Source of the DNA: a virus | Length of the DNA stretch: 40,346 bases | Strand: one strand, 5' to 3' | UHGV virus genome: UHGV-0260710 | Part shown: positions 1-40,346 of the stretch, piece by piece | Layout of the letters: each line of letters begins with the position of its first letter | Numbering within the stretch: the stretch's first letter is position 1 | Position numbers and translations under genes: made by a program | The notes under the pieces: generated by a model | Databases searched by the model: none | What the model was told of the DNA's origin: nothing | The model's input: only the letters and a program-made list of their open reading frames with translations

Positions 1-422
1 CGCTCACCAGTTACCGGACTTGTAGTCCAATCGTCATGGAATTTAGCACCTAGCAACTTCAAGAATTTAATGTGAGACTTATTGCCTGACCACACGTAGT
101 TCCAGATGGTCCCGTATTGGTCTAACATTAAGTCCCTGTACTCAGAGATACGCTTTATGAACTCTCGCTTCTCTTTAGGTCTCAGCTTATAGACCAGACC
201 GGAAGTCAAGAACCATACGTTATCCCCTTGGTTTCCACCATAGGCAAACACTTCGCCTACACCGTTAGTTAAAACCACAGATGACGGAGATAGGTGCTTA
301 AGCAGTCTTTCAGAGAGACCAACGGTTGACCCGTAGTTTGCTTTGCACTCATTAACATCATCTGCTGAAAGATGCCACAGAAAGTATTGGACATCTGGTT
401 CCGTAGCCTTGCGAATATACAT
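1..422 (-). CDS. gp13: Internal virion protein A (gp13-like), 3' end runs off window start; ATG at 420-422 with AAGGAG RBS
   Basis: Hand translation from 422 gives MYIRKATEPDVQYFLWHLSADDVNECKANYG... with no stop for 140 codons; lies after gp12 and before gp14 (at the window end) as in T7. Confidence 0.6.
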   Translation of the reverse strand, partial: MYIRKATEPDVQYFLWHLSADDVNECKANYGSTVGLSERLLKHLSPSSVVLTNGVGEVFAYGGNQGDNVWFLTSGLVYKLRPKEKREFIKRISEYRDLMLDQYGTIWNYVWSGNKSHIKFLKLLGAKFHDDWTTSPVTGE

Positions 423-451
423 AAAGTCTCCTTATAACCTTAAGGGCCTAT

Positions 452-474
452 AGTCCCTATAGTGATAGTTAAGG
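452..474 (-). promoter_or_regulatory. Phage RNAP promoter (phi13-like), CCTTAACTATCACTATAGGGACT
   Basis: Family motif between gp12 stop and gp13 start; flanked by a perfect 10-bp inverted repeat GGGCCTATAG (444-453) / CTATAGGCCC (480-489). Confidence 0.7.
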
Positions 475-498
475 TAAATCTATAGGCCCTTCAATAAG

Positions 499-2856
499 TT
501 AGACGGAACGAGCTTTCTTAGCGTATGACGCCTCCCAGCCACAGCCAACGATGGACACTGGGGTAGGATAATCTGACTCTAAGGTTAGACTCGTGGTTAA
601 TGCGTTACCATTCATAGCGAAGCGATACTGACCATCCCCAATGTTGGTAGTCCCGATGGTTTGCTGACCAAGGGTGTACCCATTAAAGGTGTTCACGAAC
701 TCCCGCTCACCGTTTCTGACAATGAGTCTAAGAGCGCCAGTGTCCTTGTAGTTGACCCAAGCCCGACGAAGTTGTAGGCGTCCAGTGTCTTCAGACTGAG
801 TGCCACTCTCGTCTTCAATCTTAATAAGGAACCGTGAGAACTTGTAGGACATCAGATAAGACCGTCCGATGAACACTGTACGTCCCGACCAATCGCCATT
901 GAGCATAGCCACAGTTGAGATGTCGGTCAGTTCACCAAGGTCCACATAGGCACCTTGACTGTCAATCAGATAGTACCGACCGGGAGACGGAGCGTTTCCA
1001 CCATAAGCAGAACCAATGTCGACCGTAGTCTTATAGGTGTCAGCGTTATATGAGCCAATTGGGATTACCATAGACACCTTGGAGTCAACGTGGAGTCTAT
1101 ACGGCTCTAATGGAAAGTCAGTTGCCTCCTTGATGAACTTAAGGTGCTCAAGGTCCACGCCGCCTTGGTGCTGACGAACAATGAACATGGTAGAGCCAAT
1201 CGACGCAGACGCCAGAATCTTATCAGATTTAGGGAACTCCCAGTGCGACCAAGAGGCTTGAAGCTGTACGCCGTCCTTAAACAAGAACTTGTAGATGTAG
1301 ATTCGGTTGTATGCACCTGTAGAGTTGACGCAGATGTAGTTCTCAGTCCCTGTACCTTGAATGTCAAACACCCCGTTAGGGATATAGGACAGTACGTGGC
1401 CAGTGGTATCATCGGCATCCTTCACGTCAGACACATCTGCTACAGCGAAGTAGCGCTTAATGCTGGTGAATGACCCACGAGGAGCTGAGAAGAAGACTGA
1501 GCGTCCTACAGCGAACGGTCTGGCATTATCGCCTAAGGCAAACTCTGAGCCTACATCAAGCTGGATAGACTTCGAGGTAAGGACCCCTGAGCTTGTCATC
1601 ACGAACTGCACCTCATCTGACCAAAGTAGTAGCTGCTCACTAAACGGAACGGCATACTTAAGGATTGAGATTCTAGGGTGACTTACAGCTACGTCAATAG
1701 GATCATCATCACTCAGTGTAGCCACACTCTTAGGGAAGAACGCAAAGTAGCTGGCTGAACGGCTCATGATTACGTTCTCTCCTGACAAGAACCCAAGCCT
1801 GTTCCTGTAGAAGAACACATCGTTAATCGTAGCATCCACGAAGCTAGGCATAGGGTTTGTGTCATCATTACCAGCACCACGCTTAGACCAGTCCAGAGTC
1901 TTGAGCTCAAAGGAGCCGTCAGATTGTCTCACCAGAGCATGAGGCATTGTGGTGTTATCGAACCCAGTGACCACTCCCGGCTCTACCGTCTCCTTCCACG
2001 TCTTAGTGTTGGAGTCATACATCACGTAATATTCATCGGCGCTACTGTTGGTCTCACCTTGAATCTTAATGATGTACCCATTTGGAGCCGCAAGAGGCAA
2101 CTTAGAGATTGTTTGCACCGTGTCGAGTACTGGGCTGATTAACTGGTTAGCGTAGCCATCCTCCGTCTCCACTGAGTTAATGTCAGTCCCTGAAGGGGCA
2201 GTGATTAACAGGAAGCCAGACCCAAGGTCGAACGTGAAGGTAGGGTAAGCAGCAACAAGAAGGTCTCTCAGAGCTGCACCGATAGCCTGAGCATCAACCT
2301 TAGGAGGGTCATTCTCGGCATCATTACCTGCTGGCAACTTATGCGAAACCTTAACGCCTCCGTTGATTCCTACCTTAAGGGTGCGACCATACTGTCCACC
2401 GCGCAGGTTAATTAAAGCACGAGCTTTACGATTATAACCAGAGTGTGACTTCTCGCTCCCACCTTTAACAATAACCTTACGGTTCACGATGAACGTATAG
2501 TCTGCAACGGTAACGACACGGATGTCATCTCGCGGGTTGGAAGACTTAACGTAATCTACCGCACCGGACACTGAGTATTGATTACCACTCAAGTCAACTA
2601 CCTGAATGTTGGACCCGTTGAACACGATGTAATACTGCTCCTGCTCATCACGGTTAATCAGGTGGAACTTAGGGTTGATCCCAACGTCGATGTTAAGACG
2701 TCTCTTGAAGACTGTAGGTGGGCGCTTCTGGAGGCCATCACTCTCGGATGACCAGCAGTTAACCTGTGCCTCGCCTTGGTCTGAGAACCTCAGTATATCA
2801 GGCTGCTGGCTAATGCCACCTTTAAGGTTCTTGATTGATTGAGTAATTAGTGGCAT
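499..2856 (-). CDS. gp12: Tail tubular protein B (gp12)
   Basis: 785-aa ORF; size and position match T7 gp12 (794 aa); follows gp11. Confidence 0.9.
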   Translation of the reverse strand: MPLITQSIKNLKGGISQQPDILRFSDQGEAQVNCWSSESDGLQKRPPTVFKRRLNIDVGINPKFHLINRDEQEQYYIVFNGSNIQVVDLSGNQYSVSGAVDYVKSSNPRDDIRVVTVADYTFIVNRKVIVKGGSEKSHSGYNRKARALINLRGGQYGRTLKVGINGGVKVSHKLPAGNDAENDPPKVDAQAIGAALRDLLVAAYPTFTFDLGSGFLLITAPSGTDINSVETEDGYANQLISPVLDTVQTISKLPLAAPNGYIIKIQGETNSSADEYYVMYDSNTKTWKETVEPGVVTGFDNTTMPHALVRQSDGSFELKTLDWSKRGAGNDDTNPMPSFVDATINDVFFYRNRLGFLSGENVIMSRSASYFAFFPKSVATLSDDDPIDVAVSHPRISILKYAVPFSEQLLLWSDEVQFVMTSSGVLTSKSIQLDVGSEFALGDNARPFAVGRSVFFSAPRGSFTSIKRYFAVADVSDVKDADDTTGHVLSYIPNGVFDIQGTGTENYICVNSTGAYNRIYIYKFLFKDGVQLQASWSHWEFPKSDKILASASIGSTMFIVRQHQGGVDLEHLKFIKEATDFPLEPYRLHVDSKVSMVIPIGSYNADTYKTTVDIGSAYGGNAPSPGRYYLIDSQGAYVDLGELTDISTVAMLNGDWSGRTVFIGRSYLMSYKFSRFLIKIEDESGTQSEDTGRLQLRRAWVNYKDTGALRLIVRNGEREFVNTFNGYTLGQQTIGTTNIGDGQYRFAMNGNALTTSLTLESDYPTPVSIVGCGWEASYAKKARSV

Positions 2857-2865
2857 AGGCTCTCC

Positions 2866-3093
2866 TTAAATCATACTCATTAGGACGTATCCATCAGCGA
2901 TGTCACCAACGTCAGCAATGTGGACAACCTTACGCGCTACCTGTTGTCCAGTATACCCGTTGTCCCACTCATTCAGGATAAGCCAATCGCCAACCTTAAA
3001 GTCCCGGTCGTTAAGTCTCATCTCTGCTGTCTTTAGACCTAGCTGTACCGGACCAAAGTGCTGGCGGTGAATCTTCAGGTTGTGACTAGCCAT
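2866..3093 (-). CDS. Small ASCH/DUF3850-like protein inserted between tail tube genes
   Basis: 75-aa ORF; start overlaps gp11 stop (TAATG); pattern HxLKI...F..V..G.K..E.R.NDRDF.VGD.L.L.E.....YTG......V..I....D.....GYV.MS resembles DUF3850 as I remember it. Confidence 0.55.
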   Translation of the reverse strand: MASHNLKIHRQHFGPVQLGLKTAEMRLNDRDFKVGDWLILNEWDNGYTGQQVARKVVHIADVGDIADGYVLMSMI

Positions 3094-3659
3094 TAGTCCC
3101 TCCCGATGTCAGACATCATGTTGTAGCGACCAGTGTCCATCTCATACTCCATAACCTGCTGATAGAGTTCTGCTTCCTGCTCACGAAGGTATAGCTCTGA
3201 CTCTGGGCTACCGAAGAACTTAGCGTTGAACTCACGGCTAGCTTTAGTGACGATGTAGTCCCTGAAGACCACAGGCATCTCGGAGAATGGCTTCATCTCC
3301 ACAAGCTCTACCGTGATAGGGTCGGTGAAAGTGGTTGACTGAGTGGATAGGTCGTACAGGTATCCACCCATGTTGCTGTAGTAGCTGGTGGCCCCAGCAG
3401 TCATTACACGAAGGTATGATGGCAAGAATCGAATCCTATTGTCTTGGACATCAGGTGTCAGTACAGCAGCTTCGTTGATGTTAAAGTTCCAGCCTTTAGC
3501 TTGGACCTGACGATTGACACGATGTAGTATACGTTGAGCGTTAGAGACGTCAGCGTTCCCCTCGTCAAGCTGTAGGACTGCTGGTTCACCGATAGCAGCT
3601 AACATATCGTTGATGGCGTCTAAGTCATCGTTAGCATTCAGTGGAATGTATTGAGCCAT
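3093..3659 (-). CDS. gp11: Tail tubular protein A (gp11)
   Basis: 188 aa; alignable to T7 gp11 (e.g. INDMLAAIGEP.., RGW.FNI.E, FRDYIVTKASREFN); downstream of Tphi. Confidence 0.9.
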   Translation of the reverse strand: MAQYIPLNANDDLDAINDMLAAIGEPAVLQLDEGNADVSNAQRILHRVNRQVQAKGWNFNINEAAVLTPDVQDNRIRFLPSYLRVMTAGATSYYSNMGGYLYDLSTQSTTFTDPITVELVEMKPFSEMPVVFRDYIVTKASREFNAKFFGSPESELYLREQEAELYQQVMEYEMDTGRYNMMSDIGRD

Positions 3660-3679
3660 AAGTCTCCTCTCACTTTAAG

Positions 3680-3720
3680 CAAAAAACCCCTCAAGCACCC
3701 GAAGGCACCCAAGGGGTTTC
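3680..3720 (-). terminator. Tphi-like intrinsic terminator after capsid gene
   Basis: Minus strand AACCCCTTGGGTGCCTTCGGGTGCTTGAGGGGTTTTTTG: GC stem-loop plus T6 run, near-identical in layout to T7 Tphi. Confidence 0.75.
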
Positions 3721-3722
3721 AA

Positions 3723-4897
3723 TTAGTTGTTGGACTCAGCCAGTTTAGCGGCCCTGTTCGCAGCACGAGTACGCGCAGCTTTCTGTTGAGGAGTTAGGGT
3801 CTCCTCTTCAGGTGCAGCCGCTACTGTAGCGACGTTAGGTTGGCTAAAGGTGCTTACGCCGCTGGGCTGAAAACCAGTGCGCCAGCCGCTTCAGGACGCA
3901 GACCACCGTGACCCATAGCGTACTTACCGACAATCAGGTCACCCTGAGCATCGACGTCGCGGTCACGTTCCAGCGCCAAGTCACGCAGCTTAACGGTACC
4001 CACAGCAGAACGGTGAGAGAACAGACCAACAACGTTGTCCAGAGCAACTTTAACGTCACCAGTAGCAGTATCGGGGAAGGCGTGCTTCTGACCAGTCGCA
4101 ATAGTGATACCATCATCACCACGAGTTTCGCCAGCACCACCCTGAGTCAAGTGTGGAACTTCGACAACAACGAAGCCCATCACGTTACGGATGTTACCAG
4201 TCTCTGGGTCAATCAGCGCAGCATAGTTAGCAGCGTTAGGCATCAGAGCCGCGAGGATTGCAGAGTAGTTGTCCGGCGTGGTGTAGAAGTAACGGTCGCC
4301 AGCAGGAACGTAGTTGGAGGTCAGCTTCGCACGAGCAATGGTCAGTTGACCGATGATTGCTTCGCCCAGTTTAGCCGGGGTGTCGAGGTCAGCTTTCTTA
4401 CCAACTTCCAGTACGGACGCAGTACCCAGACCAGCGATGTTCTCATTGGATGCAGCTGGGAGGTTACACAGGATAGCCATTTCAGCAAGAACAGCACCAT
4501 CGGCAGCGATAGCCAGAGCTTCACCCAACTGGTTGGAATACTCGCCAGCCACGTCATAGTGGTTCATAGCGTCTTCAATGTCGAAAATCATCACATCGGC
4601 AGTCAGCAGACCATCAATGGTAATCACTTTCTCGGTATGTTTGATACCTTTACGTTTATCGGACAGTCGCTCGCCCGGAGCCAGATACACACCAGAGGTG
4701 CGACCCATGACCGGGAACTGAGCAGACTTACCGTTCTGAATGGTACGGACAATATGCTTGTCAGCAGTTACAGAGCGGCGAGTGAATGCGGTCAGGACTT
4801 CACCAGCAAATACCTTCAGGAACAACGCTAGAGCGTCGGAACTGGATTTGCCTTTACCTTGGTCTGTACCAATTTTCTGACCCGGAACGTTTGCCAT
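3723..4897 (-). CDS. gp10B: Predicted capsid 10B: -1 frameshift at GGTTTTC (plus 3869-3875) extends 10A by 48 codons to a TAA at 3723-3725
   Basis: Hand translation of the -1 frame after the slippery heptamer is open for 48 codons (QPSGVSTFSQPNVATVAAAPEEETLTPQQKAARTRAANRAAKLAESNN) and ends right at the Tphi stem. Confidence 0.55.
3854..4897 (-). CDS. gp10A: Major capsid protein 10A
   Basis: 347 aa (T7 10A is 345 aa); consensus phage promoter just upstream; terminator downstream. Confidence 0.95.
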   Translation of the reverse strand: MANVPGQKIGTDQGKGKSSSDALALFLKVFAGEVLTAFTRRSVTADKHIVRTIQNGKSAQFPVMGRTSGVYLAPGERLSDKRKGIKHTEKVITIDGLLTADVMIFDIEDAMNHYDVAGEYSNQLGEALAIAADGAVLAEMAILCNLPAASNENIAGLGTASVLEVGKKADLDTPAKLGEAIIGQLTIARAKLTSNYVPAGDRYFYTTPDNYSAILAALMPNAANYAALIDPETGNIRNVMGFVVVEVPHLTQGGAGETRGDDGITIATGQKHAFPDTATGDVKVALDNVVGLFSHRSAVGTVKLRDLALERDRDVDAQGDLIVGKYAMGHGGLRPEAAGALVFSPAA

Positions 4898-4999
4898 ATG
4901 ATAATTCTCCTATTCAATTGAAAGATAAAGTTTATTACTTACTGTATGCCCAATCCGTATGGACTGAAGTAATAGGGAAACCTTGAGTCTATCTCTTGG

Positions 5000-5022
5000 T
5001 CTCCCTATAGTGATAGTTTAGT
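5000..5022 (-). promoter_or_regulatory. Phage RNAP promoter (phi10-like), ACTAAACTATCACTATAGGGAGACC, +1 ~5005
   Basis: Best match to family consensus including GGGAGA initiation region; immediately upstream of capsid gene. Confidence 0.8.
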
Positions 5023-5023
5023 C

Positions 5024-5908
5024 CTACAGGCTTGAGGCAGCTACCTTAGCGCGAACTTCCATAGTGTACTTAGCGTCACGCAGGTAGCGCGGGTCACTCA
5101 TAGCCTTAATCATGTCAGCCTTGGAGCTGAATGCTTCGGTCTGAGGAGACTTAGGTGCTACCATAGGTTTAGCCTGAGTGGTGATGGTACGCTGAGGTTT
5201 AACTCCTACAGCTTTACCCAGAGTCTTGCCAGCCAGATTCAGCAGAGCTTTGGTAGTCGCAATGTCCTTACGAACGATAGCAGCTTCCAGTGCTTCACGA
5301 GTTGACGGGTCGGTTGACTCAAGGTGGGACAGGATGCGATTAAACTGTTCAGCTCCACCAGCGTAGCGAACCACACCAGCAGCATACTGTTCAGCCAGAG
5401 CTTCCTGACCACGGACAAACGAATCTACGAAACGCTTGGTGTAACCTGCTTCCTGCAACTTAGCGTAGGATGCGTCAGACAGCTTACCGTCCTTGGCGTA
5501 TTCAGCCTTGATAGCGGTAATTTCATCAGCAGTGACCTTGCCAGCTTCCACAGCAGAAGACACCATGTCGTCGAATGCAGCTTCGTTTTCATCCAGCGCG
5601 GTGACACTTTCGGTCAGCTCTTTCGGTGCATCACCCAGTTCGATGAACTCAGGCTGCTCACCATCGGTATCAGACTCTTCGTCATCGGACTCGTGGTCTT
5701 CTTCATCTTCAGTCTCTTCGACGTTCTCGTCTTCTTCGGTAGCCTCTTCGTTTTCGGCTTCCAGTTGCTTGAAGGTAATAGCGTCGTCGCCATCACGAAC
5801 AGCTACGTCCTGTTCAAGCATAGACTTCTGGTGTTCGTTCAGGTCCTCAACGGAACCAGTGATTGCATTAGAGCTAACGCCAAACTCGGCATAAACTGAT
5901 TGAGACAT
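5024..5908 (-). CDS. gp9: Scaffolding protein (gp9)
   Basis: 294 aa, acidic central region; alignable to T7 gp9 (YAEFGV.S, RDGDDAI, AGYTK.F.DS..RGQEAL.EQY, IKAMSDPRY). Confidence 0.9.
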   Translation of the reverse strand: MSQSVYAEFGVSSNAITGSVEDLNEHQKSMLEQDVAVRDGDDAITFKQLEAENEEATEEDENVEETEDEEDHESDDEESDTDGEQPEFIELGDAPKELTESVTALDENEAAFDDMVSSAVEAGKVTADEITAIKAEYAKDGKLSDASYAKLQEAGYTKRFVDSFVRGQEALAEQYAAGVVRYAGGAEQFNRILSHLESTDPSTREALEAAIVRKDIATTKALLNLAGKTLGKAVGVKPQRTITTQAKPMVAPKSPQTEAFSSKADMIKAMSDPRYLRDAKYTMEVRAKVAASSL

Positions 5909-6005
5909 TGAGTCGTTCTCCTTTAAGTCGTTAATAGGTAAACACCTACTTGCAGTGTGGGACTAACGGCTACCATATGGTTGGCTTAGTCGCTCTTACT
6001 TTCGG

Positions 6006-6028
6006 TGTTCCTATAGTGATAGTTTAGG
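6006..6028 (-). promoter_or_regulatory. Phage RNAP promoter (phi9-like), TAAACTATCACTATAGGAACACC
   Basis: Consensus motif overlapping the 3' end of the portal gene, as T7 phi9 does. Confidence 0.7.
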
Positions 6029-7592
6029 CTTGAGCCATGTCCTCACCAGCTCCTTGACCTACAGCAGCGCCCATGTTAGCACCAGCAGCAGACGCACCGT
6101 TGACCACAGCTCCTTGAGCGGATTGTTCAGCCATGCGCTGAATCTTCTCGTCCTGAGTCAGCAGTAGACCGGCAGTGTCAATGCCTAAGGCATTCAGTAG
6201 TCGCAGCTTCAGGGTCGGTAAGTTAATGTCTGGGTCCTGTTGCAGAGGTTGTAGCCCGGTCATCATGTTGACTGCCTGAGTAAGCTTCTCTAAGTCTTGG
6301 CCACGACCTAACGCTTCCAGACCAGTGGAGACCGTAGGCTCTACCGCCTCTTTAGGAAGGTCAGGAATCATGCCAGCAGACTGAAGCTGGTTCATCAGCA
6401 CACGGACGATAGGTAACTGAAGCTCTTGTGACTGTACTGAGTACACGCCACCTAAGGTAGCCTCCAGTTCGCCAGCAACATAACGAATCTCTTCAGCAGT
6501 GACACGCTCTGCATTACGCTGAACAGCACTATTAAGAAGGAAGGCCCAGCCTAAACGTTGCTCGATAGCGTCAGCCACCGACTTAGCAATCGTAAAGTCC
6601 TGACCTTTCGTAAGTTGCAGGAAGTTGATGTCCTCAACGCGACCAGCCACGAACTCACCTGTAGCCGCCTTGTTCAGACGTCGAGGTTGCGTGATGCCGT
6701 TCGGGTTAACGAGGCCCACCACCTTGGAGGCTACCTTAGCCATTTTGGTGATAGCTTCTGTAATCGTCTCCAGCGAGTTCAGGTCTCCCAGATACTCCTC
6801 GCAGTAAGAACGACCGTAGTCTTCACCATCCAGTCGAACCATTCGTACCGGGATGTATGGACATGCAGTCAGCGGGTAGGAACCATCGGTCCCTGTTACC
6901 TCAATGCCCTCCACTTCCTCGTAGCGTAGATACTCGTCGTCCTGACGGTAGATGTGCGTGTACACTTCCAGCTCGGTGTCAGGCTCATAGTCGTCTGCAT
7001 TGAGTTGAGACTTCACGTCTTCCGGTAGAGCACTAAACGCTACCTTGTCTAGAGTCACAATCTGTAAGATGTTACCGAACGCATCACGTTGAACAACGTA
7101 AGACACTAATCGGTACATCCGCATCGGACTATAGGTTCCTTGTTCTGGAGGAGGGATGTAGAGCAGACAGTTACCGGAGACGATAAGCTGCTTCAAAGCC
7201 TCGAACAATGGGACACGGAAACTGTTAGTCTCCATGTAGGCCATCAACACACGCTCGACCATAGCCAGCCCTTCGTCAACACGGGCAGCAGCCTCTGAGT
7301 CCTGACTCAAGGTCTTGGCCTCATATTCGGAGACTGTCAGTCGCATCCACGGTGACTGAGGGAATAACGCCAACATCAGCTTTGCAGCCAAGTTGTTCAA
7401 GCAGCGAGCACCTACAGCTTGCCACGGAGTGGTATACTCAGTAGACGAGTTGTCGGACTCCTTAGGAAACAGTGACGGGATAGTGACAGCAGCACAGTTC
7501 TGAGCGCGTGTCTCATATGGCTGTCTACCGTTCTTCAGTCGGTCATAGACCGCTTTGGCTCCTTCAGCAGCGAACCCTTCACGTTCAGCCAT
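6024..7592 (-). CDS. gp8: Portal (head-tail connector) protein gp8
   Basis: 522 aa; N-terminus aligns closely to T7 gp8 (GAK.VY.RLKN.R.PYETRAQNCA..TIPSLFPK.SDN.ST.Y.TPWQAVGAR.LNNLA.KLMLALFP). Confidence 0.95.
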   Translation of the reverse strand: MAEREGFAAEGAKAVYDRLKNGRQPYETRAQNCAAVTIPSLFPKESDNSSTEYTTPWQAVGARCLNNLAAKLMLALFPQSPWMRLTVSEYEAKTLSQDSEAAARVDEGLAMVERVLMAYMETNSFRVPLFEALKQLIVSGNCLLYIPPPEQGTYSPMRMYRLVSYVVQRDAFGNILQIVTLDKVAFSALPEDVKSQLNADDYEPDTELEVYTHIYRQDDEYLRYEEVEGIEVTGTDGSYPLTACPYIPVRMVRLDGEDYGRSYCEEYLGDLNSLETITEAITKMAKVASKVVGLVNPNGITQPRRLNKAATGEFVAGRVEDINFLQLTKGQDFTIAKSVADAIEQRLGWAFLLNSAVQRNAERVTAEEIRYVAGELEATLGGVYSVQSQELQLPIVRVLMNQLQSAGMIPDLPKEAVEPTVSTGLEALGRGQDLEKLTQAVNMMTGLQPLQQDPDINLPTLKLRLLNALGIDTAGLLLTQDEKIQRMAEQSAQGAVVNGASAAGANMGAAVGQGAGEDMAQA

Positions 7593-7603
7593 TCGTCACC
7601 TCC

Positions 7604-7852
7604 TTAAATAGAAATACCGCCACCAGAGGTGCGAGAGACCTGAAGGCTACGCTTACCGGAACGCTTCACTTTCTTCTCGTCAGATGCGGTTGCTTCAGTA
7701 TCCACATCCTCCACTTGGTCGTTCGGTACTTCCACTGGTGCTGCTGGGGTCTGAGCCTCAACAACCTTAGGCGCATCGTCAGAGCCAAGACCAACGGTCC
7801 CTAACGTACTTTTCACCACTTTCTTGAAAGCCTTACTGATTGATTTACCCAC
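7604..7852 (-). CDS. gp7.3: gp7.3-like small virion protein
   Basis: 82 aa, basic N-terminus, ends SGGGISI; position between gp7 and portal. Confidence 0.65.
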   Translation of the reverse strand: MGKSISKAFKKVVKSTLGTVGLGSDDAPKVVEAQTPAAPVEVPNDQVEDVDTEATASDEKKVKRSGKRSLQVSRTSGGGISI

Positions 7853-8249
7853 GGTTAATCTCCTTAGTTGTTACGATGTCTACCGACCCAGAAACATGCT
7901 TGACACGAGAATACCAGCCAAGACCCCAACGCTTGCACTCTTCGTTTATGATGTGCCTGACAGTCTCAAGAACCTTGCGGGAGGACTGCGAGTCACGACG
8001 AATAGCGACGATTGAAAGGTCAAGACCGGGAGTCGGTCGGTGCCAAGATGCGGTAGCCAGCATGTAGAGATACGCTACTGGTTGACCTGAGACATCGTAG
8101 ATTGTGTACTCTTCACCGTCGAACTCGTCAGCCATACGGTAAGTATGAGCCTTGAAGTCCTCGAATGACTTGAAGTTAGACTGCCCGTCTTCCCAGAGGC
8201 GACAAGCGCACATGTGGCGACCTTCGCGTGAGTTGAGATATGGTAGCAT
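7845..8249 (-). CDS. gp7-like protein
   Basis: 134 aa; size and position match T7 gene 7 (133 aa); sequence not independently recognised. Confidence 0.55.
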   Translation of the reverse strand: MLPYLNSREGRHMCACRLWEDGQSNFKSFEDFKAHTYRMADEFDGEEYTIYDVSGQPVAYLYMLATASWHRPTPGLDLSIVAIRRDSQSSRKVLETVRHIINEECKRWGLGWYSRVKHVSGSVDIVTTKEINRG

Positions 8250-8253
8250 TGTC

Positions 8254-8478
8254 CTACCCCATGTTTACGCCAGAGGCCCGCATAGCGCGACTCACTGACG
8301 ATTTATCTTTTGGTGCAGACTCCTTCTTAACCTTAAGGTCTTTGATACCTTTGGTCTCGTTTGTGTCTACATCCGATTCAGCCCCGATGTCAACTGACGC
8401 AACTTCCTCACTCAGGGGTGCTGGTTCAGGTGCTTGGACCGAAGGCTTCGGAGTGCTAATCTTTGGACTGAAACACAT
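8254..8478 (-). CDS. gp6.7: gp6.7-like small virion protein
   Basis: 74 aa starting MCFSPKI.TPK, the characteristic gp6.7 N-terminus. Confidence 0.75.
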   Translation of the reverse strand: MCFSPKISTPKPSVQAPEPAPLSEEVASVDIGAESDVDTNETKGIKDLKVKKESAPKDKSSVSRAMRASGVNMG

Positions 8479-8492
8479 AGTCCCTCCTACAG

Positions 8493-8765
8493 TTAATCAA
8501 ACTGAACGGTATCTTTCAGCTCACGACGCATAGCGATTGCAGAGTCGAGAGTGTCAGAACAATACTGGAGACCCTTGATGAACCCGGCAATGAACGCATC
8601 GCTGTAGCCTTGCTGCTTGAGGAGGCTGATAGCTCCCATCTTCTCAGCGTAGCTTGCGTTGAACAATACGTGCAGGAACTGGATGGCAGACTGGGAGATG
8701 TTAGGGACATCAAGTCTTTCTTCCTGTAACTGCTTAACAACGTTTTCAATAGCATTAAGCGCCAT
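8493..8765 (-). CDS. gp6.5-like protein
   Basis: 90 aa; first ORF after a consensus phage promoter, position of T7 gene 6.5. Confidence 0.5.
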   Translation of the reverse strand: MALNAIENVVKQLQEERLDVPNISQSAIQFLHVLFNASYAEKMGAISLLKQQGYSDAFIAGFIKGLQYCSDTLDSAIAMRRELKDTVQFD

Positions 8766-8826
8766 CTTGAATCTCCTCTTTAAGTTAAGACTAAAGTCTA
8801 TCTTATAGTCATATCTTAGGTCCTAA

Positions 8827-8849
8827 AGTCCCTATAGTGATAGTTTAGT
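8827..8849 (-). promoter_or_regulatory. Phage RNAP promoter (phi6.5-like), AAACTATCACTATAGGGACTTT
   Basis: Consensus motif in intergenic region. Confidence 0.7.
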
Positions 8850-8901
8850 GTTTCACCTATGGATGACTGTTGGATTGATAGGATATGACTATCGGTTAGA
8901 C

Positions 8902-8994
8902 TCAGTGTTTAGGACGGTTGTTCGACCCGAACCACTTATACATGCAGTAAAGGGCCAGAAGTCCGGCCCAGTAAATTACATGGATGGTGTCCAT
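8902..8994 (-). CDS. Small hydrophobic peptide (30 aa, MDTIHVIYWAGLLALYCMYKWFGSNNRPKH), gene 6.3-position
   Basis: Strong RBS (AAGGAGGT) 5 nt upstream of ATG; overlaps exonuclease 3' end; single predicted TM segment; too short for the ORF table. Confidence 0.35.
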   Translation of the reverse strand: MDTIHVIYWAGLLALYCMYKWFGSNNRPKH

Positions 8995-9845
8995 AGGATG
9001 ACCTCCTTGGACTTAGGGTCGTAGTCGGAGGATCGACAAATACGAGCGACCTGAGCTTGGACCAGAAGTTCCTCCTCGGTCATGCCAGCCTTAGCAGCCA
9101 GTGTAACCATGCAGTCCCACAACGTCATGTCTTCACGCTTTGGATACTTCTTCCACTCAGTCTTAATCTGGCCTTTGTTCTTGCCAGTCTTAAGCTCACG
9201 TCTCTCCTGCACGAAGTAGTACGGCTCATCAAGGAACGCACGAGTGGTATCCTCACCCATCCCCGGAATTCCACCGTAGCCATCTGTACTGTCACCCTTG
9301 ATGGTTTGCTCCATGTGCCAGTAGTCTGCCTCAGCAGTCGTATGACTCAGGATTTCACCAGTGGTTAACCAGAAGAACTCACAGTTCGGGATGGTCTTGA
9401 AGTCCTTATCGCAGGACACCAGCACCGCATGGTCACAACCAACAATCTGAGGTCTGGTCCCGATGATACCCATACAGTCATCGCCCTCAAGCGTAGGACG
9501 TAGGAAGCTGTTGAACCGTGGGTCAGCCATCACTTCGGCTACGAACTTCTTGTATCCTACAGGCTTGCGAGAACCTTTACGGTTGGCCTTATAGGTAGGC
9601 AGGACGTCCTTACGCCAGTTATAATCATCAGTGAAGCACATCACAATCTTAGCGTCTTTCCACGCCTTGCGCTTCTTAACGATTTCAGCGATGGTGTTCT
9701 CAAGGATACGACGAGCCTTCTCGTGGTCGCAGATAAGGGTCCAGATGTCATCGCCCCAGTCTGTCTCGTCCTCGGCAGCAGCCATAGAAGAGAAGACCAG
9801 ATAGTCGCCATCCAGAACCAGAGCTATCTTCTTATTCGAAGTCAT
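8976..9845 (-). CDS. gp6: 5'-3' exonuclease (gp6); start taken at internal ATG 9843-9845 with AAGGAGG RBS
   Basis: Alignable to T7 gp6 (VLDGD.LVF, C.TD..NWRK...P.YKANRK....PVGY, SCDKDFKTIPNC.F.W.TTG.IL, TIKGD.TDGY.GI.G, KSGKNKGQ, LWDC....AKAGMTEE). Confidence 0.9.
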   Translation of the reverse strand: MTSNKKIALVLDGDYLVFSSMAAAEDETDWGDDIWTLICDHEKARRILENTIAEIVKKRKAWKDAKIVMCFTDDYNWRKDVLPTYKANRKGSRKPVGYKKFVAEVMADPRFNSFLRPTLEGDDCMGIIGTRPQIVGCDHAVLVSCDKDFKTIPNCEFFWLTTGEILSHTTAEADYWHMEQTIKGDSTDGYGGIPGMGEDTTRAFLDEPYYFVQERRELKTGKNKGQIKTEWKKYPKREDMTLWDCMVTLAAKAGMTEEELLVQAQVARICRSSDYDPKSKEVILWTPSM

Positions 9846-10068
9846 CGTCGTCCTCCTTGTAGTATCCACCTTCAGACAGTGACTCAGAGAACCAAGACCA
9901 GTTGTCCACCCCGCCAGACTCCAAGCACTCCCGCCAGAGTCTATCATCAGCGGCACTGTCTAACTTAGCTGCTAGAGCCTCGCGGAACTCTTCAGCCATT
10001 GAGTTCTCTTCACCATTAAGGTGTGACATAAGCTCGTCAAACTTCTTCAGTAAATCCAGCTCGCTCAT
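9832..10068 (-). CDS. Acidic small protein at the gene 5.9 position (possible RecBCD-inhibitor analogue)
   Basis: 78 aa, highly acidic, ends YYKEDDDDFE; position between 5.7 and 6; function inferred from position only. Confidence 0.45.
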   Translation of the reverse strand: MSELDLLKKFDELMSHLNGEENSMAEEFREALAAKLDSAADDRLWRECLESGGVDNWSWFSESLSEGGYYKEDDDDFE

Positions 10069-10274
10069 AGACAGCCTCCGTGTTGGTTCAGGAACTTGGT
10101 GCCTTCAGCGGTAATCTCCCACGCACCGTTGTTACGCCCGTCCATAGACAGGCAGCTTAGATGTCCACGACTCGCAGCCTCAGCCACAAGTGCAGCGTTG
10201 TTGCGCACATAATTTGACTGAAAGGTCTTCGGGCAGGACTTAAGGGCCGCTAGGACCCGTAAGTATTCACTCAT
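10065..10274 (-). CDS. gp5.7: gp5.7-like protein
   Basis: 69 aa, near-collinear with T7 gp5.7 (LKSCPKTFQSNYVRNNA.LVAEAASRGH.SCL...GRN.GAWEITA.GT.FL...GGC). Confidence 0.85.
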   Translation of the reverse strand: MSEYLRVLAALKSCPKTFQSNYVRNNAALVAEAASRGHLSCLSMDGRNNGAWEITAEGTKFLNQHGGCL

Positions 10275-10570
10275 CGTTCGAACTCCACCCGGAAGTTACC
10301 AAAGCTCGGCTGGTCAGAGTAGTTGCTCAAGTCTTCTTTCAGACCGTCGACAATGCCTTTCTTAAAGACAAGTTCGACTACAGCTTCCAGACCTTCCGTC
10401 ACACCGACCTCTACCATCTTACGCTCAAAACCAGTGGTCTTCTCTCCGTTGAGGACCTTACGGCTCAGCTCGCAGAGAGTCTTCTTGAAGTTCTCCACGT
10501 TTTCAGTTGACAACACAGCACCCAGCGAGAACGAAACTCGCATACGTTTGGTCATAGCCATTAGTGACAC
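10271..10570 (-). CDS. gp5.5: gp5.5-like protein (true start may be the internal MAMTKR Met)
   Basis: 99 aa; N-terminal MAMTKR.RVSF resembles T7 gp5.5. Confidence 0.75.
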   Translation of the reverse strand: MSLMAMTKRMRVSFSLGAVLSTENVENFKKTLCELSRKVLNGEKTTGFERKMVEVGVTEGLEAVVELVFKKGIVDGLKEDLSNYSDQPSFGNFRVEFER

Positions 10571-10842
10571 TCCTTCTTGACAAGTTTGCGCTCGCGGTTC
10601 GTCTTAATAACGTGCTCACGCTTAGGAATACATTGCAGATGCTCAACGTTACAGCACCCACGATTCAAGCACAAATGGTCTATCTCGTAGCCATCTGGTA
10701 TCGGTCCGCACTTCTGCTCCCAGACCCATCGGTGGAACATGAACGCGAACTTAGTTCCCTTTCGGTAGCTTCCCATAGAGTACCGGAAGTACACGTCATG
10801 GTTCCTCTTATGAGAGACGCAGACAATACATCCGGTAGGCAT
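10561..10842 (-). CDS. HNH endonuclease (gene 5.3 position); start taken at MPTGCIVC
   Basis: Cys-rich HNH motif (GCIVC..H....EIDHLCLNRGCCNVEHL); ATG at 10840-10842 lies 31 nt after DNA polymerase stop. Confidence 0.75.
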   Translation of the reverse strand: MPTGCIVCVSHKRNHDVYFRYSMGSYRKGTKFAFMFHRWVWEQKCGPIPDGYEIDHLCLNRGCCNVEHLQCIPKREHVIKTNRERKLVKKECH

Positions 10843-10873
10843 GGTGTGAAACCTCAAGGTCTTAGTGCGTGGG

Positions 10874-13045
10874 TCAATGGCACTCTTTCCATGTTGGTCC
10901 AATCTTACCCTCCGTATCAAGCTCACACTTGAAGTTATAGAATAGTCCAACCTCTCTCATGGCTTCCTGTGCGATTCGAACTACATCCTCGGCAATTTCC
11001 TGAGTACGACACGCGATTTGTAATTCGTCGTGAATCCAAGCCATTAACGCAAAGTCTCCATCCCAGCCGTTGCCATAACCAGCCTCCTCAAGTTTCTTCT
11101 CAGTCAGCACCATCCAGTGCTTACAGACTACCGCACCATCACCTTGAAGTAATGCGTTCAGTGCTGAGTGTGGAGACCGGATGTGGATACGGCGACCATC
11201 AAGTCCACGCAGCCAACGGCGTTTCCACTTGACGATGTTCTCTCCGTCTACCCACTTAGAGTCTGAGATTAACGTATTACTCACAGCTTCCCTGAGGTCC
11301 TTGATGGCTGGTGTACCCTCAATGAATTTCTTCATGAGAGCTGAACCTTCCTTCTTACCACCTCCGACTATCAGTCCAATCTTAGCAGCACCTGCACCAT
11401 ACAGGAACGCATAGATGAACGTCTTAGCGTTGTTACGGAAAGCATCATGTTCATGGCTCGACTTGTCGCGTGGGACGTTAGGTGCTAATCCAGCGTTGAC
11501 TGCGTTTGCCCAGTGGATGTCACCTTCGACCACAGTCTTGGCGTATTCACCACCATCAAACGGAGCAGCTCGGTTCCCCAGACAACGAAGCTCAAGACCT
11601 GAAGCATCCACACCTACTTGAATCCAAGGGTCTGGCTTACCATCCTTCTTGTTCCACGCTGCACCGAAAGCACCACGGCAAGTCTCACCATACGGAGCAC
11701 CATTAGCCGGGACCTGAGCCATGTTTGGTGAGCTATGGGTCGCACGTCCTGTTACTGCACCACATGGGTTGATTGAACCGTGCATACGTCCGTCTGGACC
11801 TACAAGTTTCAACCATGCGTTCTTACCTTCAGCCGCCTGACCGATGCGCTTCTGGACCACCAGATACTCACGGACCAGCTCTACGCAAGCCTGAGCCTCT
11901 GCGTCTGGTAATTTAACGTGTTCTAACGTCTCGTCATCGACTACAGGTTTCCCGGTGTCAGTGAAGTCCACAGGATCCCAGCCACGCTCCATCAGGACTT
12001 TCGCTAAGTGGTCTCCGCTTCCCGGATTAAACTCAACGTAAGTGATTGGAGTGAATGGCGCTCCTTCCATCGTGTCTCGTGAGTCGAACTCGCAAGGCTC
12101 CAGACCTAAGCGTTGAGCTTTGTTCTTCGGCTTCTTGAATACTGACCCGACCTTAGGATACACGACTCGTGGATACTTCGGAAGGTCCTTACCTGTCCGT
12201 GGGTGCTTGAAGAACTCCTTGCCACCCTTCGGTGAATACCAGCTACCGAAAGTCGAACGCAGCTTGTCCAGCAACTCTGCACGTTTGACGGTGAGTTCAC
12301 GATATAAGCCTTCGACCATCTCGGTATTCATCGGATAGCCGTTACGTTCCATCTTCGCACAGGTCCACGCAGCATCATGTTCCAGACGCAACGCATAAAT
12401 CTGTTCGAAAGCGAACTGTTCAGACTGGAAGTAATACTTGTCAGTCAGGAACTTCTTGAACAATGACAGTGTGACCACAACGTCCTGAACGTTATAGTCC
12501 AGCATCTCCTGAGACGGGAACAACCATTCGTCCCCCGCCTTATATTCGATACCTTCGGCCTTGCACTTGGCAACGTAATCGTGTTTGTACTCACCCTTCA
12601 TCTCACCGAGACGATAGCCCCAAGCCTCAAGAGACTGGCGTCCCATCATCTTAGGTGGCAGACGACCAGCTTTCACCGCGCCCATGTCTGAGAACTTAAT
12701 GTTTGGATACATCAAGCGGCCCAGCACCAAGGTATCAATCATCTTGTGTTTCGGGAAGTTAAATCGTTTCCCAAAGTACAAACGCTTCAGCTTGTCTATA
12801 GCCGGGACGTCATAGTTGATACCGTTATGGAAGACCAGCATACCCGTAGGCGTTGCAGCAATTTCTTCCACCTTCTGTACATACTCTTTGAAGCCACCGA
12901 CGATACCGACCATCGGCGCTACCCCATACTTAAGGGTCTCATTCGACTCGGCATTAATCAGGACCCCACAATGGAACTGGGACACGGTGTCAAGGAGACC
13001 GTTGGTCTCGATGTCCGAACCCCAAATATCCTTAAGGTCAAACAT
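10874..13045 (-). CDS. gp5: DNA polymerase (gp5, family A)
   Basis: 723 aa; long collinear matches to T7 gp5 (FHNG..YDVPA, IDTLVL.RL, EAWGYRLGEMKGEYK, YNVQDVVVT, GSW..PKGG, RTGK.LPKYPR, GRATH, DASGLELRC, NAKTFIY.FLYGAG, KGLDGR..H.RSPH.ALN.LLQ, WIHDE.Q..CRT, LDTEGK.GP.W..CH). Confidence 0.95.
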   Translation of the reverse strand: MFDLKDIWGSDIETNGLLDTVSQFHCGVLINAESNETLKYGVAPMVGIVGGFKEYVQKVEEIAATPTGMLVFHNGINYDVPAIDKLKRLYFGKRFNFPKHKMIDTLVLGRLMYPNIKFSDMGAVKAGRLPPKMMGRQSLEAWGYRLGEMKGEYKHDYVAKCKAEGIEYKAGDEWLFPSQEMLDYNVQDVVVTLSLFKKFLTDKYYFQSEQFAFEQIYALRLEHDAAWTCAKMERNGYPMNTEMVEGLYRELTVKRAELLDKLRSTFGSWYSPKGGKEFFKHPRTGKDLPKYPRVVYPKVGSVFKKPKNKAQRLGLEPCEFDSRDTMEGAPFTPITYVEFNPGSGDHLAKVLMERGWDPVDFTDTGKPVVDDETLEHVKLPDAEAQACVELVREYLVVQKRIGQAAEGKNAWLKLVGPDGRMHGSINPCGAVTGRATHSSPNMAQVPANGAPYGETCRGAFGAAWNKKDGKPDPWIQVGVDASGLELRCLGNRAAPFDGGEYAKTVVEGDIHWANAVNAGLAPNVPRDKSSHEHDAFRNNAKTFIYAFLYGAGAAKIGLIVGGGKKEGSALMKKFIEGTPAIKDLREAVSNTLISDSKWVDGENIVKWKRRWLRGLDGRRIHIRSPHSALNALLQGDGAVVCKHWMVLTEKKLEEAGYGNGWDGDFALMAWIHDELQIACRTQEIAEDVVRIAQEAMREVGLFYNFKCELDTEGKIGPTWKECH

Positions 13046-13109
13046 GGTTAATCCTCCGCTTTAGTCTAATCATAAAGACCACTCGCTGTGAGTGACCTTG
13101 AGTCTAGAC

Positions 13110-13274
13110 CTAGAAGTCTGTACGCAAGAAGTGATACATAAACTTCCGGTTAGCTCTCTTCCACGCCACAGAGTTGAACCGCTGGTCTCCCAGAATGTTC
13201 GACAGGCAGGTTGCTTCATCGCTCCACCATTTGTACATGAACCGATGGTATCGAGCTTTAAGTTTTCGTAGCAT
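13110..13274 (-). CDS. Small hypothetical protein (54 aa) between helicase and polymerase
   Basis: ATG at 13272-13274 preceded by AAGAGGAGAG RBS; hand translation MLRKLKARYHRFMYKWWSDEATCLSNILGDQRFNSVAWKRANRKFMYHFLRTDF. Confidence 0.4.
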   Translation of the reverse strand: MLRKLKARYHRFMYKWWSDEATCLSNILGDQRFNSVAWKRANRKFMYHFLRTDF

Positions 13275-13318
13275 GAGTTACTCTCCTCTTAAGTGACTCT
13301 TCAAGTCGTGACTCTAGG

Positions 13319-15356
<2,038 letters not shown>

Positions 15357-15406
15357 TGGTCACTCCTTAATCATAAATGCGAACAAAGGGACAGGACTCA
15401 CGGTCC

Positions 15407-15429
15407 CATCCCTAAGGTGATAGTTTAGG
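15407..15429 (-). promoter_or_regulatory. Variant phage promoter (TAAACTATCACCTTAGGGATGG; two mismatches at -4/-3)
   Basis: Conserved upstream half of the promoter family; upstream of the HNH 3.8-like gene. Confidence 0.45.
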
Positions 15430-15640
15430 CTTTGAAGAACTGAGACAACTGGTCGGCTTTGGTGTCAGCCTGACGTGCCTTCATGCCAGCTTCCAGTGAC
15501 GCGATGGTCAGCTTGTCAGCCAGAGCAGCAGCATCAGCCGCACCGTCAGCAGTCTTCTTTTCTACCTTTCGTTCCATAACCGCAGCACGACGATAACCAC
15601 GCACCACCAGACGACCAAGAAATTCGATAAGTTTAATCAT
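15425..15640 (-). CDS. Small hypothetical protein (71 aa), Ala/Lys-rich
   Basis: ORF in expected orientation between lysozyme and HNH; no recognisable motif. Confidence 0.45.
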   Translation of the reverse strand: MIKLIEFLGRLVVRGYRRAAVMERKVEKKTADGAADAAALADKLTIASLEAGMKARQADTKADQLSQFFKA

Positions 15641-15663
15641 TGAGTGTTCTCCTTTAGAGTCTA

Positions 15664-16122
15664 TTAACCGTGGTCGGAAGTGACCAGCTCATTGGTAGAC
15701 AGCCAGCGTTGCAAGTCGAAACTTGGACACGCCTTAGGCGCTACGTCATGGTGTGCTTTTATTTCTGCCTGAGGGTACATGGCCTTCAGGTCGGCCAGCT
15801 TGTTGCGCAGGGAGTTCATCTGGGCCGGAGTGAAGTTAGCTTCAAACTTGCCCTTAGCGTCAATTCCACCTACAAGGCAGACGCCTACGGACTTGGAGTT
15901 CCAGTCCTTAACGTGTGACCCTACGACATTGACCGGACGACCCTCTTCCACAGTACCATCGCGCTTGATGATAAAGTGGTAGCCTACGTCCAGCCAGCCT
16001 TGCTGCTTGTGCCACATACGGATGGTCTCTACCCCGATATCCATCTCTGGCTTGGTAGCCGAACAGTGAACGAAGATAGCGTCAGTCCGGGACCGTGGGT
16101 TGAATTGCACCTTACTTACCAT
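15664..16122 (-). CDS. gp3.5: Lysozyme / N-acetylmuramoyl-L-alanine amidase (gp3.5)
   Basis: 152 aa; near-identical blocks to T7 lysozyme (VQF..R..TDAIFVHCSATKP, GWLDVGYHFIIKRDGTVE.GR, GVCLVGGID.KGKF.ANFTPAQM.SLR, HH.VAPKACPSFDL.RW...NELVTSD.G). Confidence 0.95.
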   Translation of the reverse strand: MVSKVQFNPRSRTDAIFVHCSATKPEMDIGVETIRMWHKQQGWLDVGYHFIIKRDGTVEEGRPVNVVGSHVKDWNSKSVGVCLVGGIDAKGKFEANFTPAQMNSLRNKLADLKAMYPQAEIKAHHDVAPKACPSFDLQRWLSTNELVTSDHG

Positions 16123-16606
16123 TGTACACCACCAATTCTACGACCACTAGATTCAGGTGCTGGGTGAAGCGCTGTGCGTCCGTGGTGTGCATCTGGAGTC
16201 GCTTATGGTTGAATACGTGTGAGTTGCTGATCTTCACGTAAACTTCGTCAGGCTTGCCGTGGACGATGAACGTCTGGCCCACCCCAATCTTGTCGATTGT
16301 CAGGACTTCGCGTTTCACTGTCACAGGAGGTACGCTCGAAGCTGGCAGTGCTTGAGTGGTATGGACACCAGTGAGTTCCTCTTCTGGTTTGATTTCCTCA
16401 AGATAGCGGCCATCGACCCATGCTCCCCACATGCCCTCAGGCTGAGTATCGTATCCGTTAGACCCATGTTTGTATTTGCCTGGAGTCTGGCACTCAACTA
16501 GGGTCAGGGCAGGGGACTGGTATGGGTCCTTCTCACACTTGGTAACTATAGTCCCACTAGGCCAGCCACACGCATCTACTAACAGTTTAAACTTCTTGCT
16601 CATCAC
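16112..16606 (-). CDS. Hypothetical protein (164 aa), no T7 counterpart at this position
   Basis: ORF tightly coupled on both sides (ATGA overlap with gene 3 stop; 11-nt overlap with gene 3.5 start); no motif I recognise. Confidence 0.6.
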   Translation of the reverse strand: MMSKKFKLLVDACGWPSGTIVTKCEKDPYQSPALTLVECQTPGKYKHGSNGYDTQPEGMWGAWVDGRYLEEIKPEEELTGVHTTQALPASSVPPVTVKREVLTIDKIGVGQTFIVHGKPDEVYVKISNSHVFNHKRLQMHTTDAQRFTQHLNLVVVELVVYNGK

Positions 16607-17055
16607 TTAACTCCTTTCTTCTTGGGGATGAGTATACCTGAAGGCAGACGTACAGTCGCCTCTCGCAGCCACTCAACCGGGATGAACTTGTCGGCATACT
16701 TATAGCCGTTCTTTTCGCACCATGCGCCATACGTGGTCGGAGACCCTTTGTATAACTTGGAGCGTGAACTTGAGAACACGAACCGTATGTCTAACTCTGG
16801 GTGCTGTTCTCGTACCAGAAGGTGCTTCTTACGGTCATCACTATCGAAGATACCTTTGGTCTCCACGATGATACCGTTAGGAAGGATAAAGTCTGGTGTG
16901 TACTTGTGGTCGGAAGCCGGAATCACATAGTTGATATAATGGCTTTCGTACTCCGCTTTGACGCCGTTCTGTTCCAGCCACTGCTGGTTCTTGGCTTCAA
17001 GTCCAGAGCGGTAGGCACCCACAGAGTGCCCCCGTTTTGCAGACCATTGGGCCAT
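16603..17055 (-). CDS. gp3: Endonuclease I (gp3, Holliday-junction resolvase)
   Basis: 150 aa; blocks shared with T7 gp3 (G.YRSGLE, YVIPAS.H.YTPDF.LPNGI.VETKG...SDDRKKHLL.REQHPELDIR.VFSSSR.KLYKGSPT.YG..CEK.G). Confidence 0.9.
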   Translation of the reverse strand: MAQWSAKRGHSVGAYRSGLEAKNQQWLEQNGVKAEYESHYINYVIPASDHKYTPDFILPNGIIVETKGIFDSDDRKKHLLVREQHPELDIRFVFSSSRSKLYKGSPTTYGAWCEKNGYKYADKFIPVEWLREATVRLPSGILIPKKKGVK

Positions 17056-17753
17056 TAGAAGTCGTAATCGCCACCAGAGCCAGAGTCGTCACCACCTTCG
17101 GAACCATCGTCACCGAAGTCATCAGACCCGAAGTCACCATCGGTTGACGCTTTGTAGCCAGTACCAAGGTCTTCATCATCACCCCAGCCACCATCGCCAC
17201 CAGCACCATCACCTTTCCATTCTTTCAGTTCTACCAGAAGGCAGGACTCAAGCTGGAGCTTAACGCTTGCACCAGTCGCAGCGTTCCACTTGAACGGCAG
17301 GACTTTGAACTTGACCTTCAGCTTAGACCCAGCGCCAATATTCGGGACGTCACGGATGAGTTTAGCATCGGTGTCGTAGAACCGTAATACGATAGGCTCG
17401 GACTTGCCGTCTTTCAGGTAAGACGCAAAGCATTTGAACTTCAGGGTAACAGTACCGTCACCATTCTCAATCCACGGCATATCGCCTTCACGAGGCTCGA
17501 TAGGCTTCTTGCCACGCTGAACCTGAGGTGGGTTCTTCTCGTGGTCTGCGAGTGCTTTCGCATACGCATCGTCGTGAATCTTCTGCAAGACATCAATCAT
17601 CTTACGGACCTTCGGGTCGCTCAGGTCGAACGTCAGGTTAACCTTATGCTCACCACGCTCGTTAAACTTGGTGTCTGCTTTGTTCAGCCATGCGTAGGGT
17701 TCAACGATACCAGCTACCGGAGTGGTGAAAGTCTTCAGTTGCTCTTTAGCCAT
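17055..17753 (-). CDS. gp2.5: Single-stranded DNA-binding protein (gp2.5)
   Basis: 232 aa, same length as T7 gp2.5; acidic C-terminal tail ending DF; shared blocks (EPYA, NPP.V.RGKKP..P.EGDMP, NGDGT.T.KFKC.AS, GSKLKVK, W....GASVKLQLES..LVEL). Confidence 0.9.
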   Translation of the reverse strand: MAKEQLKTFTTPVAGIVEPYAWLNKADTKFNERGEHKVNLTFDLSDPKVRKMIDVLQKIHDDAYAKALADHEKNPPQVQRGKKPIEPREGDMPWIENGDGTVTLKFKCFASYLKDGKSEPIVLRFYDTDAKLIRDVPNIGAGSKLKVKFKVLPFKWNAATGASVKLQLESCLLVELKEWKGDGAGGDGGWGDDEDLGTGYKASTDGDFGSDDFGDDGSEGGDDSGSGGDYDF

Positions 17754-17792
17754 TGGTGTAAATCTCCTAATTTAAAGTTACGAACTGGACGT

Positions 17793-17815
17793 CTGTCCTA
17801 CAGTGATAGTTTAGG
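17793..17815 (-). promoter_or_regulatory. Variant phage promoter (TAAACTATCACTGTAGGACAGA; -3 G)
   Basis: Family motif overlapping the gene 2 3' end, upstream of SSB gene (T7 has phi2.5). Confidence 0.55.
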
Positions 17816-18032
17816 TCTCAGGACGGATTCGTCCTACCACAAACCCAGCGTCCTCATACTCTTGGGACTTTAGGGTAGCCTCTTCAAGAGACTTTGCGTA
17901 CACCGGAACCTCGAAGGACTGAATGCGTCCCTCAAGCTCCACGATGTATTTTCTTTCTTCAAGTCTCATAGCCCTTTCTCCTTCCACATATGGTACATGG
18001 ACAGGTAGTCCACATCCCCGGTTGAGACCCAC
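17811..18032 (-). CDS. gp2: Host RNA polymerase inhibitor gp2-like (true start possibly the internal Met at 17969)
   Basis: C-terminal half aligns to T7 gp2 (SFEVP.YA..L.EA......Y...GF.V.R.RP). Confidence 0.7.
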
Positions 18033-18047
18033 TGTCTAAAACACCAA

Positions 18048-18365
18048 CTACTTGGAGTCATAGCACTTACCTTTATGCAGGTCGAACAGCTCCTGATAGA
18101 ATGCTGCTTTGTTCAGGTCCTTCTCCATAGTAGCCAGCTCTGACTTCTTACCAGCCCGGAGGCGATACTTCAGGACGTTACCCATGCAGAACCCACGGAA
18201 CTCGCTGACAGTCATGGACCGAGCGATAATCTCAATGGATTCCACGCCGTCAAAGACCTGATAGTGGGAAGGCTTGATCACACTGTCGTCTATATTAGGC
18301 GGGTTGATACAGTTACAGACTCCAGCTCCGTTCCATATCGTACAGCCGGGAGAATGGTTAGTCAT
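18048..18365 (-). CDS. gp1.7: gp1.7-like protein (corresponds to the C-terminal half of T7 nucleotide kinase gp1.7)
   Basis: 105 aa; KPSHYQVFDGVESIEIIARSMTVSEFRGFCMGNVLKYRLRAGKKSELATMEKDLNKAAFYQELFDLHKGKCY nearly collinear with the T7 gp1.7 C-terminus. Confidence 0.75.
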   Translation of the reverse strand: MTNHSPGCTIWNGAGVCNCINPPNIDDSVIKPSHYQVFDGVESIEIIARSMTVSEFRGFCMGNVLKYRLRAGKKSELATMEKDLNKAAFYQELFDLHKGKCYDSK

Positions 18366-18618
18366 TGACCGCCTCCTTCACGAACTCAACGAACAGACGA
18401 ACGCGAGGCCACTTTGTGTAGACCACAGGTACGTTGGTCTCACGCTTCTGGCGAGCCTCTTCAGCTTTGCCCGGAGTAATCAGAGCGAAGACTGTAGGTG
18501 ACAGCTTAACTGCCTTCCCGAAGTAGCTCAGCTTCTCGTTACGCTTAATACAAGCGAACGGGTTGTTGGACAGGTGGAAGGTATTGGTATAACGGTTGAA
18601 CATTAAGTTCTTAGACAT
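18358..18618 (-). CDS. Hypothetical early/middle protein (86 aa), gene 1.5/1.6 position
   Basis: ORF directly downstream of a phage promoter; overlaps gp1.7 start by 8 nt. Confidence 0.5.
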   Translation of the reverse strand: MSKNLMFNRYTNTFHLSNNPFACIKRNEKLSYFGKAVKLSPTVFALITPGKAEEARQKRETNVPVVYTKWPRVRLFVEFVKEAVND

Positions 18619-18642
18619 AGAGTCTCCTTAGATTGTTGATGG

Positions 18643-18665
18643 TTGTCCTATAGTGATAGCTTAGG
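18643..18665 (-). promoter_or_regulatory. Phage RNAP promoter (TAAGCTATCACTATAGGACAAC)
   Basis: Family motif immediately downstream of the early terminator. Confidence 0.65.
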
Positions 18666-18699
18666 GTCAGGCTGGTGGCTCAGACGATAGCTTGCTAGC

Positions 18700-18738
18700 A
18701 CAAAGCAAAGAAACCCAGCAGTCATAAGACCACTGGGT
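18700..18738 (-). terminator. Candidate early (TE-like) intrinsic terminator
   Basis: Minus strand ACCCAGTGGTC-TTAT-GACTGCTGGGT (10-bp stem with two G-U pairs) followed by TTTCTTTGCTTTG; placed right after the HNH stop, as T7 TE follows the early region. Confidence 0.5.
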
Positions 18739-18741
18739 TGT

Positions 18742-19224
18742 TTATAATGAGTCTCTTAAGGCTACCGCCTCGGCTATGGTCTTGGCATATAGGACCACTC
18801 GCTCTCCGTTGACCACCTTCTTGATACAGTAAAGCTCTCGACCTTTCACCTTTGAGATGTGACGTTCTCCGGTAGTGTTGGTGGACATCTGGCCTTTGTT
18901 CTGGTTGTTCTCTGAGTGAGACACCAGTCGCAGGTTGGACATCCTGTTATTAGAAGGGTCCCGGTCAATGTGGTCAATCTCCATGCCGTCTGGTATGGGA
19001 CCATATGTCATCTCCCATATTACCCTATGAACCTGTAGATGCTTGCGGCCCCACGGTGTCCTGACGTTTATCGTCCAATAGCCGGACTTCTTCTTACTGC
19101 CTACCTTTCGTCCAGAGTGGAGGGCCAGCCCGGAGGCCGACCTTTCGTCCACTTTAAATCTTGACTGTAGGATTATCCTCAGTTCCACGCCACTGGTCGA
19201 ACGAGGGATGTCGCAATGAGCCAT
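18742..19224 (-). CDS. HNH homing-endonuclease-like protein (extra relative to T7)
   Basis: 160 aa; [41 protein letters not shown] core; 5' end overlaps the ligase 3' end (an in-frame GTG at 19150-19152 is an alternative start). Confidence 0.8.
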   Translation of the reverse strand: MAHCDIPRSTSGVELRIILQSRFKVDERSASGLALHSGRKVGSKKKSGYWTINVRTPWGRKHLQVHRVIWEMTYGPIPDGMEIDHIDRDPSNNRMSNLRLVSHSENNQNKGQMSTNTTGERHISKVKGRELYCIKKVVNGERVVLYAKTIAEAVALRDSL

Positions 19225-20176
19225 CTGGTGTCTCCTCCATGTAGGTAATCTGACAAGCCCACCCCTTGTAGTAGTCAGGGTCTGACTTAACGTTCTCCGT
19301 GAACTCGGACATAAGGGCGCGACTAATGTTAGTTGCGGAGACCTCCATCCCGTTCTCTAGCATAACGTCAAAGCCGATGACCATACCTTCGTTGGCTAGA
19401 CCTTCTGTTCCCCACACCGGGCGAACAACGTGACCATCTGCCTCTTCACTTGGTTTCATCTTCCACATACCAGACTTCTTACCGCGCTTCCAGCGCCCCA
19501 GTGGGTCTTTAACCACCAGACCCTCGTGCCCATCTGCTCGCTTCTCCTCGTACAAATCACGAAGAGACTCAAGGCTAAACACTGTATGGCTCTCAGAGAG
19601 AACCCATTCGATTTCCGGGAAGTATTTCTGGAGGAGAGGGACGATAGCTTCGGCCTTCAGGCGGGTTACGCTATGGATAGGACCTTCGGCTTTCGGGTCA
19701 GCAATGGTTGTCATGTCGATGACGCCGTAAACCACAACCTGAAGTCTTGACCGTGCGGCCCAGAACGGGACCTTCTTACCACGTCCCGGATAGCACTCAG
19801 CGAACTCTTCGTTGCTAGGCTTCAGCCACTTCGTTCTGATGAGACCCGATGATGTGTTGAAGTCAACGCCTTTGACCATGACCTCGCCGTCAATCATCAA
19901 GCCCACACCTTCGTAGCCAGCTTGACGTAGGAACCATCGCCAGTCAGCTTGGGTCCACGCATTCCCTAACTCAGAGTTCATCCACTCCAAGGCCGGAAGA
20001 GGTTTAGACTCACGGCTCAGCCAGTAGGTCTCACCTTCACGCAGGACCGGGAGGTTTAGCCGCACACCATCGTACTTCACTTCAGCTTCCAGAGACCCGG
20101 CTGCTTCCAGTGCCTTCTTAATGCCAGACTCAGAGTAATCTACAGCGCGGTGCGGGTTGGTTTTAATAGTTGTCAT
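19154..20176 (-). CDS. gp1.3: ATP-dependent DNA ligase (gp1.3); start taken at MTTIKTNP (ORF also open from 20191)
   Basis: Alignable to T7 ligase (IKTNP..AV...ES.IKKAL, AE.KYDGVR.N, YWLSR.SK..PALE, MVKGVDFNT.SGL.RTKW, YFPEIEW, RA.GHEGL.VKDP, KRGKKSG.WKMKP, GT.GLANEG.VIGF.V.LE.G, ATNISRALM.EFTE, GWACQI.YMEETPDGSLRHPSF...RGTEDNP). Confidence 0.9.
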   Translation of the reverse strand: MTTIKTNPHRAVDYSESGIKKALEAAGSLEAEVKYDGVRLNLPVLREGETYWLSRESKPLPALEWMNSELGNAWTQADWRWFLRQAGYEGVGLMIDGEVMVKGVDFNTSSGLIRTKWLKPSNEEFAECYPGRGKKVPFWAARSRLQVVVYGVIDMTTIADPKAEGPIHSVTRLKAEAIVPLLQKYFPEIEWVLSESHTVFSLESLRDLYEEKRADGHEGLVVKDPLGRWKRGKKSGMWKMKPSEEADGHVVRPVWGTEGLANEGMVIGFDVMLENGMEVSATNISRALMSEFTENVKSDPDYYKGWACQITYMEETPDGSLRHPSFDQWRGTEDNPTVKI

Positions 20177-20439
20177 TATGCTTTGCTCCATGTGTCGAGT
20201 TGGTCAGCGAGACCGTTGAGGCAGTCTGTTGCGGTATTATACAGCACGTCTTCATCGTAGTGCGCGAAGGTCTCAAGCGCTAGGATGTTACCAGCTCGGT
20301 CCTCCACCCTTAGTTGCATGCACTCTTGGCGTGACACATGGTCTTGAAACTCCCGAGATATAACAGCGAAGTCTAACTGATAAAGCCTGTTACACGCTGC
20401 TCTGAAAGCGTTGAGGTTGCCACTATAAAGTCTGCTCAT
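20176..20439 (-). CDS. gp1.2: gp1.2-like protein (host dGTPase inhibitor family)
   Basis: 87 aa; collinear with T7 gp1.2 (RLYSGNL.AF.AA.N.L.QLD.AVI, R.EDR.GN, F.H.DEDVL.N..TD.LN...DQL..W). Confidence 0.85.
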   Translation of the reverse strand: MSRLYSGNLNAFRAACNRLYQLDFAVISREFQDHVSRQECMQLRVEDRAGNILALETFAHYDEDVLYNTATDCLNGLADQLDTWSKA

Positions 20440-20443
20440 TTGG

Positions 20444-20623
20444 TTATGCTCCTACGAAGTATTTCTCTTGGTTGATCATAGAGTCTTTACCTTCAGCATT
20501 ACGGAAAGCTCCTTTGACACCACCGCCACGCTTAGTCTTGTTCAGCTTGCGGCCCTTCGGGATGTAGCCTTCAGTCTGCTGACGTTCACGGATGCGCTCG
20601 AAGTTGATAGTGTTCTGATACAT
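20444..20623 (-). CDS. gp1.1: gp1.1-like small basic protein (59 aa)
   Basis: Hand translation MYQNTINFERIRERQQTEGYIPKGRKLNKTKRGGGVKGAFRNAEGKDSMINQEKYFVGA; KGRKLNKTKR matches T7 gp1.1; below the ORF-table length cutoff. Confidence 0.6.
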   Translation of the reverse strand: MYQNTINFERIRERQQTEGYIPKGRKLNKTKRGGGVKGAFRNAEGKDSMINQEKYFVGA

Positions 20624-20693
20624 GGTGTAGCTCCTGGTTGAGTGAGTTAGGGTTAATCATGAAGGCCACGACTTTGAGTCATGACCTTGAGTC

Positions 20694-20716
20694 TAATCCT
20701 ATAGTGATAGTTTAGG
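20694..20716 (-). promoter_or_regulatory. Phage RNAP promoter (TAAACTATCACTATAGGATTAG)
   Basis: Family motif upstream of gene 1.1, as T7 phi1.1A/B. Confidence 0.7.
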
Positions 20717-20790
20717 CTAACCTCTCCTGCGTTGGATTAAAGTGAATACTGCGAGTGCTACCAACCACAGGGCCAGTAACTGTAGGTATG

Positions 20791-20991
20791 TCATTTGGTT
20801 GCCGCCTCTTTAAGGACTTGCTCGTGCGTCTGCTCCACCATCTTAACCAGCAACTTGAATGGGACGTTAAGCTGCTTTGACATCTCGGTAGGGATGACAG
20901 TGGTCTTCACCAGACCCTTGCCGTTGTGTTCTGTTACGGTCACGATTTGGGTCCCACCCTTAACGCCAGTCTGCTTGTGTGCAAATTCCAT
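20791..20991 (-). CDS. Hypothetical protein (66 aa) after RNAP
   Basis: ORF in the conserved orientation; no recognised motif. Confidence 0.45.
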   Translation of the reverse strand: MEFAHKQTGVKGGTQIVTVTEHNGKGLVKTTVIPTEMSKQLNVPFKLLVKMVEQTHEQVLKEAATK

Positions 20992-21001
20992 AACTCTCTC
21001 C

Positions 21002-21232
21002 TTATCTAATTGTAGGGAATGACGGATACTGAGTGCGCTCGTCTTTCATCCACGCGTTAAGAACTTCATCAATCGAAGCTATAAGGTTGTACTCGTTAGG
21101 TTGAATCCACCCAGTCACACCCGACTGTAATCTGTCTCGGAGAATGATTAAATCCTTATAAGTCAGCTCTACATGGCAACGTCCCGACCCATCGTTGAAT
21201 GCCTTGTTGTGTGCTACAAGTTTCATTGACAT
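21002..21232 (-). CDS. Hypothetical protein (76 aa) after RNAP
   Basis: ORF starts 15 nt after RNAP stop; no recognised motif. Confidence 0.45.
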   Translation of the reverse strand: MSMKLVAHNKAFNDGSGRCHVELTYKDLIILRDRLQSGVTGWIQPNEYNLIASIDEVLNAWMKDERTQYPSFPTIR

Positions 21233-21247
21233 ATACTTCTCCTGCTG

Positions 21248-23929
21248 TTAAGCGAATGCAAAGTCTGAAGACAGGATGTCTTCGATATTCAGTTTGCCTT
21301 TCTTCGGAAGCTCAGGCAGCTTGTCGCGCTGGCTCTCGTGAAGCTGGTATTCGAACTGCTCGTAGAAGTCAAGCAGCACGTCGTTGTCGCGGTATGTCTC
21401 GACCATCGTCTCACGGACACCACGGAACAGATACTCAGCGTCAGCCGGGATGGTCCCGAAGCTATCATGAATCACTGCGAACGACATCACGCCATATTTG
21501 CGGTGAGTGTGGACTACAGTCTTGCGTAGGTGGCTACCATCTTGTGAGTGGACGAAGTTCGGGCTAATGCCTGACTCCTGCTTGTGCTTGTCCAACTCTT
21601 TCTTCGTGCCTTTATTGACGGTAGGCTGAAGGTTGAATGACCCTAAGAACATCAGGTTCAGACGAGTGGTATCCTTCTTGCGGTATTCCTGCCAGACCGG
21701 GAAACCATCAGGTGTTACCCAGTGTACAGGAAGGCAAGGCTTCAGGATTTCCCCGGTCTTTTTGTCCTTCACTTCAGCAGCCAGCAGCTTGGCAGCACCC
21801 TGAAGCCACTTCATCGCGTCAACAGCAGCAACTACGGTCACACTCACAGCTTCCCAAATCATCTTAGCCATGAAGCGAGACGCTTGGCTTGGCTCGGTGA
21901 ACATAGCGCCAGACCCTGAGTCAATCGCTGGAATCACGATGTCCTCGTACACTTGGTCTGCGAAGCCGTACTCTTTCGACCCATAGGCCAGAGTCATGAC
22001 TGAACGCTTAGTGACCTTTCGTGACATACCGTAGGTCAGCCACTGGCGGGCCAGCTCTCGTGTCCCCAGCTTGATACGTTCGGTAATCTCACCCGTTTTC
22101 TTGTCCTCGTGAGTTACCATCTCGTTGTCCGTGCCGTTAACCAGCAGGACTTTAAGCTCTTCCTCAATGCGGTCAGACACTATGCGGTAGATGTCTTGTA
22201 CCTTACCGGAAGGCGTCAGGTTTACTGCATGTCCACCGATGTGGTCACGAAGCATCGCGCTAAAGTGCTGAATCCCAGAGCAGGACCCATCGAATGCTAT
22301 CGGCAGCGAGCAGGAGTAAGACAATCCGTGATGCATTACGCCAGCATACTCGAAGCAGAACGCTAGGAAGCAGAACGGAGAGTCTAACTTACCCCACCAC
22401 TCAATGCTGTCCATCGGTGCCTTAGCGGTAGCCATGATGTTGTCGTGGTTATCTTCCACCCACTTGATGCGCTCCTCGAAGGTTACTTTATCAATACCCG
22501 CACAGTTTGCACCGTGGACCTTCAGCCATTTGAAACCATCAGCACCAATAGGCTTACCGACTGCCAGAGTCAGGAGACCCTTTTGCATGTCGTTACCCTG
22601 AGGGTTGAACATCGGAACAGCGTAGACACGACCGCGCCAGTCCATATTGTACGGGAACCAGATGGCCTTGAACTGAGAGAACTTGTTCGCTTGGTTAACG
22701 ATAAAGCTCAGTGACAATCTACGCGACTGCCGAGCCTTCTCTCGGCGGTAGATACCAGCAGCAGCCTTCTTCCATGCCTTAAGTTCCTCTTCAGTCTCAC
22801 CCGCATAGTCTTCAGGCTTCAGTGGCTCCATCTGAGGGATGTCATCAATAGGCGTGTTGTTCAACTTCTCGACCATGTTCACCACGTCCAGAACCTTCTT
22901 GTTCACTTTCCAAGGTGTATTCTGGATGATGTTAACAGCGTCATATACTTCAGGCATGTACACGTCTTCGTAACGTGCCACCGCAGACTTAGACCCTAAG
23001 CGAATCAGTGGTAGTGGTCTGCGTCCTTTGGCCCAGTACCCACCTCCTACGACACCAGTCCACGGCTTAGGTGGAACGACGCAAGGCTGGTAGACTGGAG
23101 CGATACCCGCAAGGCTGAAGCCTCGTTGCGCCATCTTCTTGACCCAGAAGTCTGACAGGTGGACCATCTCGACGTCAGCCGCTGCATTGCCAGCACCGTA
23201 ACGCTTAAGCTCGACCAGTTGTGTTGACTGGATGATAATCTCAAGCATCTTGATTCCAACGTGGACAGCCTCGGTTGGACTCCAAGTCCCCCACGCATCT
23301 TCCAGTTGGCCTTGCTCAAGCATGGATGCCTCAACCGCTTGCATGTAGGCTTTCTTGTAGGATGCCCCAGCTCGCTTGTTCAGGTTCTCGGCTATCGCCT
23401 TCTTGAAGTGCTCCTTCTCCTTGTCACGGATGCGACCGAAGCGGATTTCGTCCTCAAGTGTGCGACCTATCGCGGATGCCATCGGTGTAATCGGTATCCC
23501 TTCAGGCTTGACCAGCTTGGAGAGTATGACCTTCAGTATGATTACCGCAGCAGACTCGCAAGAGATACGCAGAGAGCGGTCCTTGACGGCCTTCTCTTCA
23601 GTGCTCAACATGGTGAACGCTACGCTAGGACGAGAGGTTGACAGCTTCCCGTCTGGGCCTTCATGCCACTCCCTGACGGCTTGCGCAATCTTAGGGACCA
23701 GAGTCTGCATCAAAGGCTTGGCGACCTGATTGTCTGCCAGTTCCCCGCGCTCAGTCTGTCGCTCAAGGTTCTTGATGAAACGTCGCTCGCCTTCAGTGTA
23801 TGCCTCATGCTCAAGCTGAAGCTGTTTGACTGCAAGGTCTTGCCCGTAATGGTCAGCCAGCAGGTTAAACGGCTCAATAGCGTTAGACACATCAGAGAAG
23901 TCGTGTTTGTCAATAGAGATGACGCTCAT
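21248..23929 (-). CDS. gp1: Single-subunit DNA-directed RNA polymerase (T7 gene 1 family)
   Basis: 893 aa; extensive collinear identity with T7 RNAP (DHYG, FQPCVVPPKPWTG..GGGYWA.GRRPL, RYEDVYMPEVY, WFPYNMDWRGRVYAV.MFNPQGNDM.KGLLTLA.GKPIG, SPFCFLAFCFEYAGV.HHGLSY.CSLP.AFDGSCSGIQHFSAMLRD, VTKRSVMTLAYGSKE.GF, HKQESGI.PNFVHSQDGSHLRKTVV, IHDSFGTIPADA, ends SDFAFA). Confidence 0.98.
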   Translation of the reverse strand: MSVISIDKHDFSDVSNAIEPFNLLADHYGQDLAVKQLQLEHEAYTEGERRFIKNLERQTERGELADNQVAKPLMQTLVPKIAQAVREWHEGPDGKLSTSRPSVAFTMLSTEEKAVKDRSLRISCESAAVIILKVILSKLVKPEGIPITPMASAIGRTLEDEIRFGRIRDKEKEHFKKAIAENLNKRAGASYKKAYMQAVEASMLEQGQLEDAWGTWSPTEAVHVGIKMLEIIIQSTQLVELKRYGAGNAAADVEMVHLSDFWVKKMAQRGFSLAGIAPVYQPCVVPPKPWTGVVGGGYWAKGRRPLPLIRLGSKSAVARYEDVYMPEVYDAVNIIQNTPWKVNKKVLDVVNMVEKLNNTPIDDIPQMEPLKPEDYAGETEEELKAWKKAAAGIYRREKARQSRRLSLSFIVNQANKFSQFKAIWFPYNMDWRGRVYAVPMFNPQGNDMQKGLLTLAVGKPIGADGFKWLKVHGANCAGIDKVTFEERIKWVEDNHDNIMATAKAPMDSIEWWGKLDSPFCFLAFCFEYAGVMHHGLSYSCSLPIAFDGSCSGIQHFSAMLRDHIGGHAVNLTPSGKVQDIYRIVSDRIEEELKVLLVNGTDNEMVTHEDKKTGEITERIKLGTRELARQWLTYGMSRKVTKRSVMTLAYGSKEYGFADQVYEDIVIPAIDSGSGAMFTEPSQASRFMAKMIWEAVSVTVVAAVDAMKWLQGAAKLLAAEVKDKKTGEILKPCLPVHWVTPDGFPVWQEYRKKDTTRLNLMFLGSFNLQPTVNKGTKKELDKHKQESGISPNFVHSQDGSHLRKTVVHTHRKYGVMSFAVIHDSFGTIPADAEYLFRGVRETMVETYRDNDVLLDFYEQFEYQLHESQRDKLPELPKKGKLNIEDILSSDFAFA

Positions 23930-23997
23930 ACTTAAAGTCCTTGTTATTAGTCTTTCACTTAAAGTCTCTTTGGTCTTTCACTTGGAGTCTTAGACCT

Positions 23998-24020
23998 TGA
24001 GTCCTATAGTGATAGTTAAG
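23998..24020 (-). promoter_or_regulatory. Phage RNAP promoter directly upstream of the RNAP gene (TTAACTATCACTATAGGACTCA; +1 ~24003, 73-nt leader)
   Basis: Family motif between the last small early ORF and the RNAP ATG; leader contains an 11-bp direct repeat AAGTGAAAGAC x2 and an AAGGA RBS. Confidence 0.6.
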
Positions 24021-24026
24021 TCAGAA

Positions 24027-24353
24027 TCACTTGCATATCAATGGGTTAGCGTGAAGATGACTGAAGTCACCATGAGTCGTGTGCTTGACGGTTGACCGTT
24101 GGTCTATCGCCTTCCAGCCTGAGACCAGAAGTTTACCATCTTCGGTGATTGGTTGCCCACCATACGCCAGACACATCAGTTCGGACTTATGGCCCTCAGC
24201 CCGCATACGTCGCTGTAAGAACATGTCACGCTCCTTCTGTTGACGTATGGTGTGGCTTGATGTTCCGTGACGATACCCGGTAACCAGTAGGCTTAACATT
24301 TGCATGTCTGCGTCCATAGAGTGTACCAGATTAATCCCGTATGACTTGTTCAT
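24027..24353 (-). CDS. Hypothetical early protein (108 aa)
   Basis: ORF coupled by ATGA overlap to the upstream 65-aa ORF; occupies the region where T7 has 0.5-0.7; no kinase motifs. Confidence 0.5.
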   Translation of the reverse strand: MNKSYGINLVHSMDADMQMLSLLVTGYRHGTSSHTIRQQKERDMFLQRRMRAEGHKSELMCLAYGGQPITEDGKLLVSGWKAIDQRSTVKHTTHGDFSHLHANPLICK

Positions 24354-24550
24354 TACATTTTGCTCCCAAGTGTTGCTATATCCCAGACGTTCGCTAAGTT
24401 GCGCATGAATCGTCCATTAGGTTGACGTACAGTCCAGCGACCCAGACGTACATAGTTGAATTTGCAGACTTTACGCGCTTTATTTATGTCCCTCATCAGC
24501 ACGTAGGCGATAAGTCCATAGCCTATGACTATCAATAGTGCAAGACTCAT
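24353..24550 (-). CDS. Hypothetical early membrane protein (65 aa, N-terminal TM helix)
   Basis: MSLALLIVIGYGLIAYVLM hydrophobic N-terminus then basic region; ATGA-coupled on both sides. Confidence 0.5.
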   Translation of the reverse strand: MSLALLIVIGYGLIAYVLMRDINKARKVCKFNYVRLGRWTVRQPNGRFMRNLANVWDIATLGSKM

Positions 24551-24636
24551 AATGATTTCCGTTTAATACAGTCGTATATCCCATAGACTATCATCCAGAT
24601 AACTGGCGCTAGGCAGACCCAATATCCCACACTCAT
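24547..24636 (-). CDS. Small hydrophobic peptide (29 aa, MSVGYWVCLAPVIWMIVYGIYDCIKRKSL)
   Basis: AGGAG RBS upstream of ATG at 24634-24636; stop overlaps next start (ATGA); below ORF-table cutoff. Confidence 0.3.
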   Translation of the reverse strand: MSVGYWVCLAPVIWMIVYGIYDCIKRKSL

Positions 24637-24706
24637 AGTTAACTCCTATTAATGCAAGTGGTAATCTTTGAGGCCACCTATCAGTCGATGACCTCTCGTC
24701 TATCAC

Positions 24707-24832
24707 TCAGTACCCACCTGTCAGCGTTATGGTCAGGCTATGGTGATTCGCCACGTAGCAAGCCCCGCGCTTCATCATCTCGTAGCATCCATCGTAGAAC
24801 GCCTGTTCACTGCTATAAGTTATCTGGTACAT
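24707..24832 (-). CDS. Small hypothetical early ORF (41 aa)
   Basis: ATG 7 nt after the stop of the upstream 66-aa ORF; hand translation MYQITYSSEQAFYDGCYEMMKRGACYVANHHSLTITLTGGY. Confidence 0.3.
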   Translation of the reverse strand: MYQITYSSEQAFYDGCYEMMKRGACYVANHHSLTITLTGGY

Positions 24833-24838
24833 TGTTGC

Positions 24839-25039
24839 TTACCCTTGGAATCCTACAGTGTTGGGCCATAGCGTAACGGTTTTACGCTTGGAGGTGATAA
24901 GGTCGGTAAATGATATCCGATATGCTGTGCCCTCAGGTGCTAGTATGTTGCCCACATAGCTCTTGGTAGTTATGCGTATTGGACCATCGCCTACCAGATA
25001 TACGGACTTAAGTCTATCAATTATATCGTTGCGTTTCAT
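24839..25039 (-). CDS. Hypothetical early protein (66 aa)
   Basis: ORF whose ATG overlaps the stop of the upstream 53-aa ORF (ATGA). Confidence 0.45.
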   Translation of the reverse strand: MKRNDIIDRLKSVYLVGDGPIRITTKSYVGNILAPEGTAYRISFTDLITSKRKTVTLWPNTVGFQG

Positions 25040-25197
25040 TGTTGGTTATCCTCAGCGTGCAAGCTGTCGTGTATGCGCTTGCGGCCCTCGTAGACCGCCT
25101 TCAGGTGACGTATAGCCGCATCGTGGTTTAACTGCCCGGTCTTGACCATAATCCGGGCGTTGGTGACGTGGTGCTGGCATAGACCGTAAGTTACCAT
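25036..25197 (-). CDS. Small hypothetical early ORF (53 aa), translationally coupled to Ocr
   Basis: ATG shares the A of the Ocr TGA stop (TGATG); hand translation [53 protein letters not shown]. Confidence 0.35.
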   Translation of the reverse strand: MVTYGLCQHHVTNARIMVKTGQLNHDAAIRHLKAVYEGRKRIHDSLHAEDNQQ

Positions 25198-25709
25198 CAC
25201 TCGCAGTCATCCTCAGCAGACGCAGGGTCGAACACTACGTTATCGTTGATGTCCTCGACCTTCAGGTGGCGACCTATCGCATAGTGATCTTTGGCACATG
25301 CAGTAGCGACATCAAGTGATACAGCTTGCTCAACGAATAGGCCTGTTTTAGCGTCTACTACCCAGTATTCTCCCTCCTCGTAGCAGCGCTCTTCAGGCTC
25401 GAACCAGACCACATCAGAGCTATTAGACACATCGTTATACAGTGCCTCATAAATGCGAGCTTGTAGGATGCGCGTTACGTCCTTGGTATCAGGCATCAGC
25501 CCAGAGTCTTCGAACTCATGGTCAATACCATCAGCAGCCATCACCGTGAAAATCTCGTGGTAATAGTGCGGAACCATATTGTCTACGACTTCATGTAGCG
25601 CATCGTAATAATCATCGCCTTCAGCTATTTCGTCGTACTGAATGCGCTCGTTAAATGCTTCAACGGTTGCAGCCAGCAGCTCATAGTATGCGTTAGCGTT
25701 ACGTTCCAT
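25197..25709 (-). CDS. ocr: Ocr-like anti-restriction protein (gene 0.3) with C-terminal extension
   Basis: 170 aa; core [36 protein letters not shown] matches T7 Ocr (117 aa); about 55 extra C-terminal residues. Confidence 0.85.
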
Positions 25710-25924
25710 AATTATATCCTCTCAAAGTTGTTTGTGTATGTTAGTGACTATCAGTCAGGACCCTGAGCCGCTCAAGTCAAGCCCGTCTCGCGGTAGACTC
25801 AAGGTCCTGTAGTTAATCACTATCGGCGCACATTAAGAGTTTATCCAGATTGTTAAAGAGCATTCCCTTCAGTCAGAGGACTTCAGGTAGACCATTTCAG
25901 TGTTGGTCGTCACCGTTGTGTCGA

Positions 25925-25962
25925 TGTGGTACAGCTTACATCTTATCGTCACTACTTGTCAA
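25925..25962 (-). promoter_or_regulatory. Candidate host sigma70 early promoter (A2/A3-like): TTGACA-18nt-TAAGCT
   Basis: -35 TTGACA at 25957-25962; flanking sequence resembles T7 A2/A3 (AAGTAGACAGCCTGATAAGTC..CGAAAAACAGG upstream; GTACCACAT...CCAACACTGAAA downstream), from memory. Confidence 0.4.
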
Positions 25963-26067
25963 CTGCTTTCTGTCATCTGCCTGTTTTTCGTATGACTTAT
26001 CAGGCTGTCTACTTAACCGGGATGACCCGGCGTCTTCACTATCCGGTTATTGCCGTGTCGTGTTGAC

Positions 26068-26103
26068 GGAAGCTATTAAGCCATAGTCTAGACCTATAGT
26101 CAA
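26068..26103 (-). promoter_or_regulatory. Candidate host sigma70 early promoter (A1-like): AT-rich UP region, TTGACT-17nt-CTTAAT
   Basis: -35 TTGACT at 26098-26103 with 17-bp spacer; first promoter-like element downstream of the end-repeat arrays. Confidence 0.4.
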
Positions 26104-26224
26104 TAGGTAATTTGAAATAATATTGATTGAGCTATCGTCGGCCCCATGGTGTAAGAGGATATAGTCTTTGACTAACATGTCTTAGACTTTAAGTCTATAT
26201 CCTTGTGTCTATTAACCGTTGGTC

Positions 26225-26480
26225 TCTGACTGTAGGTGTTGGTGTCTTATGGTTGAGACTGTAGGTTGTTAGACTGTAGGTTGTTAGAACTGTGGTTGTG
26301 ACTTATGGTTAGTGAGACTGTAGGCTGTAGGCTGATGGTTGTGACTTAGGGTCTGATACAGATAGAGACTCAGAGGCAGACCCATAGTCCCAACCTATCG
26401 TCCTTCCCTAAGCCATAGCCACAACCTATCGTTGACCTAACGTCTTGACCATCGGTCCAACCTTATGATAGACTGGGGGT
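26225..26480. repeat. Arrays of short degenerate repeats characteristic of T7-group genome ends
   Basis: 26225-26355 reiterates (G)ACTGTAGG(T/C)TGT / CTTATGG / CTTAGGG units (CCTACAG-type on minus strand); 26380-26475 carries CCATAG / CCTATCG / CCTAAG-type units in the opposite orientation; non-coding. Confidence 0.6.
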
Positions 26481-27117
26481 AGGGCCTTTGGTCTGGACTG
26501 AAAGAGGGCCTATGGGGAGACTTGAGGTTCTTGAACTGTGAGATGTGGTCTCAAACTTTTGGTCCAAAACTCATCGAAGACTGTAGGACACAGCCACTGT
26601 AGGTCAAGGACCGTAGGTCAGGCGACACTAGGATAGACCAATAAGTAGGATGACCCTAAGTGAGCTTCTCTTAAGGTGTTACCTAAAGTCCTTGACTACA
26701 GTAGCTAAGGTCAGTAGAGTAGCGTCAGCTATGAACTGACCTTAGGTCTTCCGCTCATGAATCGTTACCATGATTGCATTAATTGCACTGAGAGACCAGA
26801 GAGCATACGAGAGTCTCGACCCACCCGACCCACTGACTTCCAGCAGTAACGCCAGAAGCAAGTAGAACAGCAGCAAGAAACCTGTATGTAGCTCGATTGG
26901 TCGCCAGAGCTTTAAGTACAGCTTTGGTCTTTGCCATATGCTACATACCTCCTGTATCTATGGTCGGTGACTATCTGTATTGGAGGGATTATGATTAATA
27001 TCACCCTCCTTCCATCGGTGCAAGCCTTAGGTAAGAACTCGGAGTCTGCCTCCTAAGGTCTTGCATAAAGTCTGCATATGTATATTCACTACAGTAATAC
27101 TATAAGTAACCGGGGGT

Positions 27118-27140
27118 CTTCCCTATAGTGATAGTTAAGT
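27118..27140 (-). promoter_or_regulatory. Phage RNAP promoter near the right genome end (phiOR-like), TTAACTATCACTATAGGGAAGACC
   Basis: Family motif downstream of the last gene, reading toward the genome end. Confidence 0.65.
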
Positions 27141-27263
27141 CCAAACTCCTTGTAAAACAGTAGGTTAGACTGGTAGTCACGCATGGTAACTACCTGAGTT
27201 TTTATTCACATATAGCGACATAGTATTCACCATGAAGCTCCCTTCCCTTGGTATTCCTCCAGT

Positions 27264-27612
27264 CTATTGCATCCTGTAAGCTATCGGTAGCATATCTATA
27301 GGTAACACCGTCCTTCGTCTGGCTAGTCTTCCACTTACCTGAACACCTCTTAATACTGTGGGCCAGCACCTCATGTCCTGACTCTTTCCTCTTCTTACAG
27401 CATTAACCGAGTTCTGAGACTTTGTGGCAAGCCGTAGGTTTTCTCTACGATTGTTCAACTTGTTCCTGTCAATATGGTCAACAACCATTCCATCAGGCAC
27501 TGGTCCGTAGAACATCTCGTACACTAAGATGTGCACAAAATGCTCATGGACCTTGTAGTATTTACCGACCAGACCCGACTATACAGCCGGGAACGCTATC
27601 GTCGTACTTCAT
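27264..27612 (-). pseudogene. HNH endonuclease paralog split by a frameshift (remnant or requires recoding)
   Basis: GTG-initiated 90-aa ORF (27264-27536) holds the HNH core HILVYEMFYGPVPDGMVVDHIDRNKLNNRRENLRLA; 15 codons in another frame upstream (MKYDDSVPGCIVGSGR, with TAGGAGGATAA-ATG RBS) plus the open HNH frame (..GKYYKV..) align to the N-termini of the intact paralogs (..[13 protein letters not shown]..); coordinates +/-1. Confidence 0.45.
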
Positions 27613-27623
27613 TTATCCTCCTA

Positions 27624-29390
27624 TTAGTGGAACGTAATGTATGACCCTAGTCCCAGCTCGTCGTCCGTATCGTGAGTTACCCGGACCCCATTGTCCCAGA
27701 ACTCAGTGTGGATGGACTCGAAGCCTTTCCGTGGGTTCTCCATCTGTTCCTCCAGCCACTCCTCAGTGACTTCACGTTCGCCCTTGTTGGCATCCTTAGC
27801 CATAGACTCAACGAAGAACTGTACACCGATAGCCAGCGCATCAAGTCGGTCATCGTGTGCCAAGGCGCCACGTTCACGAGAGATACGTGTCATCTGGTAG
27901 AAGAGAGAGTAGATAGGGTTACGAACACCATCCTTATCAGAGGCCGACTGGTAGTCTTGGACGATAGCAGCAGCGTTAACGATAAGTCGGTGAGACCCCA
28001 TGATAGGCTCCAGAACGTCACAGATGCGTAGTTCTTTCTGCCCCTTACTCTTCACTTCAGTTACAGCCGCAGGATGTATACGGGCCGCTACAGGCTTGAA
28101 TAGCTCAAGGTACATACCATCACCGAAGTTACCCTCAATGACGTATTCGTTGACCTTCCACTTACGACCAATCTTAGCCAGTGCTTCAAGCGTAGAGTCT
28201 TCATAACCACCACGCATGCCGCCAACTTCCATAGCGAAGATGTAGCCGTTGAGCTGGTACAGTACCGCATATCCAGTTTCATCCTTACCACGACCACTAG
28301 GGTCAATGACCAGAATCTTCTGGGTGTACGAACTGAAGGCAGAACCTACAGTCTGATACGTGTGGTATGAGTCTCCCATGAGTCCAACGTTAGGAACGTC
28401 CTCACGCTTGTTCTGAGGGTTTGGCAGCCATTGGTAGACCATTGGGCTGGACGCTGGGTCCAAGTCTGCTACGATAAGGTCACGGAGCTTCAGAGGGTAC
28501 TTCTCGGCATCACTCAGGTTCGGGTTAAGCATGAACTGTAGAGCGAAGCCAGCTTTACCGTAGGACAGCTCACGTTCCTTCAGGTCAGTATCGTCGAATC
28601 GAACTTCATCGGTCGGACGCCAGTAGTAGGCCTCAGGGTCCTCTTCAAGCTCTGCCTGAAGCATCGGTGCCAGACGGTAGCCGTAAGACTGCCAGTCCTT
28701 CTTATCACGTGGATAACGAGCAGGCCAGATAGTAGTGGTGTACCCACGGCCTTCCAGCTCACGATACAAGGTCATCTCGTTCTGAGGAGTACCCAGATAG
28801 ATGATTGTACCTCCCGGCTTCAGGATAGCGTCGAACTCTTTCACAAGCTCTGATAGACGGTCTCGTGCAGCCTGAGTCGCTGAGTTGTTCGGAACCTCCA
28901 CGTCATCGGCAATCAGGATGTCAGCACGACTACCAGTCAACTGACCAGTGATACCAACGGACTTAACCGAAGGTGAGTGGTCTGGCTTGGCGGGTCCAAC
29001 GTCAAAACTGATAACCGCATCTCGCTGTCCCTGCTTAGGTTTGAGTTCCTGAAGCTGAGGCATGAGGTCGATGATTCGCTTGATGAAGATGGAGTTAGCA
29101 TCGGCTCGTTCCTTTGATGCCGACACAATCATGAACTTCAAGTCTGGGTTGTTCCATAGCTTCCAGACCACAAAGCCACAGGTCAGAAACGACTTGCCAA
29201 TACCACGGAAAGCCTGAAGGATGAAGCGGCGATTATCCCCAGCAGCCAGCTTCTTACACATATCTATCTGGCAGCGGGTTGGAACCGGAAGGCTTAGCGC
29301 TTTCCAGAGAACGAAGATGAAGAACACGAAGTCGTCCTGCATCCTTTGGGTCATTTCTGCCTGTCTTTCAGCTGGTGTTTTCTTAGACAT
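27624..29390 (-). CDS. gp19: Terminase large subunit (gp19)
   Basis: 588 aa; near-collinear with T7 gp19 ([124 protein letters not shown]). Confidence 0.95.
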
Positions 29391-29823
29391 AGAGTCCCTC
29401 CAACATTAGGTCCCGGACAGCGATAGCCTCCTCTAAAGTGGGACGTGTTGTGCGCATACGGACTCCCTTACGCATAACCTCGATGGCGTAGCCGTTCTGG
29501 TGGAACGATACGTTCTTAACTCCAGTCTTTGAGTCAGAATGACCTGAGGTGTTGCAGGAGTTCGCGCTTGAAGTAACTAGCCGGAGGTTGTCCAGCCTGT
29601 TGTTAGTTCGGCAACGGTCGATGTGATCAATCTCCATGCCTTCTGGTATGGGACCGTTGGTTAGCTCCCAGATTACCCGATGAGCCAGCAGGAGTCCATG
29701 ACGTCTAGTTCCTACCTGATAATACCCGTGGTTTCCAACACACCCAACGTCCTTACCTGAACGAAGTGACTTCAGGCCAGACTTACTGGACTCATCATAA
29801 GTATACGAATCACTGAGCATCAT
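29383..29823 (-). CDS. HNH homing-endonuclease-like protein overlapping the terminase start
   Basis: 146 aa; [41 protein letters not shown]; 3' end overlaps TerL ATG by 8 nt; absent at this position in T7. Confidence 0.85.
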
Positions 29824-30263
29824 TTCTCCTTATCTTGCTGCAAGGCTCTCACAGTATCCTGAAGGGCCTTAATCCACTTGTCCCCTTTCAGTCCGATGGA
29901 GATAAGACGTTTAGCATCTCGTTCGTCAAGTTCGGCGTAACCATCAATGATGCATCGACCGTCACTTTGCGTGGTTCCACTCGTTGGTTTGACTCGGATG
30001 CGCAACCGCTTATTGTCAGACTGAAGGTCAGCAATAATCCTATCAGTACTGCCTTCCAGCGAGGACATTTCGTCCTGAAACCGTTTGGACACTTTGTTGA
30101 CTTCAGCTTGGACAGCAAGCCTTGTATCCTCCGATGCCTTAAGATTCGAGGTGTATTCTGCATTGACCTTAGCCTCCCACTTATTGTTAGCGGTGTGGTA
30201 GCCCCCAGCAAACATCACTGCTGCAAGTAACCACGGAGCCGCTCTCTTTAAAAATTCGAGCAT
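29820..30263 (-). CDS. gp18.5: Inner-membrane spanin (Rz-like, gp18.5)
   Basis: 147 aa; N-terminal TM (WLLAAVMFAGGY); collinear with T7 gp18.5 (MLEFL....PW.LA, GSTDRII.DL.SDNKRLR.RVK.T, DERDAKR, W..ALQDT.R.LQ). Confidence 0.85.
   Translation of the reverse strand: MLEFLKRAAPWLLAAVMFAGGYHTANNKWEAKVNAEYTSNLKASEDTRLAVQAEVNKVSKRFQDEMSSLEGSTDRIIADLQSDNKRLRIRVKPTSGTTQSDGRCIIDGYAELDERDAKRLISIGLKGDKWIKALQDTVRALQQDKEK
29888..30163 (-). CDS. gp18.7: Outer-membrane lipoprotein spanin (Rz1-like, gp18.7) embedded in gp18.5 in another frame
   Basis: Signal peptide RWKAVLIGLLLTFSLTISGC with lipobox, then ASES...SLMV.PNLT.EMLNV as in T7 gp18.7; start assigned to the internal Met (ORF open from 30211). Confidence 0.7.
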   Translation of the reverse strand: MQNTPRILRHRRIQGLLSKLKSTKCPNGFRTKCPRWKAVLIGLLLTFSLTISGCASESNQRVEPRKVTVDASLMVTPNLTNEMLNVLSPSD

Positions 30264-30373
30264 AGGTGCCCTCCCGGTTTATCAGATTTCACGTAGAGTC
30301 TCCTCCACTAGTTAGTGTTAACCATAAAGGCCACTACATATAGTAATGACCTTGAGTCTAACACTTAAGAGAT

Positions 30374-30637
30374 TTACTGCACTCCATATCCAGTGTCATT
30401 ATCTTCCGTAGCGGAGAGCACCTTATCGTACTCTGCGTTCAGGGCCTCCATATCAGCGAGCATCTTCTCGTCAACAGACACCTTGCTTAGCACGAAGTTG
30501 TGACGAGCCAGTAGCCTCTCAATGGCGTTGTAAAGCTGAGGTGAACGCTTAGAGTCATCCCGCAGGTCTTGCAGCATTAGTCGAGCACGTTCAGTATCTA
30601 GCATTAAGAGGAACTTCTCTAAGTCCATCTGCGTCAT
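30374..30637 (-). CDS. gp18: Terminase small subunit (gp18)
   Basis: 87 aa (T7 gp18 89 aa); shared blocks FL.MLDT, RSPQLYNAI..LL; start overlaps holin stop. Confidence 0.85.
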   Translation of the reverse strand: MTQMDLEKFLLMLDTERARLMLQDLRDDSKRSPQLYNAIERLLARHNFVLSKVSVDEKMLADMEALNAEYDKVLSATEDNDTGYGVQ

Positions 30638-30828
30638 GTTTTACCACCTCCTTTAATCGTTTTGTAGACTAGCACACCAATCTGGACAACGGTGTACGCG
30701 ATAGCTGCAACGTAGAACCATTCGTTCAGTGTAAGTCCGAAGAAGAACCGACTGGCACCATCAGCCGCAGCGGTCCCGACGATAGGAGAGGCTTTAAGGA
30801 CCTCATTCTTGAAGTCTAACTCAATCAT
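30634..30828 (-). CDS. gp17.5: Holin (gp17.5)
   Basis: 64 aa; near-identical to T7 holin (LDF.NE..KA.PIVGT..AD.S.R.FFGL.LNEWFYVAAIAYTVVQIG). Confidence 0.85.
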   Translation of the reverse strand: MIELDFKNEVLKASPIVGTAAADGASRFFFGLTLNEWFYVAAIAYTVVQIGVLVYKTIKGGGKT

Positions 30829-30973
30829 AAAACCTCCAGTTTAAAGCGGGTCGTCCGTGACCCAAGTTGTTACCATACGTTGGTCAGCGTGTAGTTAGCC
30901 TCTACCTCCACAACCTTCGATGTCGACATTCCGTTTTGATGGTAAAACTAACCACGCCGAAGCTGGGTCTTTG

Positions 30974-33475
30974 TTAAGAGTTTAAAATAGAAGAATATTT
31001 AGTAACAACATTACCAGATACAGGTGTCGAATCTATAGCAGGTCTTGCTGTTGCCCTGATATTTAGCCCAATAACCCCTGAATATGCTACTGACTGCGTT
31101 CCCGCATAACGGTAACATGCAAGAGTTCCTCCGGACTTATGAGTCCACTCAACGTTTCCATTTGCTTGAAACAGAAAGATATTAGCAGATGTTGTAGTTG
31201 TCATGTCTCCTGTGGAAACTACATTTACTGGCTCAGTGGTGGCAACTTTGATCAAGTGATACCCGGCAGGGCTTGTTACACCTCCACTCAACGTCAGATT
31301 TACATTCGTTTTACGCAATGCAATCAAACTACCATAAGCATTGCACACAATACCTCCTAAGCCACGAATTGTGGCGGATGGTAACTCTGTATCTTCCGTT
31401 AAATTTATACTTCCTGCGTTGGTATAAACGTCGTTTATTTCAAGCATTCTGCAAATTTTGGCAGCATGTTTCAAAGATTTTAGACCACGCGCTCCATTGA
31501 AACCCCAATTTTCATCGTTACCGTTAACTGGGTCGATGTATAACGTTGAAGGTGAAACGCCTGTAACTTCATTAACTAAATCCCATTTCCCAAGTTTTCC
31601 GTACTGGAACTGGCCATTGTTAGGATTTCGTATGTTGACTACAGCTCCAGAGTTTATGCCGTCAAGGAACCTGTAACCGTTGAACATCATGTAACCGTGA
31701 ATATCTACAACACTGCGACCCTTAACGCAGTTCTTGACGTAGACCACTGAACTGTTTGCTATACTTCCGTCTTGAATGAAAAGACCATTTAGACGGATGT
31801 CAGCGTCTGAGTTGATAATATAGAAACAATGTTTCGCCTTACCACCCGTGGCTTCCATGTGACAACCGTCAACCTTAAGCCCACCGTTACTGTTGGCATC
31901 CCCTTGGTTAACATACATGAATGAGCAGGTTTCTGTTACACAATACCTGAACTGCACAGAACTGCGTCCGTACTGTGTAATTGCGACATCGCCGGTTTCG
32001 TCAAAATCTTCCGGTTTAAAAATTACCTGTTCTGAATAAGTTGAATCCTGTCCAAGTCGAGCAATGTAAGCGTTTTTCACCTCAGAGCCGCCGTTTTGCT
32101 CGTAGAAAACAGCACCTTGAGTCTTGTATAGAATCTTAGGTGTTGTGTGAACACTGCCCCAAGCAATACTGTGAAGCATACCAACCTTTGGAATTCTGGC
32201 GGTTGATGCTGTGCTTCCTGGTGTGTTCTCACCAATGCTTAGATTGCTAGTTGTGCATCCTGCGGCACCTAACCAACGAAGCCCTAACAATGTTCCTGGC
32301 TTTGTGATAATAGACAGGTTTTCAATATCGATATGGCGAGCGCCTGTTCTTACTTCACCACTATCAATTTGTGAGCCTGTTGGCAAAAACATTGGGTCAG
32401 AGTTTAATGACCATGTTGACCCAGATTTAAGATAGACATACGTACTAACAGCAGCCATGTTACCTTCACCAGAAGGCGGGTTGAAGTAAAAACCTTGCTG
32501 TACGATTCGGCGGAAATAAGAGTAACCGGGCTGGACAATCTGCACGCCGGGCGGGATAAAGATTGTCTCTGTGTGCATGTACAGGCCGCGCAAAACAACA
32601 CGCTTTGCTACTACATCCAAGTGTGGGTTAAGTTCTGTTGCTGTGTCTGTAAATGAAATCGGCATGTCGTTGATGTATTTAAACATAGCCTTTAATGCCT
32701 GTGTATCGTCAGAAATCCCATCACCAATAGCTCCGAATTGCTCAGGGGTTACATCATTTAATACATCTGCTAATTTACCCGATGGATTAATTCCGATTAA
32801 TTCAGCCCCGTCATTATTCATTAGGCTTCCTCTAAGTGATGCATCACCAACACTAATCCACGCACCAAGACCAACACCACCAGCAGTTTCAGGAGTTGAA
32901 CCCTCTGGAACGTTCTTTGGAAGCGTACCATCCCAGCGGTAATACTCACCATCCTCTTCCCATAGCAGGACCTCGTTCCATGTTGTAACGTTGAAGCCTT
33001 TCTCGAAGGAGCGACGGGTAATATAGCCAACTAGACCAGCTGCCTTGATACGCTCAGCGATTCGGCGTGCTTCGTCCTCGCTATCCTTAGCGTTGCCAGC
33101 AGAGCTACCAGCAGCATCGGCATATTCCTTCGCTAAGTCAACAGTTTGGTCTCGACCTTCTTCTGCAATATGGATAGCCTGAAGCTCTGCATTGGTCAGG
33201 TCACTAGCTGTCAACACTGAACCATTCCTGAAGTCTACCACTAAGTCAGTTCCAGTCTGACGGTGAATACGAACGATGTCGAAACCTGATTGGTCAACCA
33301 ACATCTCAATAATCGTTGGATTAAGGAATCGGTAATCTCGACCGACTTCCAGTACACGGTTCAGGGTAGGGTTAGAGCTATTCACCAGCGTAACAACAAC
33401 AAACGTTCTGGCTAGGTAGTCGAACTCAATCCTGTACTGAGTGTTTCCTGAAGGGAATTGTGTAATCGTGGACAT
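30974..33475 (-). CDS. gp17: Tail fibre / tail spike (gp17): T7-like N-terminal adaptor plus C-terminal pectate-lyase-like (beta-helix) depolymerase-type domain
   Basis: 833 aa; first ~150 aa align to the T7 gp17 N-terminus (EFDYLAR.FVVVTL, DYRF, DGS.L.A.DL..A..Q..H.AEE.RD.T.D); rest unrelated to T7, contains [19 protein letters not shown], typical of pectate-lyase-3 tailspikes; 3' half visibly AT-rich. Confidence 0.85.
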
Positions 33476-33521
33476 TATGCCTCCTTTGTGATTTAAACGG
33501 AGACCTATGGTAGCGCCTCCC

Positions 33522-33544
33522 GTTTCCTATAGTGATAGTTTAGT
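33522..33544 (-). promoter_or_regulatory. Phage RNAP promoter (phi17-like), TAAACTATCACTATAGGAAACG
   Basis: Family motif overlapping the gp16 3' end, upstream of the tail fibre gene as in T7. Confidence 0.7.
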
Positions 33545-36500
33545 CCTTGATGTGGATGCCTTGCTCCTCAAACGTTCCAAGCAGCAACTTCTGGGTAATC
33601 GGGTCATTCGGGACCAGTTCACGGAACGTGTTATACATCCCGGTCATGTAGTCTCGCTCGTTGACACGGGTATCAGCCTTGAGGTAGCCAGCCAAGTTGT
33701 ATGCCGAAGCGCCAACGTTAGCAGCATAGCCGAAAGCCGGGACCTGCTCCAAGAAGTTACCAACGACATTCATCACAGGGTCACTTGTAGCCGCACCATA
33801 TGAGATGGCACGTTCTGGCTTCTCTGTAGGTGAACGAGGGAGGATAGACGAACGGAGCATCTTAGTGTCCTCATACCCAGCGATACCACCAAGAATGTTA
33901 GCGACCCCAAGTGGTCCACCCAGATGTGAACTACGGGACAGGGCCGCATAGCCAATCATCGTTGGGTCCAGAGCTTGCTTGAGATAATCTCGGTCTCGAC
34001 CGTCCTGCATAGCGTAAGCCTTGACGTGCGCCTGAGCCATGTAGTAGATACCAGCCAGACCCATAGACATCACAGTAGACAGTGCAGCGTCCATCGCTCG
34101 GTTGTTCTTCGTGGCGTTATAGAAGGTTCGCATGGTTCGACCGTTGATGGACTTGATGACGAAGTTCTTAAACTGAAGGACAGTCTTAGCGAGAGGACCA
34201 TAAGCCTTGGCGTCCATGTTGGACAGCTTATGAGGACGGAGTAACGTTTCGTCAGCGATGGTATCGCCCATACGCCACAGGTCCATAGCCCTTGGGTCCT
34301 GACTGAACGCCTTCTTATCCTTGATGGTGTACTTCCCGTCTGGACCACGAGTCACTGACTCACGGATTAGGTACTTAATGCCCTTCCACTGCTCGTCAGA
34401 GATACCAGCTGTCTTCAACCATCGGTCATCGAACTTACGCTTACTACCCGTCAGGCTATGCTCCACTATGTCAGACAGGAAGCCTTGACGTCCAGCATCT
34501 AACAGGTAGTTGGTCGTACCGTTGAGGACTTTAGTGAACGGAGAGCGTACCGCAAGTTCACCAGTGTAATACTTGGCAGTCCCCAGAGCTGTAGCTGTAC
34601 CACGACCAAGGTCGCTGTAAGACCGCAGACGGTCAATGACATCCTGTTTAGACGGACGGATTGAGTCATCCAGTTCCTTACCGAAGATAACATTGTGCAG
34701 GTCCTTAATCTCTGAAGCCCCTACCTTCTTGTTACGGAAGGCTAGGTCACGGAACATCGGGACTCCATGCAGCAGGGCACGAACGTTGCCACGAGCCAGC
34801 ATACCACCAATCTCAGTTAAGTTCTGAACACCCATATAGGCATTCTTAGCGAAGAACGATAGGTCTGTCATTGTGCGCATCACTGTAGCGAAGGCTGCAT
34901 CATCAGCACCATCACGTCGAGCACGACCAGTGAGAATCTTCAAGGTGTCACGTAAGGTAGATACCTCACCTTTCAACTTACCGTCATCCCCAGCCTTGTT
35001 CATCATGGTCTCAACCAAGTCCTTCATGTCCTTCGTGGTTTTGCCTGTACCAGCCATGATAGCAATATCGCCATTAACTCGACGGTTGTAGGCCGGGACA
35101 ATCTTGTCCATGTCCCACTCACGCAGGTTGTTGACACTGAAGGTCTGACCGTTAGGCAGGACGATTGACATATCGCTATCGAACAGGTTACGAGCCTCAA
35201 GGAAGCTGTTGTTCTCCAGCCCCACCAGACCGTTGATGTTCTCTTCCATTACGGATGAACGTTCGAACTGCTCGGTGTGGGAGATACCGTAAGCCTTATC
35301 GTTGGCGTACTTATCGACCGCAGCCGCAAGTCCCTCTGGAGTCAACGTAGGGTCAGCCTCTAAGAGTGCCTCGTCCACGCGTTTCTTGACTTCAGGTCTA
35401 GACGCATAGCTGGTCAACCATGACTTTTTGATGGCCTCCTGCAACGCCTCTGGACTACCAAGCTCCTTGATGTACAAATCCTTCATCTGTTTGCTATACA
35501 CATGAGGGACGTAGGTTCCCTTGAAGCGGCTACCCGGAAAGATAGACTGAGCGTCTGGGCGACCAAACATAGCCGGGTTCTCCATCATCTCACGCTTGGC
35601 GTCGAACTGGTTCTTCAGCAGGTCATAGACTTTCAGTTCTCCCGGAGTCAGTTCAGCCTTCAGGTTTCCGCTACCATCTTCGATAGCCATAGATACGCGC
35701 TGATAGATGTCTTGACGGAATGCGCCAGAGTCTCGCCAGAATGCTGTCTGGAAGTACGGGTCTTTTAGTGCCTCAGTAACCGCATCGTCGATGTCGTTGT
35801 AGAACCGATGGTCCACAGCACGAAGTCTCTCGAACACGTCTGACGCAGTTGTCCCGATTTTACCTGAGGCCCCAGACTGCATACCAGTTGGTGAACGCAC
35901 TAAGTCAGCAGCTACTCCACGAATCTCAGGGTTCTCAGACCGAAGCAGCTTCAGGCCAATCTCGGTAAGCCCACCAAGGTTAACACCAGCAGCGGCACGT
36001 TCCGGCTCAATCACTTCGTCAAAGACTTGACGTGTCTTAGGGTTCAGAGGGTTCTCGCCAATCAGGATTGAACCGTCTTCTAATCGTACACTACCCGGCT
36101 CGTTAGGAACGTCTGCGAACTTAACACCTTGATGACTAAAGGTCTGCTCCCCTTCCTGAATAGGTAGACGAGACAGGTCCTGACCATCAACGTTACGAGC
36201 GGTCTCGCGAGCTTCCAGACGTGTAGCTGGACCAGCGAACTCGTTAGTGTTGCGACCTAAGGCTCTTCCTAGTCCGTCAGCGATAGCAGTCATACCACCA
36301 CCGAAGAGAGCACCACCAAGGATAGCTTCAGCCACATGAGCATCACCACCAGCCACTGAGGTACGGGCCATCTCAGACGCACCAGCCAGTGCTCCAGATT
36401 GAGCCGCCACGGTGAACATCTTGTTGACCAGTTTACCTCCTTTACCGACCTGCCCAGCGATAGGAACGTAGGTCAGCGGGTCCACACCAGCGCCAATCAC

Positions 36501-37427
36501 ACCAGCAGCCAACTGAGCACCAGTCCCAGCCTTGGCCTTCTCTTGGTCCAACTTCTGGTTCTCAAGCGCCAAGTTAATAAGCTCGGTCAGGTTCTGAGGA
36601 GAACCACCAGTAATGACTCCGTAATACTGAGGCAGAACCCCAGCGTTACGAATCTGGTCCAGCTCCTCACGAGACCACTTATGGTTATTCCATCGGGTTG
36701 GGTTGAACACATCGCCAATGACATCCAGTGAATCCTCAGTCTGGCCAGCTCGGATAGCCACGCCGACCATAGAGTTCTTCACTTCAGCTTCTGTGGCCGC
36801 ACCGAAATCGAACCACGTAGAGCGGTCCTCTCGTTCCTGCATGGTCTCTCCAGTAGCCTTATAGAACATCTCACCGAACGATTCGTTGGGAGCTTCAGGT
36901 GCTTGACCCTCAATGTTCAGACCAGCAGCGGTCGGAAGGTTCTCACCCAGAGCTACTTTAGGTTTAGCCTTGAGTCCTTCCGTGAGTGCATCAAATACGT
37001 TAGCGCTTACTGGTGGAGTCTTTGGGCTGATACCGTTGAGTGCTCTTGCGACTCCCTGCTGATAGACTTCAGGGTTGTACCGGGAGCCTGTCTCATGGAA
37101 GCTGATAGCTTGCGCCAGAGCAGACAGGGTGTCCGGGTTCGAGAGGTCGAGACTCTGGGTAGCTGGGATACCAGTCGCAGCCACCACTGAGTCAATATAA
37201 GCCTGAGTGTCATTCTCATTGGGAGGCGCCCATCGGTTGATGATCTTCTCGATGGAGTCATAACCTCGGCGACCGTAGGACAGCAGGTTTTTACCTAAAG
37301 CTCGGACGCCAGACTCTGGACTATCGAAAATGACAAATGCGCCATCATCTCCAGTCATTCCTTCCCATTGGTCCTTACTTACCCGGATGTTCCCCGGATT
37401 GTTATTGCGAATACCACGAGTCGCCAT
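33540..37427 (-). CDS. gp16: Internal virion protein D (gp16, ejectosome)
   Basis: 1295 aa (T7 1318 aa); long collinear blocks from ~residue 200 onward (RWN...W..EEL..IR, VTGGSP.NL..LI.LA.EN, AGVDPL.YVP, RLEARETARN, SPTGMQSGASGK.G.TASD..ERL, NPA.FG, HKGTYVPHVY, DKAYGISH, ENNSFLEARNLFDSD.S, AYDRRVNGDIAIMG.TGKTTK, TNYLLDA.RQG, DPRAMDLWR, RPHK.S, PNDP.TQ.L); N-terminal ~130 aa differ from my recollection of T7. Confidence 0.9.
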   Translation of the reverse strand: MATRGIRNNNPGNIRVSKDQWEGMTGDDGAFVIFDSPESGVRALGKNLLSYGRRGYDSIEKIINRWAPPNENDTQAYIDSVVAATGIPATQSLDLSNPDTLSALAQAISFHETGSRYNPEVYQQGVARALNGISPKTPPVSANVFDALTEGLKAKPKVALGENLPTAAGLNIEGQAPEAPNESFGEMFYKATGETMQEREDRSTWFDFGAATEAEVKNSMVGVAIRAGQTEDSLDVIGDVFNPTRWNNHKWSREELDQIRNAGVLPQYYGVITGGSPQNLTELINLALENQKLDQEKAKAGTGAQLAAGVIGAGVDPLTYVPIAGQVGKGGKLVNKMFTVAAQSGALAGASEMARTSVAGGDAHVAEAILGGALFGGGMTAIADGLGRALGRNTNEFAGPATRLEARETARNVDGQDLSRLPIQEGEQTFSHQGVKFADVPNEPGSVRLEDGSILIGENPLNPKTRQVFDEVIEPERAAAGVNLGGLTEIGLKLLRSENPEIRGVAADLVRSPTGMQSGASGKIGTTASDVFERLRAVDHRFYNDIDDAVTEALKDPYFQTAFWRDSGAFRQDIYQRVSMAIEDGSGNLKAELTPGELKVYDLLKNQFDAKREMMENPAMFGRPDAQSIFPGSRFKGTYVPHVYSKQMKDLYIKELGSPEALQEAIKKSWLTSYASRPEVKKRVDEALLEADPTLTPEGLAAAVDKYANDKAYGISHTEQFERSSVMEENINGLVGLENNSFLEARNLFDSDMSIVLPNGQTFSVNNLREWDMDKIVPAYNRRVNGDIAIMAGTGKTTKDMKDLVETMMNKAGDDGKLKGEVSTLRDTLKILTGRARRDGADDAAFATVMRTMTDLSFFAKNAYMGVQNLTEIGGMLARGNVRALLHGVPMFRDLAFRNKKVGASEIKDLHNVIFGKELDDSIRPSKQDVIDRLRSYSDLGRGTATALGTAKYYTGELAVRSPFTKVLNGTTNYLLDAGRQGFLSDIVEHSLTGSKRKFDDRWLKTAGISDEQWKGIKYLIRESVTRGPDGKYTIKDKKAFSQDPRAMDLWRMGDTIADETLLRPHKLSNMDAKAYGPLAKTVLQFKNFVIKSINGRTMRTFYNATKNNRAMDAALSTVMSMGLAGIYYMAQAHVKAYAMQDGRDRDYLKQALDPTMIGYAALSRSSHLGGPLGVANILGGIAGYEDTKMLRSSILPRSPTEKPERAISYGAATSDPVMNVVGNFLEQVPAFGYAANVGASAYNLAGYLKADTRVNERDYMTGMYNTFRELVPNDPITQKLLLGTFEEQGIHIKD

Positions 37428-37431
37428 TATG

Positions 37432-39714
37432 TTACTCCTTACCGATTAGTACATTTGCGATACCCTCCAGTGAGACGTCGTTGTACATCCCACCGCGCTT
37501 CTCGATGTTGGCCTCTCGGTCAGCTCGACGTTTGTCACCAGCAGCTTTAGTCCCGACGATACGCGCTCGCTTGTTAGCGTCACGTTCTGCCTGAGCATAT
37601 GCGGCATCTTGTGCCTTCTGCTGTTGTTCGCGGTAGAGTTTACCTACAAGTTCTTTATCGTATCGAATACGAATAGTCCCAGTAGCGTCTTGGAGGAAGA
37701 TAGAGCCGTTCTGTTCAACAACGGACAACTGAGAGTTCACTACCCAATGGTTGGCCTTAATGAGCTGCTGACGAGCTGTGTCTATAATGTCTCGACCAAC
37801 CTGCCACGACTCTGGGTTATCCCCGACCATAAGCTGGTGCTTGGACACCATGCCGATGGACTTACCATCAGAACCTTCAGACTGGAACGTTACGGTGTTC
37901 TCATTCAGCCAGCGTTGAGTCTGCTGCGTTGCAGCGTCAGCGTTACCTGTACGATAGTACCATGAGTCCCAGACCTTACGAGCACTTGAGTCCAGAGACG
38001 TTGGGAGGCGAGACAACTGGGTGTTCTTGGAGTCGTTCTTCAGCTCCTGCCACGCCTTGTCTGACTCCATGCGCATCTCACGGCTTTGACTTGCAGCTTG
38101 CTTATCAGCTTCAATCATCGTCTGAGGGTCCAGACCCATCTTGTCCATCTGGTCGAACGTAGAGAACAACTGAGCTTGGTCAGGATACAGAGCAGCGAAA
38201 CTTGAAGGGTCCTGAGTGTAGGCACGACGAAGAGACTCGAAGCGTTTCATCTTGTCTGGGTCGTACTGTCCACGGATGACCGAAGCTTGCCACTCACCAG
38301 CAGCGTCCTGAGTAAGCGTCTGGAAGGCATTACGAAACGGACCGTTGTTAGTGTCAGCTCTTAACAATGCCACCTTCTGAGCGTCCTTAGCAGCCTCAGG
38401 GATGTCCATCTGGTCAATCTGCTGTAGCTTGGCAGACGCATAGTTGTTCATGTCTGAACGCTTGAACTCTCCTGTAGCTTCAGAGACCGGAAGGTCCTCA
38501 TAGTTGGTGGACACGTTGTCCCCAGCCAGACGTCGCTGATAAACTTGGTCAATGACCAGTTGCTTGTTCTGGGTCTGGATTAACTTCGTGTTCTCCTTCG
38601 CCTGTTCAGCAGACTTACGCTTTACCGCTTCCAGTAGTGTGGCTTCGGCGTTAATAAGCATCTGTCGCTGAGGGGTGAGTTCTTCTCCGGGTTGAAGCTG
38701 GTTGTTCTGCTCCTTGAGTTTCTGAATCTGGGCAAGGCCAATGGTTGGGTCATCCTGAAGAATCGCAGACTGAACGCCTAACGCCAAGTCTTCCTGATAC
38801 TTAGCCACCAGTTTATACTCAGTACCTTGGGCCTCAACCATAGCAGCATTGAAGACGTCAGGTCCTACAATCTCTTCGATGGTAGCGTCAACACCGTTAA
38901 GGGTGATACGCTCGCCACGGACTTGCTGTAGGAAGTTTGAGCCTCCTGACTTCTGGATTGCGTCACGGACCGTCTGGGTGATGACCTCTCGTGCTCTCTG
39001 GTCCGACGGTATAGCAGCAGTCGTCAATCCATCCCGAAGGTAGGCCATGAAGGTCTTTCCAGACTCAGGCGAACGCATCAGGTCCCCATCGTTAAGGAAC
39101 GAGTTCATCTCAATACGAGTGTTCAACATTGCTGTCTCTTCAGACTGCTTGCTGAAATACTTATTGAACGACCCGTAGATAGCGATGTTTCTGTCCGTGA
39201 TGTTATCGTTGAATCCACGCTGGAAGAACTCGTCTGTAGGGTTAATACCCGCCTCTTCAGCGTAGGACTTAGCTGCATCCTGAAGTCGCTGGTGGCGATA
39301 CTCTTCCATGTCCTGACGTGTACGGAACTCACCGTTCTGAATCTTAACGTTAATCTCGTCATCCACCGCAAAGGCAGCGTTACGGCCCGTCTTGACTCGA
39401 AGTGCTTCCATAGCGTAAGGGTCGTCCTGATACAGCAGTGTGCCGTTCTGGATAGCCTCACGTCTTTGCTGAGGTGTCAGCTTACGGATAATCTCGTTAG
39501 ACCGCTCGTCGGCCCGTGTCTTCTCCTCGTCTTTGAACTGCTTGTATAATCCAGTACCAGACTCAACGAAGTTGGTTAACGCCCGAGCCAGACCGGAGTC
39601 ACCAGTTGGAGCCTGAACGCTGGCTGCTTGATAGTTGACGGCGATCGTTTTACCCGGCGCTCTGCCACGACCCATAGTCCGATTAGCCAGAGCTGATTCA
39701 ATATTACTAGCCAT
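37432..39714 (-). CDS. gp15: Internal virion protein C (gp15)
   Basis: 760 aa (T7 747 aa); position between gp14 and gp16. Confidence 0.85.
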   Translation of the reverse strand: MASNIESALANRTMGRGRAPGKTIAVNYQAASVQAPTGDSGLARALTNFVESGTGLYKQFKDEEKTRADERSNEIIRKLTPQQRREAIQNGTLLYQDDPYAMEALRVKTGRNAAFAVDDEINVKIQNGEFRTRQDMEEYRHQRLQDAAKSYAEEAGINPTDEFFQRGFNDNITDRNIAIYGSFNKYFSKQSEETAMLNTRIEMNSFLNDGDLMRSPESGKTFMAYLRDGLTTAAIPSDQRAREVITQTVRDAIQKSGGSNFLQQVRGERITLNGVDATIEEIVGPDVFNAAMVEAQGTEYKLVAKYQEDLALGVQSAILQDDPTIGLAQIQKLKEQNNQLQPGEELTPQRQMLINAEATLLEAVKRKSAEQAKENTKLIQTQNKQLVIDQVYQRRLAGDNVSTNYEDLPVSEATGEFKRSDMNNYASAKLQQIDQMDIPEAAKDAQKVALLRADTNNGPFRNAFQTLTQDAAGEWQASVIRGQYDPDKMKRFESLRRAYTQDPSSFAALYPDQAQLFSTFDQMDKMGLDPQTMIEADKQAASQSREMRMESDKAWQELKNDSKNTQLSRLPTSLDSSARKVWDSWYYRTGNADAATQQTQRWLNENTVTFQSEGSDGKSIGMVSKHQLMVGDNPESWQVGRDIIDTARQQLIKANHWVVNSQLSVVEQNGSIFLQDATGTIRIRYDKELVGKLYREQQQKAQDAAYAQAERDANKRARIVGTKAAGDKRRADREANIEKRGGMYNDVSLEGIANVLIGKE

Positions 39715-39725
39715 TAGTCCTCCTC

Positions 39726-40313
39726 TTAGCTATGACCTGTAGGTGTACCTTTAGCAGCACTAATTGGCGCAGACCCACCAGAGCTTGATGCCCCAGAGAT
39801 TGACTCACCAGCAATGTACCCCTGCATCCCGGCGTTAGCAACATTAAGTGCATGAGCCAGTGGGCTGGTCTTGATGATTTTACCTTGGCCACGGATAGCA
39901 GACTTGGTGTTCTCAATGTTGGCGATACGGTTCCCGAAGATAGCCGTATAGTCGCGGTTGTAACTTTCGGTAATCCCTGCTCGCTCCTTGACTGTATCTC
40001 CTTTGACCTGACGTTCAATCCTGTCCATAGAGTTACCTTCCAGACCTGACTCAGCTACCGCAGCTCGGACCATGCCCTGATTGCGGATACCGTTTAACGT
40101 GGTCTCTGTCAGTTCAGCCATCTGCTGTTCCTTCAAGTCCCTCTCCTGCATCCTCAGGTTTGCATCAGAGTAATTCATCTGCTTAACCATCTCCTGAGCC
40201 TGACGATTCTGAGCGTCGATAGCAGCACCCTCAGCTTTGGCCTGTTGGGATGCGGACATAGTGGCCCCGGCTACAGCCATGATACCCATGCCGATACTTA
40301 CTGGTTCACACAT
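39726..40313 (-). CDS. gp14: Internal virion protein B (gp14)
   Basis: 195 aa (T7 196 aa); shared blocks (AEL, G..RAA..ES.LEG.SMDRI.R, E.Y.RDY.AIF, API.AAKGT.TG); AAGGAGG RBS. Confidence 0.85.
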   Translation of the reverse strand: MCEPVSIGMGIMAVAGATMSASQQAKAEGAAIDAQNRQAQEMVKQMNYSDANLRMQERDLKEQQMAELTETTLNGIRNQGMVRAAVAESGLEGNSMDRIERQVKGDTVKERAGITESYNRDYTAIFGNRIANIENTKSAIRGQGKIIKTSPLAHALNVANAGMQGYIAGESISGASSSGGSAPISAAKGTPTGHS

Positions 40314-40346
40314 ACGTCCTCCTTAGAGATTGTGAATAATTGAAAA

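Follow-up and report, generated by a model that had tools for sequence, protein, structure and literature searches.

A hairpin around the phi13 promoter as a probable Kayfunavirus counterpart of the T7-group RNase III site R13

Introduction

In phages of the T7 group, the interval between gene 12 and gene 13 holds the promoter phi13 and, overlapping it, the RNase III site R13. In the T3 record (NC_003298), a stem_loop at 25443-25480 is annotated as 'RNase III recognition site R13' and overlaps the 'T3 promoter phi13' at 25457-25479, and in that of phiYeO3-12 (NC_001271) a stem_loop at 26209-26246, arranged as in T3, is given as a 'putative RNase III site R13'. For T7 itself, the literature, following Dunn and Studier 1983, calls R13 a weak site of RNase cleavage (PMC5592923; also PMC6938266); it is missing as a feature from the T7 records NC_001604, V01146 and LR745710. 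In all three phages the hairpin forms in read-through RNA only, with a 5' arm about 7-10 nt past the gene 12 stop codon and a stem of 12-15 bp. In T7, T3 and most other relatives, the promoter itself (about -8 to +7) serves as the 3' arm, with a loop of 7-17 nt. In the T3 record, about 17 consecutive G residues stand between R13/phi13 and gene 13 (485-515 of our entry L066, about 25491-25511); this run is absent from phiYeO3-12 and may be a homopolymer peculiarity of the T3 record.

T3 R6.5 is annotated as a 72-nt stem_loop (17135-17206) that fully encloses the promoter phi6.5 at 17160-17182. T7 R1.1 and the minimal substrate uR1.1 are built from an upper and a lower stem with an asymmetric internal loop between them; they are cut once, on the 3' side, and a protective 3' hairpin remains (PMC1540722). 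More generally, an internal loop allows E. coli RNase III one cut only, so that protective 3' hairpins are left, and its substrates typically comprise two helical turns, a 34-nt hairpin being minimal (PMC1540722).

Here we describe a hairpin at the R13 position of a K1F-like phage genome, hereafter the window, by which we mean the whole stretch of DNA analysed (40,346 bases). The hairpin is very probably a local member of this known class, ordinary in its phage group, with a small local twist in the way it is built around the promoter.

A perfect inverted repeat encloses phi13

The window is a genome of the genus Kayfunavirus (K1F-like, T7 group, Studiervirinae) with its genes on the minus strand, and more than 180 Kayfunavirus genomes align to its first 3 kb at 90-97% identity. 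Gene 12 is followed there by gene 13, which codes for an internal virion protein (K1F gene 13.0) and continues past the window start (Table 1). The core of the K1F-type promoter, AACTATCACTATAGGGA, is matched perfectly at 454-470 (minus strand); the window has 11 such sites in all, where 0.07 would be expected, and in Citrobacter phage CR44b a promoter is annotated at the same place as phi13 of the window. Some relatives (PRF-SP5, IMM-002, Ro45lw, Kc166A and others) carry 10-11 additional nucleotides, ATACTTTAAGA, after the hairpin and before the gene 13 ribosome-binding site, inserted between window positions 434 and 433 (columns 82-92 of alignment A1); the window and K1F are without it.

Table 1. 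Positions of the features discussed, in window coordinates
Feature	Positions	Strand	Remarks
Gene 12 (tail tubular protein B)	499..2856	-	From the list of open reading frames and the annotation of relatives
Gene 12 stop codon UAA	499-501	-	
Lower stem, 5' half UAACU	497..501	-	Takes in the gene 12 stop UAA; in the minimum-free-energy (MFE) and centroid folds
Hairpin 5' arm AAGGGCCUAUAG	480..491	-	Promoter positions -34 to -23; begins 7 nt past the gene 12 stop
Apical loop, 26 nt	454..479	-	Whole promoter, -22 to +4
K1F-type phage RNA polymerase promoter, phi13 position	452..474	-	-17 to +6; +1 is the G at 457
Hairpin 3' arm CUAUAGGCCCUU	442..453	-	phi13 transcript positions +5 to +16
Lower stem, 3' half GGUUA	435..439	-	Lies immediately before the Shine-Dalgarno of gene 13
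Gene 13 ribosome-binding site AAGGAG and ATG	420..433	-	AAGGAG 428-433; ATG 420-422
phi6.5-position 11-bp stem	AUAGUCAUAUC 8882-8892 / GAUAUGACUAU 8805-8815	-	
phi6.5-position 7-bp lower stem	GAGUCUA 8897-8903 / UAGACUU 8794-8800	-	

The original prediction described a perfect 10-bp inverted repeat flanking a phi13-like promoter. Both of its arms, GGGCCTATAG (444-453) and CTATAGGCCC (480-489), are in place in the interval from the gene 12 stop codon to the gene 13 ATG, with a perfect K1F-type core between them; the length, in contrast, was set too short, the perfect repeat being one of 12 bp, AAGGGCCTATAG (442-453) and CTATAGGCCCTT (480-491), with 26 nt between the arms. It is the sole perfect inverted repeat of at least 12 bp with a loop of at most 60 nt in the 40,346-base window. 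Repeats of this length were expected at a mean of 0.12 per window, and at least one occurred in 7% of the simulations (first-order Markov). A length of 10 bp would not in itself be notable, since simulated windows contain such repeats at a mean of 2.8; for a 12-bp repeat at the R13 position, however, we rejected a chance origin. The only other perfect short-loop repeat of at least 11 bp in the window is CTAAGGTCAGT at 26705-26715 with its complement at 26735-26745, around a 19-nt loop.

The 3' arm is a tandem near-copy of promoter positions -5 to +5 (CTATAGGGAC), set 9 nt downstream: CTATAGGCCC stands directly after CTATAGGGA, and 8 of the 10 positions are equal. A second functional promoter in either arm was rejected, as the CTATAGG part is all that matches and the specificity region is absent. 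The flanks that form the hairpin arms are absent at the other 10 promoters of the window, as is the downstream 3'-arm sequence.

In duplex DNA the arms are symmetric about the promoter, which would suit a DNA-level element, whether a protein-binding palindrome or cruciform modulating phi13 or a transcription terminator. We regard such an element as extremely improbable. The other 10 promoters do without these arms, a 26-nt spacer disfavours cruciform extrusion, and in relatives the 5' arm pairs with the transcribed start of the promoter (see below), which fits a constraint acting on RNA. A search of positions 300-700 gave no terminator-like site and no sigma-70-like promoter, and the stem is followed by AAGGUUAUAAGG, with no U-run; an intrinsic or T7 class I terminator and a sigma-70 promoter were rejected on these grounds.

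Read-through transcripts are predicted to fold into a hairpin

Both arms are present in read-through transcripts only, the gene 12 message being the upstream RNA whose read-through supplies the 5' arm. RNA initiated at phi13 has the 3' arm alone and therefore cannot form the hairpin. A 96-nt minus-strand RNA is predicted to fold with the 12-bp stem at -27.8 kcal/mol (z = -2.75), as good a fold being reached by 1 of 200 shuffles, and within a read-through RNA of 301 nt, pairing probabilities are at least 0.99 for the ten inner pairs and 0.66-0.88 for the two outer A-U pairs. The hairpin with a 26-nt loop that had been proposed for read-through transcripts is thus the dominant predicted fold of both RNAs.

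Beneath the 12-bp upper stem, the fold continues with a 5 x 2-nt internal loop and then a 5-bp lower stem, UAACU/GGUUA; typical RNase III substrates are longer. The succession of upper stem, internal loop and lower stem is also that of T7 R1.1 and uR1.1, whereas the apical loop of R1.1 is small and its proximal and distal boxes are defined. T3 R6.5 is likewise an inverted repeat (of 10 bp) around a complete late promoter, with an internal loop and a lower stem, as at window positions 442-491, but lies in the gene 6.3/gene 6.5 region and has unrelated arm sequences. An Rfam scan of the whole window gave no hits at the gathering score.

The window has hairpins near other promoters as well. Its promoter at the phi6.5 position (8829-8845, minus strand) is also enclosed by a hairpin, 8794-8903, with the design of T3 R6.5. 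Stable hairpins are also found directly downstream of three other phage promoters, at 15339-15425, 20626-20712 and 33454-33540 (minus strand; for example AAGGUCAUGACUC...GUCGUGGCCUU after the promoter at 20696); all three probably represent additional sites of the RNase III type, comparable to R1.1 and R4.7.

The outermost helix in the MFE fold of the window, UUCC/GGAG, involves a UUCC at the end of gene 12, and could suggest that the hairpin controls gene 13 translation in read-through RNA by sequestering the ribosome-binding site. However, relatives have other gene 12 codons at this UUCC (…CGAGTC, …GCTATC) and the pairing is therefore not conserved; UUCC/GGAG also is absent from the consensus fold. 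Shine-Dalgarno sequestration was rejected for its non-conserved partner sequence, and we consider it very improbable.

The arm core is fixed within the genus

In order to compare the interval within Kayfunavirus, we assembled 22 distinct versions of it from IMG/VR contigs and GenBank phages. The 9-bp core of the stem, GGCCUAUAG/CUAUAGGCC, is unchanged throughout this set except for one A-to-G change that gives a G.U pair: the 5' arm core GGCCUAUAG is unchanged in 21 of the 22 sequences, with 8 of its 9 columns invariant, and the 3' arm core in all 22. These 9 bp are the universal part of the repeat, which is 12 bp long in the window as against 9 bp in most of the genus. The third pair of the window, G-C between 444 and 489, is broken in 16 of the 22 sequences and the next, an A-U pair, in 6. 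The columns beside the 5' arm core vary, as does the loop from -22 to -9 (3 of 14 columns invariant), and the stretch from -8 to +16 is wholly invariant in the genus. The lower stem is pairable in 96% of the cells of the genus alignment, with no covariation. No stem-loop is annotated at the hairpin in the Kayfunavirus records inspected.

The pattern of constraint, in which the arm core is fixed while its flanks and the loop vary, is informative. On the other hand, no double change was found among the 22 sequences in the main stem, in its 3-bp extension or in the lower stem; since no pair has changed on both sides, the genus alignment is neutral on pairing as such. Conservation in the genus could reflect a constraint on sequence instead of pairing, and the invariance of the 3' arm could come in part from selection on the initially transcribed sequence of phi13.

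The loop at phi13 contains at least three promoter-specificity types between identical arms, AACTATCACTATAGGGA, TTACACCCTCACTATAGGGA and TTTAACACTCACTATAGGGA; the loop variants, compared with window positions 458-479, were seen in the relatives L024, L032, L014, L023 and L029. The presence of several specificity regions at phi13 therefore points to switches of polymerase/promoter specificity within Kayfunavirus.

The invariance from -8 to +16, the zero compensatory changes in the genus and the tandem placement of CTATAGGCCC after CTATAGGGA (8 of 10 positions as in -5 to +5) could also be accounted for if the repeat had no function and were simply left over from a small duplication in tandem, or from recombination, at the palindromic CTATAG core, its arms being conserved only through slow evolution next to the promoter. 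We find this quite improbable, because the 5' arm lies outside the promoter, at -34 to -23, and stays invariant between variable columns on either side, and because the same pairing is upheld by different sequences across the subfamily. Moreover, the sole 12-bp perfect repeat of the window lies exactly at the R13 position.

Hairpins at the same position occur across the subfamily

The original prediction had pointed to related genomes as the place to look for the same arrangement, and it does recur there: besides the 9-bp arm core kept in the 22 Kayfunavirus sequences, almost every relative in the subfamily has a hairpin running from about 7-10 nt past the gene 12 stop codon to the phi13 promoter. 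The T7 interval folds with a stem of 15 bp, in which positions -8 to +7 of promoter phi13 serve as the 3' arm. Hairpins of 12-18 bp are also found in YpP-R, T3, phiYeO3-12, KpV767, KKP3708, phiEap-1, Erwinia L1 and the IMG/VR contigs L057 and L018; they have the same design as in T7 with different sequences, and a 5' arm about 7-10 nt past the gene 12 stop.

In a wider sample, 80 viral contigs gave 60 distinct post-stop segments, 49 of them with a recognisable promoter core. All but two of these (47/49) have at least 8 predicted pairs bridging the upstream sequence to the promoter or beyond (median z -3.4). We also aligned by hand two 12-nt arms, taken at fixed offsets, from nine lineages (alignment A2). 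In this alignment, which leans towards structure because it was hand-built from arms at fixed offsets, 90.7% of the cells are paired, against 28-54% in slid registers; 5 of the 12 pairs change on both sides with pairing kept, and the covariation score was reached by none of 500 shuffles. A hairpin over phi13 at the R13 position would thus be a subfamily-wide trait that co-varies with the promoter sequence.

In all of the non-Kayfunavirus relatives examined the 5' arm pairs with the promoter itself; in the window, its partner is instead the stretch from +5 to +16. One relative, L057/L089, has a Kayfunavirus-type gene 13 start, but its 5' arm, GUCCCCUAUGG, pairs with the start of its own promoter, CUAUAGGGGAC. 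This pairing agrees with the K1F arrangement having arisen by a 9-nt duplication.

Discussion

In our view, the repeat is probably the Kayfunavirus counterpart of the T7-group site R13, that is, a hairpin most likely cut by host RNase III. Like R13 of T3, phiYeO3-12 and T7, it lies in the gene 12-gene 13 interval, overlaps phi13, begins in the same short distance after the gene 12 stop codon and can form in read-through RNA only. It differs from R13 of T7 and T3 in that its 3' arm is a near-copy of promoter sequence and the whole promoter occupies the 26-nt loop. Cleavage at R13 of T7 and T3 is documented or annotated, whereas that of the Kayfunavirus hairpin is predicted.

Late transcripts from upstream phage promoters that read through genes 11-12 would carry both arms and fold into the hairpin. 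To judge from the position and design shared with R13 of T3, phiYeO3-12 and T7 and with T3 R6.5, host RNase III would then most likely cut it; the cut would probably fall near window positions 436-441, where the upper stem has its base on the 3' side. The gene 11-12 message would thereby end in a protective 3' hairpin with a presumed stabilising role, and the message from gene 13 onward would be freed with a 5' end close to that of phi13-initiated RNA.

The suggestion in the original prediction of a possible RNA-processing site at this place thus gains from the R13 position, from the annotation in T3 and phiYeO3-12 and from the compensatory changes across genera, but not from the genus itself, where covariation is lacking; cleavage is what these comparisons suggest. 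In the literature on K1F-like phages we found no mapping of RNA ends, and the statement that T7 R13 is a weak site was the only one on R13.

That weakness, together with a continuous helix of 12 bp and a 26-nt loop, below typical RNase III substrates (PMC1540722), leaves some room for a hairpin that is selected in read-through RNA without being an RNase III substrate. Such a structural block, with its very stable stem, might for example obstruct 3'-5' exonucleases or RNase E scanning, or insulate gene 13 translation from upstream translation. We consider this unlikely, given that the curators of T3 and phiYeO3-12 annotate the positional homologue as an RNase III site and that the upper stem, internal loop and lower stem follow the design of T3 R6.5.

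Taking the repeat as a probable R13 counterpart, we infer that a 9-nt tandem duplication of CTATAGGnn made the 3' arm and shifted the pairing partner of the 5' arm to just downstream of the promoter start. With CTATAGGCCC placed in tandem after CTATAGGGA, the promoter comes to sit in the loop. The remnant of a duplicated promoter that the original prediction offered as an alternative is plausible for the 3' arm alone, with its match at 8 of 10 positions, but leaves the retention of a complementary 5' arm unexplained.

More tentatively, the duplication (CTATAGGGA|CTATAGGCC) might have uncoupled the processing stem from the promoter; the arms would then have stayed constant as a frame, with the promoter as a cassette free to change in the loop between them. 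We would give this proposal a rather low probability; it would explain how the specificity types AACTATCAC (K1F-type), CACCCTCAC and TAACACTCAC come to stand between identical arms. If true, promoter and polymerase specificity could be swapped in Kayfunavirus without disturbing RNA processing, in contrast to T7 and T3, where the 5' arm must co-evolve with the promoter. The R13 class itself is already known, and only the displacement of the 3' arm from the promoter, with the promoter-in-loop cassette that results, is mildly new.

For the K1F-like phages, which are used therapeutically and supply orthogonal RNA polymerases, the hairpin adds a probable RNA-processing site where none is annotated in the records inspected. 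Where phi13 of a K1F-like genome is moved or replaced in engineering, both arms should be retained; otherwise one would have to accept that the gene 11-12 message and that from gene 13 onward are processed differently.

Follow-up and report, generated by a model that had tools for sequence, protein, structure and literature searches.

Eleven promoter sites in a T7-group phage genome correspond to the documented K1F-group set

K1F-type promoters and their polymerases

The closest described systems are those of K1F and its relatives among the T7-group phages. Eleven 'phi' promoters are annotated in the genome of phage EcoDS1 (EU734172), and K1F has eleven sites likewise. The K1F specificity was turned into a synthetic pair by Temme 2012, who engineered T7(K1F)/PK1F, a T7 chimera with the K1F loop and its promoter, as orthogonal to T7, T3, and N4; on its own promoter, T7(K1F) gave a 17-fold induction (PMC3458549). 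This variant is listed as 754S/756N/761V with the cognate promoter element ACTAT (PMC11880802 Table 2). The same source credits the Temme set with only 'a limited extent of orthogonality' (PMC11880802), which means that the pair is not fully insulated from T7. More recently, the purified native polymerase of the Kayfunavirus Ro45lw was found to transcribe in vitro from ACTTAACTATCACTATAGGGA, with G as +1 (Takatsuki et al. 2025; PMC12272871), and CTWAACTATCACTATAGG repeats were described as the promoters of another Kayfunavirus (PMC13298934).

The promoter family and its counterparts

The window, i.e., the whole 40,346-nucleotide stretch that we analysed, is almost certainly a complete Kayfunavirus (K1F-like, T7-group, Studiervirinae) genome that has been reverse-complemented and circularly permuted, with the eleven sites as its middle and late promoters. 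A megablast search returned many Kayfunavirus records with ~93-95% nucleotide identity over ~90% of 25 kb, and tblastn with EcoDS1 proteins recovered the gene order from 0.3 to 19.5. Gene 13 leaves the window at its start and resumes at its end, and the equivalent of the terminal repeat starts at 26543. The genome is that of a distinct isolate: its DNA is ~93-96% identical to the nearest records, the C-terminus of its tail fibre differs from that of K1F/EcoDS1, and it has extra HNH endonuclease ORFs.

A first-pass annotation had described an eleven-member, T7-type promoter family on the minus strand, and our analysis bears this out in position, orientation, and core sequence. The minus strand carries 11 copies of (A/C)CT(A/T)A(A/G)CTATCAC(T/C)(A/G/T)TAGG(G/A). 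A search with ACTATCACTATAGG, allowing up to 3 mismatches, gave 12 matches compared with 3.2 +/- 1.75 in shuffled sequences (0/100 shuffles reached 12). Eleven of the 12 are on the minus strand, exactly at the places listed before: 8 are exact, 2 have one mismatch (17797 and 18647), and 1 has two (15411). The twelfth, at 26970 on the plus strand, has 3 mismatches and is at chance level. When a 23-column matrix (-17 to +6) was made from the eleven sites, they scored 31.4-38.3 bits against it (24-37 bits when each was left out in turn), whereas the next best site (8798-8820, minus strand) reached 13.0 bits. This matrix scan of both strands, which the first-pass annotation had proposed, revealed no further copy, nor is there one across the circular junction of the window. 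The best score in the T7 genome was 5.8 bits; the motif was found several times per genome in many IMG/VR contigs of ~39-40 kb. All 11 sites point in the direction of the genes and have a start codon 30-186 nt downstream. These results support the view that the eleven repeats are T7-type promoters read by the single-subunit RNA polymerase that the phage itself encodes. Their sequences and positions, their correspondence to the annotated EcoDS1 promoters, and the identity of the polymerase were determined directly here, whereas the activity of the particular copies, how strong they are relative to one another, and which residues contact which bases are inferred. Promoter activity, the start site, and the orthogonality of the K1F loop/promoter pair have been shown for close relatives, the experimental evidence coming from Ro45lw and from the T7 chimera with the K1F loop.

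The eleven sites pair one to one with the annotated EcoDS1 promoters, and 9 of the 23-mers and all of the 14-base cores are identical between the two genomes. The K1F/EcoDS1 consensus, (A/C)CT(A/T)AACTATCACTATAGG(G/A), is that of the window; the count of eleven sites and the positions relative to genes also agree. Taken in the order of the genes, all on the minus strand, the first is the gene 1 promoter (ACTTAACTATCACTATAGGACTC; 23999-24021; 34.5 bits), with a predicted +1 at 24004 and the gene 1 ATG at 23929; it is identical to both the EcoDS1 'phi' at 2244-2266 and K1F site 2475. Its interval had been given as 23998-24020, which is shifted by one base relative to the register of the other ten. 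Ro45lw has TAAAGG at this site, where the window has TATAGG. The phi1.1-equivalent promoter (CCTAAACTATCACTATAGGATTA; 20694-20716; +1 20699; gene 1.1 ATG 20623) matches K1F site 5553 and the EcoDS1 'phi' at 6034-6056, from which it differs at -17, the sole single-base difference between the window and EcoDS1 promoters.

Three middle promoters follow, each identical to its EcoDS1 counterpart: phi1.6 (CCTAAGCTATCACTATAGGACAA; 18643-18665; +1 18648; gene 1.6 ATG 18618; EcoDS1 phi1.6 7725-7747), which sits just downstream of the early terminator; phi2.5 (CCTAAACTATCACTGTAGGACAG; 17793-17815; +1 17798; gene 2.5 ATG 17753; EcoDS1 phi2.5 8719-8741 and, also identical, K1F site 8500); and phi3.8/4 (CCTAAACTATCACCTTAGGGATG; 15407-15429; +1 15412; EcoDS1 'phi' 11107-11129 and, again identical, K1F site 10867). 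The last precedes a 121-aa HNH endonuclease ORF (15356-14991) and then the primase/helicase gene 4.

Among the remaining sites, phi6.5 (ACTAAACTATCACTATAGGGACT; 8827-8849; +1 8832; gene 6.5 ATG 8765) corresponds to EcoDS1 phi6.5 at 16991-17013, whose annotation is itself one base out of register. The other five have identical EcoDS1 counterparts: phi9 (CCTAAACTATCACTATAGGAACA; 6006-6028; +1 6011; gene 9 ATG 5908; 38.3 bits; EcoDS1 phi9 19813-19835), which overlaps the end of gene 8; phi10 (ACTAAACTATCACTATAGGGAGA; 5000-5022; +1 5005; gene 10 ATG 4897; EcoDS1 'phi' 20819-20841); phi13 (CCTTAACTATCACTATAGGGACT; 452-474; +1 457; gene 13 ATG 422; EcoDS1 phi13 25367-25389); phi17 (ACTAAACTATCACTATAGGAAAC; 33522-33544; +1 33527; gene 17 ATG 33475; EcoDS1 phi17 33040-33062), which overlaps the end of gene 16; and phiOR, near the physical right end (ACTTAACTATCACTATAGGGAAG; 27118-27140; +1 27123; gene 19.5 ATG 26937; EcoDS1 phiOR 38500-38522). 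At phiOR, K1F has GGAAGA and the window GGGAAG. The first 21 bases of the window phiOR make up the Ro45lw minimal promoter, which departs from phi13 at -17 only.

The T7 promoters share the 23-bp architecture. T7 has phi counterparts at ten of the eleven positions (1.1, 1.6, 2.5, 3.8, 6.5, 9, 10, 13, 17, and OR); the earlier claim of T7-like placement stands for these, although it named only nine locations for eleven sites, leaving out those before gene 1 (RNA polymerase) and gene 1.6. The matrix scan, set against the T7 annotation, found no equivalents of phiOL, 1.1B, 1.3, 1.5, 4c, 4.3, or 4.7 in the window, which has 11 promoters to the 17 annotated in T7. The -8 to +2 sequence (TCACTATAGG) is identical in the two phages, and the window phi10 is identical to the T7 consensus from -8 to +6. 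The two differ at -12 to -9 (ACTA in the window, CGAC in T7) and at -17 to -13 ((A/C)CT(A/T)A versus TAATA). ACTAT does occupy -12 to -8 in place of T7 CGACT, as first reported; the T3 element, then given as CCCTC, is ACCCT. The two genomes further agree in their terminators, with T-phi following gene 10 and TE preceding phi1.6.

Three deviant copies

Three sites depart from the core: phi3.8/4 (C at -4 and T at -3, core at 15411), phi2.5 (G at -3, core at 17797), and phi1.6 (G at -12, core at 18647). The first two had been correctly described as deviating at -4/-3, and the third had been missed. One explanation is that the copies at 18643, 17793, and 15407 are decaying or non-functional relics and that activity is confined to the eight exact copies. 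Their mismatches (at -12, -3, and -4/-3) would fit such decay, as would the leave-one-out scores of these copies, which are the lowest of the set (24-30 bits); in T7, promoter positions -4 to -1 form the melting region. However, K1F and EcoDS1 carry the same substitutions in the same three promoters, in surrounding genomes that differ by ~5-10%, and this conservation of the particular variants speaks for selection. The three also stand where T7 has its weaker class II promoters phi1.6, phi2.5, and phi3.8. We consider the relic explanation improbable. That 15407 and 17793 are weak promoters is plausible. K1F and EcoDS1 have these deviations too, at the same positions, which points to the phi2.5 and phi3.8/4 variants as middle-gene promoters that are tuned and maintained, not decaying.

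The polymerase, its specificity, and the transcription programme

Gene 1 (21248-23929, minus strand) encodes an 893-aa single-subunit RNA polymerase (Pfam RNA_pol, 2.5e-106; RPOL_N, 6.9e-15) that retains the catalytic residues D537, D812, and Y639. A promoter specificity differing from that of T7 had been proposed, and the specificity loop shows matching changes: in T7 numbering, R746, N748, and Q758 are kept, and Q754S, R756N, and I761V are changed. The N-terminal A/T-recognition loop is also different from that of T7, and longer.

We considered whether promoter and polymerase make up a new specificity class, distinct from every characterised T7-group pair. ACTAT is unlike both T7 CGACT and T3 ACCCT, identity of the polymerase to its counterparts is only 64% for T7 and T3 and 59% for K11, and no phage record exceeds ~96.5% identity to the gene 1 DNA. 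Yet the window gp1 is 99% identical to K1F and EcoDS1 gp1, its specificity loop is that of K1F, the same 23-mers are annotated as EcoDS1 promoters and present in K1F, and ACTAT with 754S/756N/761V is the combination published for the K1F variant (PMC11880802). The K1F loop/ACTAT pair has been reused since 2012, the K1F-type polymerase and promoter serving as an orthogonal expression tool, and a native Kayfunavirus polymerase was characterised on the ACTTAACTATCACTATAGGGA promoter in 2025. That enzyme, from Ro45lw, is 94% identical to the window polymerase; it shares R746/N748/S754/N756/Q758/V761 and the 51 amino-acid differences include M750L and a single T-to-S change in the distal loop. A new class is therefore refuted by the EcoDS1/K1F promoter match, PMC11880802 Table 2, and the identical K1F loop, and we give it next to no credence. 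Nor is there an undescribed orthogonal pair or a specificity unique to the window, as had been suggested; the sequence is the K1F/Kayfunavirus promoter of the EU734172 annotation, PMC3458549, PMC11880802, and PMC12272871. The first-pass annotation had allowed that the promoter would not be new if it were already documented for a characterised T7-group polymerase; because the K1F/EcoDS1 promoters, polymerase, and literature match, this is the case. The promoters are the documented K1F-group (Kayfunavirus) set, a correct but ordinary finding.

The repeats might instead have a different function, for example as dispersed sites of packaging, replication, or recombination, or as signals for RNase III processing. 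In T7, phi1.1A/B, phiOL, and phiOR double in replication initiation, and 34 nt past the phi6.5 start there is a second, degenerate copy, but such a reading is barely tenable given that the core is the T7 -8 to +2 sequence, every copy is co-oriented with genes and has its start codon 30-186 nt on, the same sequence is transcribed in vitro by a 94%-identical polymerase, and RNA structure is not significant in the transcribed leaders of phi6.5 and phi1 (z = 0.01 and -0.28). By analogy with those T7 promoters, a secondary role in replication is possible for phiOR or phi1.1.

Read as promoters, the sites suggest the following programme. Host RNA polymerase would read the early region from the left end (~26.5 kb) to TE (~18.7 kb) and so yield the gene 1 product. 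The TE-like intrinsic terminator for these early transcripts (18712-18739, minus strand; 12-bp stem, then a T-run) falls between the ligase/HNH block and phi1.6, in the same position as the annotated EcoDS1 TE (7668-7697). The gene 1 polymerase would then bind each 23-bp promoter in the manner of T7 RNA polymerase, with the N-terminal loop reading the A/T-rich -17 to -13 stretch and the beta-hairpin of the specificity loop (T7 residues 739-770) reading the major groove from -12 to -7; the TATA part (-4 to -1) would melt, and RNA would begin at the first G of GG. ACTAT (-12 to -8) would be read by the loop with S754, N756, and V761 in place of T7 Q, R, and I, a combination with which the pair would be expected to cross-react little with T7 and T3. 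The deviant copies would serve the middle (DNA-metabolism) genes 1.6, 2.5, and 3.8/4 and the consensus copies the structural genes 6.5, 9, 10, 13, and 17, a split that appears to mirror the class II and class III promoters of T7. Past gene 10, late transcription would be attenuated by a T-phi-like hairpin (3678-3720, minus strand; 17-bp stem AAACCCCUUGGGUGCC-UUCG-GGUGCUUGAGGGGUUUUUUG, then a U-run). It lies between genes 10 and 11, positioned as EcoDS1 'phiTE' (22122-22157) and T7 Tphi are, and its inner part was also recovered by a separate search.

No phage promoter is annotated before gene 1 in the T7, T3, and K11 records, and in this respect the window differs from T7. The promoter directly upstream of gene 1 is only a mildly notable detail and is conserved in the genus.

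Eleven copies of one promoter on the coding strand

We searched the whole window with ACTATCACTATAGG, allowing up to 3 mismatches, and obtained 12 matches, compared with 3.2 expected in shuffled sequences (0 of 100 shuffles reached 12). Eleven of these lie on the minus strand: eight are exact, those at 18647 and 17797 have one mismatch each, and that at 15411 has two. The remaining match, at 26970 with 3 mismatches, is the sole match on the plus strand and was dismissed as chance, as about three are expected. A matrix of 23 columns (positions -17 to +6, where +1 is the predicted RNA start), built from the eleven 23-mers, gave these sites scores of 31.4-38.3 bits, or 24-37 bits in a leave-one-out test. 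The mismatch search and the matrix thus recovered all eleven minus-strand copies listed in the first-pass annotation, with a single adjustment: the copy placed at 23998-24020 is one base off and, in register, spans 23999-24021. A matrix scan for more copies had been proposed there as a check; over the whole window, on both strands and across the circular junction, it found no further copy, with nothing above 13 bits (the best extra site, at 8798-8820, scored 13.0 bits, and the junction scored below 0).

The core TCACTATAGG sits inside a conserved sequence of ~23 bp that is repeated across the genome, as expected of promoters of the T7 group (Studiervirinae). The consensus of the eleven sites is (A/C)CT(A/T)A(A/G)CTATCAC(T/C)(A/G/T)TAGG(G/A), with no variation in columns -13, -11 to -5, and -2 to +2 (n = 11 sites). 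The element at -12 to -8 is ACTAT in ten of the eleven sites and GCTAT in phi1.6 (phi promoters are named after the T7-type gene downstream). When the T7 genome was scored with the window matrix, the maximum was 5.8 bits, which is consistent with distinct recognition.

All eleven sites are on the coding (minus) strand, 30-186 nt ahead of the start codons of genes 1, 1.1, 1.6, 2.5, 3.8, 6.5, 9, 10, 13, 17, and 19.5. The promoter before gene 1 (23999-24021, +1 at 24004) is separated by a 75-nt leader from the ATG of the RNA polymerase gene at 23929. For the other minus-strand promoters, the predicted +1 and the ATG that follows are at 20699 and 20623 (phi1.1, gene 1.1), 18648 and 18618 (phi1.6, gene 1.6), 17798 and 17753 (phi2.5, gene 2.5), 8832 and 8765 (phi6.5, gene 6.5), 6011 and 5908 (phi9, gene 9), 5005 and 4897 (phi10, gene 10), 457 and 422 (phi13, gene 13), 33527 and 33475 (phi17, gene 17), and 27123 and 26937 (phiOR, gene 19.5). 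The promoter phi3.8/4, on the same strand with a predicted +1 at 15412, precedes a 121-aa HNH ORF (ATG at 15356; Pfam HNH_3), the equivalent of T7 gene 3.8, and then gene 4. T7 has 17 annotated phi promoters, and these include counterparts for ten of the eleven window positions, the exception being the site before gene 1. The T7-like placement suggested earlier therefore stands for the nine positions that had been named, a list without the sites that precede genes 1 and 1.6. No equivalent of phiOL was found in the left-end region (26543-25710) by the matrix, nor is there one in the EcoDS1 annotation.

At the best extra site (8798-8820, minus strand, 13 bits), the sequence CCTAAGATATGACTATAAGATAG resembles the promoter in degenerate form; it lies within the gene 6.5 leader, 34 nt past the phi6.5 start, and GACTTTAG is present twice in this leader. 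An RNase III-type structure in the phi6.5 leader (degenerate second copy included) and the phi1 leader was considered and rejected, as both fold no better than shuffled sequences (z = 0.01 and -0.28).

A K1F-type polymerase and its documented promoter

The RNA polymerase gene (21248-23929, minus strand) encodes a protein of 893 aa with Pfam RNA_pol (2.5e-106) and RPOL_N domains, in which the catalytic residues D537, D812, and Y639 (T7 numbering) are kept. It is 99% identical to gp1 of K1F, 99% to gp1 of EcoDS1, and 94% to the polymerase of Ro45lw, all three Kayfunavirus phages, compared with 64% for T7, 64% for T3, and 59% for K11. The specificity loop (T7 739-770) reads YRKKDTTRLNLMFLGSFNLQPTVNKGTKKELD and is identical across the window, K1F, and EcoDS1; the thirteen positions that vary among these three polymerases are all outside it. 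R746, N748, and Q758 are common to the T7 and window loops, whereas Q754S, R756N, and I761V are changes in the window. R756 and Q758 of the T7 enzyme reportedly take part in reading the -9/-8 base pairs (Cheetham, Jeruzalmi and Steitz 1999). Loss of R756 would fit the change from C to A at -9.

The same loop has been used to build synthetic polymerases. Temme et al. 2012 (PMC3458549) gave T7 RNA polymerase the specificity loops of subfamilies of phage polymerases and swapped the -12 to -7 region of the T7 promoter for the consensus of each subfamily; their T7(K1F) chimera showed 17-fold induction on its own promoter and was orthogonal in vivo to T7, T3, and N4. A limited orthogonality of this set is reported in PMC11880802, where Table 2 describes the K1F-loop variant as 632S, 754S, 756N, and 761V with the cognate promoter ACTAT. 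The three loop substitutions and the -12 to -8 element are those of the window, where the comparison with PK1F covers -12 to -8 only, the stretch given in that table. Segall-Shapiro et al. 2014 (PMC4299498) used the K1F loop and PK1F again. Takatsuki et al. 2025 (PMC12272871) purified the native Ro45lw polymerase, gave ACTTAACTATCACTATAGGGA as its minimal promoter, and located the start at G in vitro; this 21-mer equals the first 21 bases of phiOR in the window. Finally, a 2026 genome report (PMC13298934) describes CTWAACTATCACTATAGG repeats as promoters of another Kayfunavirus. By analogy with these relatives, for which it has been shown, the window polymerase would start at the G of TATAGG, and the T7 or T3 polymerase would make poor use of the window sites.

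Promoter annotation leads to the same pair. EcoDS1 (EU734172) carries eleven 'phi' features (before gene 1, before gene 1.1, phi1.6, phi2.5, before gene 4, phi6.5, phi9, before gene 10, phi13, phi17, and phiOR), which correspond one-to-one in position with the window sites (11/11). Nine of the 23-mers agree in every base; of the other two, EcoDS1 phi1.1 has a different base at -17, and the EcoDS1 feature for phi6.5 is shifted in register by one base. All eleven sites also occur in K1F (NC_007456). The 15-mer AACTATCACTATAGG occurs in several copies per genome in many IMG/VR contigs of ~39-40 kb, although invariance of -13 to +2 among these loci is partly circular, as they were picked by exact match to the 15-mer, and their base counts were not relied on.

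Hence, the first-pass annotation was right that a T7-type polymerase has its own promoter family here, as borne out by sequence, position, the EcoDS1 annotation, and the encoded polymerase. Its further proposal of an undescribed orthogonal pair fails on the ground that it had itself named, because the promoter is already documented for a characterized T7-group polymerase: this is the K1F/Kayfunavirus pair of the EcoDS1 annotation, Temme 2012, and Ro45lw. The eleven promoters and the polymerase are already known as a pair, and the orthogonal pair hoped for is in synthetic-biology use as T7(K1F)/PK1F. The window polymerase, 99% identical to that of K1F and with the same specificity loop, is one more natural variant, and its practical value is limited to that.

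Variant promoters, the site before gene 1, and a proposed transcription program

Three promoters deviate from the core, and do so identically in the window, K1F, and EcoDS1: phi1.6 has G at -12, phi2.5 has G at -3, and the promoter before genes 3.8/4 has C at -4 and T at -3. This sharing among all three phages points to maintained variants rather than random decay, and the window adds evidence that they are kept across the genus. They stand where T7 has weaker class II promoters.

Some interest remains only in the promoter before gene 1. It is present in K1F, in EcoDS1 (as a 'phi' feature), and, with a single mismatch, in Ro45lw, whereas the T7, T3, and K11 records have either a host promoter or nothing before gene 1, with no phage promoter annotated. 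The polymerase might transcribe its own gene from this site in a positive-feedback loop that T7, T3, and K11 appear to lack, a reading that we consider unlikely. Given the EcoDS1 annotation, the existence of this promoter is not new, and any novelty could lie only in its functional significance; we found no functional study or discussion of it in the literature searched. If the site is active and its functional significance is undescribed, it would mean that this genus has rewired, in its own way, the early-to-middle switch of a classic model system.

By analogy with T7, and supported by the correspondences with EcoDS1 and K1F, the early transcript would be made by the host polymerase through gene 1 as far as a TE-like terminator (18739-18712, minus strand), which lies just upstream of phi1.6 at the position annotated in EcoDS1. 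The phage polymerase would then read the eleven promoters, and late transcripts would be attenuated between genes 10 and 11 at a T-phi-like hairpin and U-run (~3720-3678, minus strand). This terminator has a 17-bp stem, ...CUUGAGGGGUUUUUUG, close to T7 Tphi, and occupies the position of its counterparts in EcoDS1 and T7. The gain is in annotation: the genome can be assigned to Kayfunavirus, its eleven promoters labelled as K1F-type, and its terminators as T-phi-like and TE-like, with little significance beyond.

Genome identity and variable regions

By overall similarity and gene order, the window belongs to Kayfunavirus (K1F-like T7-group). In a megablast search of phage records, many Kayfunavirus genomes, including EcoDS1, CLB_P1, LM33_P1, and Vec13, matched at ~93-95% identity over ~90% of 25 kb, and no phage record exceeded ~96.5% identity to the gene 1 DNA. 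Forty-seven of 53 EcoDS1 proteins were matched by tblastn, in T7-type order on the minus strand: genes 0.3 to 12 occupy 25709-502, gene 13 begins at 422 and extends off the window start, and genes 14 to 19.5 occupy 40313-26782. EcoDS1 and K1F have a direct terminal repeat of ~180 bp, whose equivalent is present just once (26543-26364, minus strand), and the cut falls inside gene 13 (ends 1 and 40346). We conclude that the window is a circularized assembly in which the terminal repeat has been collapsed and which runs in reverse complement of the conventional map.

Five minus-strand ORFs (14991-15356, 10561-10950, 18742-19224, 27264-27536, and 29383-29823) have an HNH_3 homing-endonuclease domain (E of 1e-18 to 5e-23). 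Several are without a tblastn counterpart among the EcoDS1 proteins, for example between genes 18.5 and 19 and following the ligase and gene 19; this suggests that the HNH_3 ORFs are mobile insertions varying among Kayfunavirus isolates. The gp17 tail fibre/spike (30974-33475, minus strand; 833 aa) combines a T7-tail N-terminal domain with a Tail_spike_N domain. It is alignable to EcoDS1 gp17 over the first ~406 residues only (57% identity), and K1F gene 17 (32666-35860) encodes a longer product of ~1,064 aa. These comparisons imply that the receptor-binding part was probably swapped, and hence that the host capsule or O-antigen specificity may differ. The ocr (gp0.3) homologue (25197-25709, minus strand) has 170 aa versus 110 aa in EcoDS1; identity is 94% over its first ~109 residues, beyond which it is extended. 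DNA ligase (19154-20191, minus strand) is 66% identical to that of EcoDS1, compared with 93-99% for most other proteins, and the early region looks mosaic.

Follow-up and report, generated by a model that had tools for sequence, protein, structure and literature searches.

A minimal ASCH-domain (DUF3850) gene translationally coupled to gene 11 in the tail operon of a T7-like Kayfunavirus

DUF3850 is described in the literature as a domain of unknown function, and the family comprises 5,143 clusters at 50% identity (E<=1e-3). One fusion of a ParB-CTPase to DUF3850 binds CTP via its ParB-like part (PNAS 2025, PMC12704722 / bioRxiv 10.1101/2025.10.10.680097). ASCH enzymes have a semi-conserved octapeptide, G-x-K-x-x-(E/T)-x-R. 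The Lys and Glu of this octapeptide are essential for removal of N4-acetylcytidine (ac4C) from tRNA by TthASCH, EOLA1 and TRIP4 (bioRxiv 10.64898/2026.02.27.708502), and Glu74 of YqfB and Tyr81 of TthASCH matter for nucleoside hydrolysis. Two studies disagree on ac4C deacetylation by Glu-type ASCH proteins, and ZmASCH, which is also of the Glu type, is a ribonuclease instead.

Here we describe a DUF3850 gene in a window of 40,346 nucleotides, the whole stretch of viral DNA that was analysed, which belongs to a T7-like Kayfunavirus (97% to Escherichia phage TM1). The ORF listing of the window gives an ATG ORF of 75 aa on the minus strand at 2866..3093, stop included. Its product, MASHNLKIHRQHFGPVQLGLKTAEMRLNDRDFKVGDWLILNEWDNGYTGQQVARKVVHIADVGDIADGYVLMSMI, has a mass of 8.5 kDa. 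The initial annotation had placed a 75-aa ORF between tail tubular proteins A and B with its ATG overlapping the gp11 stop, and both the ORF listing and the flanking genes, identified with Pfam, agree with this placement (Table 1). That annotation gave no strand; the ORF is on the minus strand. The 3' end of gp11 reads ...GGGAGGGACTAATGG, and we found that the gp11 TAA (3095..3093) and the ATG of the DUF3850 gene (3093..3091) have one base in common, forming TAATG. In K1F, which is without the DUF3850 gene, the element equivalent to the GGGAGGG of this gene is the Shine-Dalgarno of gp12. In the window gp12 starts with the ATG at position 2856 on the minus strand, and its AAGGAG is similar to the TAAGGAGG/TAGGAGG spacers in T7 and SH3. 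An antisense ORF of 56 aa (2900..3070, plus strand) was rejected as a candidate; it has no family match and is enclosed by an oppositely oriented gene under purifying selection.

Table 1. Coordinates in the window of the DUF3850 gene, its motifs, its neighbours and the associated expression signals.
Feature	Coordinates	Strand	Basis or remark
DUF3850 / minimal ASCH gene	2866..3093	-	orthologue of CR44b gene 11.05 and EcoDS1 AS9_0040
ASCH octapeptide G19-L-K21-T-A-E24-M-R26 ('GKER' type), codons 19-26	3016..3039	-	from translation
DUF3850 signature loop N28-D29-R30-D-F-K-V-G35-D36, codons 28-36	2986..3012	-	family conservation
GGGAGGG Shine-Dalgarno of DUF3850 gene	3098..3104	-	within the final codons of gp11; seen in sequence
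AAGGAG Shine-Dalgarno of gp12	2862..2867	-	shares bases with the DUF3850 TAA (2868..2866)
gp11, tail tubular protein A (adaptor)	3093..3659	-	Pfam Tube PF17212, E 3.6e-46
gp12, tail tubular protein B (nozzle)	499..2856	-	Pfam Phage_nozzle PF25675, E 0
phi10-type phage-RNAP promoter	5002..5018	-	exact match to AACTATCACTATAGGGA; nearest upstream of DUF3850 gene
phi13 promoter	454-470		next promoter downstream of the phi10-type site
T-phi-like intrinsic terminator, gene 10/gene 11	3688..3705	-	sole terminator-like site in 2300-4100

We found that the 75-aa protein matches PF12961 (DUF3850) with an E of 2.3e-19 and 69.8 bits across profile positions 2-76 of 77, and PF04266 (ASCH) with an E of 1.9e-5 and 25.7 bits across profile positions 2-60 of 103 only. 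Both scores exceed the curated gathering thresholds of Pfam, which are 22.9 for DUF3850 and 21.2 for ASCH. The protein also matches PHROG 986, 'RNA-binding protein' (2.7e-35), and the sequence of PDB 3IUW (E 3.8e-10, about 40-45% identity), and it has no match in NCBIfam. The AlphaFold (AF2) model has a pLDDT of 93.7. When the model was used as a Foldseek query, 3IUW_B took the top rank (E 1e-7, TM 0.88, rmsd 1.6 Å over 75 columns), followed by the ac4C amidohydrolase YqfB, PH0355, TTHA0113, ZmASCH, TRIP4 and EOLA1. The YqfB match had a probability of 1.00 and a TMq of 0.64, with a target-normalised TM of only 0.49. The Pfam, PHROG and 3IUW sequence and fold matches bear out the DUF3850/ASCH-like family named in the initial annotation. 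The protein is not a complete ASCH domain, as it stops after the fifth strand, and the C-terminal helical part of ASCH, with the equivalents of YqfB Glu74 and TthASCH Tyr81, is absent. It belongs to DUF3850, a 'minimal', truncated form of the ASCH domain that folds as a PUA-like beta-barrel.

The translated ORF exactly reproduces the residue pattern reported initially, and the family signature H-x-L-K, G-x-K-x-x-E-x-R-x-N-D-R-D-F-x-V-G-D, L-x-L-x-E, Y-T-G and G-Y-V is complete in the window protein. A word-index search for homologues gave 26 near relatives, and diversity was reached with an exhaustive representative search. Among 58 diverse homologues, H4, L6, K7, G19, K21, E24, R26, N28, D29, R30, G35, D36, L40, E42 and G49, all present in the window protein, are each conserved in at least 85%, and ten polar residues are conserved in at least 89%. 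Within the octapeptide this set shows no variation at K21 or R26 and has E24 in 96% of its members; in the signature loop the values are 89% for N28, 98% for D29, R30 and D36, and 93% for G35. A set of 72 fusion proteins shows no variation at H4, K21, E24, R26, N28, D29, R30, D36 and E42, and 22 copies, down to 43% identity, all retain the signature residues. Every other copy examined has L25, and the window copy has M25 instead. In an alignment the octapeptide is in register with YqfB G19-R-K21-T-I-T24-I-R26, and F-K-x-G-D then follows in both proteins. The window protein is near-neutral, with a pI of 6.38 (family median 6.4) and a net charge of -1, which disfavours generic polyanion binding. 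Since the polar residues are so highly conserved in a near-neutral protein, we favour a pocket rather than a surface.

The comparison covered 14 Kayfunavirus copies. All are intact and 75 aa long, their mean pN/pS is 0.175, and the most divergent pair has a dN/dS of 0.12 (Fisher p = 7e-10 for synonymous excess). Judged by its DUF3850 score, intact orthologues and purifying selection, 2866..3093 is a real gene, beyond a chance ORF. The CR44b orthologue has lost K7, N28, D29 and R30 and also carries E24D, the LET1 orthologue has lost N28 and R30, and a metagenomic copy, L014, carries R30L. The CR44b copy is 45% identical to the window protein, versus 81% and 76% for the flanking genes. Both the CR44b and the LET1 ORFs remain open at 72-74 aa, and their coupling is unchanged. 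Since some orthologues are without signature residues, the canonical activity is not indispensable here.

When related phages were checked for the equivalent insertion, about 170 GenBank relatives were found to carry the DUF3850 gene at this site, where it is labelled "RNA-binding protein", "DUF3850" or "hypothetical". Most of the genus Kayfunavirus has a DUF3850 gene between genes 11 and 12; this is no peculiarity of the present genome. For many of these phages GenBank/RefSeq already lists the gene, its family and its position, so that the assignment is a correct annotation and no discovery. A literature search by product labels found no paper on the Kayfunavirus DUF3850 gene. The gene is present in EcoDS1, CR44b and LET1 and absent from T7, K1F and SH3, and in an even sample about 14 of 60 relatives are without it. 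Its absence from T7, which had been claimed before, holds: in T7 nothing is annotated between the end of gene 11 at 24818 and the start of gene 12 at 24842. In both T7 and the Kayfunavirus SH3 the gp11 stop is followed by a short spacer with a Shine-Dalgarno and then by the gp12 ATG.

An alignment of K1F, EcoDS1 and T7 indicated that the K1F clade differs from the carriers by a precise 237-bp deletion that fuses the ATG of gp12 with the stop of gp11. In neighbour-joining trees of gp11 and of gp12, K1F is nested among carriers. Because of this nesting the K1F clade has probably lost the DUF3850 gene, and gene loss is the most likely history of this clade. Compared with the arrangement in T7 and SH3, the gene would have integrated precisely between the stop of gp11 and the Shine-Dalgarno of gp12 in an ancestor of most Kayfunavirus, and the K1F clade would have removed it afterwards by the 237-bp deletion. 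As the K1F clade is without the gene, the gene is dispensable for plaque formation.

A search for phage-RNAP promoters found none between 470 and 5002. Because none intervenes before the phi13 promoter, the phi10-type promoter must drive genes 10, 11, DUF3850 and 12. The only terminator-like site in 2300-4100 lies upstream of gene 11, and in that interval the DUF3850 gene has no terminator of its own; the EcoDS1 annotation has terminator phiTE at the equivalent place between genes 10 and 11. Three sigma-70-like matches in 2300-4100 were not above shuffled expectation, and none was found upstream of the ORF at the gp11/ORF junction. There is also no compositional shift: the ORF has a GC of 0.49, against 0.47-0.51 for the sequence on either side. 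We propose that the DUF3850 gene would be transcribed from the phi10-type promoter via read-through of the T-phi-like terminator, and that its translation would be coupled to that of gp11 by the TAATG overlap and the Shine-Dalgarno within gp11. T7 genes 11 and 12 are likewise transcribed by read-through.

The gene had been called a moron-like insertion. This holds in that it is lineage-specific and dispensable, being absent from K1F, SH3 and T7, but fails for a promoter and a terminator of its own and for a GC deviation. It is a moron only loosely and no classical moron. Lambdoid morons are, like the window gene, extra, dispensable and lineage-specific genes amid conserved structural genes. 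However, they have their own promoter and terminator, whereas the window gene is without either and is expressed by translational coupling.

Taken together we consider it reasonably likely that the window carries a genuine accessory gene that is translated and whose product is a soluble base-pocket module, probably GKER-like, and not a tail component. The function predicted as most likely is that of a small ASCH module that binds or hydrolyses bases. Binding of nucleic acids by the window protein, as the initial annotation suggested, is inferred from the superfamily, and the 'RNA-binding protein' label of RefSeq and PHROG 986 is a homology transfer onto this near-neutral protein. In the mechanism that we propose a polar pocket of the small soluble module would hold a nucleobase or nucleotide; this pocket would be formed by K21, E24 and R26 of the octapeptide together with the family-specific H4, K7, N28-D29-R30, D36 and E42. 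The module would recognise, and probably hydrolyse, an N4-acylated cytosine (ac4C, for example), either in free nucleosides or within host RNA; a reader role without any catalysis would be almost equally likely. More specifically, DUF3850 could be a minimal active ASCH enzyme that acts here as a late eraser, made in parallel with the tail proteins, of N4-acetylcytidine or of a similar N-acyl base in host tRNA, rRNA or DNA, although we regard this version as rather unlikely. Such a predicted late ac4C eraser might possibly be carried into the next cell. For a family whose other members are encoded in early modules, late expression beside tail genes is unusual.

The barrel could instead bind RNA, DNA or a modified base (m6A, ac4C) as a regulator or shield without chemistry, which we consider possible but somewhat doubtful. 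PUA-like domains (SRA, EVE, YTH and ASCH) are classic readers of modified bases, ASCH has been predicted to be an m6A reader with phage links to N6A-methyltransferases and ParB (PMC4738411; PMC12707154), and the ASCH domain of TRIP4 has been crystallised with dsDNA (9KYL). The RefSeq label implies such a role, DUF3850 genes have DNA methyltransferases among their neighbours, phages commonly encode ParB-CTPase-DUF3850 fusions, and the truncated domain is without the C-terminal residues that YqfB and TthASCH use for nucleoside hydrolysis. On the other hand the protein has no basic surface at a pI of 6.38, and the near-invariant Lys/Glu/Arg, which are catalytic in relatives, together with the Asn-Asp-Arg, His, Asp and Glu resemble an active site more. 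A role in the tail, as an assembly chaperone or as a minor virion or ejected protein, would explain the position between gp11 and gp12 and the translational coupling to gp11. It would also be consistent with late expression from the phi10 transcript, and small proteins are easily overlooked in virion mass spectrometry. However, homologues elsewhere occur in replication, recombination and early modules and none in tail modules, the same gp11/gp12 tail is built without a DUF3850 gene in the K1F clade, SH3 and T7, and the fold is that of ASCH, with no significant structural-protein neighbours of the AF2 model in the fold comparison. The CR44b record flags gp11 and gp12, not 11.05, with 'matches in mass spectrometry analysis'; this evidence consists of the GenBank record notes only, and the negative result is weak because the protein is only 8.5 kDa. 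On genomic context and presence/absence we rejected a chaperone or structural role in the tail, which is highly improbable.

We also considered that the gene might be a decaying passenger, acquired by chance, with a frame kept mainly to deliver ribosomes to gp12 while its own function fades. The clean deletion in the K1F clade fits this, as do the R30L change in one metagenomic copy and the CR44b and LET1 copies, which are without family-invariant residues yet keep an intact ORF and coupling. In the main clade, however, purifying selection is clear (pN/pS 0.175; dN/dS 0.12, p = 7e-10), and the signature residues stay invariant in the 22 copies mentioned above. Moreover gp12 has a good Shine-Dalgarno of its own, so the DUF3850 frame is not needed for its translation (compare SH3 and T7). 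Decay of this kind is improbable. The same low probability applies to a counter-defence role, in which the protein would remove or mask a modified base or nucleotide signal sensed by a host defence. Presence/absence varies inside one genus, DUF3850 proteins are enriched in phages and prophages, P2 Orf91 adjoins the tin/old exclusion genes, and the ParB-CTPase survey raises, as a speculation, anti-defence roles of the phage fusions (PMC12704722). Against this, the sole and best match to the PADLOC defence models, PDC-M07B (E 0.0045, 15 bits), is not significant and was taken as noise, and late expression fits poorly with defences that act early.

DUF3850 is a very large, phage-enriched family with a solved structure and a strikingly conserved polar pocket. 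Kayfunavirus offers a natural experiment on its function, as near-isogenic phages differ in the state of the gene: it is present in the window and EcoDS1, cleanly deleted in the K1F clade, never present, or represented by a spacer only, in SH3, and decayed in its signature loop in CR44b and LET1. Removal of ac4C from tRNA by Glu-type ASCH proteins provides a concrete candidate activity. If DUF3850 were an active minimal ASCH enzyme, this would be the first function for the family across phages, prophages and ICEs.

Within the genus the closest counterparts are orthologues of 74-75 aa, most of them 91-99% identical to the window protein. EcoDS1 AS9_0040 (YP_002003774.1, 'RNA-binding protein') has the position and the TAATG coupling seen in the window. 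CR44b gene 11.05 (CDM21569.1) also has this position and coupling but is strongly diverged, and its signature loop is gone. PE3-1, ST31, LM33_P1 and JSS1 ('activating signal cointegrator') carry orthologues between genes 11 and 12.

Outside the genus, P2, Kagunavirus, T1-like, Listeria, Enterococcus and Gordonia phages encode DUF3850 domains with 35-60% identity to the window protein. In P2 this is Orf91 (NP_046796.1), whose gene follows replication gene A next to tin/old. The DUF3850 genes of those phages lie in early, replication or recombination modules, whereas the window gene lies in a late tail operon. At 50 other viral DUF3850 loci the neighbours were helicases, primases, a gpA-type nickase, DNA methyltransferases, NinB/NinG and HNH endonucleases. 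The proteins of those phages are often extended at the N- or C-terminus (DUF551, ParB-like and others), whereas the window protein is a bare domain. Among the 72 nearest long homologues the fusion partners were only DUF551 (9), a dATP/dGTP pyrophosphohydrolase (1) and DUF7415 (1), none of which is informative about mechanism. The ParB-CTPase-DUF3850 fusions of prophages differ from the window protein, which has neither a ParB-like domain nor a parA neighbour.

3IUW, an 83-aa structural-genomics target from Enterococcus faecalis (NP_814290.1, 'activating signal cointegrator'), has both its profile and its fold in common with the window protein. With E. coli YqfB (N4-acetylcytidine amidohydrolase, 9KYF/9KYH) the window protein has the beta-barrel and the octapeptide register in common, and its octapeptide is of the GKER type found in the Glu-type members TthASCH (2DP9), EOLA1 and TRIP4-ASCH. 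Compared with the ASCH enzymes it is about 30-70 residues shorter and is without the C-terminal helices and the equivalents of YqfB E74 and TthASCH Y81. In contrast, the invariant N-D-R loop, H4 and E42 are extra features of the window protein that ASCH proteins do not have.

The initial annotation had placed a 75-aa ORF between tail tubular proteins A and B, with its ATG overlapping the gp11 stop, and we found this arrangement in both the ORF listing and the raw sequence; the translation also reproduced the residue pattern given there. The strand, previously left unstated, is minus for the whole arrangement. Upstream the ORF is flanked by tail tubular protein A of the T7 type (Pfam Tube, E 3.6e-46), downstream by the nozzle, tail tubular protein B (Pfam Phage_nozzle, E 0). 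We then compared 14 orthologous copies, from the window, EcoDS1 and 12 IMG/VR genomes, and found the gene intact and exactly 75 codons long in 14 of 14. Pairwise Nei-Gojobori comparison of these copies gave a mean pS of 0.155 and a mean pN of 0.027 (ratio 0.175). In the most divergent pair, the window and carrier lineage L016, there were 27 synonymous differences over ~50 sites and 19 non-synonymous differences over ~175 sites (dN/dS 0.12, Fisher p = 7e-10). The intact copies together with these two ratios indicate that the DUF3850 ORF is a real gene.

Coordinates of the DUF3850 gene, its junctions and other features (in the window unless another phage is named)
Feature	Coordinates	Strand	Detail
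DUF3850 ORF	2866..3093	-	ATG start, 75 aa; ORF listing; translation MASHNLKIHRQHFGPVQLGLKTAEMRLNDRDFKVGDWLILNEWDNGYTGQQVARKVVHIADVGDIADGYVLMSMI
gp11 stop; DUF3850 ATG	3095..3093; 3093..3091	-	one base in common; coding strand ATC GGG AGG GAC TAA TGG CTA
GGGAGGG Shine-Dalgarno of DUF3850 gene	within gp11, 5 nt upstream	-	raw sequence
DUF3850 stop inside TAAGGAG Shine-Dalgarno for gp12	gp12 ATG at 2856	-	ATT TAA GGA GAG CCT ATG CCA
Met25 codon	3019-3021		TAEMR
T-phi-like hairpin	3688-3705		between genes 10 and 11
Phage promoter matches	454-470, 5002-5018, 6008-6024, 8829-8845, 15409-15425, 17795-17811, 18645-18661, 20696-20712, 24001-24017, 27120-27136, 33524-33540	-	genome promoter map
ORF spanning window ends	1..~440 + 40314..40346	-	159 aa when joined
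Junction, spacer state (SH3)			gp11 TAA, 11-nt spacer with TAGGAGG, gp12 ATG; like T7
Junction, gene state (window, EcoDS1, CR44b, LET1)			gp11 TAATG, gene, TAAGGAG, N6, ATG
Junction, fused state (K1F and small clade)			gp11 TAA directly overlapping gp12 ATG
CR44b gp11.05	22053-22277		orthologue
LET1 orthologue	901-1119		
P2 Orf91	3986-4315		DUF3850 protein
CR44b endonuclease genes 7.7B, 7.7, 7.7C, 3.8A, 3.8B	11851-12252, 17133-17549, 28080-28529, 35742-36179, 37950-38366		predicted
EcoDS1 predicted endonuclease gene 13.5	162-563		

The 75-aa protein matched Pfam DUF3850 (PF12961) end to end (E 2.3e-19, 69.8 bits, cut-off 22.9) and Pfam ASCH (PF04266) over the first 60 of that profile's 103 positions (E 1.9e-5, 25.7 bits, cut-off 21.2). 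Both scores exceed their cut-offs, and the DUF3850/ASCH-like assignment made earlier is upheld. PHROG 986 ('RNA-binding protein') was matched at 2.7e-35, and an NCBIfam profile search of the protein gave no match. The sole solved DUF3850 structure is 3IUW, from an Enterococcus faecalis protein of 83 aa that was a structural-genomics target and is named 'activating signal cointegrator'; the single sequence matched it at E 3.8e-10 and the family profile at 2.4e-26. An AlphaFold2 model built from a 22-sequence input (mean pLDDT 93.7) predicted a five-stranded barrel plus one helix, and Foldseek aligned it to 3IUW with a TM of 0.88 and an rmsd of 1.6 Å. Ranked next after 3IUW by Foldseek were ASCH proteins throughout: the E. 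coli ac4C amidohydrolase YqfB (9KYF/9KYH), PH0355, TTHA0113, ZmASCH, TRIP4 and EOLA1. When predicted viral structures were compared with the model, the best matches were DUF3850/ASCH proteins from many phages. Based on the Pfam and PHROG matches, the sequence match to 3IUW and the predicted fold, the protein is a bona fide DUF3850 member by score, signature residues and fold, and a truncated 'minimal' ASCH domain, which has the score, motif and barrel of that superfamily in incomplete form.

Over the surrounding 1.3 kb, identity is 97% to Escherichia phage TM1 and 96% to EcoDS1, PE3-1 and ST31, all members of the genus Kayfunavirus (Autographiviridae, Studiervirinae). By tblastn the same insertion was recovered in related phages: 169 phage records encode the protein at ≥60% identity, each time adjoining the tail tubular genes. 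These records label it 'hypothetical protein', 'RNA-binding protein', 'DUF3850 domain-containing protein' or 'activating signal cointegrator', and in CR44b it is gene 11.05. Thus public annotation already records the gene, where it lies and which family it belongs to; our literature search found no paper discussing the Kayfunavirus DUF3850 gene. At position 25, within the octapeptide of ASCH, the window copy carries Met, where all other Kayfunavirus copies examined have Leu25 (TAELR); since this position varies across the family (I/L/M), the change is probably neutral. Three records labelled as Gram-positive or Acinetobacter phages, MT350292.1 (Enterococcus phage EFA-1), PV615262.1 (Acinetobacter phage vB_Aba_01KA) and OR786095.1 (Staphylococcus phage MBBL139), are 86-96% identical in DNA to this enterobacterial Kayfunavirus region, which suggests host mis-assignment or contamination in the submissions.

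As the initial annotation had stated, T7 has no gene at this position, only a 23-nt spacer between genes 11 and 12. Within Kayfunavirus we found three states of the junction: spacer, gene and fused. Besides K1F, the fused state is present in 216Ecol046PP, pO2, Zappy, SR04, phiYIO1-1, ZG49 and ST1749. Alignment of K1F with the window showed a single clean 237-bp gap running from the gene's ATG through to the gp12 ATG. In neighbour-joining trees of gp11 and gp12 K1F is nested among carriers, and its gp11 is 98% identical to those of the carriers EcoDS1 and vB_EcoP_F; more distant lineages (L010, L012, L015 and L016) also carry the gene. On these trees, which cover 16 taxa and are not a full reconstruction, the simplest history would be a single ancient insertion, placed after the stop of gp11 and before the Shine-Dalgarno of gp12, and a later precise deletion, making secondary loss in the K1F clade likely. 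Of the 213 matching records we sampled 60 at even spacing, and the gene was absent from ~14 of these.

Some copies have decayed. In Citrobacter phage CR44b, gp11.05 has 45% identity to the window protein, against 81% for gp11 and 76% for gp12; it has lost K7 (K7I), N28, D29 and R30, carries E24D, has PSIPEI in place of LNDRDF in the signature loop and scores only 26.6 bits against DUF3850. In the orthologue from Pectobacterium phage LET1, RPYDEGY replaces RLNDRDF, and one metagenomic copy carries R30L. The CR44b and LET1 ORFs are intact, still coupled and at the same junction. The K1F loss and the decayed copies indicate that the gene is accessory, dispensable for growth (K1F) and drifting in some lineages. 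The three-state junction, the likely K1F-clade loss and the decayed copies are what this analysis adds, together with the testable activity described below. Kayfunavirus genomes also have several genes for predicted homing endonucleases or endonuclease VII wedged between conserved genes, so that operons for structure and replication in this genus commonly contain small accessory insertions.

Searching with the EcoDS1 phage RNA-polymerase promoter core AACTATCACTATAGGGA (up to 3 mismatches) gave 11 matches in the window, against 0.07 expected by chance, and no promoter of this type between 470 (phi13) and 5002 (phi10). Close to the gene there is just one terminator-like hairpin, lying between genes 10 and 11, and the gene has the same GC (0.49) as its flanks. 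Because the gene has no promoter or terminator of its own nearby and the GC of its flanks, it is, from the sequence, expressed via the gene 10-11-12 late transcript and translational coupling and not as an autonomous cassette. The term 'moron-like' used earlier therefore holds only for presence and absence among relatives, the one feature of a phage moron that this gene has. The window is a complete genome in circularly permuted form: when its two ends are joined, an intact ORF (MYIRKATEPDVQYFLWHLSADD...) results between gp12 and gp14, the gene 13 position, and no exact terminal repeat >10 nt was found at the window ends.

In the literature we found no function demonstrated for any DUF3850 protein. 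The family is large (5,143 clusters at 50% identity, E<=1e-3), and ten residues (H4, K7, K21, E24, R26, N28, D29, R30, D36 and E42) each reach 89% conservation or more among 58 diverse stand-alone members, with most of the ten invariant in 72 fusion proteins. This is an unusually dense polar set for 75 aa. The protein (pI 6.38, net charge -1) and the family (median pI 6.4) are near-neutral and so unlike a generic nucleic-acid-coating protein. In 50 other viral loci DUF3850 is surrounded by early genes and genes of replication or recombination (helicase, primase, gpA nickase, DNA methyltransferases, NinB/NinG and HNH endonucleases); ParB-CTPase-DUF3850 fusions are common in phages, and in P2, Orf91 follows gene A as the last ORF of the early replication operon. 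Orf91, long unassigned and adjoining the tin/old exclusion genes, is 40% identical to the window protein and has a short N-terminal extension. A tail-structural role, as the position between two tail genes might imply, is unlikely; in the CR44b record, the notes on virion mass spectrometry mark gp11 and gp12 and not 11.05. Taken together, the conserved polar residues, near-neutral pI, octapeptide, truncated ASCH domain, gene neighbours and CR44b notes best support a small soluble module holding a nucleobase or nucleotide in a polar pocket.

The ASCH work of 2025-2026 points to a concrete, testable activity for such a pocket module. G19-L-K21-T-A-E24-M-R26 is the ASCH octapeptide, in register with K21/T24/R26 of YqfB, which form its ac4C amidohydrolase site. 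In the Glu-type ('GKER') proteins TthASCH, EOLA1 and TRIP4 the octapeptide Lys and Glu are essential for tRNA ac4C removal (bioRxiv 10.64898/2026.02.27.708502); an earlier study reported that Glu-type proteins lacked ac4C-removing activity, and ZmASCH acts as a nuclease on ssRNA. By analogy the module would most likely act in the Glu-type manner, as a hydrolase or eraser of an N4-acylated cytosine, with a non-catalytic reader role almost as probable. We regard it as improbable that DUF3850 is a minimal ac4C-type eraser borne by phages. DUF3850 lacks the C-terminal third of ASCH, the source of E74 in YqfB and Y81 in TthASCH; an invariant N-D-R loop of its own may stand in for that third.

Follow-up and report, generated by a model that had tools for sequence, protein, structure and literature searches.

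A probable T7-type -1 frameshift at the capsid gene's end in a K1F-like phage

The capsid locus

The window (the whole stretch of DNA that we analyzed, which is the 40,346 nucleotides of UHGV virus genome UHGV-0260710) is, judging from its sequence, a K1F-like phage of the genus Kayfunavirus, in the subfamily Studiervirinae of the T7 family. Across the 1.35-kb capsid region, megablast found 95-98% identity to the K1F-like phages ZH4, TM1, pO91, ST31, SH3, Penshu1, and Pipis, and Penshu1 is 96.6% identical. Over 25 kb, the nearest database records to this genome are just ~93-94% identical. All of the large open reading frames (ORFs) in the window are on the minus strand. The capsid region is flanked by the gene for the scaffolding protein (5024-5908) and by the genes for the tail tubular proteins. 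The capsid gene, its promoter, and its terminator are:

4998..5024, minus strand: promoter for the phage RNA polymerase, upstream of gene 10 and the equivalent of phi10; its sequence is GGACTAAACTATCACTATAGGGAGACC
3854..4897, minus strand: gene 10A, encoding the major capsid protein (347 aa, 36.3 kDa); the coordinates include the TAA
3681..3719, minus strand: Tphi-like intrinsic terminator, with a 17-bp G+C-rich hairpin and then a U-run (from a terminator scan and folding)

Residues 60-342 of 10A match the Gp10A-like family (Pfam PF21703, E=1.3e-105). The protein is 71% identical to 10A of T7, and the alignment stops exactly at ...AAGALVF, near the C-terminus. The promoter consensus, CT[AT]AACTATCACTATAGG, occurs in about 9 copies on the coding strand, and the gene 10 promoter, whose position corresponds to that of phi10 in T7, is among them. 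This copy is also the sole exact instance of CACTATAGGGAGA in the window. At the other end of the gene, the terminator (3719-3681) is visibly homologous in sequence to Tphi of T7, and it includes a CCCC tract at 3716-3713.

The slippery heptamer and the -1 frame

The initial annotation had given the last codons of 10A as CTG GTT TTC AGC CCA GCG GCG TAA, which the sequence confirms. These codons include the heptamer GGTTTTC, which sits four codons before the TAA (3856-3854) and opens onto the -1 frame:

3869..3875, minus strand: slippery heptamer G_GUU_UUC, with the Val codon at 3874-3872 and the Phe codon at 3871-3869
3723..3890, minus strand: whole -1 ORF, with 55 sense codons and a TAA at 3725-3723, and bounded on its upstream side by a TGA at 3893-3891
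3723..3869, minus strand: the part specific to 10B, with 48 codons (QPSGVSTFSQPNVATVAAAPEEETLTPQQKAARTRAANRAAKLAESNN) and the stop

On the minus strand, 3875..3723 translates to GFQPSGVSTFSQPNVATVAAAPEEETLTPQQKAARTRAANRAAKLAESNN and then the stop, with zero internal stops. The -1 frame continues for 48 codons past the Phe codon, as had been claimed from the heptamer to a stop at the stem of Tphi, and the Tphi-like hairpin begins just 3 nt past the TAA. Both other frames are closed across these 153 nt, with 3 stops in one and 5 in the other. The initial annotation also put the probability that the -1 frame would be open by chance at about 10%. We obtained similar values from the base composition of the genome (8.7-10.7%) and from 20,000 dinucleotide shuffles (9.3%), and a higher value (~22%) under the local A/C-rich composition. 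Because chance openness is ~9-22%, the openness of the -1 frame is, by itself, weak evidence.

How a ribosome could reach this frame is more constrained. The -1 ORF (3890..3723) contains no ATG, GTG, or TTG, and a listing of ORFs of at least 20 amino acids includes none in that frame. In the -1 frame, there is a TGA five codons 5' of the heptamer. With no start codon in the ORF and a stop codon ahead of the heptamer, entry is possible only from frame 0. The ten codons over which 10A and the -1 ORF overlap contain no shifty sequence besides the heptamer. G_GUU_UUC is not a perfect instance of X_XXY_YYZ: the first triplet is GGU rather than XXX, and re-pairing in the P site would be from GUU to GGU.

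Comparison to known frameshifts in capsid genes

The -1 frameshift in gene 10 of T7 was described by Condron, Atkins & Gesteland in 1991, as cited in PMC5009743 and PMC1635266. The T7 site has been written as G_GU U_UUC, a G_GU variant of X_XXY_YYZ (PMC5009743), or as GGTTTTC (PMC1635266). About 10% of translations shift there (PMC1635266, PMC4177731, PMC5009743), and the resulting 10B protein is made and is incorporated into virions (PMC1635266, PMC4177731).

The window and T7 share the identical GGTTTTC, in the same register and over homologous Val-Phe codons (...GALVF), 4-5 codons before the stop codon of 10A. The extensions of both have the motif EETLTPxQxAARTRAANKAxK and end just before homologous, CCCC-bearing Tphi terminators, and in both, the gene also has a flanking phi10-like promoter. 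By BLASTP, the extension in the window matches the 10B-specific tail of T7 with 23/36 identities (64%, E=2e-11). It is shorter than that of T7 (48 vs. 56 residues after the Phe) because it is without the ASVTSTE insert and the C-terminal ELAAATAEQ. The tail of 10A also differs, with SPAA in the window and KVE in T7. In every sequence-level respect, then, the feature in the window appears to be a 10A/10B frameshift of the T7 type.

The closer relatives K1F and Penshu1 differ from the window at this locus by strain-level nucleotide changes only. The extension in K1F has one difference in 48 amino acids (A to D), and the extension in Penshu1 is identical as a protein. The minor capsid protein of Penshu1 (QEG09807) is a joined -1 frameshift CDS of the same length, as stated in its genome announcement (PMC6753287). 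In K1F, gene10b was described as a -1 frameshift product, and attaching GFP to its 3' end gave stable fluorescent virions (PMC6277420). The gene10b locus of K1F has also been used to display adhesins on viable virions (PMC13370021).

Kvp1, a Kluyvera phage of a different genus, also shifts on a poly-U/Phe site: the shift is at TTTTCA, and mass spectrometry has proven the 42 kDa 10B product (PMC2579914). T3 and phiYeO3-12 likewise make a minor capsid protein by a -1 frameshift at the homologous end of the capsid gene. Unlike the window, T3 uses a lysyl site, C_CCA_AAG, which leads into a ~86-aa Big_2 Ig-like domain (PMC5009743, PMC2579914). The extensions of T3 and of one metagenomic relative (L037) match Pfam PF02368. 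In contrast, the extension in the window has no match in Pfam, to Ig-like domains or otherwise.

We considered two other types of frameshift for the window and rejected both. The T3 type is excluded by the absence of the Big_2 domain and of an A_AAG lysyl site, which does not occur in the last 10 codons of the window's 10A. The site is also not a dnaX-type cassette for -1 frameshifting: the heptamer is imperfect and there is no element upstream that resembles a Shine-Dalgarno sequence.

The slippery site and the extension in relatives

We compared 88 homologous loci: T7, T3, K1F, Penshu1, Pipis, PRF-SP2, 76 loci from IMG/VR (with capsid identities from 99% down to 33%), and six records of Studiervirinae from other genera. 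A scan of one metagenome gave another 8 contigs, which we used for sequence comparison only, as they are too few for covariation statistics.

If the locus has GTT TTC in frame near the end of 10A, then its -1 extension nearly always reaches 40 codons or more (37/38 loci), and all nine loci with the A_AAG site of T3 have extensions as well, of 86-177 codons; these loci are not phylogenetically independent. Where neither shifty motif is present, only 6 of 40 loci have a long -1 frame (at least 40 codons). In three of these six (L032, L033, and L078), the long frame visibly runs into the next gene, and in the other three (L072, L077, and L079), which are distant contigs, it is an arbitrary one. 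Among the relatives, the heptamer is kept in all 38 that have an extension of another type than the A_AAG one of T3. Four-fold degenerate positions near the heptamer vary freely within the GTT TTC group. Close relatives that do not have the extension (~75% capsid identity) have GTC TTC or ATC TTC at the homologous codons. Across these genomes, the slippery site and the extension are clearly linked, both in their joint presence and in their joint loss. Conservation of the heptamer and the extension in relatives, which the initial annotation had listed as a check, was seen in 37 of the 38 GTT TTC loci.

The initial annotation had also pointed to a closed -1 frame in close relatives as something that would count against a frameshift. 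Just 1 of the 38 loci has a closed frame: L010 has lost a single base, so that TAAG becomes TAG and the -1 frame stops after 11 codons. In L091, a nearly identical contig, the -1 frame is intact. This suggests that the closed frame in L010 is either an error in assembly or sequencing or an indication that the phage can do without the tail.

The extension also seems to have been conserved as a protein. A core peptide, LTPQQKAARTRAANKAxK, is common to Kayfunavirus, Teseptimavirus (T7), Berlinvirus (pO103, RN5i1, and BSP161), Przondovirus (KN3-1), Helsettvirus (fPS-9), and Citrobacter phage YSYH. Across five genera, this core is conserved despite ~30% nucleotide divergence. We calculated pN/pS for the 18 codons of the core from 8 non-redundant sequences: it was 0.16 in the -1 frame, and the two alternative frames had 3.1 and 1.6. 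The variable sites in the core were at codon positions 1, 2, and 3 of the -1 frame in 6, 5, and 16 cases, respectively. In other words, purifying selection that is specific to codon position acts in the -1 frame only. Furthermore, the insertions and deletions in the extension among relatives (L090 and L093) are multiples of three. Taken together, we consider the comparative evidence for a frameshift to be decisive.

Stimulatory elements

We found no convincing stimulatory structure near the heptamer in the window. One candidate was:

3828..3863, minus strand: candidate hairpin, weakly supported, 5 nt 3' of the heptamer; its 8-bp stem would pair AGCGGCGU (3863-3856) with ACGUCGCU (3835-3828)

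This hairpin is part of the minimum free energy (MFE) structure in some relatives (L003, L008, and L030) and not in the window. The pairing is kept through two variants of the arms (AGCGAUGU and AGCGACGU). On the other hand, the stem contains a mismatch in K1F, and the 3' arm is missing in L090 and L093. The predicted folding of the 79 nt after the heptamer was no better than that of shuffled sequences (z=+0.4). On these grounds, we leave the hairpin as a candidate only. The upstream sequence, GAAGCGGCTGGCGCACTG, contains no Shine-Dalgarno-like core (GGAG, GAGG, or AGGA), and a scan of 3500-5100 with Rfam gave no match at E<=1.

A longer segment of 201 nt does fold more stably than expected (z=-4.7), mostly due to the terminator hairpin. 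In MFE folds of the window, the heptamer pairs with the end of the extension or with the terminator. We also rejected this long-range pairing as a stimulator, because it would cover the heptamer, which has to be single-stranded during slippage. Moreover, the pairing is lost if 150 nt of upstream context is included, and the partner of the heptamer differs among relatives.

For T7, a CCCC tract within Tphi, >200 nt downstream of the slippery site, was reported to be necessary for full frameshifting (PMC5009743). The window has a CCCC tract in its Tphi-like terminator as well, at a distance from the heptamer of about 153 nt, versus >200 nt in T7.

The predicted 10B protein

On the minus strand, 10B would be encoded by join(4897..3869, 3869..3723), and its predicted size is 391 aa and 41.0 kDa, versus 36.3 kDa for 10A. 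This is a small correction to the ~42 kDa that was initially expected for the extended capsid protein. The predicted junction reads ...PEAAGALVF|QPSGVSTFSQPNVATVAAAPEEETLTPQQK, and the end of the tail includes AAKLAESNN. The extension matches a family of head proteins (PHROG 12582, E=5e-10). In a model of the tail from AlphaFold2, run on the single sequence, residues 1-28 are coil and residues 29-49 form a helix, with pLDDT of about 90. The tail of 10B is thus predicted to be a flexible linker of ~28 residues and a short basic helix (PQQKAARTRAANRAAKLAESN).

What the tail might do is a matter of speculation. As the combination of linker and basic helix (LTPxQKAARTRAANKAxK) is conserved in at least five genera of Studiervirinae, one could imagine that it binds nucleic acid, a component of the host envelope, or another virion protein. 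Similarly, the placement of the -1 stop just before Tphi could have a mechanistic link to the terminator-dependent stimulation in T7. Conservation and adjacency are all that these ideas draw on, and we think that they are probably wrong. If they were true, then the tail would have a specific function, and the placement of the stop would be tied to the unexplained terminator-dependent stimulation of frameshifting in T7.

Interpretation and alternatives

The initial annotation had proposed a programmed -1 frameshift like that of T7 10A/10B. This proposal is supported by what we computed here: the anatomy of the site, with a heptamer identical to that of T7; the homology of the tail to 10B of T7; purifying selection in the -1 frame; the absence of start codons; and the co-occurrence of the slippery site and the extension in 88 relatives. 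We estimate the probability that the site is the gene 10 programmed -1 ribosomal frameshift of a K1F-like (Kayfunavirus) phage of the T7 family at roughly 93%.

Most ribosomes on the capsid mRNA, which would run from phi10 to Tphi, would end at the TAA at 3856-3854 and yield the 347 amino acids of 10A. In a minority, the P site would hold tRNA-Val paired to GUU and the A site tRNA-Phe paired to UUC when the ribosome slips back by one base on G_GUU_UUC. The tRNAs would then re-pair, Val with GGU (imperfectly) and Phe with UUU. C3869 would be read twice, and decoding in the -1 frame would run for 48 codons to the TAA at 3725-3723, shortly ahead of the terminator. The resulting 10B protein would have the complete capsid fold and a C-terminal extension, and would join the capsid as a minor species with its tail exposed. 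From the experiments with T7, Kvp1, and K1F, we infer that the shift is probably ribosomal, that its efficiency could be ~10%, and that 10B probably enters the virion.

We considered three other explanations. The -1 frame might be open by chance or by mere descent, in which case this stretch would serve only as 3' UTR for the capsid mRNA, with no extended protein in meaningful amounts. Chance openness of 9-22% is not small, there is no strong local stimulatory structure and no Rfam match, and L010 seems to tolerate a closed frame. But neither chance nor descent would account for pN/pS of 0.16 in the -1 frame only, with most of the variation at third positions, or for a peptide motif that is kept in five genera at ~30% nucleotide divergence. 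Nor would they account for indels that are multiples of three, or for the loss of the heptamer together with the extension. Also, display on 10B of K1F works with a nearly identical sequence (PMC6277420). We consider this explanation to be very unlikely. It is even harder to believe that the extension is an independent small gene with its own start, and we give this almost no credence. Such genes have been annotated: g033 of fPS-9 and "10B" of BSP161 are separate CDSs in GenBank, and PHROG 12582 groups short "head proteins" of this kind. However, the -1 ORF in the window is without ATG, GTG, or TTG and has no ribosome-binding site ahead of it, and the homologous products in T7 and Kvp1 are proven fusions (PMC2579914, PMC5009743).

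The remaining alternative would yield the same 10B protein by another route. If the phage RNA polymerase slipped on the run of T, then some of the mRNAs would have a one-base deletion that brings the extension into frame. The site does have a homopolymeric run of four T, and sequence analysis can hardly distinguish the protein that would result from the product of ribosomal frameshifting. Yet it is established that tracts which give appreciable slippage by polymerase are far longer than four T (reviewed in PMC5009743). The heptamer is conserved in full, with the G and C that flank the T run, and in its codon register; this counts against slippage by the polymerase because the flanking bases matter for the re-pairing of tRNAs and not for the polymerase. 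Furthermore, PMC5009743 treats gene 10 of T7 as a case of ribosomal frameshifting, and the heptamer functions from plasmids (PMC1635266). Slippage during transcription strikes us as highly improbable, and we prefer a ribosomal frameshift.

Relevance for annotation

This type of frameshift is already known: it was described for T7 in 1991, and it is on record for K1F and Penshu1, which belong to the same genus as the phage in the window. Our own literature search for frameshifting in the minor capsid protein of Kayfunavirus gave no match. The finding adds no new principle, just one further member of the T7-type frameshifts. The comparative tables have some interest of their own, as they record the slippery site and the extension being gained and lost together, and they indicate that, among closely related phages, one and the same slippery site can lead into different C-terminal modules. 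The C-terminus of 10B is also a proven site for display on the capsid in Kayfunavirus.

The practical value lies mainly in annotation, because many relatives have the 10A ORF labelled as "minor capsid protein" or have the tail as a separate CDS. The genome in the window should carry a joined CDS for 10B, join(4897..3869, 3869..3723) on the minus strand. More broadly, many related records in GenBank are without the 10B join or have mislabelled genes.

C-terminal modules after the frameshift

The GGTTTTC heptamer near the end of the major capsid gene (10A) is common to the window and its close Kayfunavirus relatives, whose capsid proteins are 94-97% identical, but the C-terminal modules that follow the shift differ. 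In 14 related loci (L011, L015-L024, and L045-L047), the shift leads into a module of about 88 amino acids, which has no hit in Pfam and belongs to PHROG 7473 (unknown function). In another locus (L029), a shift at GGTTTTC leads into a Big_2 Ig-like domain. Because close relatives carry different modules at one site, this site acts as a conserved socket into which exchangeable capsid decorations fit. A composite extension is found in L014, where the first half of the -1 frame after 10A is the 88-amino-acid module and the second half (…PEWFFLLKVRMIMFYLLTALGLFVSFWAIILLTG…) is hydrophobic and unrelated. The module appears to have been joined to a small downstream membrane ORF through a deletion.

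The -1 frame is closed in L010 (IMGVR_UViG_2974615076_000001). Just 3' of the 10A stop codon, a 1-base deletion changes TAAGCACC to TAGCACC. With this change, the -1 frame is open for 11 codons only, and the conserved extension comes to lie in the +1 frame. A near-identical metagenome contig (L091) has an intact -1 frame. Either the deletion in L010 is a sequencing error, or it is a natural knockout of the 10B tail.

RNA structure 3' of the heptamer

In five loci from Berlinvirus and Helsettvirus (L012, L083, L084, L086, and L087), a nested structure begins 6 nt 3' of GGTTTTC, in which an outer stem (about 10 bp) surrounds a 9-bp hairpin. L086 preserves both stems with a different sequence (a U-A pair is changed to G-U, and the inner hairpin is wholly different). 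In these two genera, the nested structure may act as a genuine local stimulator; it is absent from the window.

Genes and promoters around the capsid locus

Some relatives have an extra small ORF (34-40 amino acids) between the terminator Tphi and gene 11, and one of these ORFs has a predicted transmembrane segment:

L001 (Penshu1), 1782-1904: extra small ORF between Tphi and gene 11
L002 (Pipis), 1757-1861: extra small ORF between Tphi and gene 11

The window, unlike Penshu1 and Pipis, has gene 11 directly after the terminator, with 3660-3680 lying between the two. The window's tail tubular genes, 11 (3093-3659) and 12 (499-2856), flank another small ORF, whose ATG overlaps the stop codon of gene 11 (TAATG):

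2866-3093, minus strand: 75-amino-acid ORF with a DUF3850/ASCH domain (PF12961, E = 2e-19; PHROG 986, "RNA-binding protein")

K1F lacks a gene at this position.

The phage-RNA-polymerase promoter consensus CT[AT]AACTATCACTATAGG has nine copies in the window:

33546, 27142, 24023, 20718, 18667, 8851, 6030, 5024, and 476 (5' ends), minus strand: consensus matches

Only the copy upstream of gene 10 continues with GGGAGACC, as does phi10 of T7.

Gene 10 is annotated inconsistently across PV714130 (Pipis), OM867676 (PRF-SP2; PRF-SP/STP-SP series), LT960606 (fPS-9), MG471392 (BSP161), and NC_007456 (K1F). Some of these GenBank records label the 347-amino-acid 10A ORF as "minor capsid protein," others leave out 10B, and others enter the tail as a free-standing CDS.

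Follow-up and report, generated by a model that had tools for sequence, protein, structure and literature searches.

Why does a T7-like phage carry several small nuclease genes of one family, and did these genes multiply within its genome or arrive from elsewhere? The window analyzed here, a stretch of 40,346 nucleotides, is a complete genome of the genus Kayfunavirus (K1F-like, T7 supergroup). An initial annotation had described five HNH-type genes in it, three of them as close paralogs that had spread recently within this genome. We find instead that the set is best explained as five putative homing endonuclease genes, free-standing and independently acquired, that belong to the I-HmuI-like class of HNH_3, a reading to which we give a probability of roughly 85%.

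Five HNH genes and their distribution

Five window ORFs were scored against Pfam PF13392 (HNH_3), with a cut-off of 24.8 bits. All five, which lie on the minus strand, match well above this value (66.9-81 bits, E 1e-18 to 5e-23), as expected for HNH-type genes, and the invariant catalytic columns H, DH, N, and N are present in the HNH proteins. The genes occupy five slots: ligase gene/early terminator (HNH-A), Rz/terL (HNH-B), terL/late promoter (HNH-C), promoter/primase gene (HNH-3.8), and DNA polymerase gene/gene 5.5 (HNH-'5.3'). Every slot is short and adjoins a conserved, essential gene. The HNH_3 genes of T7 itself are 2.8, 3.8, and 7.7; when 7.7- and 2.8-type HNH proteins were used as tblastn queries, neither a 7.7-type gene, whose absence had been noted earlier, nor any other sixth locus was found in the window.

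The close relatives comprise about 346 (roughly 350) Kayfunavirus records at a nucleotide identity of at least 90%. Comparison of the insertion sites with HNH-free relatives, with breakpoints set at base level by aligning the junctions against empty-site genomes, defines five precise indels; all five genes are cleanly present or absent. Carriers are a minority of the ~350 records for each gene: about 2 for HNH-A, about 42 for HNH-B, 5 for HNH-C, 5 for HNH-3.8, and about 100 for HNH-'5.3'. Together with the occurrence of HNH-B at another locus in phage NS1, this pattern upholds the proposal that the genes are mobile insertions rather than fixed components. Fixed components would be expected in all relatives, with a divergence like that of their flanks; the genes are sporadic, although their dS between carriers (0.06-0.78) is indeed close to the values for the genes on either side. 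Their dN/dS is 0.04-0.22. Four of the genes are intact and under purifying selection, while HNH-C has recently been inactivated. The combination of five genes is matched by none of 11 Kayfunavirus genomes examined (one only in part). However, phage CR44b has already been annotated with five HNH genes; multi-HNH genomes are thus known from annotation in Kayfunavirus, and the set in the window is one of ordinary mobile genes.

Genes of the early region and of replication

HNH-A (18742..19224, minus strand; 81 bits, E 4.6e-23) is an intact, free-standing HNH_3 gene in the slot from the ligase stop to the early terminator. The upstream border of this slot is the 3' end of the DNA ligase gene (gene 1.3 equivalent; 19154..20191, minus strand); RDN8.1, CR44b, and KE14 have an annotated ligase at the equivalent place. 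The downstream border, directly 3' of HNH-A, is an intrinsic terminator hairpin found by a terminator scan (AACCCAGTGG...CTGGGTT plus a T-rich tail; 18712..18739, minus strand; 12-bp stem). This hairpin is kept in 5/5 aligned genomes, including relatives without HNH-A, and its position suggests that it is the T7 early terminator TE. The longest HNH-A ORF begins at ATG 19224, with a Shine-Dalgarno (SD) sequence, GGAGGA, upstream within the ligase gene, and overlaps that gene by 71 bp; this ATG is a candidate start, but homology to other HNH proteins begins only at about codon 24. The closest solved structure by sequence is I-HmuI (1U3E, E 1.5e-5), which is also the best fold match of the AF2 model (pLDDT 91.9). 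Orthologs are present only in RDN8.1 (88.8% aa identity) and TH16 (86.9%), 2 full-length records among ~346, and dN/dS is 0.06-0.07. Junction alignments show that the gene is absent from the site in CR44b and KE14 and that CR44b retains its deletion scar; blastn did not find a copy in five other relatives' genomes.

HNH-3.8 (14991..15356, minus strand; 66.9 bits, E 1.2e-18), previously described as 3.8-like, is a true and intact ortholog of T7 gp3.8 (54.6% aa identity over 119 aa) at the same genome position. It is the first ORF after a phage promoter (15409-15425), and its ribosome binding site (RBS) and ATG (TTAAGGAGTGACCAATG) are those that start the primase gene in relatives without HNH-3.8. 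In the window, the first ~9 codons of the primase gene are replaced (the junction alignment gives MSYDDQDDESVFLYH in empty-site genomes), and the new primase/helicase start (14991..15016, minus strand; ATG 15016, SD AAGGAGG) lies within HNH-3.8. The gene is found at 90% aa identity or more in only 5 records; it is present in BDX03P1 and EPr2 and was not found in any of the nine relatives' genomes of the first comparison set. Phage SH5 contains an HNH gene, 54% identical to T7 gp3.8, that is absent from SH4 and Dev2 (PMC4925675); its protein is 95.9% identical to that of HNH-3.8.

HNH-'5.3' (10561..10842, minus strand; 67 bits, E 1.1e-18) follows the DNA polymerase stop. It is an intact HNH_3 gene, its core is Cys-rich and of the zinc type, and it is present in 103 records at 80% aa identity or more. 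Its last codons (KECH*) and the next ATG (10559-10575) duplicate, over 17 nt, the junction between the 3' end of the DNA polymerase gene and the start of gene 5.5. T7 5.3, to which it had been likened, is not HNH-like: gp5.3 matches the PD-(D/E)XK family PF11645, and no similarity was found between gp5.3 and the window ORF. By family assignment, therefore, the label "5.3-like" is positional only.

Genes on either side of terL

HNH-B (29383..29823, minus strand; 73.6 bits, E 9.5e-21) is an intact, free-standing HNH_3 gene. On one side it has the Rz-like spanin gene and on the other terL (27624..29390, minus strand), the large terminase subunit gene, which is annotated at the equivalent place in every annotated relative. 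Full-length HNH-B is present in 40 phage records at 92-97% nt identity (40-42 carriers among ~346), and its product is 96.6-97.9% identical to the copies in RDN8.1, 22664UKE3-2, and NS1; dN/dS is 0.05-0.09. The CR8 '3.8A' gene matches it by sequence, at 91.8% nucleotide identity. HNH-B does overlap the start of terL, as first described, by 8 bp. The RBS that serves terL in HNH-B-free relatives drives HNH-B in the window, and a new terL RBS lies inside the 3' end of HNH-B.

The 3' half of terL is 95-97% identical in nucleotides to relatives. The first ~16 codons (29343..29390, minus strand) form an HNH-linked allele that blastn cannot align with HNH-free alleles; in empty-site genomes, homology to the window is lost between 29826 and 29342. 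This allele is perfectly linked to HNH-B (4/4 genomes with the gene versus 6/6 without it), and the diverged 5' end is the likely candidate for the cleavage or immunity region of HNH-B. NS1 has a 97% identical, ectopic copy of HNH-B in the interval from gene 17 to the holin gene; ~45 bp of the linked 5' end of terL have come with it, and a ~90-bp duplication flanks this copy. In CR44b and TH16, the slot of HNH-B is filled by a different HNH lineage, 3.8A, which is 65% identical to HNH-B.

On the other side of terL, the HNH-C pseudogene (27202..27612, minus strand), an ortholog of CR44b '3.8B', lies between the terL stop and a phage promoter (27120-27136). Its ORF at 27264-27536 still matches HNH_3 (78 bits). 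The frameshift reported earlier is real: relative to the intact, 417-bp copies of CR44b and KE14, HNH-C has lost 5 bp between GTCT repeats (junction 27575|27574) and 1 bp in a C run (27360-27362). With the 6 bases restored, it encodes 138 aa, 97.8% identical to CR44b 3.8B.

Homing and its alternatives

If the genes encode homing endonucleases, the enzyme would, during co-infection, nick or cut the genome of an HNH-free relative in the adjacent essential gene, and recombinational repair from the carrier genome would then transfer both the nuclease gene and the resistant allele beside it, a process of intronless homing or marker exclusion. T7-like phages are known to have nicking homing endonucleases of the HNH type (PMC3428280). 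The cassettes keep translational coupling by taking the neighbor's RBS and supplying a new one, and HNH-B and HNH-3.8 bring diverged 5' ends (9-16 codons) of the terL and primase genes. The lineages also decay or are deleted, as seen in the two frameshifts of HNH-C and in the scar that HNH-A has left in CR44b, and the NS1 copy shows that they now and then move to a new site. However, since each HNH gene diverges between carriers about as much as its flanks, the present distribution could largely reflect vertical descent, loss, and ordinary recombination rather than active homing. Co-conversion tracts were looked for and are not clearly detectable. The diverged 5' ends of terL and the primase gene could also be no more than hypervariable, since further alleles, without any HNH gene, occur in NS1 and BDX03P1.

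Taken further, such a history would make the genes old, vertically inherited accessory nucleases, used for host DNA degradation or phage exclusion and not self-propagating, whose patchiness arose by loss only. The similar divergence of genes and flanks, the CR44b scar, the HNH-C pseudogene, and the deep dS between HNH-A carriers (0.56-0.75) all fit, but we consider this account improbable. It does not readily accommodate HNH-B at a non-homologous site in NS1, a different lineage in the same slot in CR44b and TH16, or the metagenomic P0003 (from a 505-bp contig), in which the N- and C-terminal ends that HNH-A has at its post-ligase site enclose another core. In addition, the HNH-linked alleles of adjacent essential genes are a prediction of homing with immunity, and a loss-only history needs dozens of independent, precise losses.

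It is slightly less probable still that HNH-B and HNH-C have been domesticated as packaging or expression factors, either activating terminase, like HK97 gp74, or aiding terL expression. The two genes flank terL, the terL RBS and start lie within HNH-B, and the dN/dS of HNH-B (0.05) indicates strong purifying selection. In Hafnia phage Ca, moreover, the same pre-terL gene, called a homing endonuclease gene, is spontaneously deleted; genomes with this 397-bp deletion dominate small plaques, and complete genomes predominate in large ones (PMC8861465). That effect is equally explained by harm to terL translation initiation, however, and about 88% of close relatives lack HNH-B and about 99% lack HNH-C, while all have terL. 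Furthermore, HNH-C is a pseudogene in the window, the window proteins are of the HNH_3/I-HmuI-like type and have an additional domain at the C terminus, and T7-like packaging occurs between direct terminal repeats (annotated in CR44b), not at cos sites.

Kinship of the copies

HNH-A and HNH-B are 43% identical over 145 aa, HNH-A and HNH-C match only in the catalytic core of 45 aa, at 58%, and HNH-B and HNH-C are 33-45% identical over 66-96 aa. HNH-C is equally close to the HNH-3.8 protein (35.6% over 118 aa) and to HNH-B (33% over 96 aa). In other phages, orthologs are 88-98% identical in amino acids (HNH-A in RDN8.1/TH16; HNH-B in 22664UKE3-2/NS1/CR8; HNH-C in CR44b "3.8B") and, where the sites were compared, lie at the same site, the NS1 copy excepted. 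A recent duplication of one gene to three sites in the window genome is therefore very improbable, and is refuted by the identity matrix of the window proteins, even though NS1 shows that HNH-B can move ectopically and all three proteins have in common the block HR(V/I)(I/V)WE..(Y/N)GP(I/V)P(D/E)GM(E/V)(I/V)DHIDR..NNR..NLRL, a generic HNH_3 core that is also present in HNH-3.8. Low mutual identity, same-site orthologs, and flank-like dS point to separate old lineages rather than a recent burst; the genes appear to circulate in the gene pool of the genus and to have been acquired separately.

Comparison with known systems

The homing endonucleases I-HmuI, I-HmuII, I-BasI, I-TwoI, and I-PfoP3I (PDB 1U3E; PMC3428280) have two features in common with the window proteins: an HNH_3 core of the His-Me finger type at the N terminus, in which the residues H, DH, N, and N are present, and an arrangement in two domains, the C-terminal one for DNA binding, a role predicted here for the window proteins. 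I-HmuI is the best match by both sequence and fold (HNH-A model). Like the window genes, those of this group are phage-encoded and associated with replication genes. However, they are intron-encoded, whereas the window genes are free-standing between genes; the window C-terminal domain is a short unit of three strands and a helix (in some homologs AP2-like) rather than the helical/HTH tail of I-HmuI; and members of the group are nicking enzymes, whereas the window proteins are known from sequence and a model.

The seg and mob genes of T-even phages are also small nuclease genes in intergenic slots by conserved, essential genes, are sporadic among close relatives, show linked polymorphism in the adjacent gene, and overlap and are translationally coupled with their neighbors. 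The seg genes belong to the GIY-YIG family; mobE is HNH according to a title cited in PMC8861465. Homing by T-even genes has been shown experimentally, whereas the window genes are described from their sequence.

In HK97 gp74-type systems, the HNH gene adjoins the large terminase gene, as in the window. HK97 gp74 is short and of the PF01844 type, which differs from the window proteins in HNH subfamily and architecture. Further differences are that most relatives dispense with the terL-flanking genes of the window, that one of these genes is a pseudogene, and that T7-type packaging proceeds without cos cleavage.

Counterparts also exist within the T7 supergroup itself: T7 gene 3.8, the positional and sequence ortholog of HNH-3.8, and the CR44b/CR8 genes '3.8A', '3.8B', '7.7', '7.7B', and '7.7C', among which CR44b 3.8B matches restored HNH-C and CR44b 3.8A occupies the site of HNH-B. 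Unlike T7, CR44b, and CR8, the window lacks 7.7-type genes, and it has in addition the rare HNH-A after the ligase gene, which is otherwise known only in RDN8.1 and TH16.

Genome context and family assignment

All of the long open reading frames (ORFs) of the window lie on the minus strand, and their order, compared with that of annotated relatives, is that of a circularly permuted T7-like genome. Matching to this order places the genes for RNA polymerase (21248-23929), ligase (19154-20191), primase/helicase (13319-15016), DNA polymerase (10874-13045), and the large terminase subunit (terL, 27624-29390), all on the minus strand, along with portal, capsid, tail, internal core protein, tail fibre, holin, small terminase, and Rz genes. 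A megablast search with 14 kb of the window finds about 346 phage records of at least 90% nucleotide identity. The top match has 92.4% identity at 87% coverage, and the best matches are all members of Kayfunavirus (K1F-like Studiervirinae). The phage promoter AACTATCACTATAGGGA is present in 11 copies (at most 3 mismatches), compared to 0.07 expected by chance. The tail fibre/tailspike gene (30974-33475) differs in composition, with a GC content of 0.435-0.449 over 31000-33000 versus about 0.50-0.53 elsewhere, which suggests a horizontally exchanged receptor-binding module; annotated gene-17 lengths also vary among relatives.

The initial annotation counted five HNH-type genes, and the count holds. 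All five ORFs, which lie on the minus strand, match the Pfam family HNH_3 (PF13392) at 66.9-81 bits (cut-off 24.8): the post-ligase gene (HNH-A, 18742-19224), the gene preceding terL (HNH-B, 29383-29823), the gene following terL (HNH-C, 27202-27612), HNH-3.8 (14991-15356), and HNH-5.3 (10561-10842). Residues H43, D61-H62, N74, and N86 do not vary across an alignment of 38 sequences, HNH-A, HNH-B, and HNH-3.8 among them. The catalytic and metal-binding residues of HNH-5.3 form a Cys-rich DH...N...H variant, and HNH-C has an intact motif within a broken ORF. By sequence, the only significant solved relative is I-HmuI (PDB 1U3E; phmmer, E 1.5e-5). An AlphaFold (AF2) model covering HNH-A residues 24-160 (pLDDT 91.9) has the same enzyme as its top Foldseek match (1u3e_M, probability 1.00, E 1.1e-3), with I-PpoI, which is also a His-Me finger enzyme, ranking next; the global TM-score to 1u3e_M is only 0.46 because the arrangement of the domains differs. 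The C-terminal 40 residues of the model form three strands and a helix. An AP2 domain (PF00847) accompanies PF13392 in 14 of 59 homologs. In the C-terminal segments of the window proteins Pfam AP2 gives no match, even at E<=10, and AP2 structures match the HNH-A model weakly (Foldseek E 0.65-1.8); the window proteins are likely candidates for an "HNH-AP2" type. Judged from their sequences, the five genes are ordinary phage homing endonucleases of the HNH_3 class, four of them intact and one freshly broken.

Relationship to T7 genes

Among the T7 genes previously listed as HNH-like (3.8, 5.3, and 7.7), 3.8 and 7.7 do belong to HNH_3, as does 2.8, while gp5.3 instead matches a PD-(D/E)XK family (PF11645). 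The post-polymerase ORF of the window has no blastp match to T7 gp5.3 at E<=10. HNH-5.3 thus has no detectable homology to gp5.3, with which it shares only a position after the DNA polymerase gene. The designation "3.8-like" is correct: HNH-3.8 is a true ortholog of T7 gp3.8 (54.6% identity over 119 aa, in a match that overlaps 4A) and has the same position, between lysozyme/promoter and primase, where it overlaps the primase start. The reported lack of a 7.7 gene is likewise borne out, since tblastn with seven T7 and Kayfunavirus nuclease proteins (including 7.7, 7.7B, and 7.7C of phage CR44b, 7.7 and 2.8 of T7, and an HNH protein of Salmonella phage KE14) matches the five loci only and reveals no sixth, 7.7-type HNH locus in the window.

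Old lineages rather than recent paralogs

HNH-A, HNH-B, and HNH-C had been described as three close paralogs, suggestive of recent spread within this genome. Pairwise comparison argues otherwise. HNH-A shares only 43% identity with HNH-B over 145 aa and resembles HNH-C over a 45-aa core only (58%), and HNH-B and HNH-C share 33-45% over 66-96 aa; the conserved block taken as the mark of paralogy is the generic HNH_3 core, also found in the 3.8 protein. An identity matrix places each copy closer to orthologs in other phages (88-98%) than to the other copies in the window (33-45% over 66-145 aa), and recent intragenomic duplication is rejected.

The orthologs are distributed unevenly. For HNH-A, a set of 50,697 phage records contains just two matches over the full length, RDN8.1 (88.8% aa identity) and TH16 (86.9%). 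HNH-B is found in 40 records at 92-97% nucleotide identity, including 22664UKE3-2, RDN8.1, CR8 (where it is called "3.8A"), and Citrobacter phage NS1, and HNH-C in five (two entries for CR44b and three Salmonella phages). HNH-3.8 is present at 90% aa identity or more in five records, among them EPr2, BDX03P1, and SH5, and HNH-5.3 at 80% or more in 103. These genes are already annotated in GenBank as HNH homing endonucleases. Each of the five is orthologous to such an annotated gene, and the finding is real but ordinary.

Eleven relatives were fetched and every insertion junction was aligned. Breakpoints could be set for all five genes, each of which is a clean insertion/deletion relative to close relatives, so comparison with genomes that lack the gene yields precise presence or absence throughout. 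Among the roughly 346 close records, carriers number 2 for HNH-A, about 42 for HNH-B, 5 for HNH-C, 5 for HNH-3.8, and about 103 for HNH-5.3; a fixed set shared by all relatives, which would have spoken against mobility, is not seen. The genes are nevertheless not young. Synonymous divergence (dS) between carriers is 0.56-0.75 for HNH-A, 0.10-0.34 for HNH-B, 0.06-0.16 for HNH-C, 0.07-0.09 for HNH-3.8, and 0.78 for HNH-5.3, and dN/dS values of 0.04-0.22 throughout indicate purifying selection. In each carrier genome, an HNH gene and its own 800-bp flanks have similar nucleotide identity, with no clear excess of gene over flank identity that would mark co-conversion; in carriers of HNH-3.8 the downstream flank is slightly more similar. 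Because genes and flanks have diverged to the same degree, the transfers cannot be called recent. These are old, functional lineages that circulate in the genus and have been repeatedly gained and lost, rather than products of a burst inside this genome.

The post-ligase slot

The HNH-A insert is bounded on one side by the ligase stop codon (TAA, within 19147-19165) and on the other by an intrinsic terminator hairpin (18712-18739) that is conserved and, from its position, would correspond to the T7 early terminator. At this site KE14 has about 25 unrelated bases. In CR44b (~6485-6520) the two ends of HNH-A survive, about 20 bp on the 5' side and about 18 bp on the 3' side (aligned to window 19140-19165 and 18742-18766), with a GGT.GCC microhomology where they meet. 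This remnant is a deletion scar, and CR44b thus descends from a carrier of the post-ligase gene. A metagenomic relative of 153 aa (P0003) is 49% identical to HNH-A. Its first ~25 residues, the part that overlaps ligase, are nearly those of HNH-A and its last 12 (TIAEAVALRDSL) are the same, while the core differs, as if one HNH lineage had displaced another in this slot.

Several other features of this region were observed. In its longest form the HNH-A ORF begins within the ligase gene, which it overlaps by 71 bp in a different frame (19154-19224), and its strong Shine-Dalgarno (SD) sequence, GGAGGA with an 8-nt spacer, is also ligase coding sequence. An alternative start is seen in a metagenomic ortholog (P0001), which has ATG where the window reads AGG, just past the ligase stop. 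In several relatives the slot holds a different 180-bp ORF (for example, 22664UKE3-2 18161-18340). Relatives are strongly mosaic over the last third of the ligase gene and the region of genes 1.6/1.7 (17742-19340), with identity moving from 73% to 95% within a few hundred bases.

The primase and polymerase sites

At the HNH-3.8 site, 13 bp are replaced by window 15004-15353. Downstream of a promoter at 15409-15425, HNH-3.8 takes the exact ribosome binding site (RBS) and ATG (TTAAGGAGTGACCAATG) that form the primase gene start in empty genomes. The primase gene, which HNH-3.8 overlaps by 26 bp, restarts at ATG 15016 from a new SD sequence inside HNH-3.8, with its first ~9 codons replaced. The same slot is occupied by a tRNA-Thr(CGT) gene in 22664UKE3-2 (21807-21885) and by an unrelated 180-bp ORF in vB_EcoP_F. 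Since all three inserts use or duplicate the TTAAGGAGTGACCAATG start region, the slot is an insertion hot spot. No tRNA gene is present in the window.

The HNH-5.3 insert follows the DNA polymerase stop codon and ends in a 17-nt duplicate (10559-10575) of the junction between the polymerase end and the gene 5.5 start, which restores the downstream RBS. For K1F, a group I intron has been suggested around the 5.3 gene (PMC4925675). No intron is needed in the window, where the polymerase ORF ends in a normal KECH* before the insert.

The terL sites

HNH-C occupies a site between the terL stop and the region upstream of a promoter at 27120-27136, where 27 bp are replaced by window 27209-27624. The frameshift previously noted in this gene is confirmed, and consists of two deletions relative to CR44b (where it is called "3.8B") and KE14, in which the gene is intact at 417 bp: 5 bp (GTCTC) lost between GTCT repeats (junction 27575|27574), and 1 bp lost in a C run (27360-27362). 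Together they shift the catalytic core into a frame different from that of either end. The 1-bp homopolymer deletion may be a sequencing error; this is unlikely for the 5-bp deletion. Programmed frameshifting is rejected, given that the intact orthologs are single ORFs and the window has two separate deletions. With the six bases restored, the protein has 138 aa and is 97.8% identical to CR44b 3.8B; thus, inactivation was recent.

At the HNH-B site, 53 bp of empty-site genomes are replaced by window 29343-29825. HNH-B overlaps the Rz stop and starts from the RBS used for terL where the insert is absent (...AAGGAG...); its end overlaps a new terL start (ATGTCTAA), whose SD sequence, GGAGGG, lies inside HNH-B. 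RBS capture of this kind keeps the nuclease genes translationally coupled to their neighbours. The first ~16 terL codons depend on the allele. One allele is found in every carrier examined (window, RDN8.1, 22664UKE3-2, and TH16; 4/4) and in none of six non-carriers, which begin terL with LSKDLVARQALMTARM... or other alleles.

A position beside terL could, by analogy with HK97 gp74, reflect a role in packaging. In Hafnia phage Ca, genomes that have spontaneously lost 397 bp of the HNH-B ortholog dominate small plaques (PMC8861465), an observation on which the packaging reading draws, but damaged translation initiation of terL explains this phenotype equally well. Also against a packaging role, most relatives have terL without HNH-B or HNH-C, HNH-C is a pseudogene in the window, and the HNH subfamily differs from that of HK97 gp74.

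The closest relative of HNH-B (97.2% nucleotide identity) is not located before terL. In NS1 (35127-35801) it lies between the tail-fibre (gene 17) and holin genes, brings with it ~45 bp from the start of the HNH-linked terL allele, and has on either side a copy of the new site, directly duplicated over ~90 bp (35127-35212 and 35701-35801). This copy directly records an ectopic jump that began at the terL site, a footprint that is rarely visible; a gene at a non-homologous site was found for HNH-B only. Pure vertical descent with loss is contradicted by this copy and by the different HNH lineages that occupy the same slot.

A possible homing route and comparison with known systems

Homing of these genes would proceed during mixed infection, when the enzyme would nick or cut the naive allele of the adjoining essential gene and recombinational repair would copy in both the nuclease gene and the resistant flanking allele. 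In the empty-type alleles, HNH-B would most likely act within the initial ~50 bp of terL, which are diverged, and HNH-3.8 within the initial ~30 bp of the primase gene. The linked 5' variants of terL and primase are candidate target/immunity sites and may confer immunity.

A more speculative proposal, which we consider improbable, is that the HNH-B and HNH-3.8 cassettes are not mere passengers but practice "addiction by start-site capture". Each cassette has captured the translation-initiation region and first 9-16 codons of terL or primase, such that its simple loss would cripple that gene, and the diverged codons would double as the allele that protects against the nuclease of the cassette itself. 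Such an arrangement, if real, would account for the purifying selection, for the perfect linkage of the alleles, and for the small plaques seen with the spontaneous deletion in Hafnia phage Ca.

Multi-HNH Kayfunavirus genomes are on record already (CR44b has five such genes: 7.7, 7.7B, 7.7C, 3.8A, and 3.8B), and the significance of another is small beyond annotation. Genus phylogenies and ANI-based taxonomy should mask the HNH indels together with the diverged terL and primase 5' ends that are linked to them. The empty/occupied site pairs, defined to the base, are ready substrates for characterizing new site-specific nicking enzymes. Together with its relatives, the window displays the stages in the life cycle of a homing gene: apparently active copies, one that has freshly become a pseudogene, the scar of a deletion in one relative, and an ectopic jump in another.

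A required factor of the HK97 gp74 type would be expected to co-occur with terminase across relatives, which HNH-B and HNH-C do not. The seg and mob genes of the T-even phages are free-standing phage homing genes. By analogy with such free-standing genes and with I-HmuI-type enzymes (PMC3428280), the genes of the window would spread by homing.

Follow-up and report, generated by a model that had tools for sequence, protein, structure and literature searches.

In the textbook scheme of T7 infection, host RNA polymerase makes the phage RNA polymerase (RNAP), and this enzyme transcribes everything else. T7 (NC_001604) possesses a rightward phage promoter upstream of gene 1, the RNAP gene. This promoter, phiOL (nt 405), lies about 2.8 kb off and before the host promoters, and the slot beside gene 1 is taken by the minor E. 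coli promoter C (nt 3113).

A phage promoter next to the RNAP gene itself has been recorded in several relatives. Citrobacter phage CR8 (HG818824.1) carries a 'predicted promoter' (3356-3378) which is cognate to its polymerase, lies in the gap between gp0.38 and gene 1 and is directed into the RNAP gene. In Pseudomonas phage gh-1 (NC_004665), the consensus promoter phi1 (939-961) is situated about 100 nt before the RNAP gene (1058) and adjoined by a putative RNase III site, R1. For Pseudomonas phage LUZ100, a phage-specific promoter (phi1) directly upstream of the RNAP gene was described together with an explicit positive-feedback hypothesis (PMC10134795). On the basis of an ONT-cappable-seq transcriptome, it was suggested that a MarR-like repressor, together with terminator read-through, gates the LUZ100 loop (PMC10134795).

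The closest described case is phage EcoDS1 (EU734172.1), in which a phage promoter 'phi' (2244-2266), orthologous to the site examined here, is annotated directly before gene 1. The same wiring exists in engineered form, since Dubendorff and Studier reportedly constructed in 1991 a synthetic T7 'autogene', in which T7 gene 1 is placed under a T7 promoter. Later uses of autogenes are found in two papers (PMC6395690, PMC1500874). Finally, a Kayfunavirus paper from 2026 mentions a CTWAACTATCACTATAGG repeat at the 3' end of SPD_007 and leaves it without interpretation (PMC13298934); by its number, SPD_007 directly precedes the RNAP gene, SPD_008.

Results

Genomic context of gene 1

The DNA analysed here, called the window, is the whole viral sequence UHGV-0260710 (40,346 nt). 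It is a K1F-like podovirus (Kayfunavirus, Studiervirinae). A 1-kb query around the site that we call phi1 retrieved 221 phage records, nearly all of them Kayfunavirus, with the best at ~95% identity. The genome is circularly permuted in the window, and its genes are encoded by the minus strand. Its RNAP aligns end to end with T7 RNAP at 64% identity, and its specificity loop reads RLNLMFLGSFNLQ. Positions 23930-24026 are exactly the 97-nt gap separating the TGA of a gp0.38-like ORF (24029-24027) from the RNAP ATG (23929). In an alignment of 16 relatives, the AAGGA Shine-Dalgarno sequence and the gene 1 ATG are invariant. A Pfam search with the gp0.38-like ORF (24027..24353) gave no match. Coordinates of all features are collected in Table 1.

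Table 1. Features of the window around phi1 and gene 1; all positions are those of the window.
Feature	Position	Strand	Basis or remark
Host sigma-70 early promoter	26067..26103	-	Homologue of the first host RNAP promoter annotated in EcoDS1
gp0.38-like early ORF, 108 aa	24027..24353	-	ORF list; homologues named gp0.38 in EcoDS1, PE3-1 and K1F
Phage K1F-type RNAP promoter phi1, -17..+6, ACTTAACTATCACTATAGGACTC	23999..24021	-	PWM 31.3 bits; relatives
Predicted transcription start, +1 G	24004	-	Same register as T7-type promoters (TATA, followed by GG) and the ten other sites of the window
phi1 transcript leader, 75 nt, +1 to gene 1 ATG	23930..24004	-	Read from sequence
Long imperfect hairpin, 64 nt	23952..24015	-	Forms only in read-through (host-promoter) RNA; function hypothetical
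Imperfect direct repeat, 23-nt period, two ~21-nt units, 86% identity	23947..23990	-	Repeat search
Shine-Dalgarno AAGGA	23938..23942	-	8 nt before gene 1 ATG
Gene 1, single-subunit RNAP, 893 aa	21248..23929	-	Pfam RNA_pol 2.5e-106 and RPOL_N
Next phage promoter 3' of gene 1, +1 = 20699	20694..20716	-	PWM 34.2 bits; EcoDS1 homologue 'phi' 6034-6056
Early terminator TE	18712..18739	-	12-bp stem and T-rich tail; terminator scan; homologous to TE annotated in EcoDS1
gp2 homologue	17811..18032		Protein identified with Pfam
gp3.5-like amidase/lysozyme	15664..16122	-	Pfam Amidase_2 1.5e-16

EcoDS1 469-505 with its flanks maps by BLAST to window 26133-26037 at 96.9% identity, and the sigma-70 promoter found there is the predicted source of the first gene 1 transcripts. 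TE ends the unit transcribed by host RNAP, and gene 1 is inside this early unit. A candidate equivalent of phiOL was rejected: the GACTATAGG sequence at 26094 belongs to a TTGACT-type host promoter, whose homologue is annotated in EcoDS1, and no phiOL equivalent was found in the window.

The contig carries a single copy of the terminal repeat, at about 26366-26543 as mapped from EcoDS1. An array of short repeats with GACTGTAGG (window 26235-26602, motifs on the plus strand) overlaps and flanks this copy and probably sits in the concatemer-junction region. CR8 annotates (acctacagtcaac)3 repeats, which are of the same kind.

phi1 as a member of a promoter family

Eleven sites in the window, all of them on the minus (coding) strand, make up a family with the core CTWAACTATCACTATAGG. 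Their +1 positions are 33527, 27123, 24004 (phi1), 20699, 18648, 17798, 8832, 6011, 5005 and 457; the eleventh copy, at 15412, is weaker. Scored with a position weight matrix (PWM) trained on nine other window promoters, phi1 being left out, phi1 reaches 31.3 bits. The nine others score 33.2-37.9 bits, the phi4 equivalent 25.1 bits and the best site outside the family 16.7 bits. phi1 is identical to phiOR (27123) over -17..+2 and to phi13 (457) over -16..+2. Its CACTATA melting region and the subsequent +1 GG occupy 24011..24003.

The earlier note on this DNA had reported a copy of the phage promoter motif oriented into the RNAP gene, 73 nt before its start codon. The copy is indeed there and oriented so. 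Its 22-mer TTAACTATCACTATAGGACTCA occurs once in the window, at 24019..23998 (-), and was matched in none of 100 shuffles with up to 3 mismatches allowed. The distance has to be corrected, however, as the leader counted from +1 (G24004) measures 75 nt. The stop codon of the gp0.38-like ORF lies 5 nt before promoter position -17, and phi1 is thus placed at a gene boundary. The start GGACTC in place of GGGAGA, from which that note had concluded that promoter strength is uncertain, was read correctly. GGAC also starts the equivalents of phi1.6 (18648) and phi2.5 (17798), whereas late-type promoters start with GGGA. For this reason, phi1 looks like a middle-class promoter and not like a defective one.

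A promoter of the phiOL type would stand between the terminal repeat and the host early promoters. phi1 does not, since it lies past the host promoters (about 26100) and at a distance of about 2.5 kb from the left end (about 26543). The PWM revealed no second phage promoter in the window from the left end to 24004, nor any above 17 bits on the minus strand between 24100 and 27088. A sigma-70 promoter in the gap, as might be expected from the PE3-1 label (see below) and from T7 promoter C, was also considered and rejected, no sigma-70-like site being present on the minus strand in 23930-24100.

Other members of the family showed some peculiarities. The phi4 equivalent (15407-15429 (-), +1 = 15412, 25.1 bits) has the core CACCTTAGG in place of CACTATAGG, and a strong 5' stem-loop (z about -2.6 to -3.0) comes after it; its EcoDS1 homologue is annotated 'phi'. 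Very stable 5' stem-loops (z = -3.8 to -5.7) follow the promoters at 20699 and 5005 (phi10), in 20640-20699 and 4949-5005 (-), respectively. The words GACTCAAGGTC recur 3' of both the 24004 and the 20699 promoter. A degenerate promoter-like copy (16.7 bits) is found at 8803 (-), 29 nt 3' of phi6.5 (+1 8832), and a direct repeat of GACTATAGG (window position 448 (-)) comes immediately after the phi13 promoter (+1 457).

Distribution among T7 relatives

A region of 111 nt, comprising the 97-nt gap and its flanks, was found in 219 phage records, in 105 of them at 99% identity or more. K1F, PE3-1 and about 200 other Kayfunavirus records possess the same site between the same neighbours, gp0.38 and gene 1, with 98-100% identity to the 111-nt query. 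Over its 23 bp, the promoter does not differ between the window, K1F, EcoDS1 and PE3-1. Its annotation varies: in PE3-1 (KJ748011.1) the site (2874-2896) is mislabelled 'host RNAP promoter', and the K1F records leave it unannotated. Ro45lw (MK301532.1) annotates six promoters and omits the one at gene 1 (about 2400-2420, with T>A at -2), so that public annotation is inconsistent.

We then surveyed 79 IMG/VR loci found by RNAP alignment. The comparison of related genomes that the earlier note had proposed came out in favour of the site: a cognate promoter stands near gene 1 in all 20 Kayfunavirus loci and in CR8. The distance from +1 to the ATG is 75-81 nt in Kayfunavirus and about 88 nt to the annotated gene 1 start of CR8. 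None of about 56 assessable T7-, T3-, Berlin- and K11-like loci has a cognate promoter within 300 nt before gene 1; the nearest site on that side lies 630 nt upstream, in a T3-like contig. Two T3-type promoters of consensus or near-consensus sequence precede gene 1 in this contig (L056), at distances of 630 and 1582 nt and apparently in the early region, and transcription of gene 1 by phage polymerase may thus not be confined to the K1F group.

In most assessable T7-, 13a-, K11- and Berlin-like loci, gene 1 is preceded at 1.3-3.4 kb by a phiOL-type site. phiOL is annotated in T7 (405), 13a and K11 upstream of the whole early region. No phiOL was detected in Kayfunavirus genomes starting at the true left end. 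With a simple pattern, no SP6-type promoter was detected in the 3.4 kb upstream of the SP6 RNAP gene. The earlier contrast with T7, whose gene 1 was said to be transcribed only by host polymerase, was overstated in view of phiOL; it is the position of the promoter that differs. Since T7-, T3- and K11-like phages do without a promoter at gene 1, the benefit of direct feedback is not universal.

Co-variation of phi1 with polymerase specificity

Promoter consensus differs among the relatives, and the copy before gene 1 differs with it. Phages GW1 and 02_vB_Eclo_IJM use the consensus TAAACCCTCACTATAGG, present at 10 and 7 sites, respectively, and the copy before gene 1, at a distance of 75 nt, has changed in the same way to GATTAAACCCTCACTATAGGACTC. 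A third consensus, AAGGAAGGTACACTATAGG, is used by CR8 (Caroctavirus, 79% RNAP identity), and one copy of it lies in the gp0.38-gene 1 gap. The specificity bases are ACTAT in the window, CCCT in GW1 and GGTA in CR8. On the side of the enzyme, the -12..-7 element ACTATC goes with the loop RLNLMFLGSFNLQ of the window RNAP and ACCCTC with RLDLMFLGTFRLQ of GW1. At the equivalents of T7 N748 and R756, GW1-type RNAP has D/R and the window RNAP N/N, a difference which fits the promoter change at -10/-9. The K1F specificity loop is known to recognise the K1F-type -12..-7 element in vivo (PMC3458549).

The co-variation of phi1 with three polymerase specificities is a natural control, indicating that the sequence is selected as a promoter. 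By its 31.3 bits, its conservation and its co-variation in GW1 and CR8, phi1 is strongly supported as a cognate phage promoter aimed at gene 1, and this comparative evidence argues strongly for its predicted activity. We also looked for a link to the gp0.7 kinase and rejected it, as the kinase is present in GW1 and IME278 and not in the window, and the promoter is present in all three.

In a sub-clade formed by IME278, Ro45lw, EP1 and five IMG/VR loci, the site is found 81 nt upstream of gene 1 with a single change, T>A at -2. This change is restricted to the gene 1 promoter and absent from the other promoters of the IME278, Ro45lw and EP1 sub-clade genomes. Taking the GGACTC start (as against GGGA) together with this change, phi1 may be deliberately weak. 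The sub-clade members (L007, L008, L009, L021-L023, L029 and L031) have ACTATCACTAAAGG, whose A at -2 is also found in T3 promoters, at no promoter other than that of gene 1, about 81 nt upstream. Their leader is remodelled, and CTTTAGTGAT is an exact inverted repeat of ATCACTAAAG.

Close relatives are 97-100% identical to the window in the gap, 81-92% in gp0.38 and 86-98% in gene 1, compared over the segments 23930-24026, 24030-24353 and 22730-23929, respectively. One locus (L018) shows 81% identity in gp0.38, 100% in the gap and 97% in gene 1, and another (L030) 100% in the gap and 86-90% in gene 1. Such steps of identity across phi1 suggest that recombination has left mosaic joints in or close to this conserved promoter-leader segment.

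The leader, its repeat and a hairpin

The tandem 11-bp repeat described in the earlier note exists in two copies of AAGTGAAAGAC, at 23983..23973 and 23960..23950 (-), 23 nt apart start to start. These exact 11-nt stretches turned out to be the cores of a longer, imperfect duplication with a 23-nt period (86% identity), of which a third, degenerate copy is also present.

The phi1 leader taken from +1 is not unusually structured (z = 0.68; in a second estimate, z = -1.4), and neither is its 181-nt context as a whole (z = -0.26). Only a hairpin of 64-69 nt which includes promoter bases stands out. In the window it extends over 24015..23952 with a minimum free energy of -17.4 kcal/mol (z = -2.4, and z = -4.0 with mononucleotide shuffles). 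Both repeat copies take part: AGACC in copy 1 is paired to GGUCU, and AGUGA in copy 2 to UCACU, the promoter positions -8..-4. Among the 11 promoters of the window, phi1 is the only one whose bases serve as an arm of a strong hairpin. The lineages of GW1, IME278 and CR8 can form analogous hairpins (z = -2.2 to -2.4). For the IME278 clade, the 5' arm takes up promoter positions -9..+1, and with A in place of T at -2 the 10-bp helix AUCACUAAAG/CUUUAGUGAU is perfect.

Across 16 distinct sequences the pairing is kept in 96.5% of cells, with compensatory changes in 0 of 16 pairs. A search of 23000-27300 for Rfam families in the leader and early region (E <= 1) gave no match. Conservation of the leader extends well beyond the promoter, and promoter function alone thus does not explain the constraint.

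Discussion

A proposed self-amplifying switch

We consider it likely that phi1 functions as a middle-class (class II-like) promoter, is recognised by the K1F-type RNAP of this phage and, being placed before the RNAP gene, feeds back on it. According to this model, host RNAP would start at the left-end sigma-70 promoters (around 26100) and transcribe the early region, gene 1 included, as far as TE (18739-18712). The first phage RNAP molecules would then bind ACTTAACTATCACTATAGG at 24021-24003 and initiate at G24004, giving an mRNA with the 75-nt leader, an intact ribosome-binding site and gene 1. As phage RNAP would ignore TE, the transcript would run on into the middle genes, and gene 1 would thereby be both an early and a middle gene. 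The RNAP would amplify its own synthesis and continue to do so after gp2 has silenced the host enzyme. Later the loop would be damped, presumably by the gp3.5 lysozyme. T7 lysozyme binds T7 RNAP, and by this analogy the gp3.5-like protein is a likely brake.

A pattern scan of the minus strand over 20500-27600, which covers the early genes, phi1 and the path through gene 1, gave no terminator-like site. Given this and the intact Shine-Dalgarno sequence and ATG, an active phi1 must yield gene 1 mRNA and hence positive feedback. Family membership, conservation and co-variation with specificity were observed directly, whereas initiation at 24004, the size of the feedback and the lysozyme brake are inferred. 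How much feedback phi1 would add is uncertain, since phage RNAP starting at phiOR might already transcribe gene 1 by crossing the concatemer junction. In the searchable literature we found no transcript 5' ends, in vitro data or experimental study for phi1 in the K1F group.

Alternative roles of the site

A real promoter might also be kept for another job, as a replacement of the missing phiOL, with extra gene 1 mRNA as a by-product. T7 promoters double as replication origins, phi1.1A/B forming the primary one and phiOL a secondary one. Candidate jobs are replication priming or a secondary origin, DNA entry pulled by the faster phage RNAP, and expression of genes 1.1-1.3 after gp2 has shut off host RNAP. 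Distribution speaks for such a role: Kayfunavirus loci with a true left end lack phiOL, most T7-, 13a-, K11- and Berlin-like loci have it 1.3-3.4 kb upstream and nothing beside gene 1, and in the window no second phage promoter is available between the left end and 24004. An origin or entry function would not, however, need the slot before gene 1 to be preserved with its 75-81 nt spacing, as it has been, through three specificity changes and a remodelled leader. For DNA entry, moreover, phi1 would bring no gain over the 20699 promoter, because gene 1 must already be inside the cell. Transcripts from phi1 must include gene 1 whatever role was selected, and we regard this explanation as unlikely. 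A chance or decaying copy of the motif, devoid of function, is effectively refuted. The non-consensus bases at +3..+6 are all that could be said for it, against 31.3 bits, 0 matches in 100 shuffles and presence in all 21 related loci, where the copy switches with specificity.

The conserved element could also act chiefly at the RNA level, as an RNase III-type processing hairpin or translation leader within the early transcript made by host RNAP, with the promoter-like sequence merely tolerated. T7 has an RNase III site of this kind, R1, just before gene 1, and gh-1 has its annotated R1 beside phi1. The 64-nt read-through hairpin, the sole case among 11 promoters, its analogues in GW1, IME278 and CR8, the perfect helix created by -2 T>A in IME278 and a leader better conserved in its entirety than the flanking genes all point in this direction. 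Nevertheless, the bases which switch with specificity are not part of the conserved stem: positions -9/-10 read AT in the window and CC in GW1, and CR8 differs in its upstream half. They follow the polymerase, and promoter function is the only explanation for this. Neither compensatory pairs (0/16) nor an Rfam family lend support. As promoter and RNA roles are not exclusive, the RNA signal as sole explanation is very improbable.

Both roles may coexist. It is conceivable, though we would put it forward only tentatively, that the gap is of dual use: as DNA it would be the promoter for phage RNAP, and in host-made read-through RNA it would form an R1-like RNase III or translation-control hairpin. 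An R1-like RNase III site overlapping phi1 is a reasonable, if speculative, hypothesis. If it is true, host-made gene 1 mRNA carries the hairpin and phage-made mRNA lacks it, so that the two would be processed or translated differently. This would also explain why the leader is conserved above its neighbouring genes and why -2 T>A coincides with the perfect 10-bp helix.

Comparison with known systems

Feedback through a promoter at gene 1, which we prefer as the reading of phi1, is not new, contrary to what the earlier note implied. The same site is annotated in EcoDS1 and its counterpart in CR8, the arrangement is annotated in gh-1, and feedback is discussed for LUZ100; phi1 is real but has precedents. 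In Kayfunavirus, Caroctavirus and, independently, in gh-1 and LUZ100, the RNAP gene appears to be wired to its own promoter as a self-amplifying switch. Two aspects keep their value, the clade-specific exchange of phiOL for a promoter adjacent to gene 1 and the possibility that a DNA promoter and an RNA hairpin overlap here. The self-amplifying wiring could be of use for models of infection timing, for understanding why K1F-type phages lack phiOL, and for self-amplifying orthogonal circuits based on K1F RNAP.

Compared with EcoDS1, K1F and PE3-1, the window shows essentially no difference and represents another isolate of the same kind. CR8 has the same arrangement and differs in its specificity (AAGGAAGGTACACTATAGG), its leader of about 88 nt, its GGGG start and the rest of its leader, with other hairpins. 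The gene order of gh-1 begins with the RNAP gene, which makes its phi1 the left-end promoter as well; moreover, the gh-1 consensus TAAAAACCCTCACTGTGGCTGCA is unrelated, and R1 lies upstream of the promoter without overlapping it. LUZ100 is a distant T7 relative with temperate features, and its promoter comes from a transcriptome study, whereas the site in the window is predicted from sequence. Relative to T7 the layout is reversed, as Kayfunavirus has no phiOL and has a phage promoter in the slot which T7 gives to promoter C. The T7 autogene shares the predicted logic of the window: an RNAP gene stands under its cognate promoter, and a seed of enzyme leads to self-amplifying expression. Unlike the phage, however, the autogene is an engineered plasmid system that is stable only under repression, whereas the phage version would run only once, in a doomed cell, with a natural seed in the host promoters and a natural brake in the lysozyme.

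Follow-up and report, generated by a model that had tools for sequence, protein, structure and literature searches.

Among the class I genes of phage T7, Gp0.4 is an inhibitor of FtsZ, Gp0.6 is an inhibitor of MreB and gp0.7 combines the roles of kinase and host shutoff. In T7 Ocr, residue F54 was reported to be necessary for dimerisation (PMC9122126), and in T7 Gp0.4 substitution at V15, V22, W28, M32, L35 or Y39 abolishes the toxicity of the protein in E. coli, which serves as proxy for FtsZ inhibition (PMC13423816). The T7 kinase has been described as a broad anti-defence factor (PMC13645617). In case of phage K1F, infection leads to filaments with multiple Z-rings in which FtsZ is blocked; according to the 2022 study describing this phenotype, gene 0.4 is absent from K1F and the FtsZ inhibitor is unknown and probably novel (PMC9372555). 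Here we have analysed the early region of the UHGV virus genome UHGV-0260710, a stretch of 40,346 nucleotides that we refer to as the window, and compared it to these systems.

Results

Layout and coding status of the early region

With an identity of about 92–94% to the DNA of Providencia phage EPr2 and other Kayfunavirus genomes in a megablast comparison, we assign the window as a whole, circularly permuted genome of a K1F-like, T7-related Kayfunavirus. As stated in a preliminary description of this DNA, Ocr is followed by six small ORFs of 53, 66, 41, 29, 65 and 108 residues (hereafter o53, o66, o41, o29, o65 and o108). Ocr itself has 170 residues, and the cassette is located on the minus strand and extends from position 25709 to 24027 (Table 1). 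The overlapping stop and start codons ascribed to most of them are found at four of the six junctions (TGATG between Ocr and o53, ATGA between o53 and o66 and between o29 and o65, TAATG between o65 and o108), with gaps of 6 nucleotides between o66 and o41 and of 70 nucleotides between o41 and o29, and an SD-like GGAG, GAGG or GGA motif is located 6–13 nucleotides 5' of every ORF start.

We consider it about 85% probable that this cassette is an ordinary class I operon, expressed early and dedicated to host takeover, which is colinear with genes 0.3 to 0.7 of T7 and T3. The earlier view of the region as T7-group early operon with Ocr in first place and without gene 0.7 was upheld. The layout is not distinctive, with 261 phage records, K1F among them, matching the cassette region. 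The layout is common to K1F, EPr2, SH3 and CLB_P1, and the gene order is also the same in CHX131, 22664UKE3-2 and an identical Logan contig. The kinase-less cassette is a trait of the entire genus and nothing peculiar to the window.

Table 1. Features of the early region; positions refer to the window.
Feature	Coordinates	Strand	Properties
Leader 5' of Ocr, long irregular hairpin	25710..25870	minus	position of T7 RNase III site R0.3
Ocr, gene 0.3 homolog, long form	25197..25709	minus	170 aa; Pfam PF08684, PHROG 2568
o53, assigned as T7 gp0.4 homolog	25036..25197	minus	53 aa from ATG; Pfam PF26807 (Phage_T7_GP04)
o66, accessory gene	24839..25039	minus	66 aa; PHROG 16587 (E=8e-14); ATGA overlap with o53
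o41	24707..24832	minus	41 aa; PHROG 33188
70-nt intergenic element, stem-loop	24637..24706	minus	T7 R0.5 position; parts two coupled gene blocks
o29, single-pass membrane peptide	24547..24636	minus	29 aa; basic KRK tail, SD AGGAG; gp0.5 slot
o65, assigned to T3 gene 0.6 family	24353..24550	minus	65 aa; PHROG 2385
o108, basic His-rich orphan	24027..24353	minus	108 aa; PHROG 7066; 0.7 slot; TAATG overlap with o65
Phage-RNAP promoter-like site TTAACTATCACTATAGGAC	23990..24025	minus	between o108 and gene 1
RNA polymerase gene	23929..21248	minus	893 aa

The preliminary description had conceded that the small ORFs might lack conservation and coding signal. A coding signal was found in each of them, with dN/dS values in the range of 0.09–0.31. 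In pairwise comparisons with up to 18 related loci, the ratio amounts to 0.17 for Ocr, 0.21 for o53, 0.09 for o41, 0.19 for o29, 0.25 for o65, 0.31 for o108 and, calculated from one pair only, 0.21 for o66, with the N-terminus of the RNA polymerase providing a comparison value of 0.03. Because these ratios are low across related loci, the ORFs are beyond chance, and we regard all seven, as judged from their sequences, as real genes. It is hardly credible that o29 and o41 would instead be chance ORFs within conserved non-coding RNA or DNA elements. Although both were omitted by an automatic gene caller on the identical contig and o29 does not belong to a family in any library, the tight conservation of o41 was observed at a dS of 0.27 and the ratio of o29 at a dS of 0.51, length, start codon and SD are kept across 10–14 loci, and both genes were called by other annotators. 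Moreover, the 110 phage records that contain o41, often at 100% identity, include phages of other genera, and Pectobacterium and Rahnella phages carry it as well.

By analogy to T7, host RNA polymerase would transcribe the operon after DNA entry from left-end sigma-70 promoters. These promoters are predicted from their position, and a generic promoter scan identified seven sites compared to 5.5 expected in shuffles, which does not amount to an enrichment. Translation may be coupled by the overlapping stop and start codons in two blocks, one consisting of Ocr, o53, o66 and possibly o41, the other of o29, o65 and o108. The MFE fold of the intergenic element contains the hairpin GAGGUCAUC...GGUGGCCUC, which is nested in an outer stem and kept in 12 of 14 relatives irrespective of the upstream gene, with changes in the stem being mostly one-sided; an Rfam scan of the region gave no match. 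The fold of the Ocr leader, with its hairpin at about 25760–25830, has an MFE of -52.5 kcal/mol over 166 nucleotides. As judged solely from their position, where T7 has R0.5 and R0.3, both hairpins may be recognised by RNase III, and the transcript would probably be cut at these sites. The promoter-like site preceding gene 1 agrees with the 23-nucleotide consensus shared by 10 further sites of the window, and all 18 Kayfunavirus loci compared, K1F among them, have kept it.

Ocr and its C-terminal domain

The reported enlargement of Ocr is evident from the match of the Pfam ocr model, which covers residues 8–96 (111 bits compared to a cut-off of 25) and is followed by 60–70 additional residues. 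The protein is related to the Ocr structures in the PDB (1s7z/2y7c, E=2e-28), shares 53% identity with T7 Ocr and has a pI of 4.1, with Asp and Glu accounting for 41 of its 170 residues. F54 is invariant in an alignment of the family that includes the T7 protein. Ocr is predicted to act as dimeric DNA mimic directed against type I restriction-modification and BREX.

In an AF2 model (pLDDT 79 for the whole protein and about 90 at residues 115–160), the DNA-mimic part comprising residues ~1–104 is connected by an acidic linker (~105–113) to a compact C-terminal domain (~114–162) of about 50 amino acids with beta-beta-alpha-beta-beta topology, which precedes an acidic tail. In the 72 phage records that contain it, this domain is always part of a Kayfunavirus Ocr, and short Ocr alleles of 110–114 residues in the same genus do not contain it. 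Its best match in the PDB has an E-value of 0.16, there is no match at sequence level in PHROG and Pfam, and a Foldseek search of BFVD yielded nothing beyond small phage proteins without a name, which matched weakly. The predicted fold resembles small alpha/beta proteins of the ClpS or ribosomal L7/L12 type and covers about half of the ClpS core, but sequence similarity is absent and many unannotated small phage proteins match as weakly. This resemblance does not constitute evidence for an adaptor function.

In sister phages, Ocr is replaced by a 174-residue protein (PHROG 11084), for which neither similarity to T7 gp0.7 nor a Pfam match was detected. The protein has a kinase-like look (GKGAF...VDCF) and is listed as Ser/Thr kinase in the record of Dickeya phage Luksen, and its identity as kinase is only a lead. 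An apparent gp0.4-like ORF within the same gene was found to be an artefact of single-linkage clustering.

o53 as candidate inhibitor of FtsZ

Several lines of comparison identify o53 as a diverged homolog of T7 gp0.4. A match to the Pfam model PF26807, which is found on Kayfunavirus-type as well as T7-type proteins, was precomputed for an identical protein on another contig (L023). In our local Pfam scan, T7 Gp0.4 itself was unmatched and the local copy thus does not contain this model. PHROG cross-matches between o53 and T7 gp0.4 are reciprocal, hhalign relates the Kayfunavirus and T7 subfamilies with 91.5% probability (E=8e-7, 47 columns), and BLASTP aligns both proteins with 39% identity over 41 residues, in an overall range of 34–39%. 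The gene also adjoins gene 0.3, with base 25197 being common to o53 and the stop codon of Ocr, and a GTG one codon 5' of its ATG would extend the protein to 54 residues. The concern that the small ORFs might turn out as homologs of characterised T7 0.4–0.6 proteins was partly justified, with o53 as relative of the FtsZ inhibitor gp0.4, o65 as homolog of T3 gene 0.6 and o29 located in the gp0.5 slot.

Four of the six positions that are relevant for the toxicity of T7 Gp0.4 and were reported as FtsZ contacts are identical in the alignment, where V11, V18, L32 and Y36 of o53 correspond to V15, V22, L35 and Y39. In the remaining two, M32 is conservatively replaced by Ile, with Met being found in most relatives, and W28, a reported contact residue, is His in o53, which counts against FtsZ binding. 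Across the Kayfunavirus subfamily, L32 and Y36 do not vary, and o53 differs at the majority of the residues on which the sensor CapRel(Ebc) relies (PMC13423816). By homology to gp0.4, o53 most likely binds FtsZ and inhibits cell division, and the peptide would do so by binding FtsZ monomers to stop the assembly of the Z-ring. If it is indeed of the gp0.4-type, FtsZ inhibition without triggering of CapRel would be predicted.

In K1F-type phages, profile evidence shows that the gene of 49–53 residues adjoining Ocr is a diverged gp0.4. The reported filamentation by K1F would be explained by inhibition of FtsZ by a peptide of the o53 family, and o53 and its K1F ortholog (YP_338091) appear as obvious candidates for the 'unknown' inhibitor. 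For the predicted block of division, the multi-ring filaments of K1F-infected cells (PMC9372555) provide indirect support.

The membrane peptides o29 and o65

The preliminary description had predicted two membrane peptides, which we attribute to o29 and o65 with values of 1.87 and 2.53 for the best 17-residue Kyte-Doolittle window, and both are annotated as transmembrane in the record of EPr2. The gene encoding o29 is kept in 13 of 18 related loci and always contains 29 codons. Neither PHROG nor Pfam provided a match, and homology to T7 gp0.5 (PHROG 16572) was detected neither by PHROG nor by BLASTP (E=5), its likeness to this protein being confined to position and ATGA coupling. In the divergent locus L021, the same slot is occupied by a 45-residue protein that matches the T7 gp0.5 family PHROG 16572 and that is connected by ATGA to the 65-residue gene, with the hairpin standing at the same position.

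We assign o65 to the T3 gene 0.6 family, to which it is related by BLASTP (40% identity over 63 residues, E=4.5e-9) and by a shared match to PHROG 2385 (2.5e-32 for o65 and 9e-30 for T3 gp0.6). Its ortholog is named gene 0.6 in the annotations of K1F and EcoDS1, and the family comprises 678 phage records from Kayfunavirus, Przondovirus, Teetrevirus and Kvp1. The protein is predicted to contain an N-terminal membrane anchor followed by a very basic cytoplasmic tail with a pI of 11. T7 gp0.6A, a member of PHROG 8393 instead of 2385, is unrelated to o65, and neither BLASTP nor tblastn revealed a homolog of T7 gp0.6A/B among the cassette ORFs. Taken together, o29 and o65, which occupy the slots of 0.5 and 0.6, would be small proteins of the inner membrane and may modify the envelope or membrane.

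Accessory genes and mosaic organisation

Among 19 related loci, o66 is present only in the window and one other (L007). Its sole close phage record is ECO104 4-5-2 (98.5%), and the remaining homologs, which are 33–46% identical, are found in Przondovirus, Teseptimavirus Bas104, Vibrio phage ICP1 (ORF24) and the jumbo phage 121Q. This gene is a sporadic accessory gene, and o41, whose slot in K1F and some of its relatives contains a 55-residue membrane protein (PHROG 7319), would with o66 form the accessory genes of the operon. A presence/absence matrix and a pan-cassette analysis of related loci have defined the operon as a mosaic, where interchangeable accessory slots surround a stable core. 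Its variants include an Ocr-gp0.4 fusion in P0222, an o29-o65 fusion in ZG49 in which most of o65 was lost, and the deletion of o29 and o65 with retention of o108 in CR44b.

o108 and the absent gene 0.7 kinase

The claimed absence of the gene 0.7 kinase, which falls in PHROG 2828, is confirmed by tblastn searches of the whole window with gp0.7 of T7 and T3, which gave no match at E<=1. Similarly, 0.7 was not found in a scan of the window with the T7 proteome; the other inhibitors of host RNAP are present, with homologs of gp2, gp5.5 and gp5.7 being found. Its slot is occupied by o108, which is present in 19 of 19 related loci and in 224 phage records, where it is annotated as hypothetical throughout. 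The protein is found in 153 protein clusters, with listed long contigs of about 40 kb, and its HMM identified only 13 clusters, and no kinase, among 1.84 billion representative proteins. The conserved core comprises the last ~85 residues with the motif T-x-GDF(S/T)HL, the histidines H55, H91, H99 and H101 are conserved, and the copy of K1F contains an in-frame TAG. No match was found in the PDB, Pfam or NCBIfam, and an AF2 model obtained from a 36-sequence alignment is unusable at a pLDDT of 47. In a search of all T7 and T3 ORFs with filters off, the HMM gave no match below E=0.3 and left gene 0.7 unmatched.

Two candidate relationships of o108 were rejected. The first concerns the C-terminal shutoff domain of gp0.7, where the sole signal is a 19-residue basic stretch with an E-value of ~0.2–0.4, and where the HMM found nothing. 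The second concerns the resemblance of the N-terminal NLVHSMD to the RNAP motif NFVHSQD. As 16% of shuffles attain its Smith-Waterman score of 37, this resemblance is attributed to chance. We propose that o108, a basic protein specific to its lineage, is dispensable and would replace gene 0.7 in position without being homologous. We have also rejected the JSS1_004 kinase as Kayfunavirus homolog of 0.7. This protein was described from Salmonella phage JSS1 (PMC13645617), whereas the record of Escherichia phage JSS1 (KX689784) contains a standard cassette without kinase, and since the published kinase is missing from KX689784, we do not claim a link. As a side observation, the Ser/Thr/Tyr content of early proteins is 0.167 in the window and 0.121 in T7, a difference in the direction of a kinase-less phage obtained from a sample that is too small.

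Discussion

The described properties of the cassette raise the question of counter-defence. Given the broad role of the T7 kinase in anti-defence, it is a reasonable inference that a kinase-less phage relies on other counter-defences. It is possible, although with odds well below even, that at least one of o108, o41, o66, o29/o65 or the C-terminal domain of Ocr acts as an effector of anti-defence or host shutoff not described before and makes up for the absence of the gp0.7 kinase. The genes are early, small, fast-evolving and mosaic and located next to Ocr, as typical of counter-defence loci, and the kinase with its broad role in T7 (PMC13645617) is missing from the window. Besides, o108 is placed exactly in the 0.7 slot and universal in the genus, o66 moves horizontally among unrelated phages including ICP1, and the C-terminal domain of Ocr is modelled as an independently folding add-on whose presence depends on the allele. 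However, homologs of known anti-defence proteins were detected neither in PHROGs, Pfam, NCBIfam and the PDB nor in an HMM scan of the whole library. The proteins o66, o41, o29, o65 and o108 do not match entries of Pfam, NCBIfam or the PDB, and the matched PHROGs families are labelled 'unknown'. The nonsense codon in o108 of K1F and the deletion of o65 and o29 in CR44b imply that these three genes are dispensable on laboratory hosts, which fits an anti-defence role and any other accessory role equally. The characterised T7 neighbours 0.4 and 0.6 act on the host cytoskeleton rather than on defence systems. The more specific proposal that o108 and/or the C-terminal domain of Ocr is a new counter-defence or host-shutoff effector, which would enable kinase-less Kayfunaviruses to infect defence-rich pathogenic Enterobacteriaceae, is unlikely. 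Both orphan modules are reasonable choices when this genus, in which the T7 kinase is missing, is screened for anti-defence functions.

It is quite unlikely that o29, o65 and o108 would form one module, with the membrane peptides anchoring or regulating a soluble basic partner, for example in superinfection exclusion, the control of DNA entry or the inhibition of a membrane-associated host factor. Overlaps of ATGA and TAATG couple the translation of the three genes, which follow an SD and a hairpin of their own, and most Kayfunavirus loci as well as the divergent L021 contain them together, in one order and directly 5' of gene 1. This coupling by overlapping codons is, however, general among early genes of the T7 group, T3 and Przondovirus carry the gp0.6 family without o108, and, conversely, CR44b contains o108 without o29 and o65 and ZG49 has lost most of o65.

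The preferred reading of the region as ordinary class I operon defines 0.4, o65 and o108 as core early genes of therapeutic K1F-like phages and Ocr alleles, o66 and o41 as swappable. Its closest described counterparts, K1F (NC_007456), EPr2 (OM256482), SH3, CLB_P1 and EcoDS1 (with genes 0.3, 0.35 and 0.6), share 82–93% DNA identity over the region. The order common to K1F-type phages consists of a long Ocr of 169–170 residues, a gp0.4-like protein of 49–53 residues, a variable slot, a 65-residue '0.6' and the o108 family (gp0.37/0.38 in K1F record AM084414), which precede a phage promoter and the 893-residue RNAP, with gene 0.7 contained in none. The window is distinguished by the rare o66, which has one close database match among related phages, by the presence of o41 and o29 instead of the 55-residue membrane protein of K1F and by its intact o108, which in K1F is a copy of the 86-residue type broken by a TAG.

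The logic of the operon and the order of its slots equal those of genes 0.3–0.7 in T7. There, the end of 0.3 coincides with the start of 0.4 at base 1278 in a one-base overlap resembling Ocr/o53, and a four-base overlap of 0.5/0.6 resembles the ATGA of o29/o65. In contrast to the window, T7 Ocr does not contain the added C-terminal domain, and the two additional genes following 0.4, o66 and o41, are absent in T7. Conversely, T7 gp0.5, gp0.6A and gp0.7 have no sequence homolog in the window, where the 0.7 slot is occupied by the unrelated o108. Directly 5' of gene 1, the window contains a phage promoter, whereas the matching position is annotated only with host promoter C in T7 and with promoter C and the RNase III site R1 in T3. 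The early genes 0.6 and 0.65 of T3 and phiYeO3-12 are a further counterpart. T3 carries a SAM hydrolase in place of Ocr and contains 0.65, for which no homolog was found in the window, and the 0.7 kinase after 0.6. Finally, T3 gp0.6 and o65 share a length of 65 residues, an N-terminal membrane helix, 40% identity and their common assignment to PHROG 2385.

Organization and identity of the early cassette

The Ocr-like gene and the six small ORFs behind it, named by their length in amino acids, occupy exactly the positions given in the preliminary description, and its statement that most are linked by stop/start overlaps holds for four of the six junctions (TGATG, ATGA, ATGA and TAATG), with gaps of 6 and 70 nt at the remaining two. 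A Shine-Dalgarno-like motif is located 5' of every start. The check for coding signal that had been named at that stage was run here and yielded pairwise dN/dS values of 0.09–0.31 at dS of 0.13–0.51 for comparisons of the window with up to 18 related loci, against 0.03 for the N-terminus of the RNA polymerase; since the window is one partner in each pair the values are non-independent, with every ORF pointing in the same direction. The cassette ORFs are genuine genes. The two predicted membrane peptides correspond to o29 and o65, whose N-terminal segments are strongly hydrophobic and lead into basic residues.

Features of the early cassette and of other regions discussed in the text
Feature	Position	Strand	Remark
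Ocr-like	25709..25197	-	
o53	25197..25036	-	
o66	25039..24839	-	
o41	24832..24707	-	
o29	24636..24547	-	
o65	24550..24353	-	
o108	24353..24027	-	
Phage-RNAP promoter-like site	23990-24025	-	TTAACTATCACTATAGGAC; directly 5' of gene 1
RNA polymerase gene (gene 1)	from 23929	-	893 aa; next after o108
TTGACT -35-like hexamer with overlapping phage-promoter-like site	26070-26110	-	TGACTATAGG at 26093-26102
Short direct repeats	~26230-26340	-	ACCTACAGTCT/AACAACCTACAGTCT; non-coding left end
Gene 19.5 homolog	26937..26779		
HNH-type endonuclease-like ORF	27264-27536	-	
Large terminase gene	29390..27624		
HNH-type endonuclease-like ORF	29383-29823	-	

All long ORFs of the window are located on the minus strand. 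In megablast searches the cassette region matched 261 phage records, 23 of them at a coverage of at least 80%, the closest being Providencia phage EPr2 (91.8% identity) and the others Kayfunavirus genomes with Escherichia, Salmonella, Citrobacter, Enterobacter and Klebsiella as hosts. A 20-kb stretch of the window gave an agreeing result (93.7% identity to EPr2 at 96% coverage). A scan with all T7 proteins detected homologs from gene 1 to gene 19.5, arranged as in T7 and in a series wrapping around the window ends, which makes the window a complete, circularly permuted Kayfunavirus genome. The two HNH-type ORFs, one on each side of the large terminase gene, both contain motifs such as 'DHIDRNKLNNRRENL' and are probably homing endonucleases.

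A gp0.4 homolog next to Ocr

The small ORFs had been described as unassigned, which still applies to most of them, with the exception of o53 and o65. In BLASTP, o53 shares 39% identity with T7 gp0.4 across 41 residues. Both proteins match the same PHROGs in opposite order of strength: 5058 strongly and 25044 and 7202 weakly in case of o53, 7202 strongly and 25044 and 5058 weakly in case of gp0.4. A profile search seeded with Kayfunavirus-type and T7-type proteins returned 151 proteins, with PF26807, the Pfam family named Phage_T7_GP04, precomputed on all 120 matches listed, and the same family is matched by an identical 53-aa protein encoded on a Logan contig. Aligned by hhalign, the 18-member Kayfunavirus-type and 14-member T7-type alignments correspond over nearly their full length (91.5% probability, E=8e-7). 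T7 0.4 and o53 also take the same place in the operon, where o53 overlaps the Ocr stop codon by one base. Collectively, these comparisons identify o53 as a homolog of gp0.4; in some existing annotations its relatives are already called '0.4', 'gp0.35' or 'putative host cell division inhibitor'.

T7 Gp0.4 binds monomeric FtsZ, its toxicity is abolished by V15A, V22A, W28A, M32A, L35A and Y39A, and it contacts the CapRel(Ebc) sensor through A12, T14, L16, S19 and R23 (PMC13423816). In the aligned o53, V15, V22, L35 and Y39 are identical, M32 is replaced by I (M in most relatives) and W28 by H, and the CapRel-contact positions hold Q, H, T, R and K. Accordingly, o53 is predicted to act as an FtsZ inhibitor and probably to evade CapRel(Ebc). 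Infection by K1F leads to multi-ring filaments, and this phage was reported to have no gene 0.4 and to act through a peptide described as unknown and probably novel (PMC9372555). Its o53 ortholog (1623..1772, 73% identity to o53) is the obvious candidate for this peptide.

The long form of Ocr

The enlarged Ocr-like gene noted previously is real: the Pfam ocr domain covers residues 8–96 (111 bits) and is followed by an extra segment, and the protein matches the solved T7 Ocr structure with E=2e-28 at 53% identity to T7 Ocr. In place of the short acidic tail that closes T7 Ocr, the window protein has an acidic linker, variable in length, and then a conserved C-terminal domain (CTD) of ~50 residues (YWVVDAKTG...). 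In an AlphaFold2 model based on 26 homologs (pLDDT 79 overall), residues 115–160 form a unit of beta-hairpin, helix and beta-hairpin with pLDDT ~90. At sequence level the CTD is an orphan without relatives beyond Kayfunavirus Ocr, and no described function was found for it. It exists solely as fusion to Ocr in 72 phage records, K1F among them, while short alleles of 110–114 aa without CTD circulate in the same genus and some sister phages have no Ocr, so the 'enlarged Ocr' is a known, common allele. In P0222, a protein found on seven contigs, Ocr and most of the CTD are naturally fused in frame to the last 19 residues of the gp0.4 homolog; the fusion apparently arose by a deletion between the copies of a repeated motif, 'GRHLK' / 'RHLK'.

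Accessory genes and the second block

Within the genus, o66 is rare and was found only in this window, in the related locus L007 and in one partial record. Its homologs at 33–46% identity reside in Przondovirus, a Teseptimavirus, the Vibrio phage myovirus ICP1 (ORF24) and the jumbo phage 121Q; this spread over unrelated phage groups, podoviruses among them, is typical of mobile accessory genes. The following o41 is the most constrained of the small ORFs (dN/dS 0.09) and 100% identical across many genomes; K1F-type genomes can have a 55-aa membrane protein in its stead.

The 70-nt gap 5' of o29 folds into a stem-loop that is kept in 12 of 14 relatives regardless of the preceding gene. Its region has no Rfam match; since T7 and T3 contain the RNase III site R0.5 at this place, the stem-loop may by analogy act as an R0.5-like site. 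The membrane peptide o29 has a constant length of 29 aa among relatives and no family was found for it. In the divergent relative L021, its slot holds a 45-aa protein of the T7 gp0.5 family with the same ATGA overlap with the next gene, and o29 is thus a positional counterpart of gp0.5, though not a demonstrable homolog. The protein o65 is of equal length as the T3 gene 0.6 protein, with 40% identity and a shared N-terminal helix, both belonging to PHROG 2385, a family with members in 678 phage records from several genera of Studiervirinae, and it is unrelated to the MreB inhibitor T7 gp0.6A.

The last gene, o108, was found at all 19 loci examined and in 224 phage records, each labelled 'hypothetical'. 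In a set of 1.84 billion representative proteins it accounts for no more than 13 clusters; long contigs bearing related matches measure ~40 kb. Its conserved core comprises the last ~85 residues, with a basic helix preceding ...DGKLL...HT-x-GDF(S/T)HL, and its N-terminus occurs in three length variants. No homolog was found in T7 or T3, gp0.7 included, there was no match in the PDB and the predicted model was unusable. The K1F ortholog (NC_007456, 2205-2465) contains an in-frame TAG at codon 13 (MKTVYINRPSIR*...); it is unannotated in this RefSeq record and split into gp0.37 and gp0.38 in AM084414. Since, besides this stop codon, CR44b is devoid of o29 and o65 and ZG49 carries a partial deletion of both, o29, o65 and o108 are dispensable on laboratory hosts.

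The missing kinase and comparison with T7 and T3

As described initially, the gene 0.7 kinase is absent, with no gp0.7 homolog anywhere in the window, and this absence is a trait of the genus; for the remaining modulators of host RNAP, gp2, gp5.5 and gp5.7, the T7-protein scan did detect homologs. In view of recent evidence that the T7 kinase counters many defences (PMC13645617), a search for compensating functions in a kinase-less cassette is reasonable, although no computation here assigned an anti-defence function of this kind to its genes. The value of the analysis lies in the gp0.4 assignment of o53 and in singling out the orphan modules, o108 and the Ocr CTD, as worth testing. The kinase JSS1_004 is absent from KX689784.2 ('Escherichia phage JSS1'), which is a Kayfunavirus whose cassette is of the standard type without kinase; the published protein is described from a Salmonella phage JSS1 (PMC13645617, PMC12345140), and the two phages could be confused by their common name. 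In sister Kayfunaviruses without Ocr (loci L006, L008, L009 and L014; e.g. L008:2420-2941), the Ocr slot holds a 174-aa protein of PHROG 11084 with kinase-like motifs (IGKGAF..., VDCF), which is labelled Ser/Thr kinase in Dickeya phage Luksen; further homologs occur in Pseudomonas, Cellulophaga and Seurat phages. Similarity of this protein to T7 gp0.7 was not detectable, and Pfam gave no match.

The phage-RNAP promoter-like site 5' of gene 1 is complete and is kept in 18 of 18 Kayfunavirus loci, K1F included, whereas the T7 and T3 records show at this position only host promoter C, plus the RNase III site R1 in T3. Its placement directly before the polymerase gene would imply positive autoregulation. 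The direct repeats between the gene 19.5 homolog and the early promoters are reminiscent of the arrays beside the T7 terminal repeats, and the hexamer overlapping a phage-promoter-like site resembles the left end of T7, where phiOL and host promoter A1 lie close together; a generic sigma-70 scan did not single out the early promoters. Overall, the cassette is the ordinary Kayfunavirus early operon and can be placed slot for slot on T7/T3, with Ocr as 0.3 and o53 as 0.4, followed by two inserted accessory genes and the R0.5-like hairpin, the membrane peptide as 0.5, the T3-type protein as 0.6 and a non-homologous orphan in the place of 0.7, ahead of gene 1.
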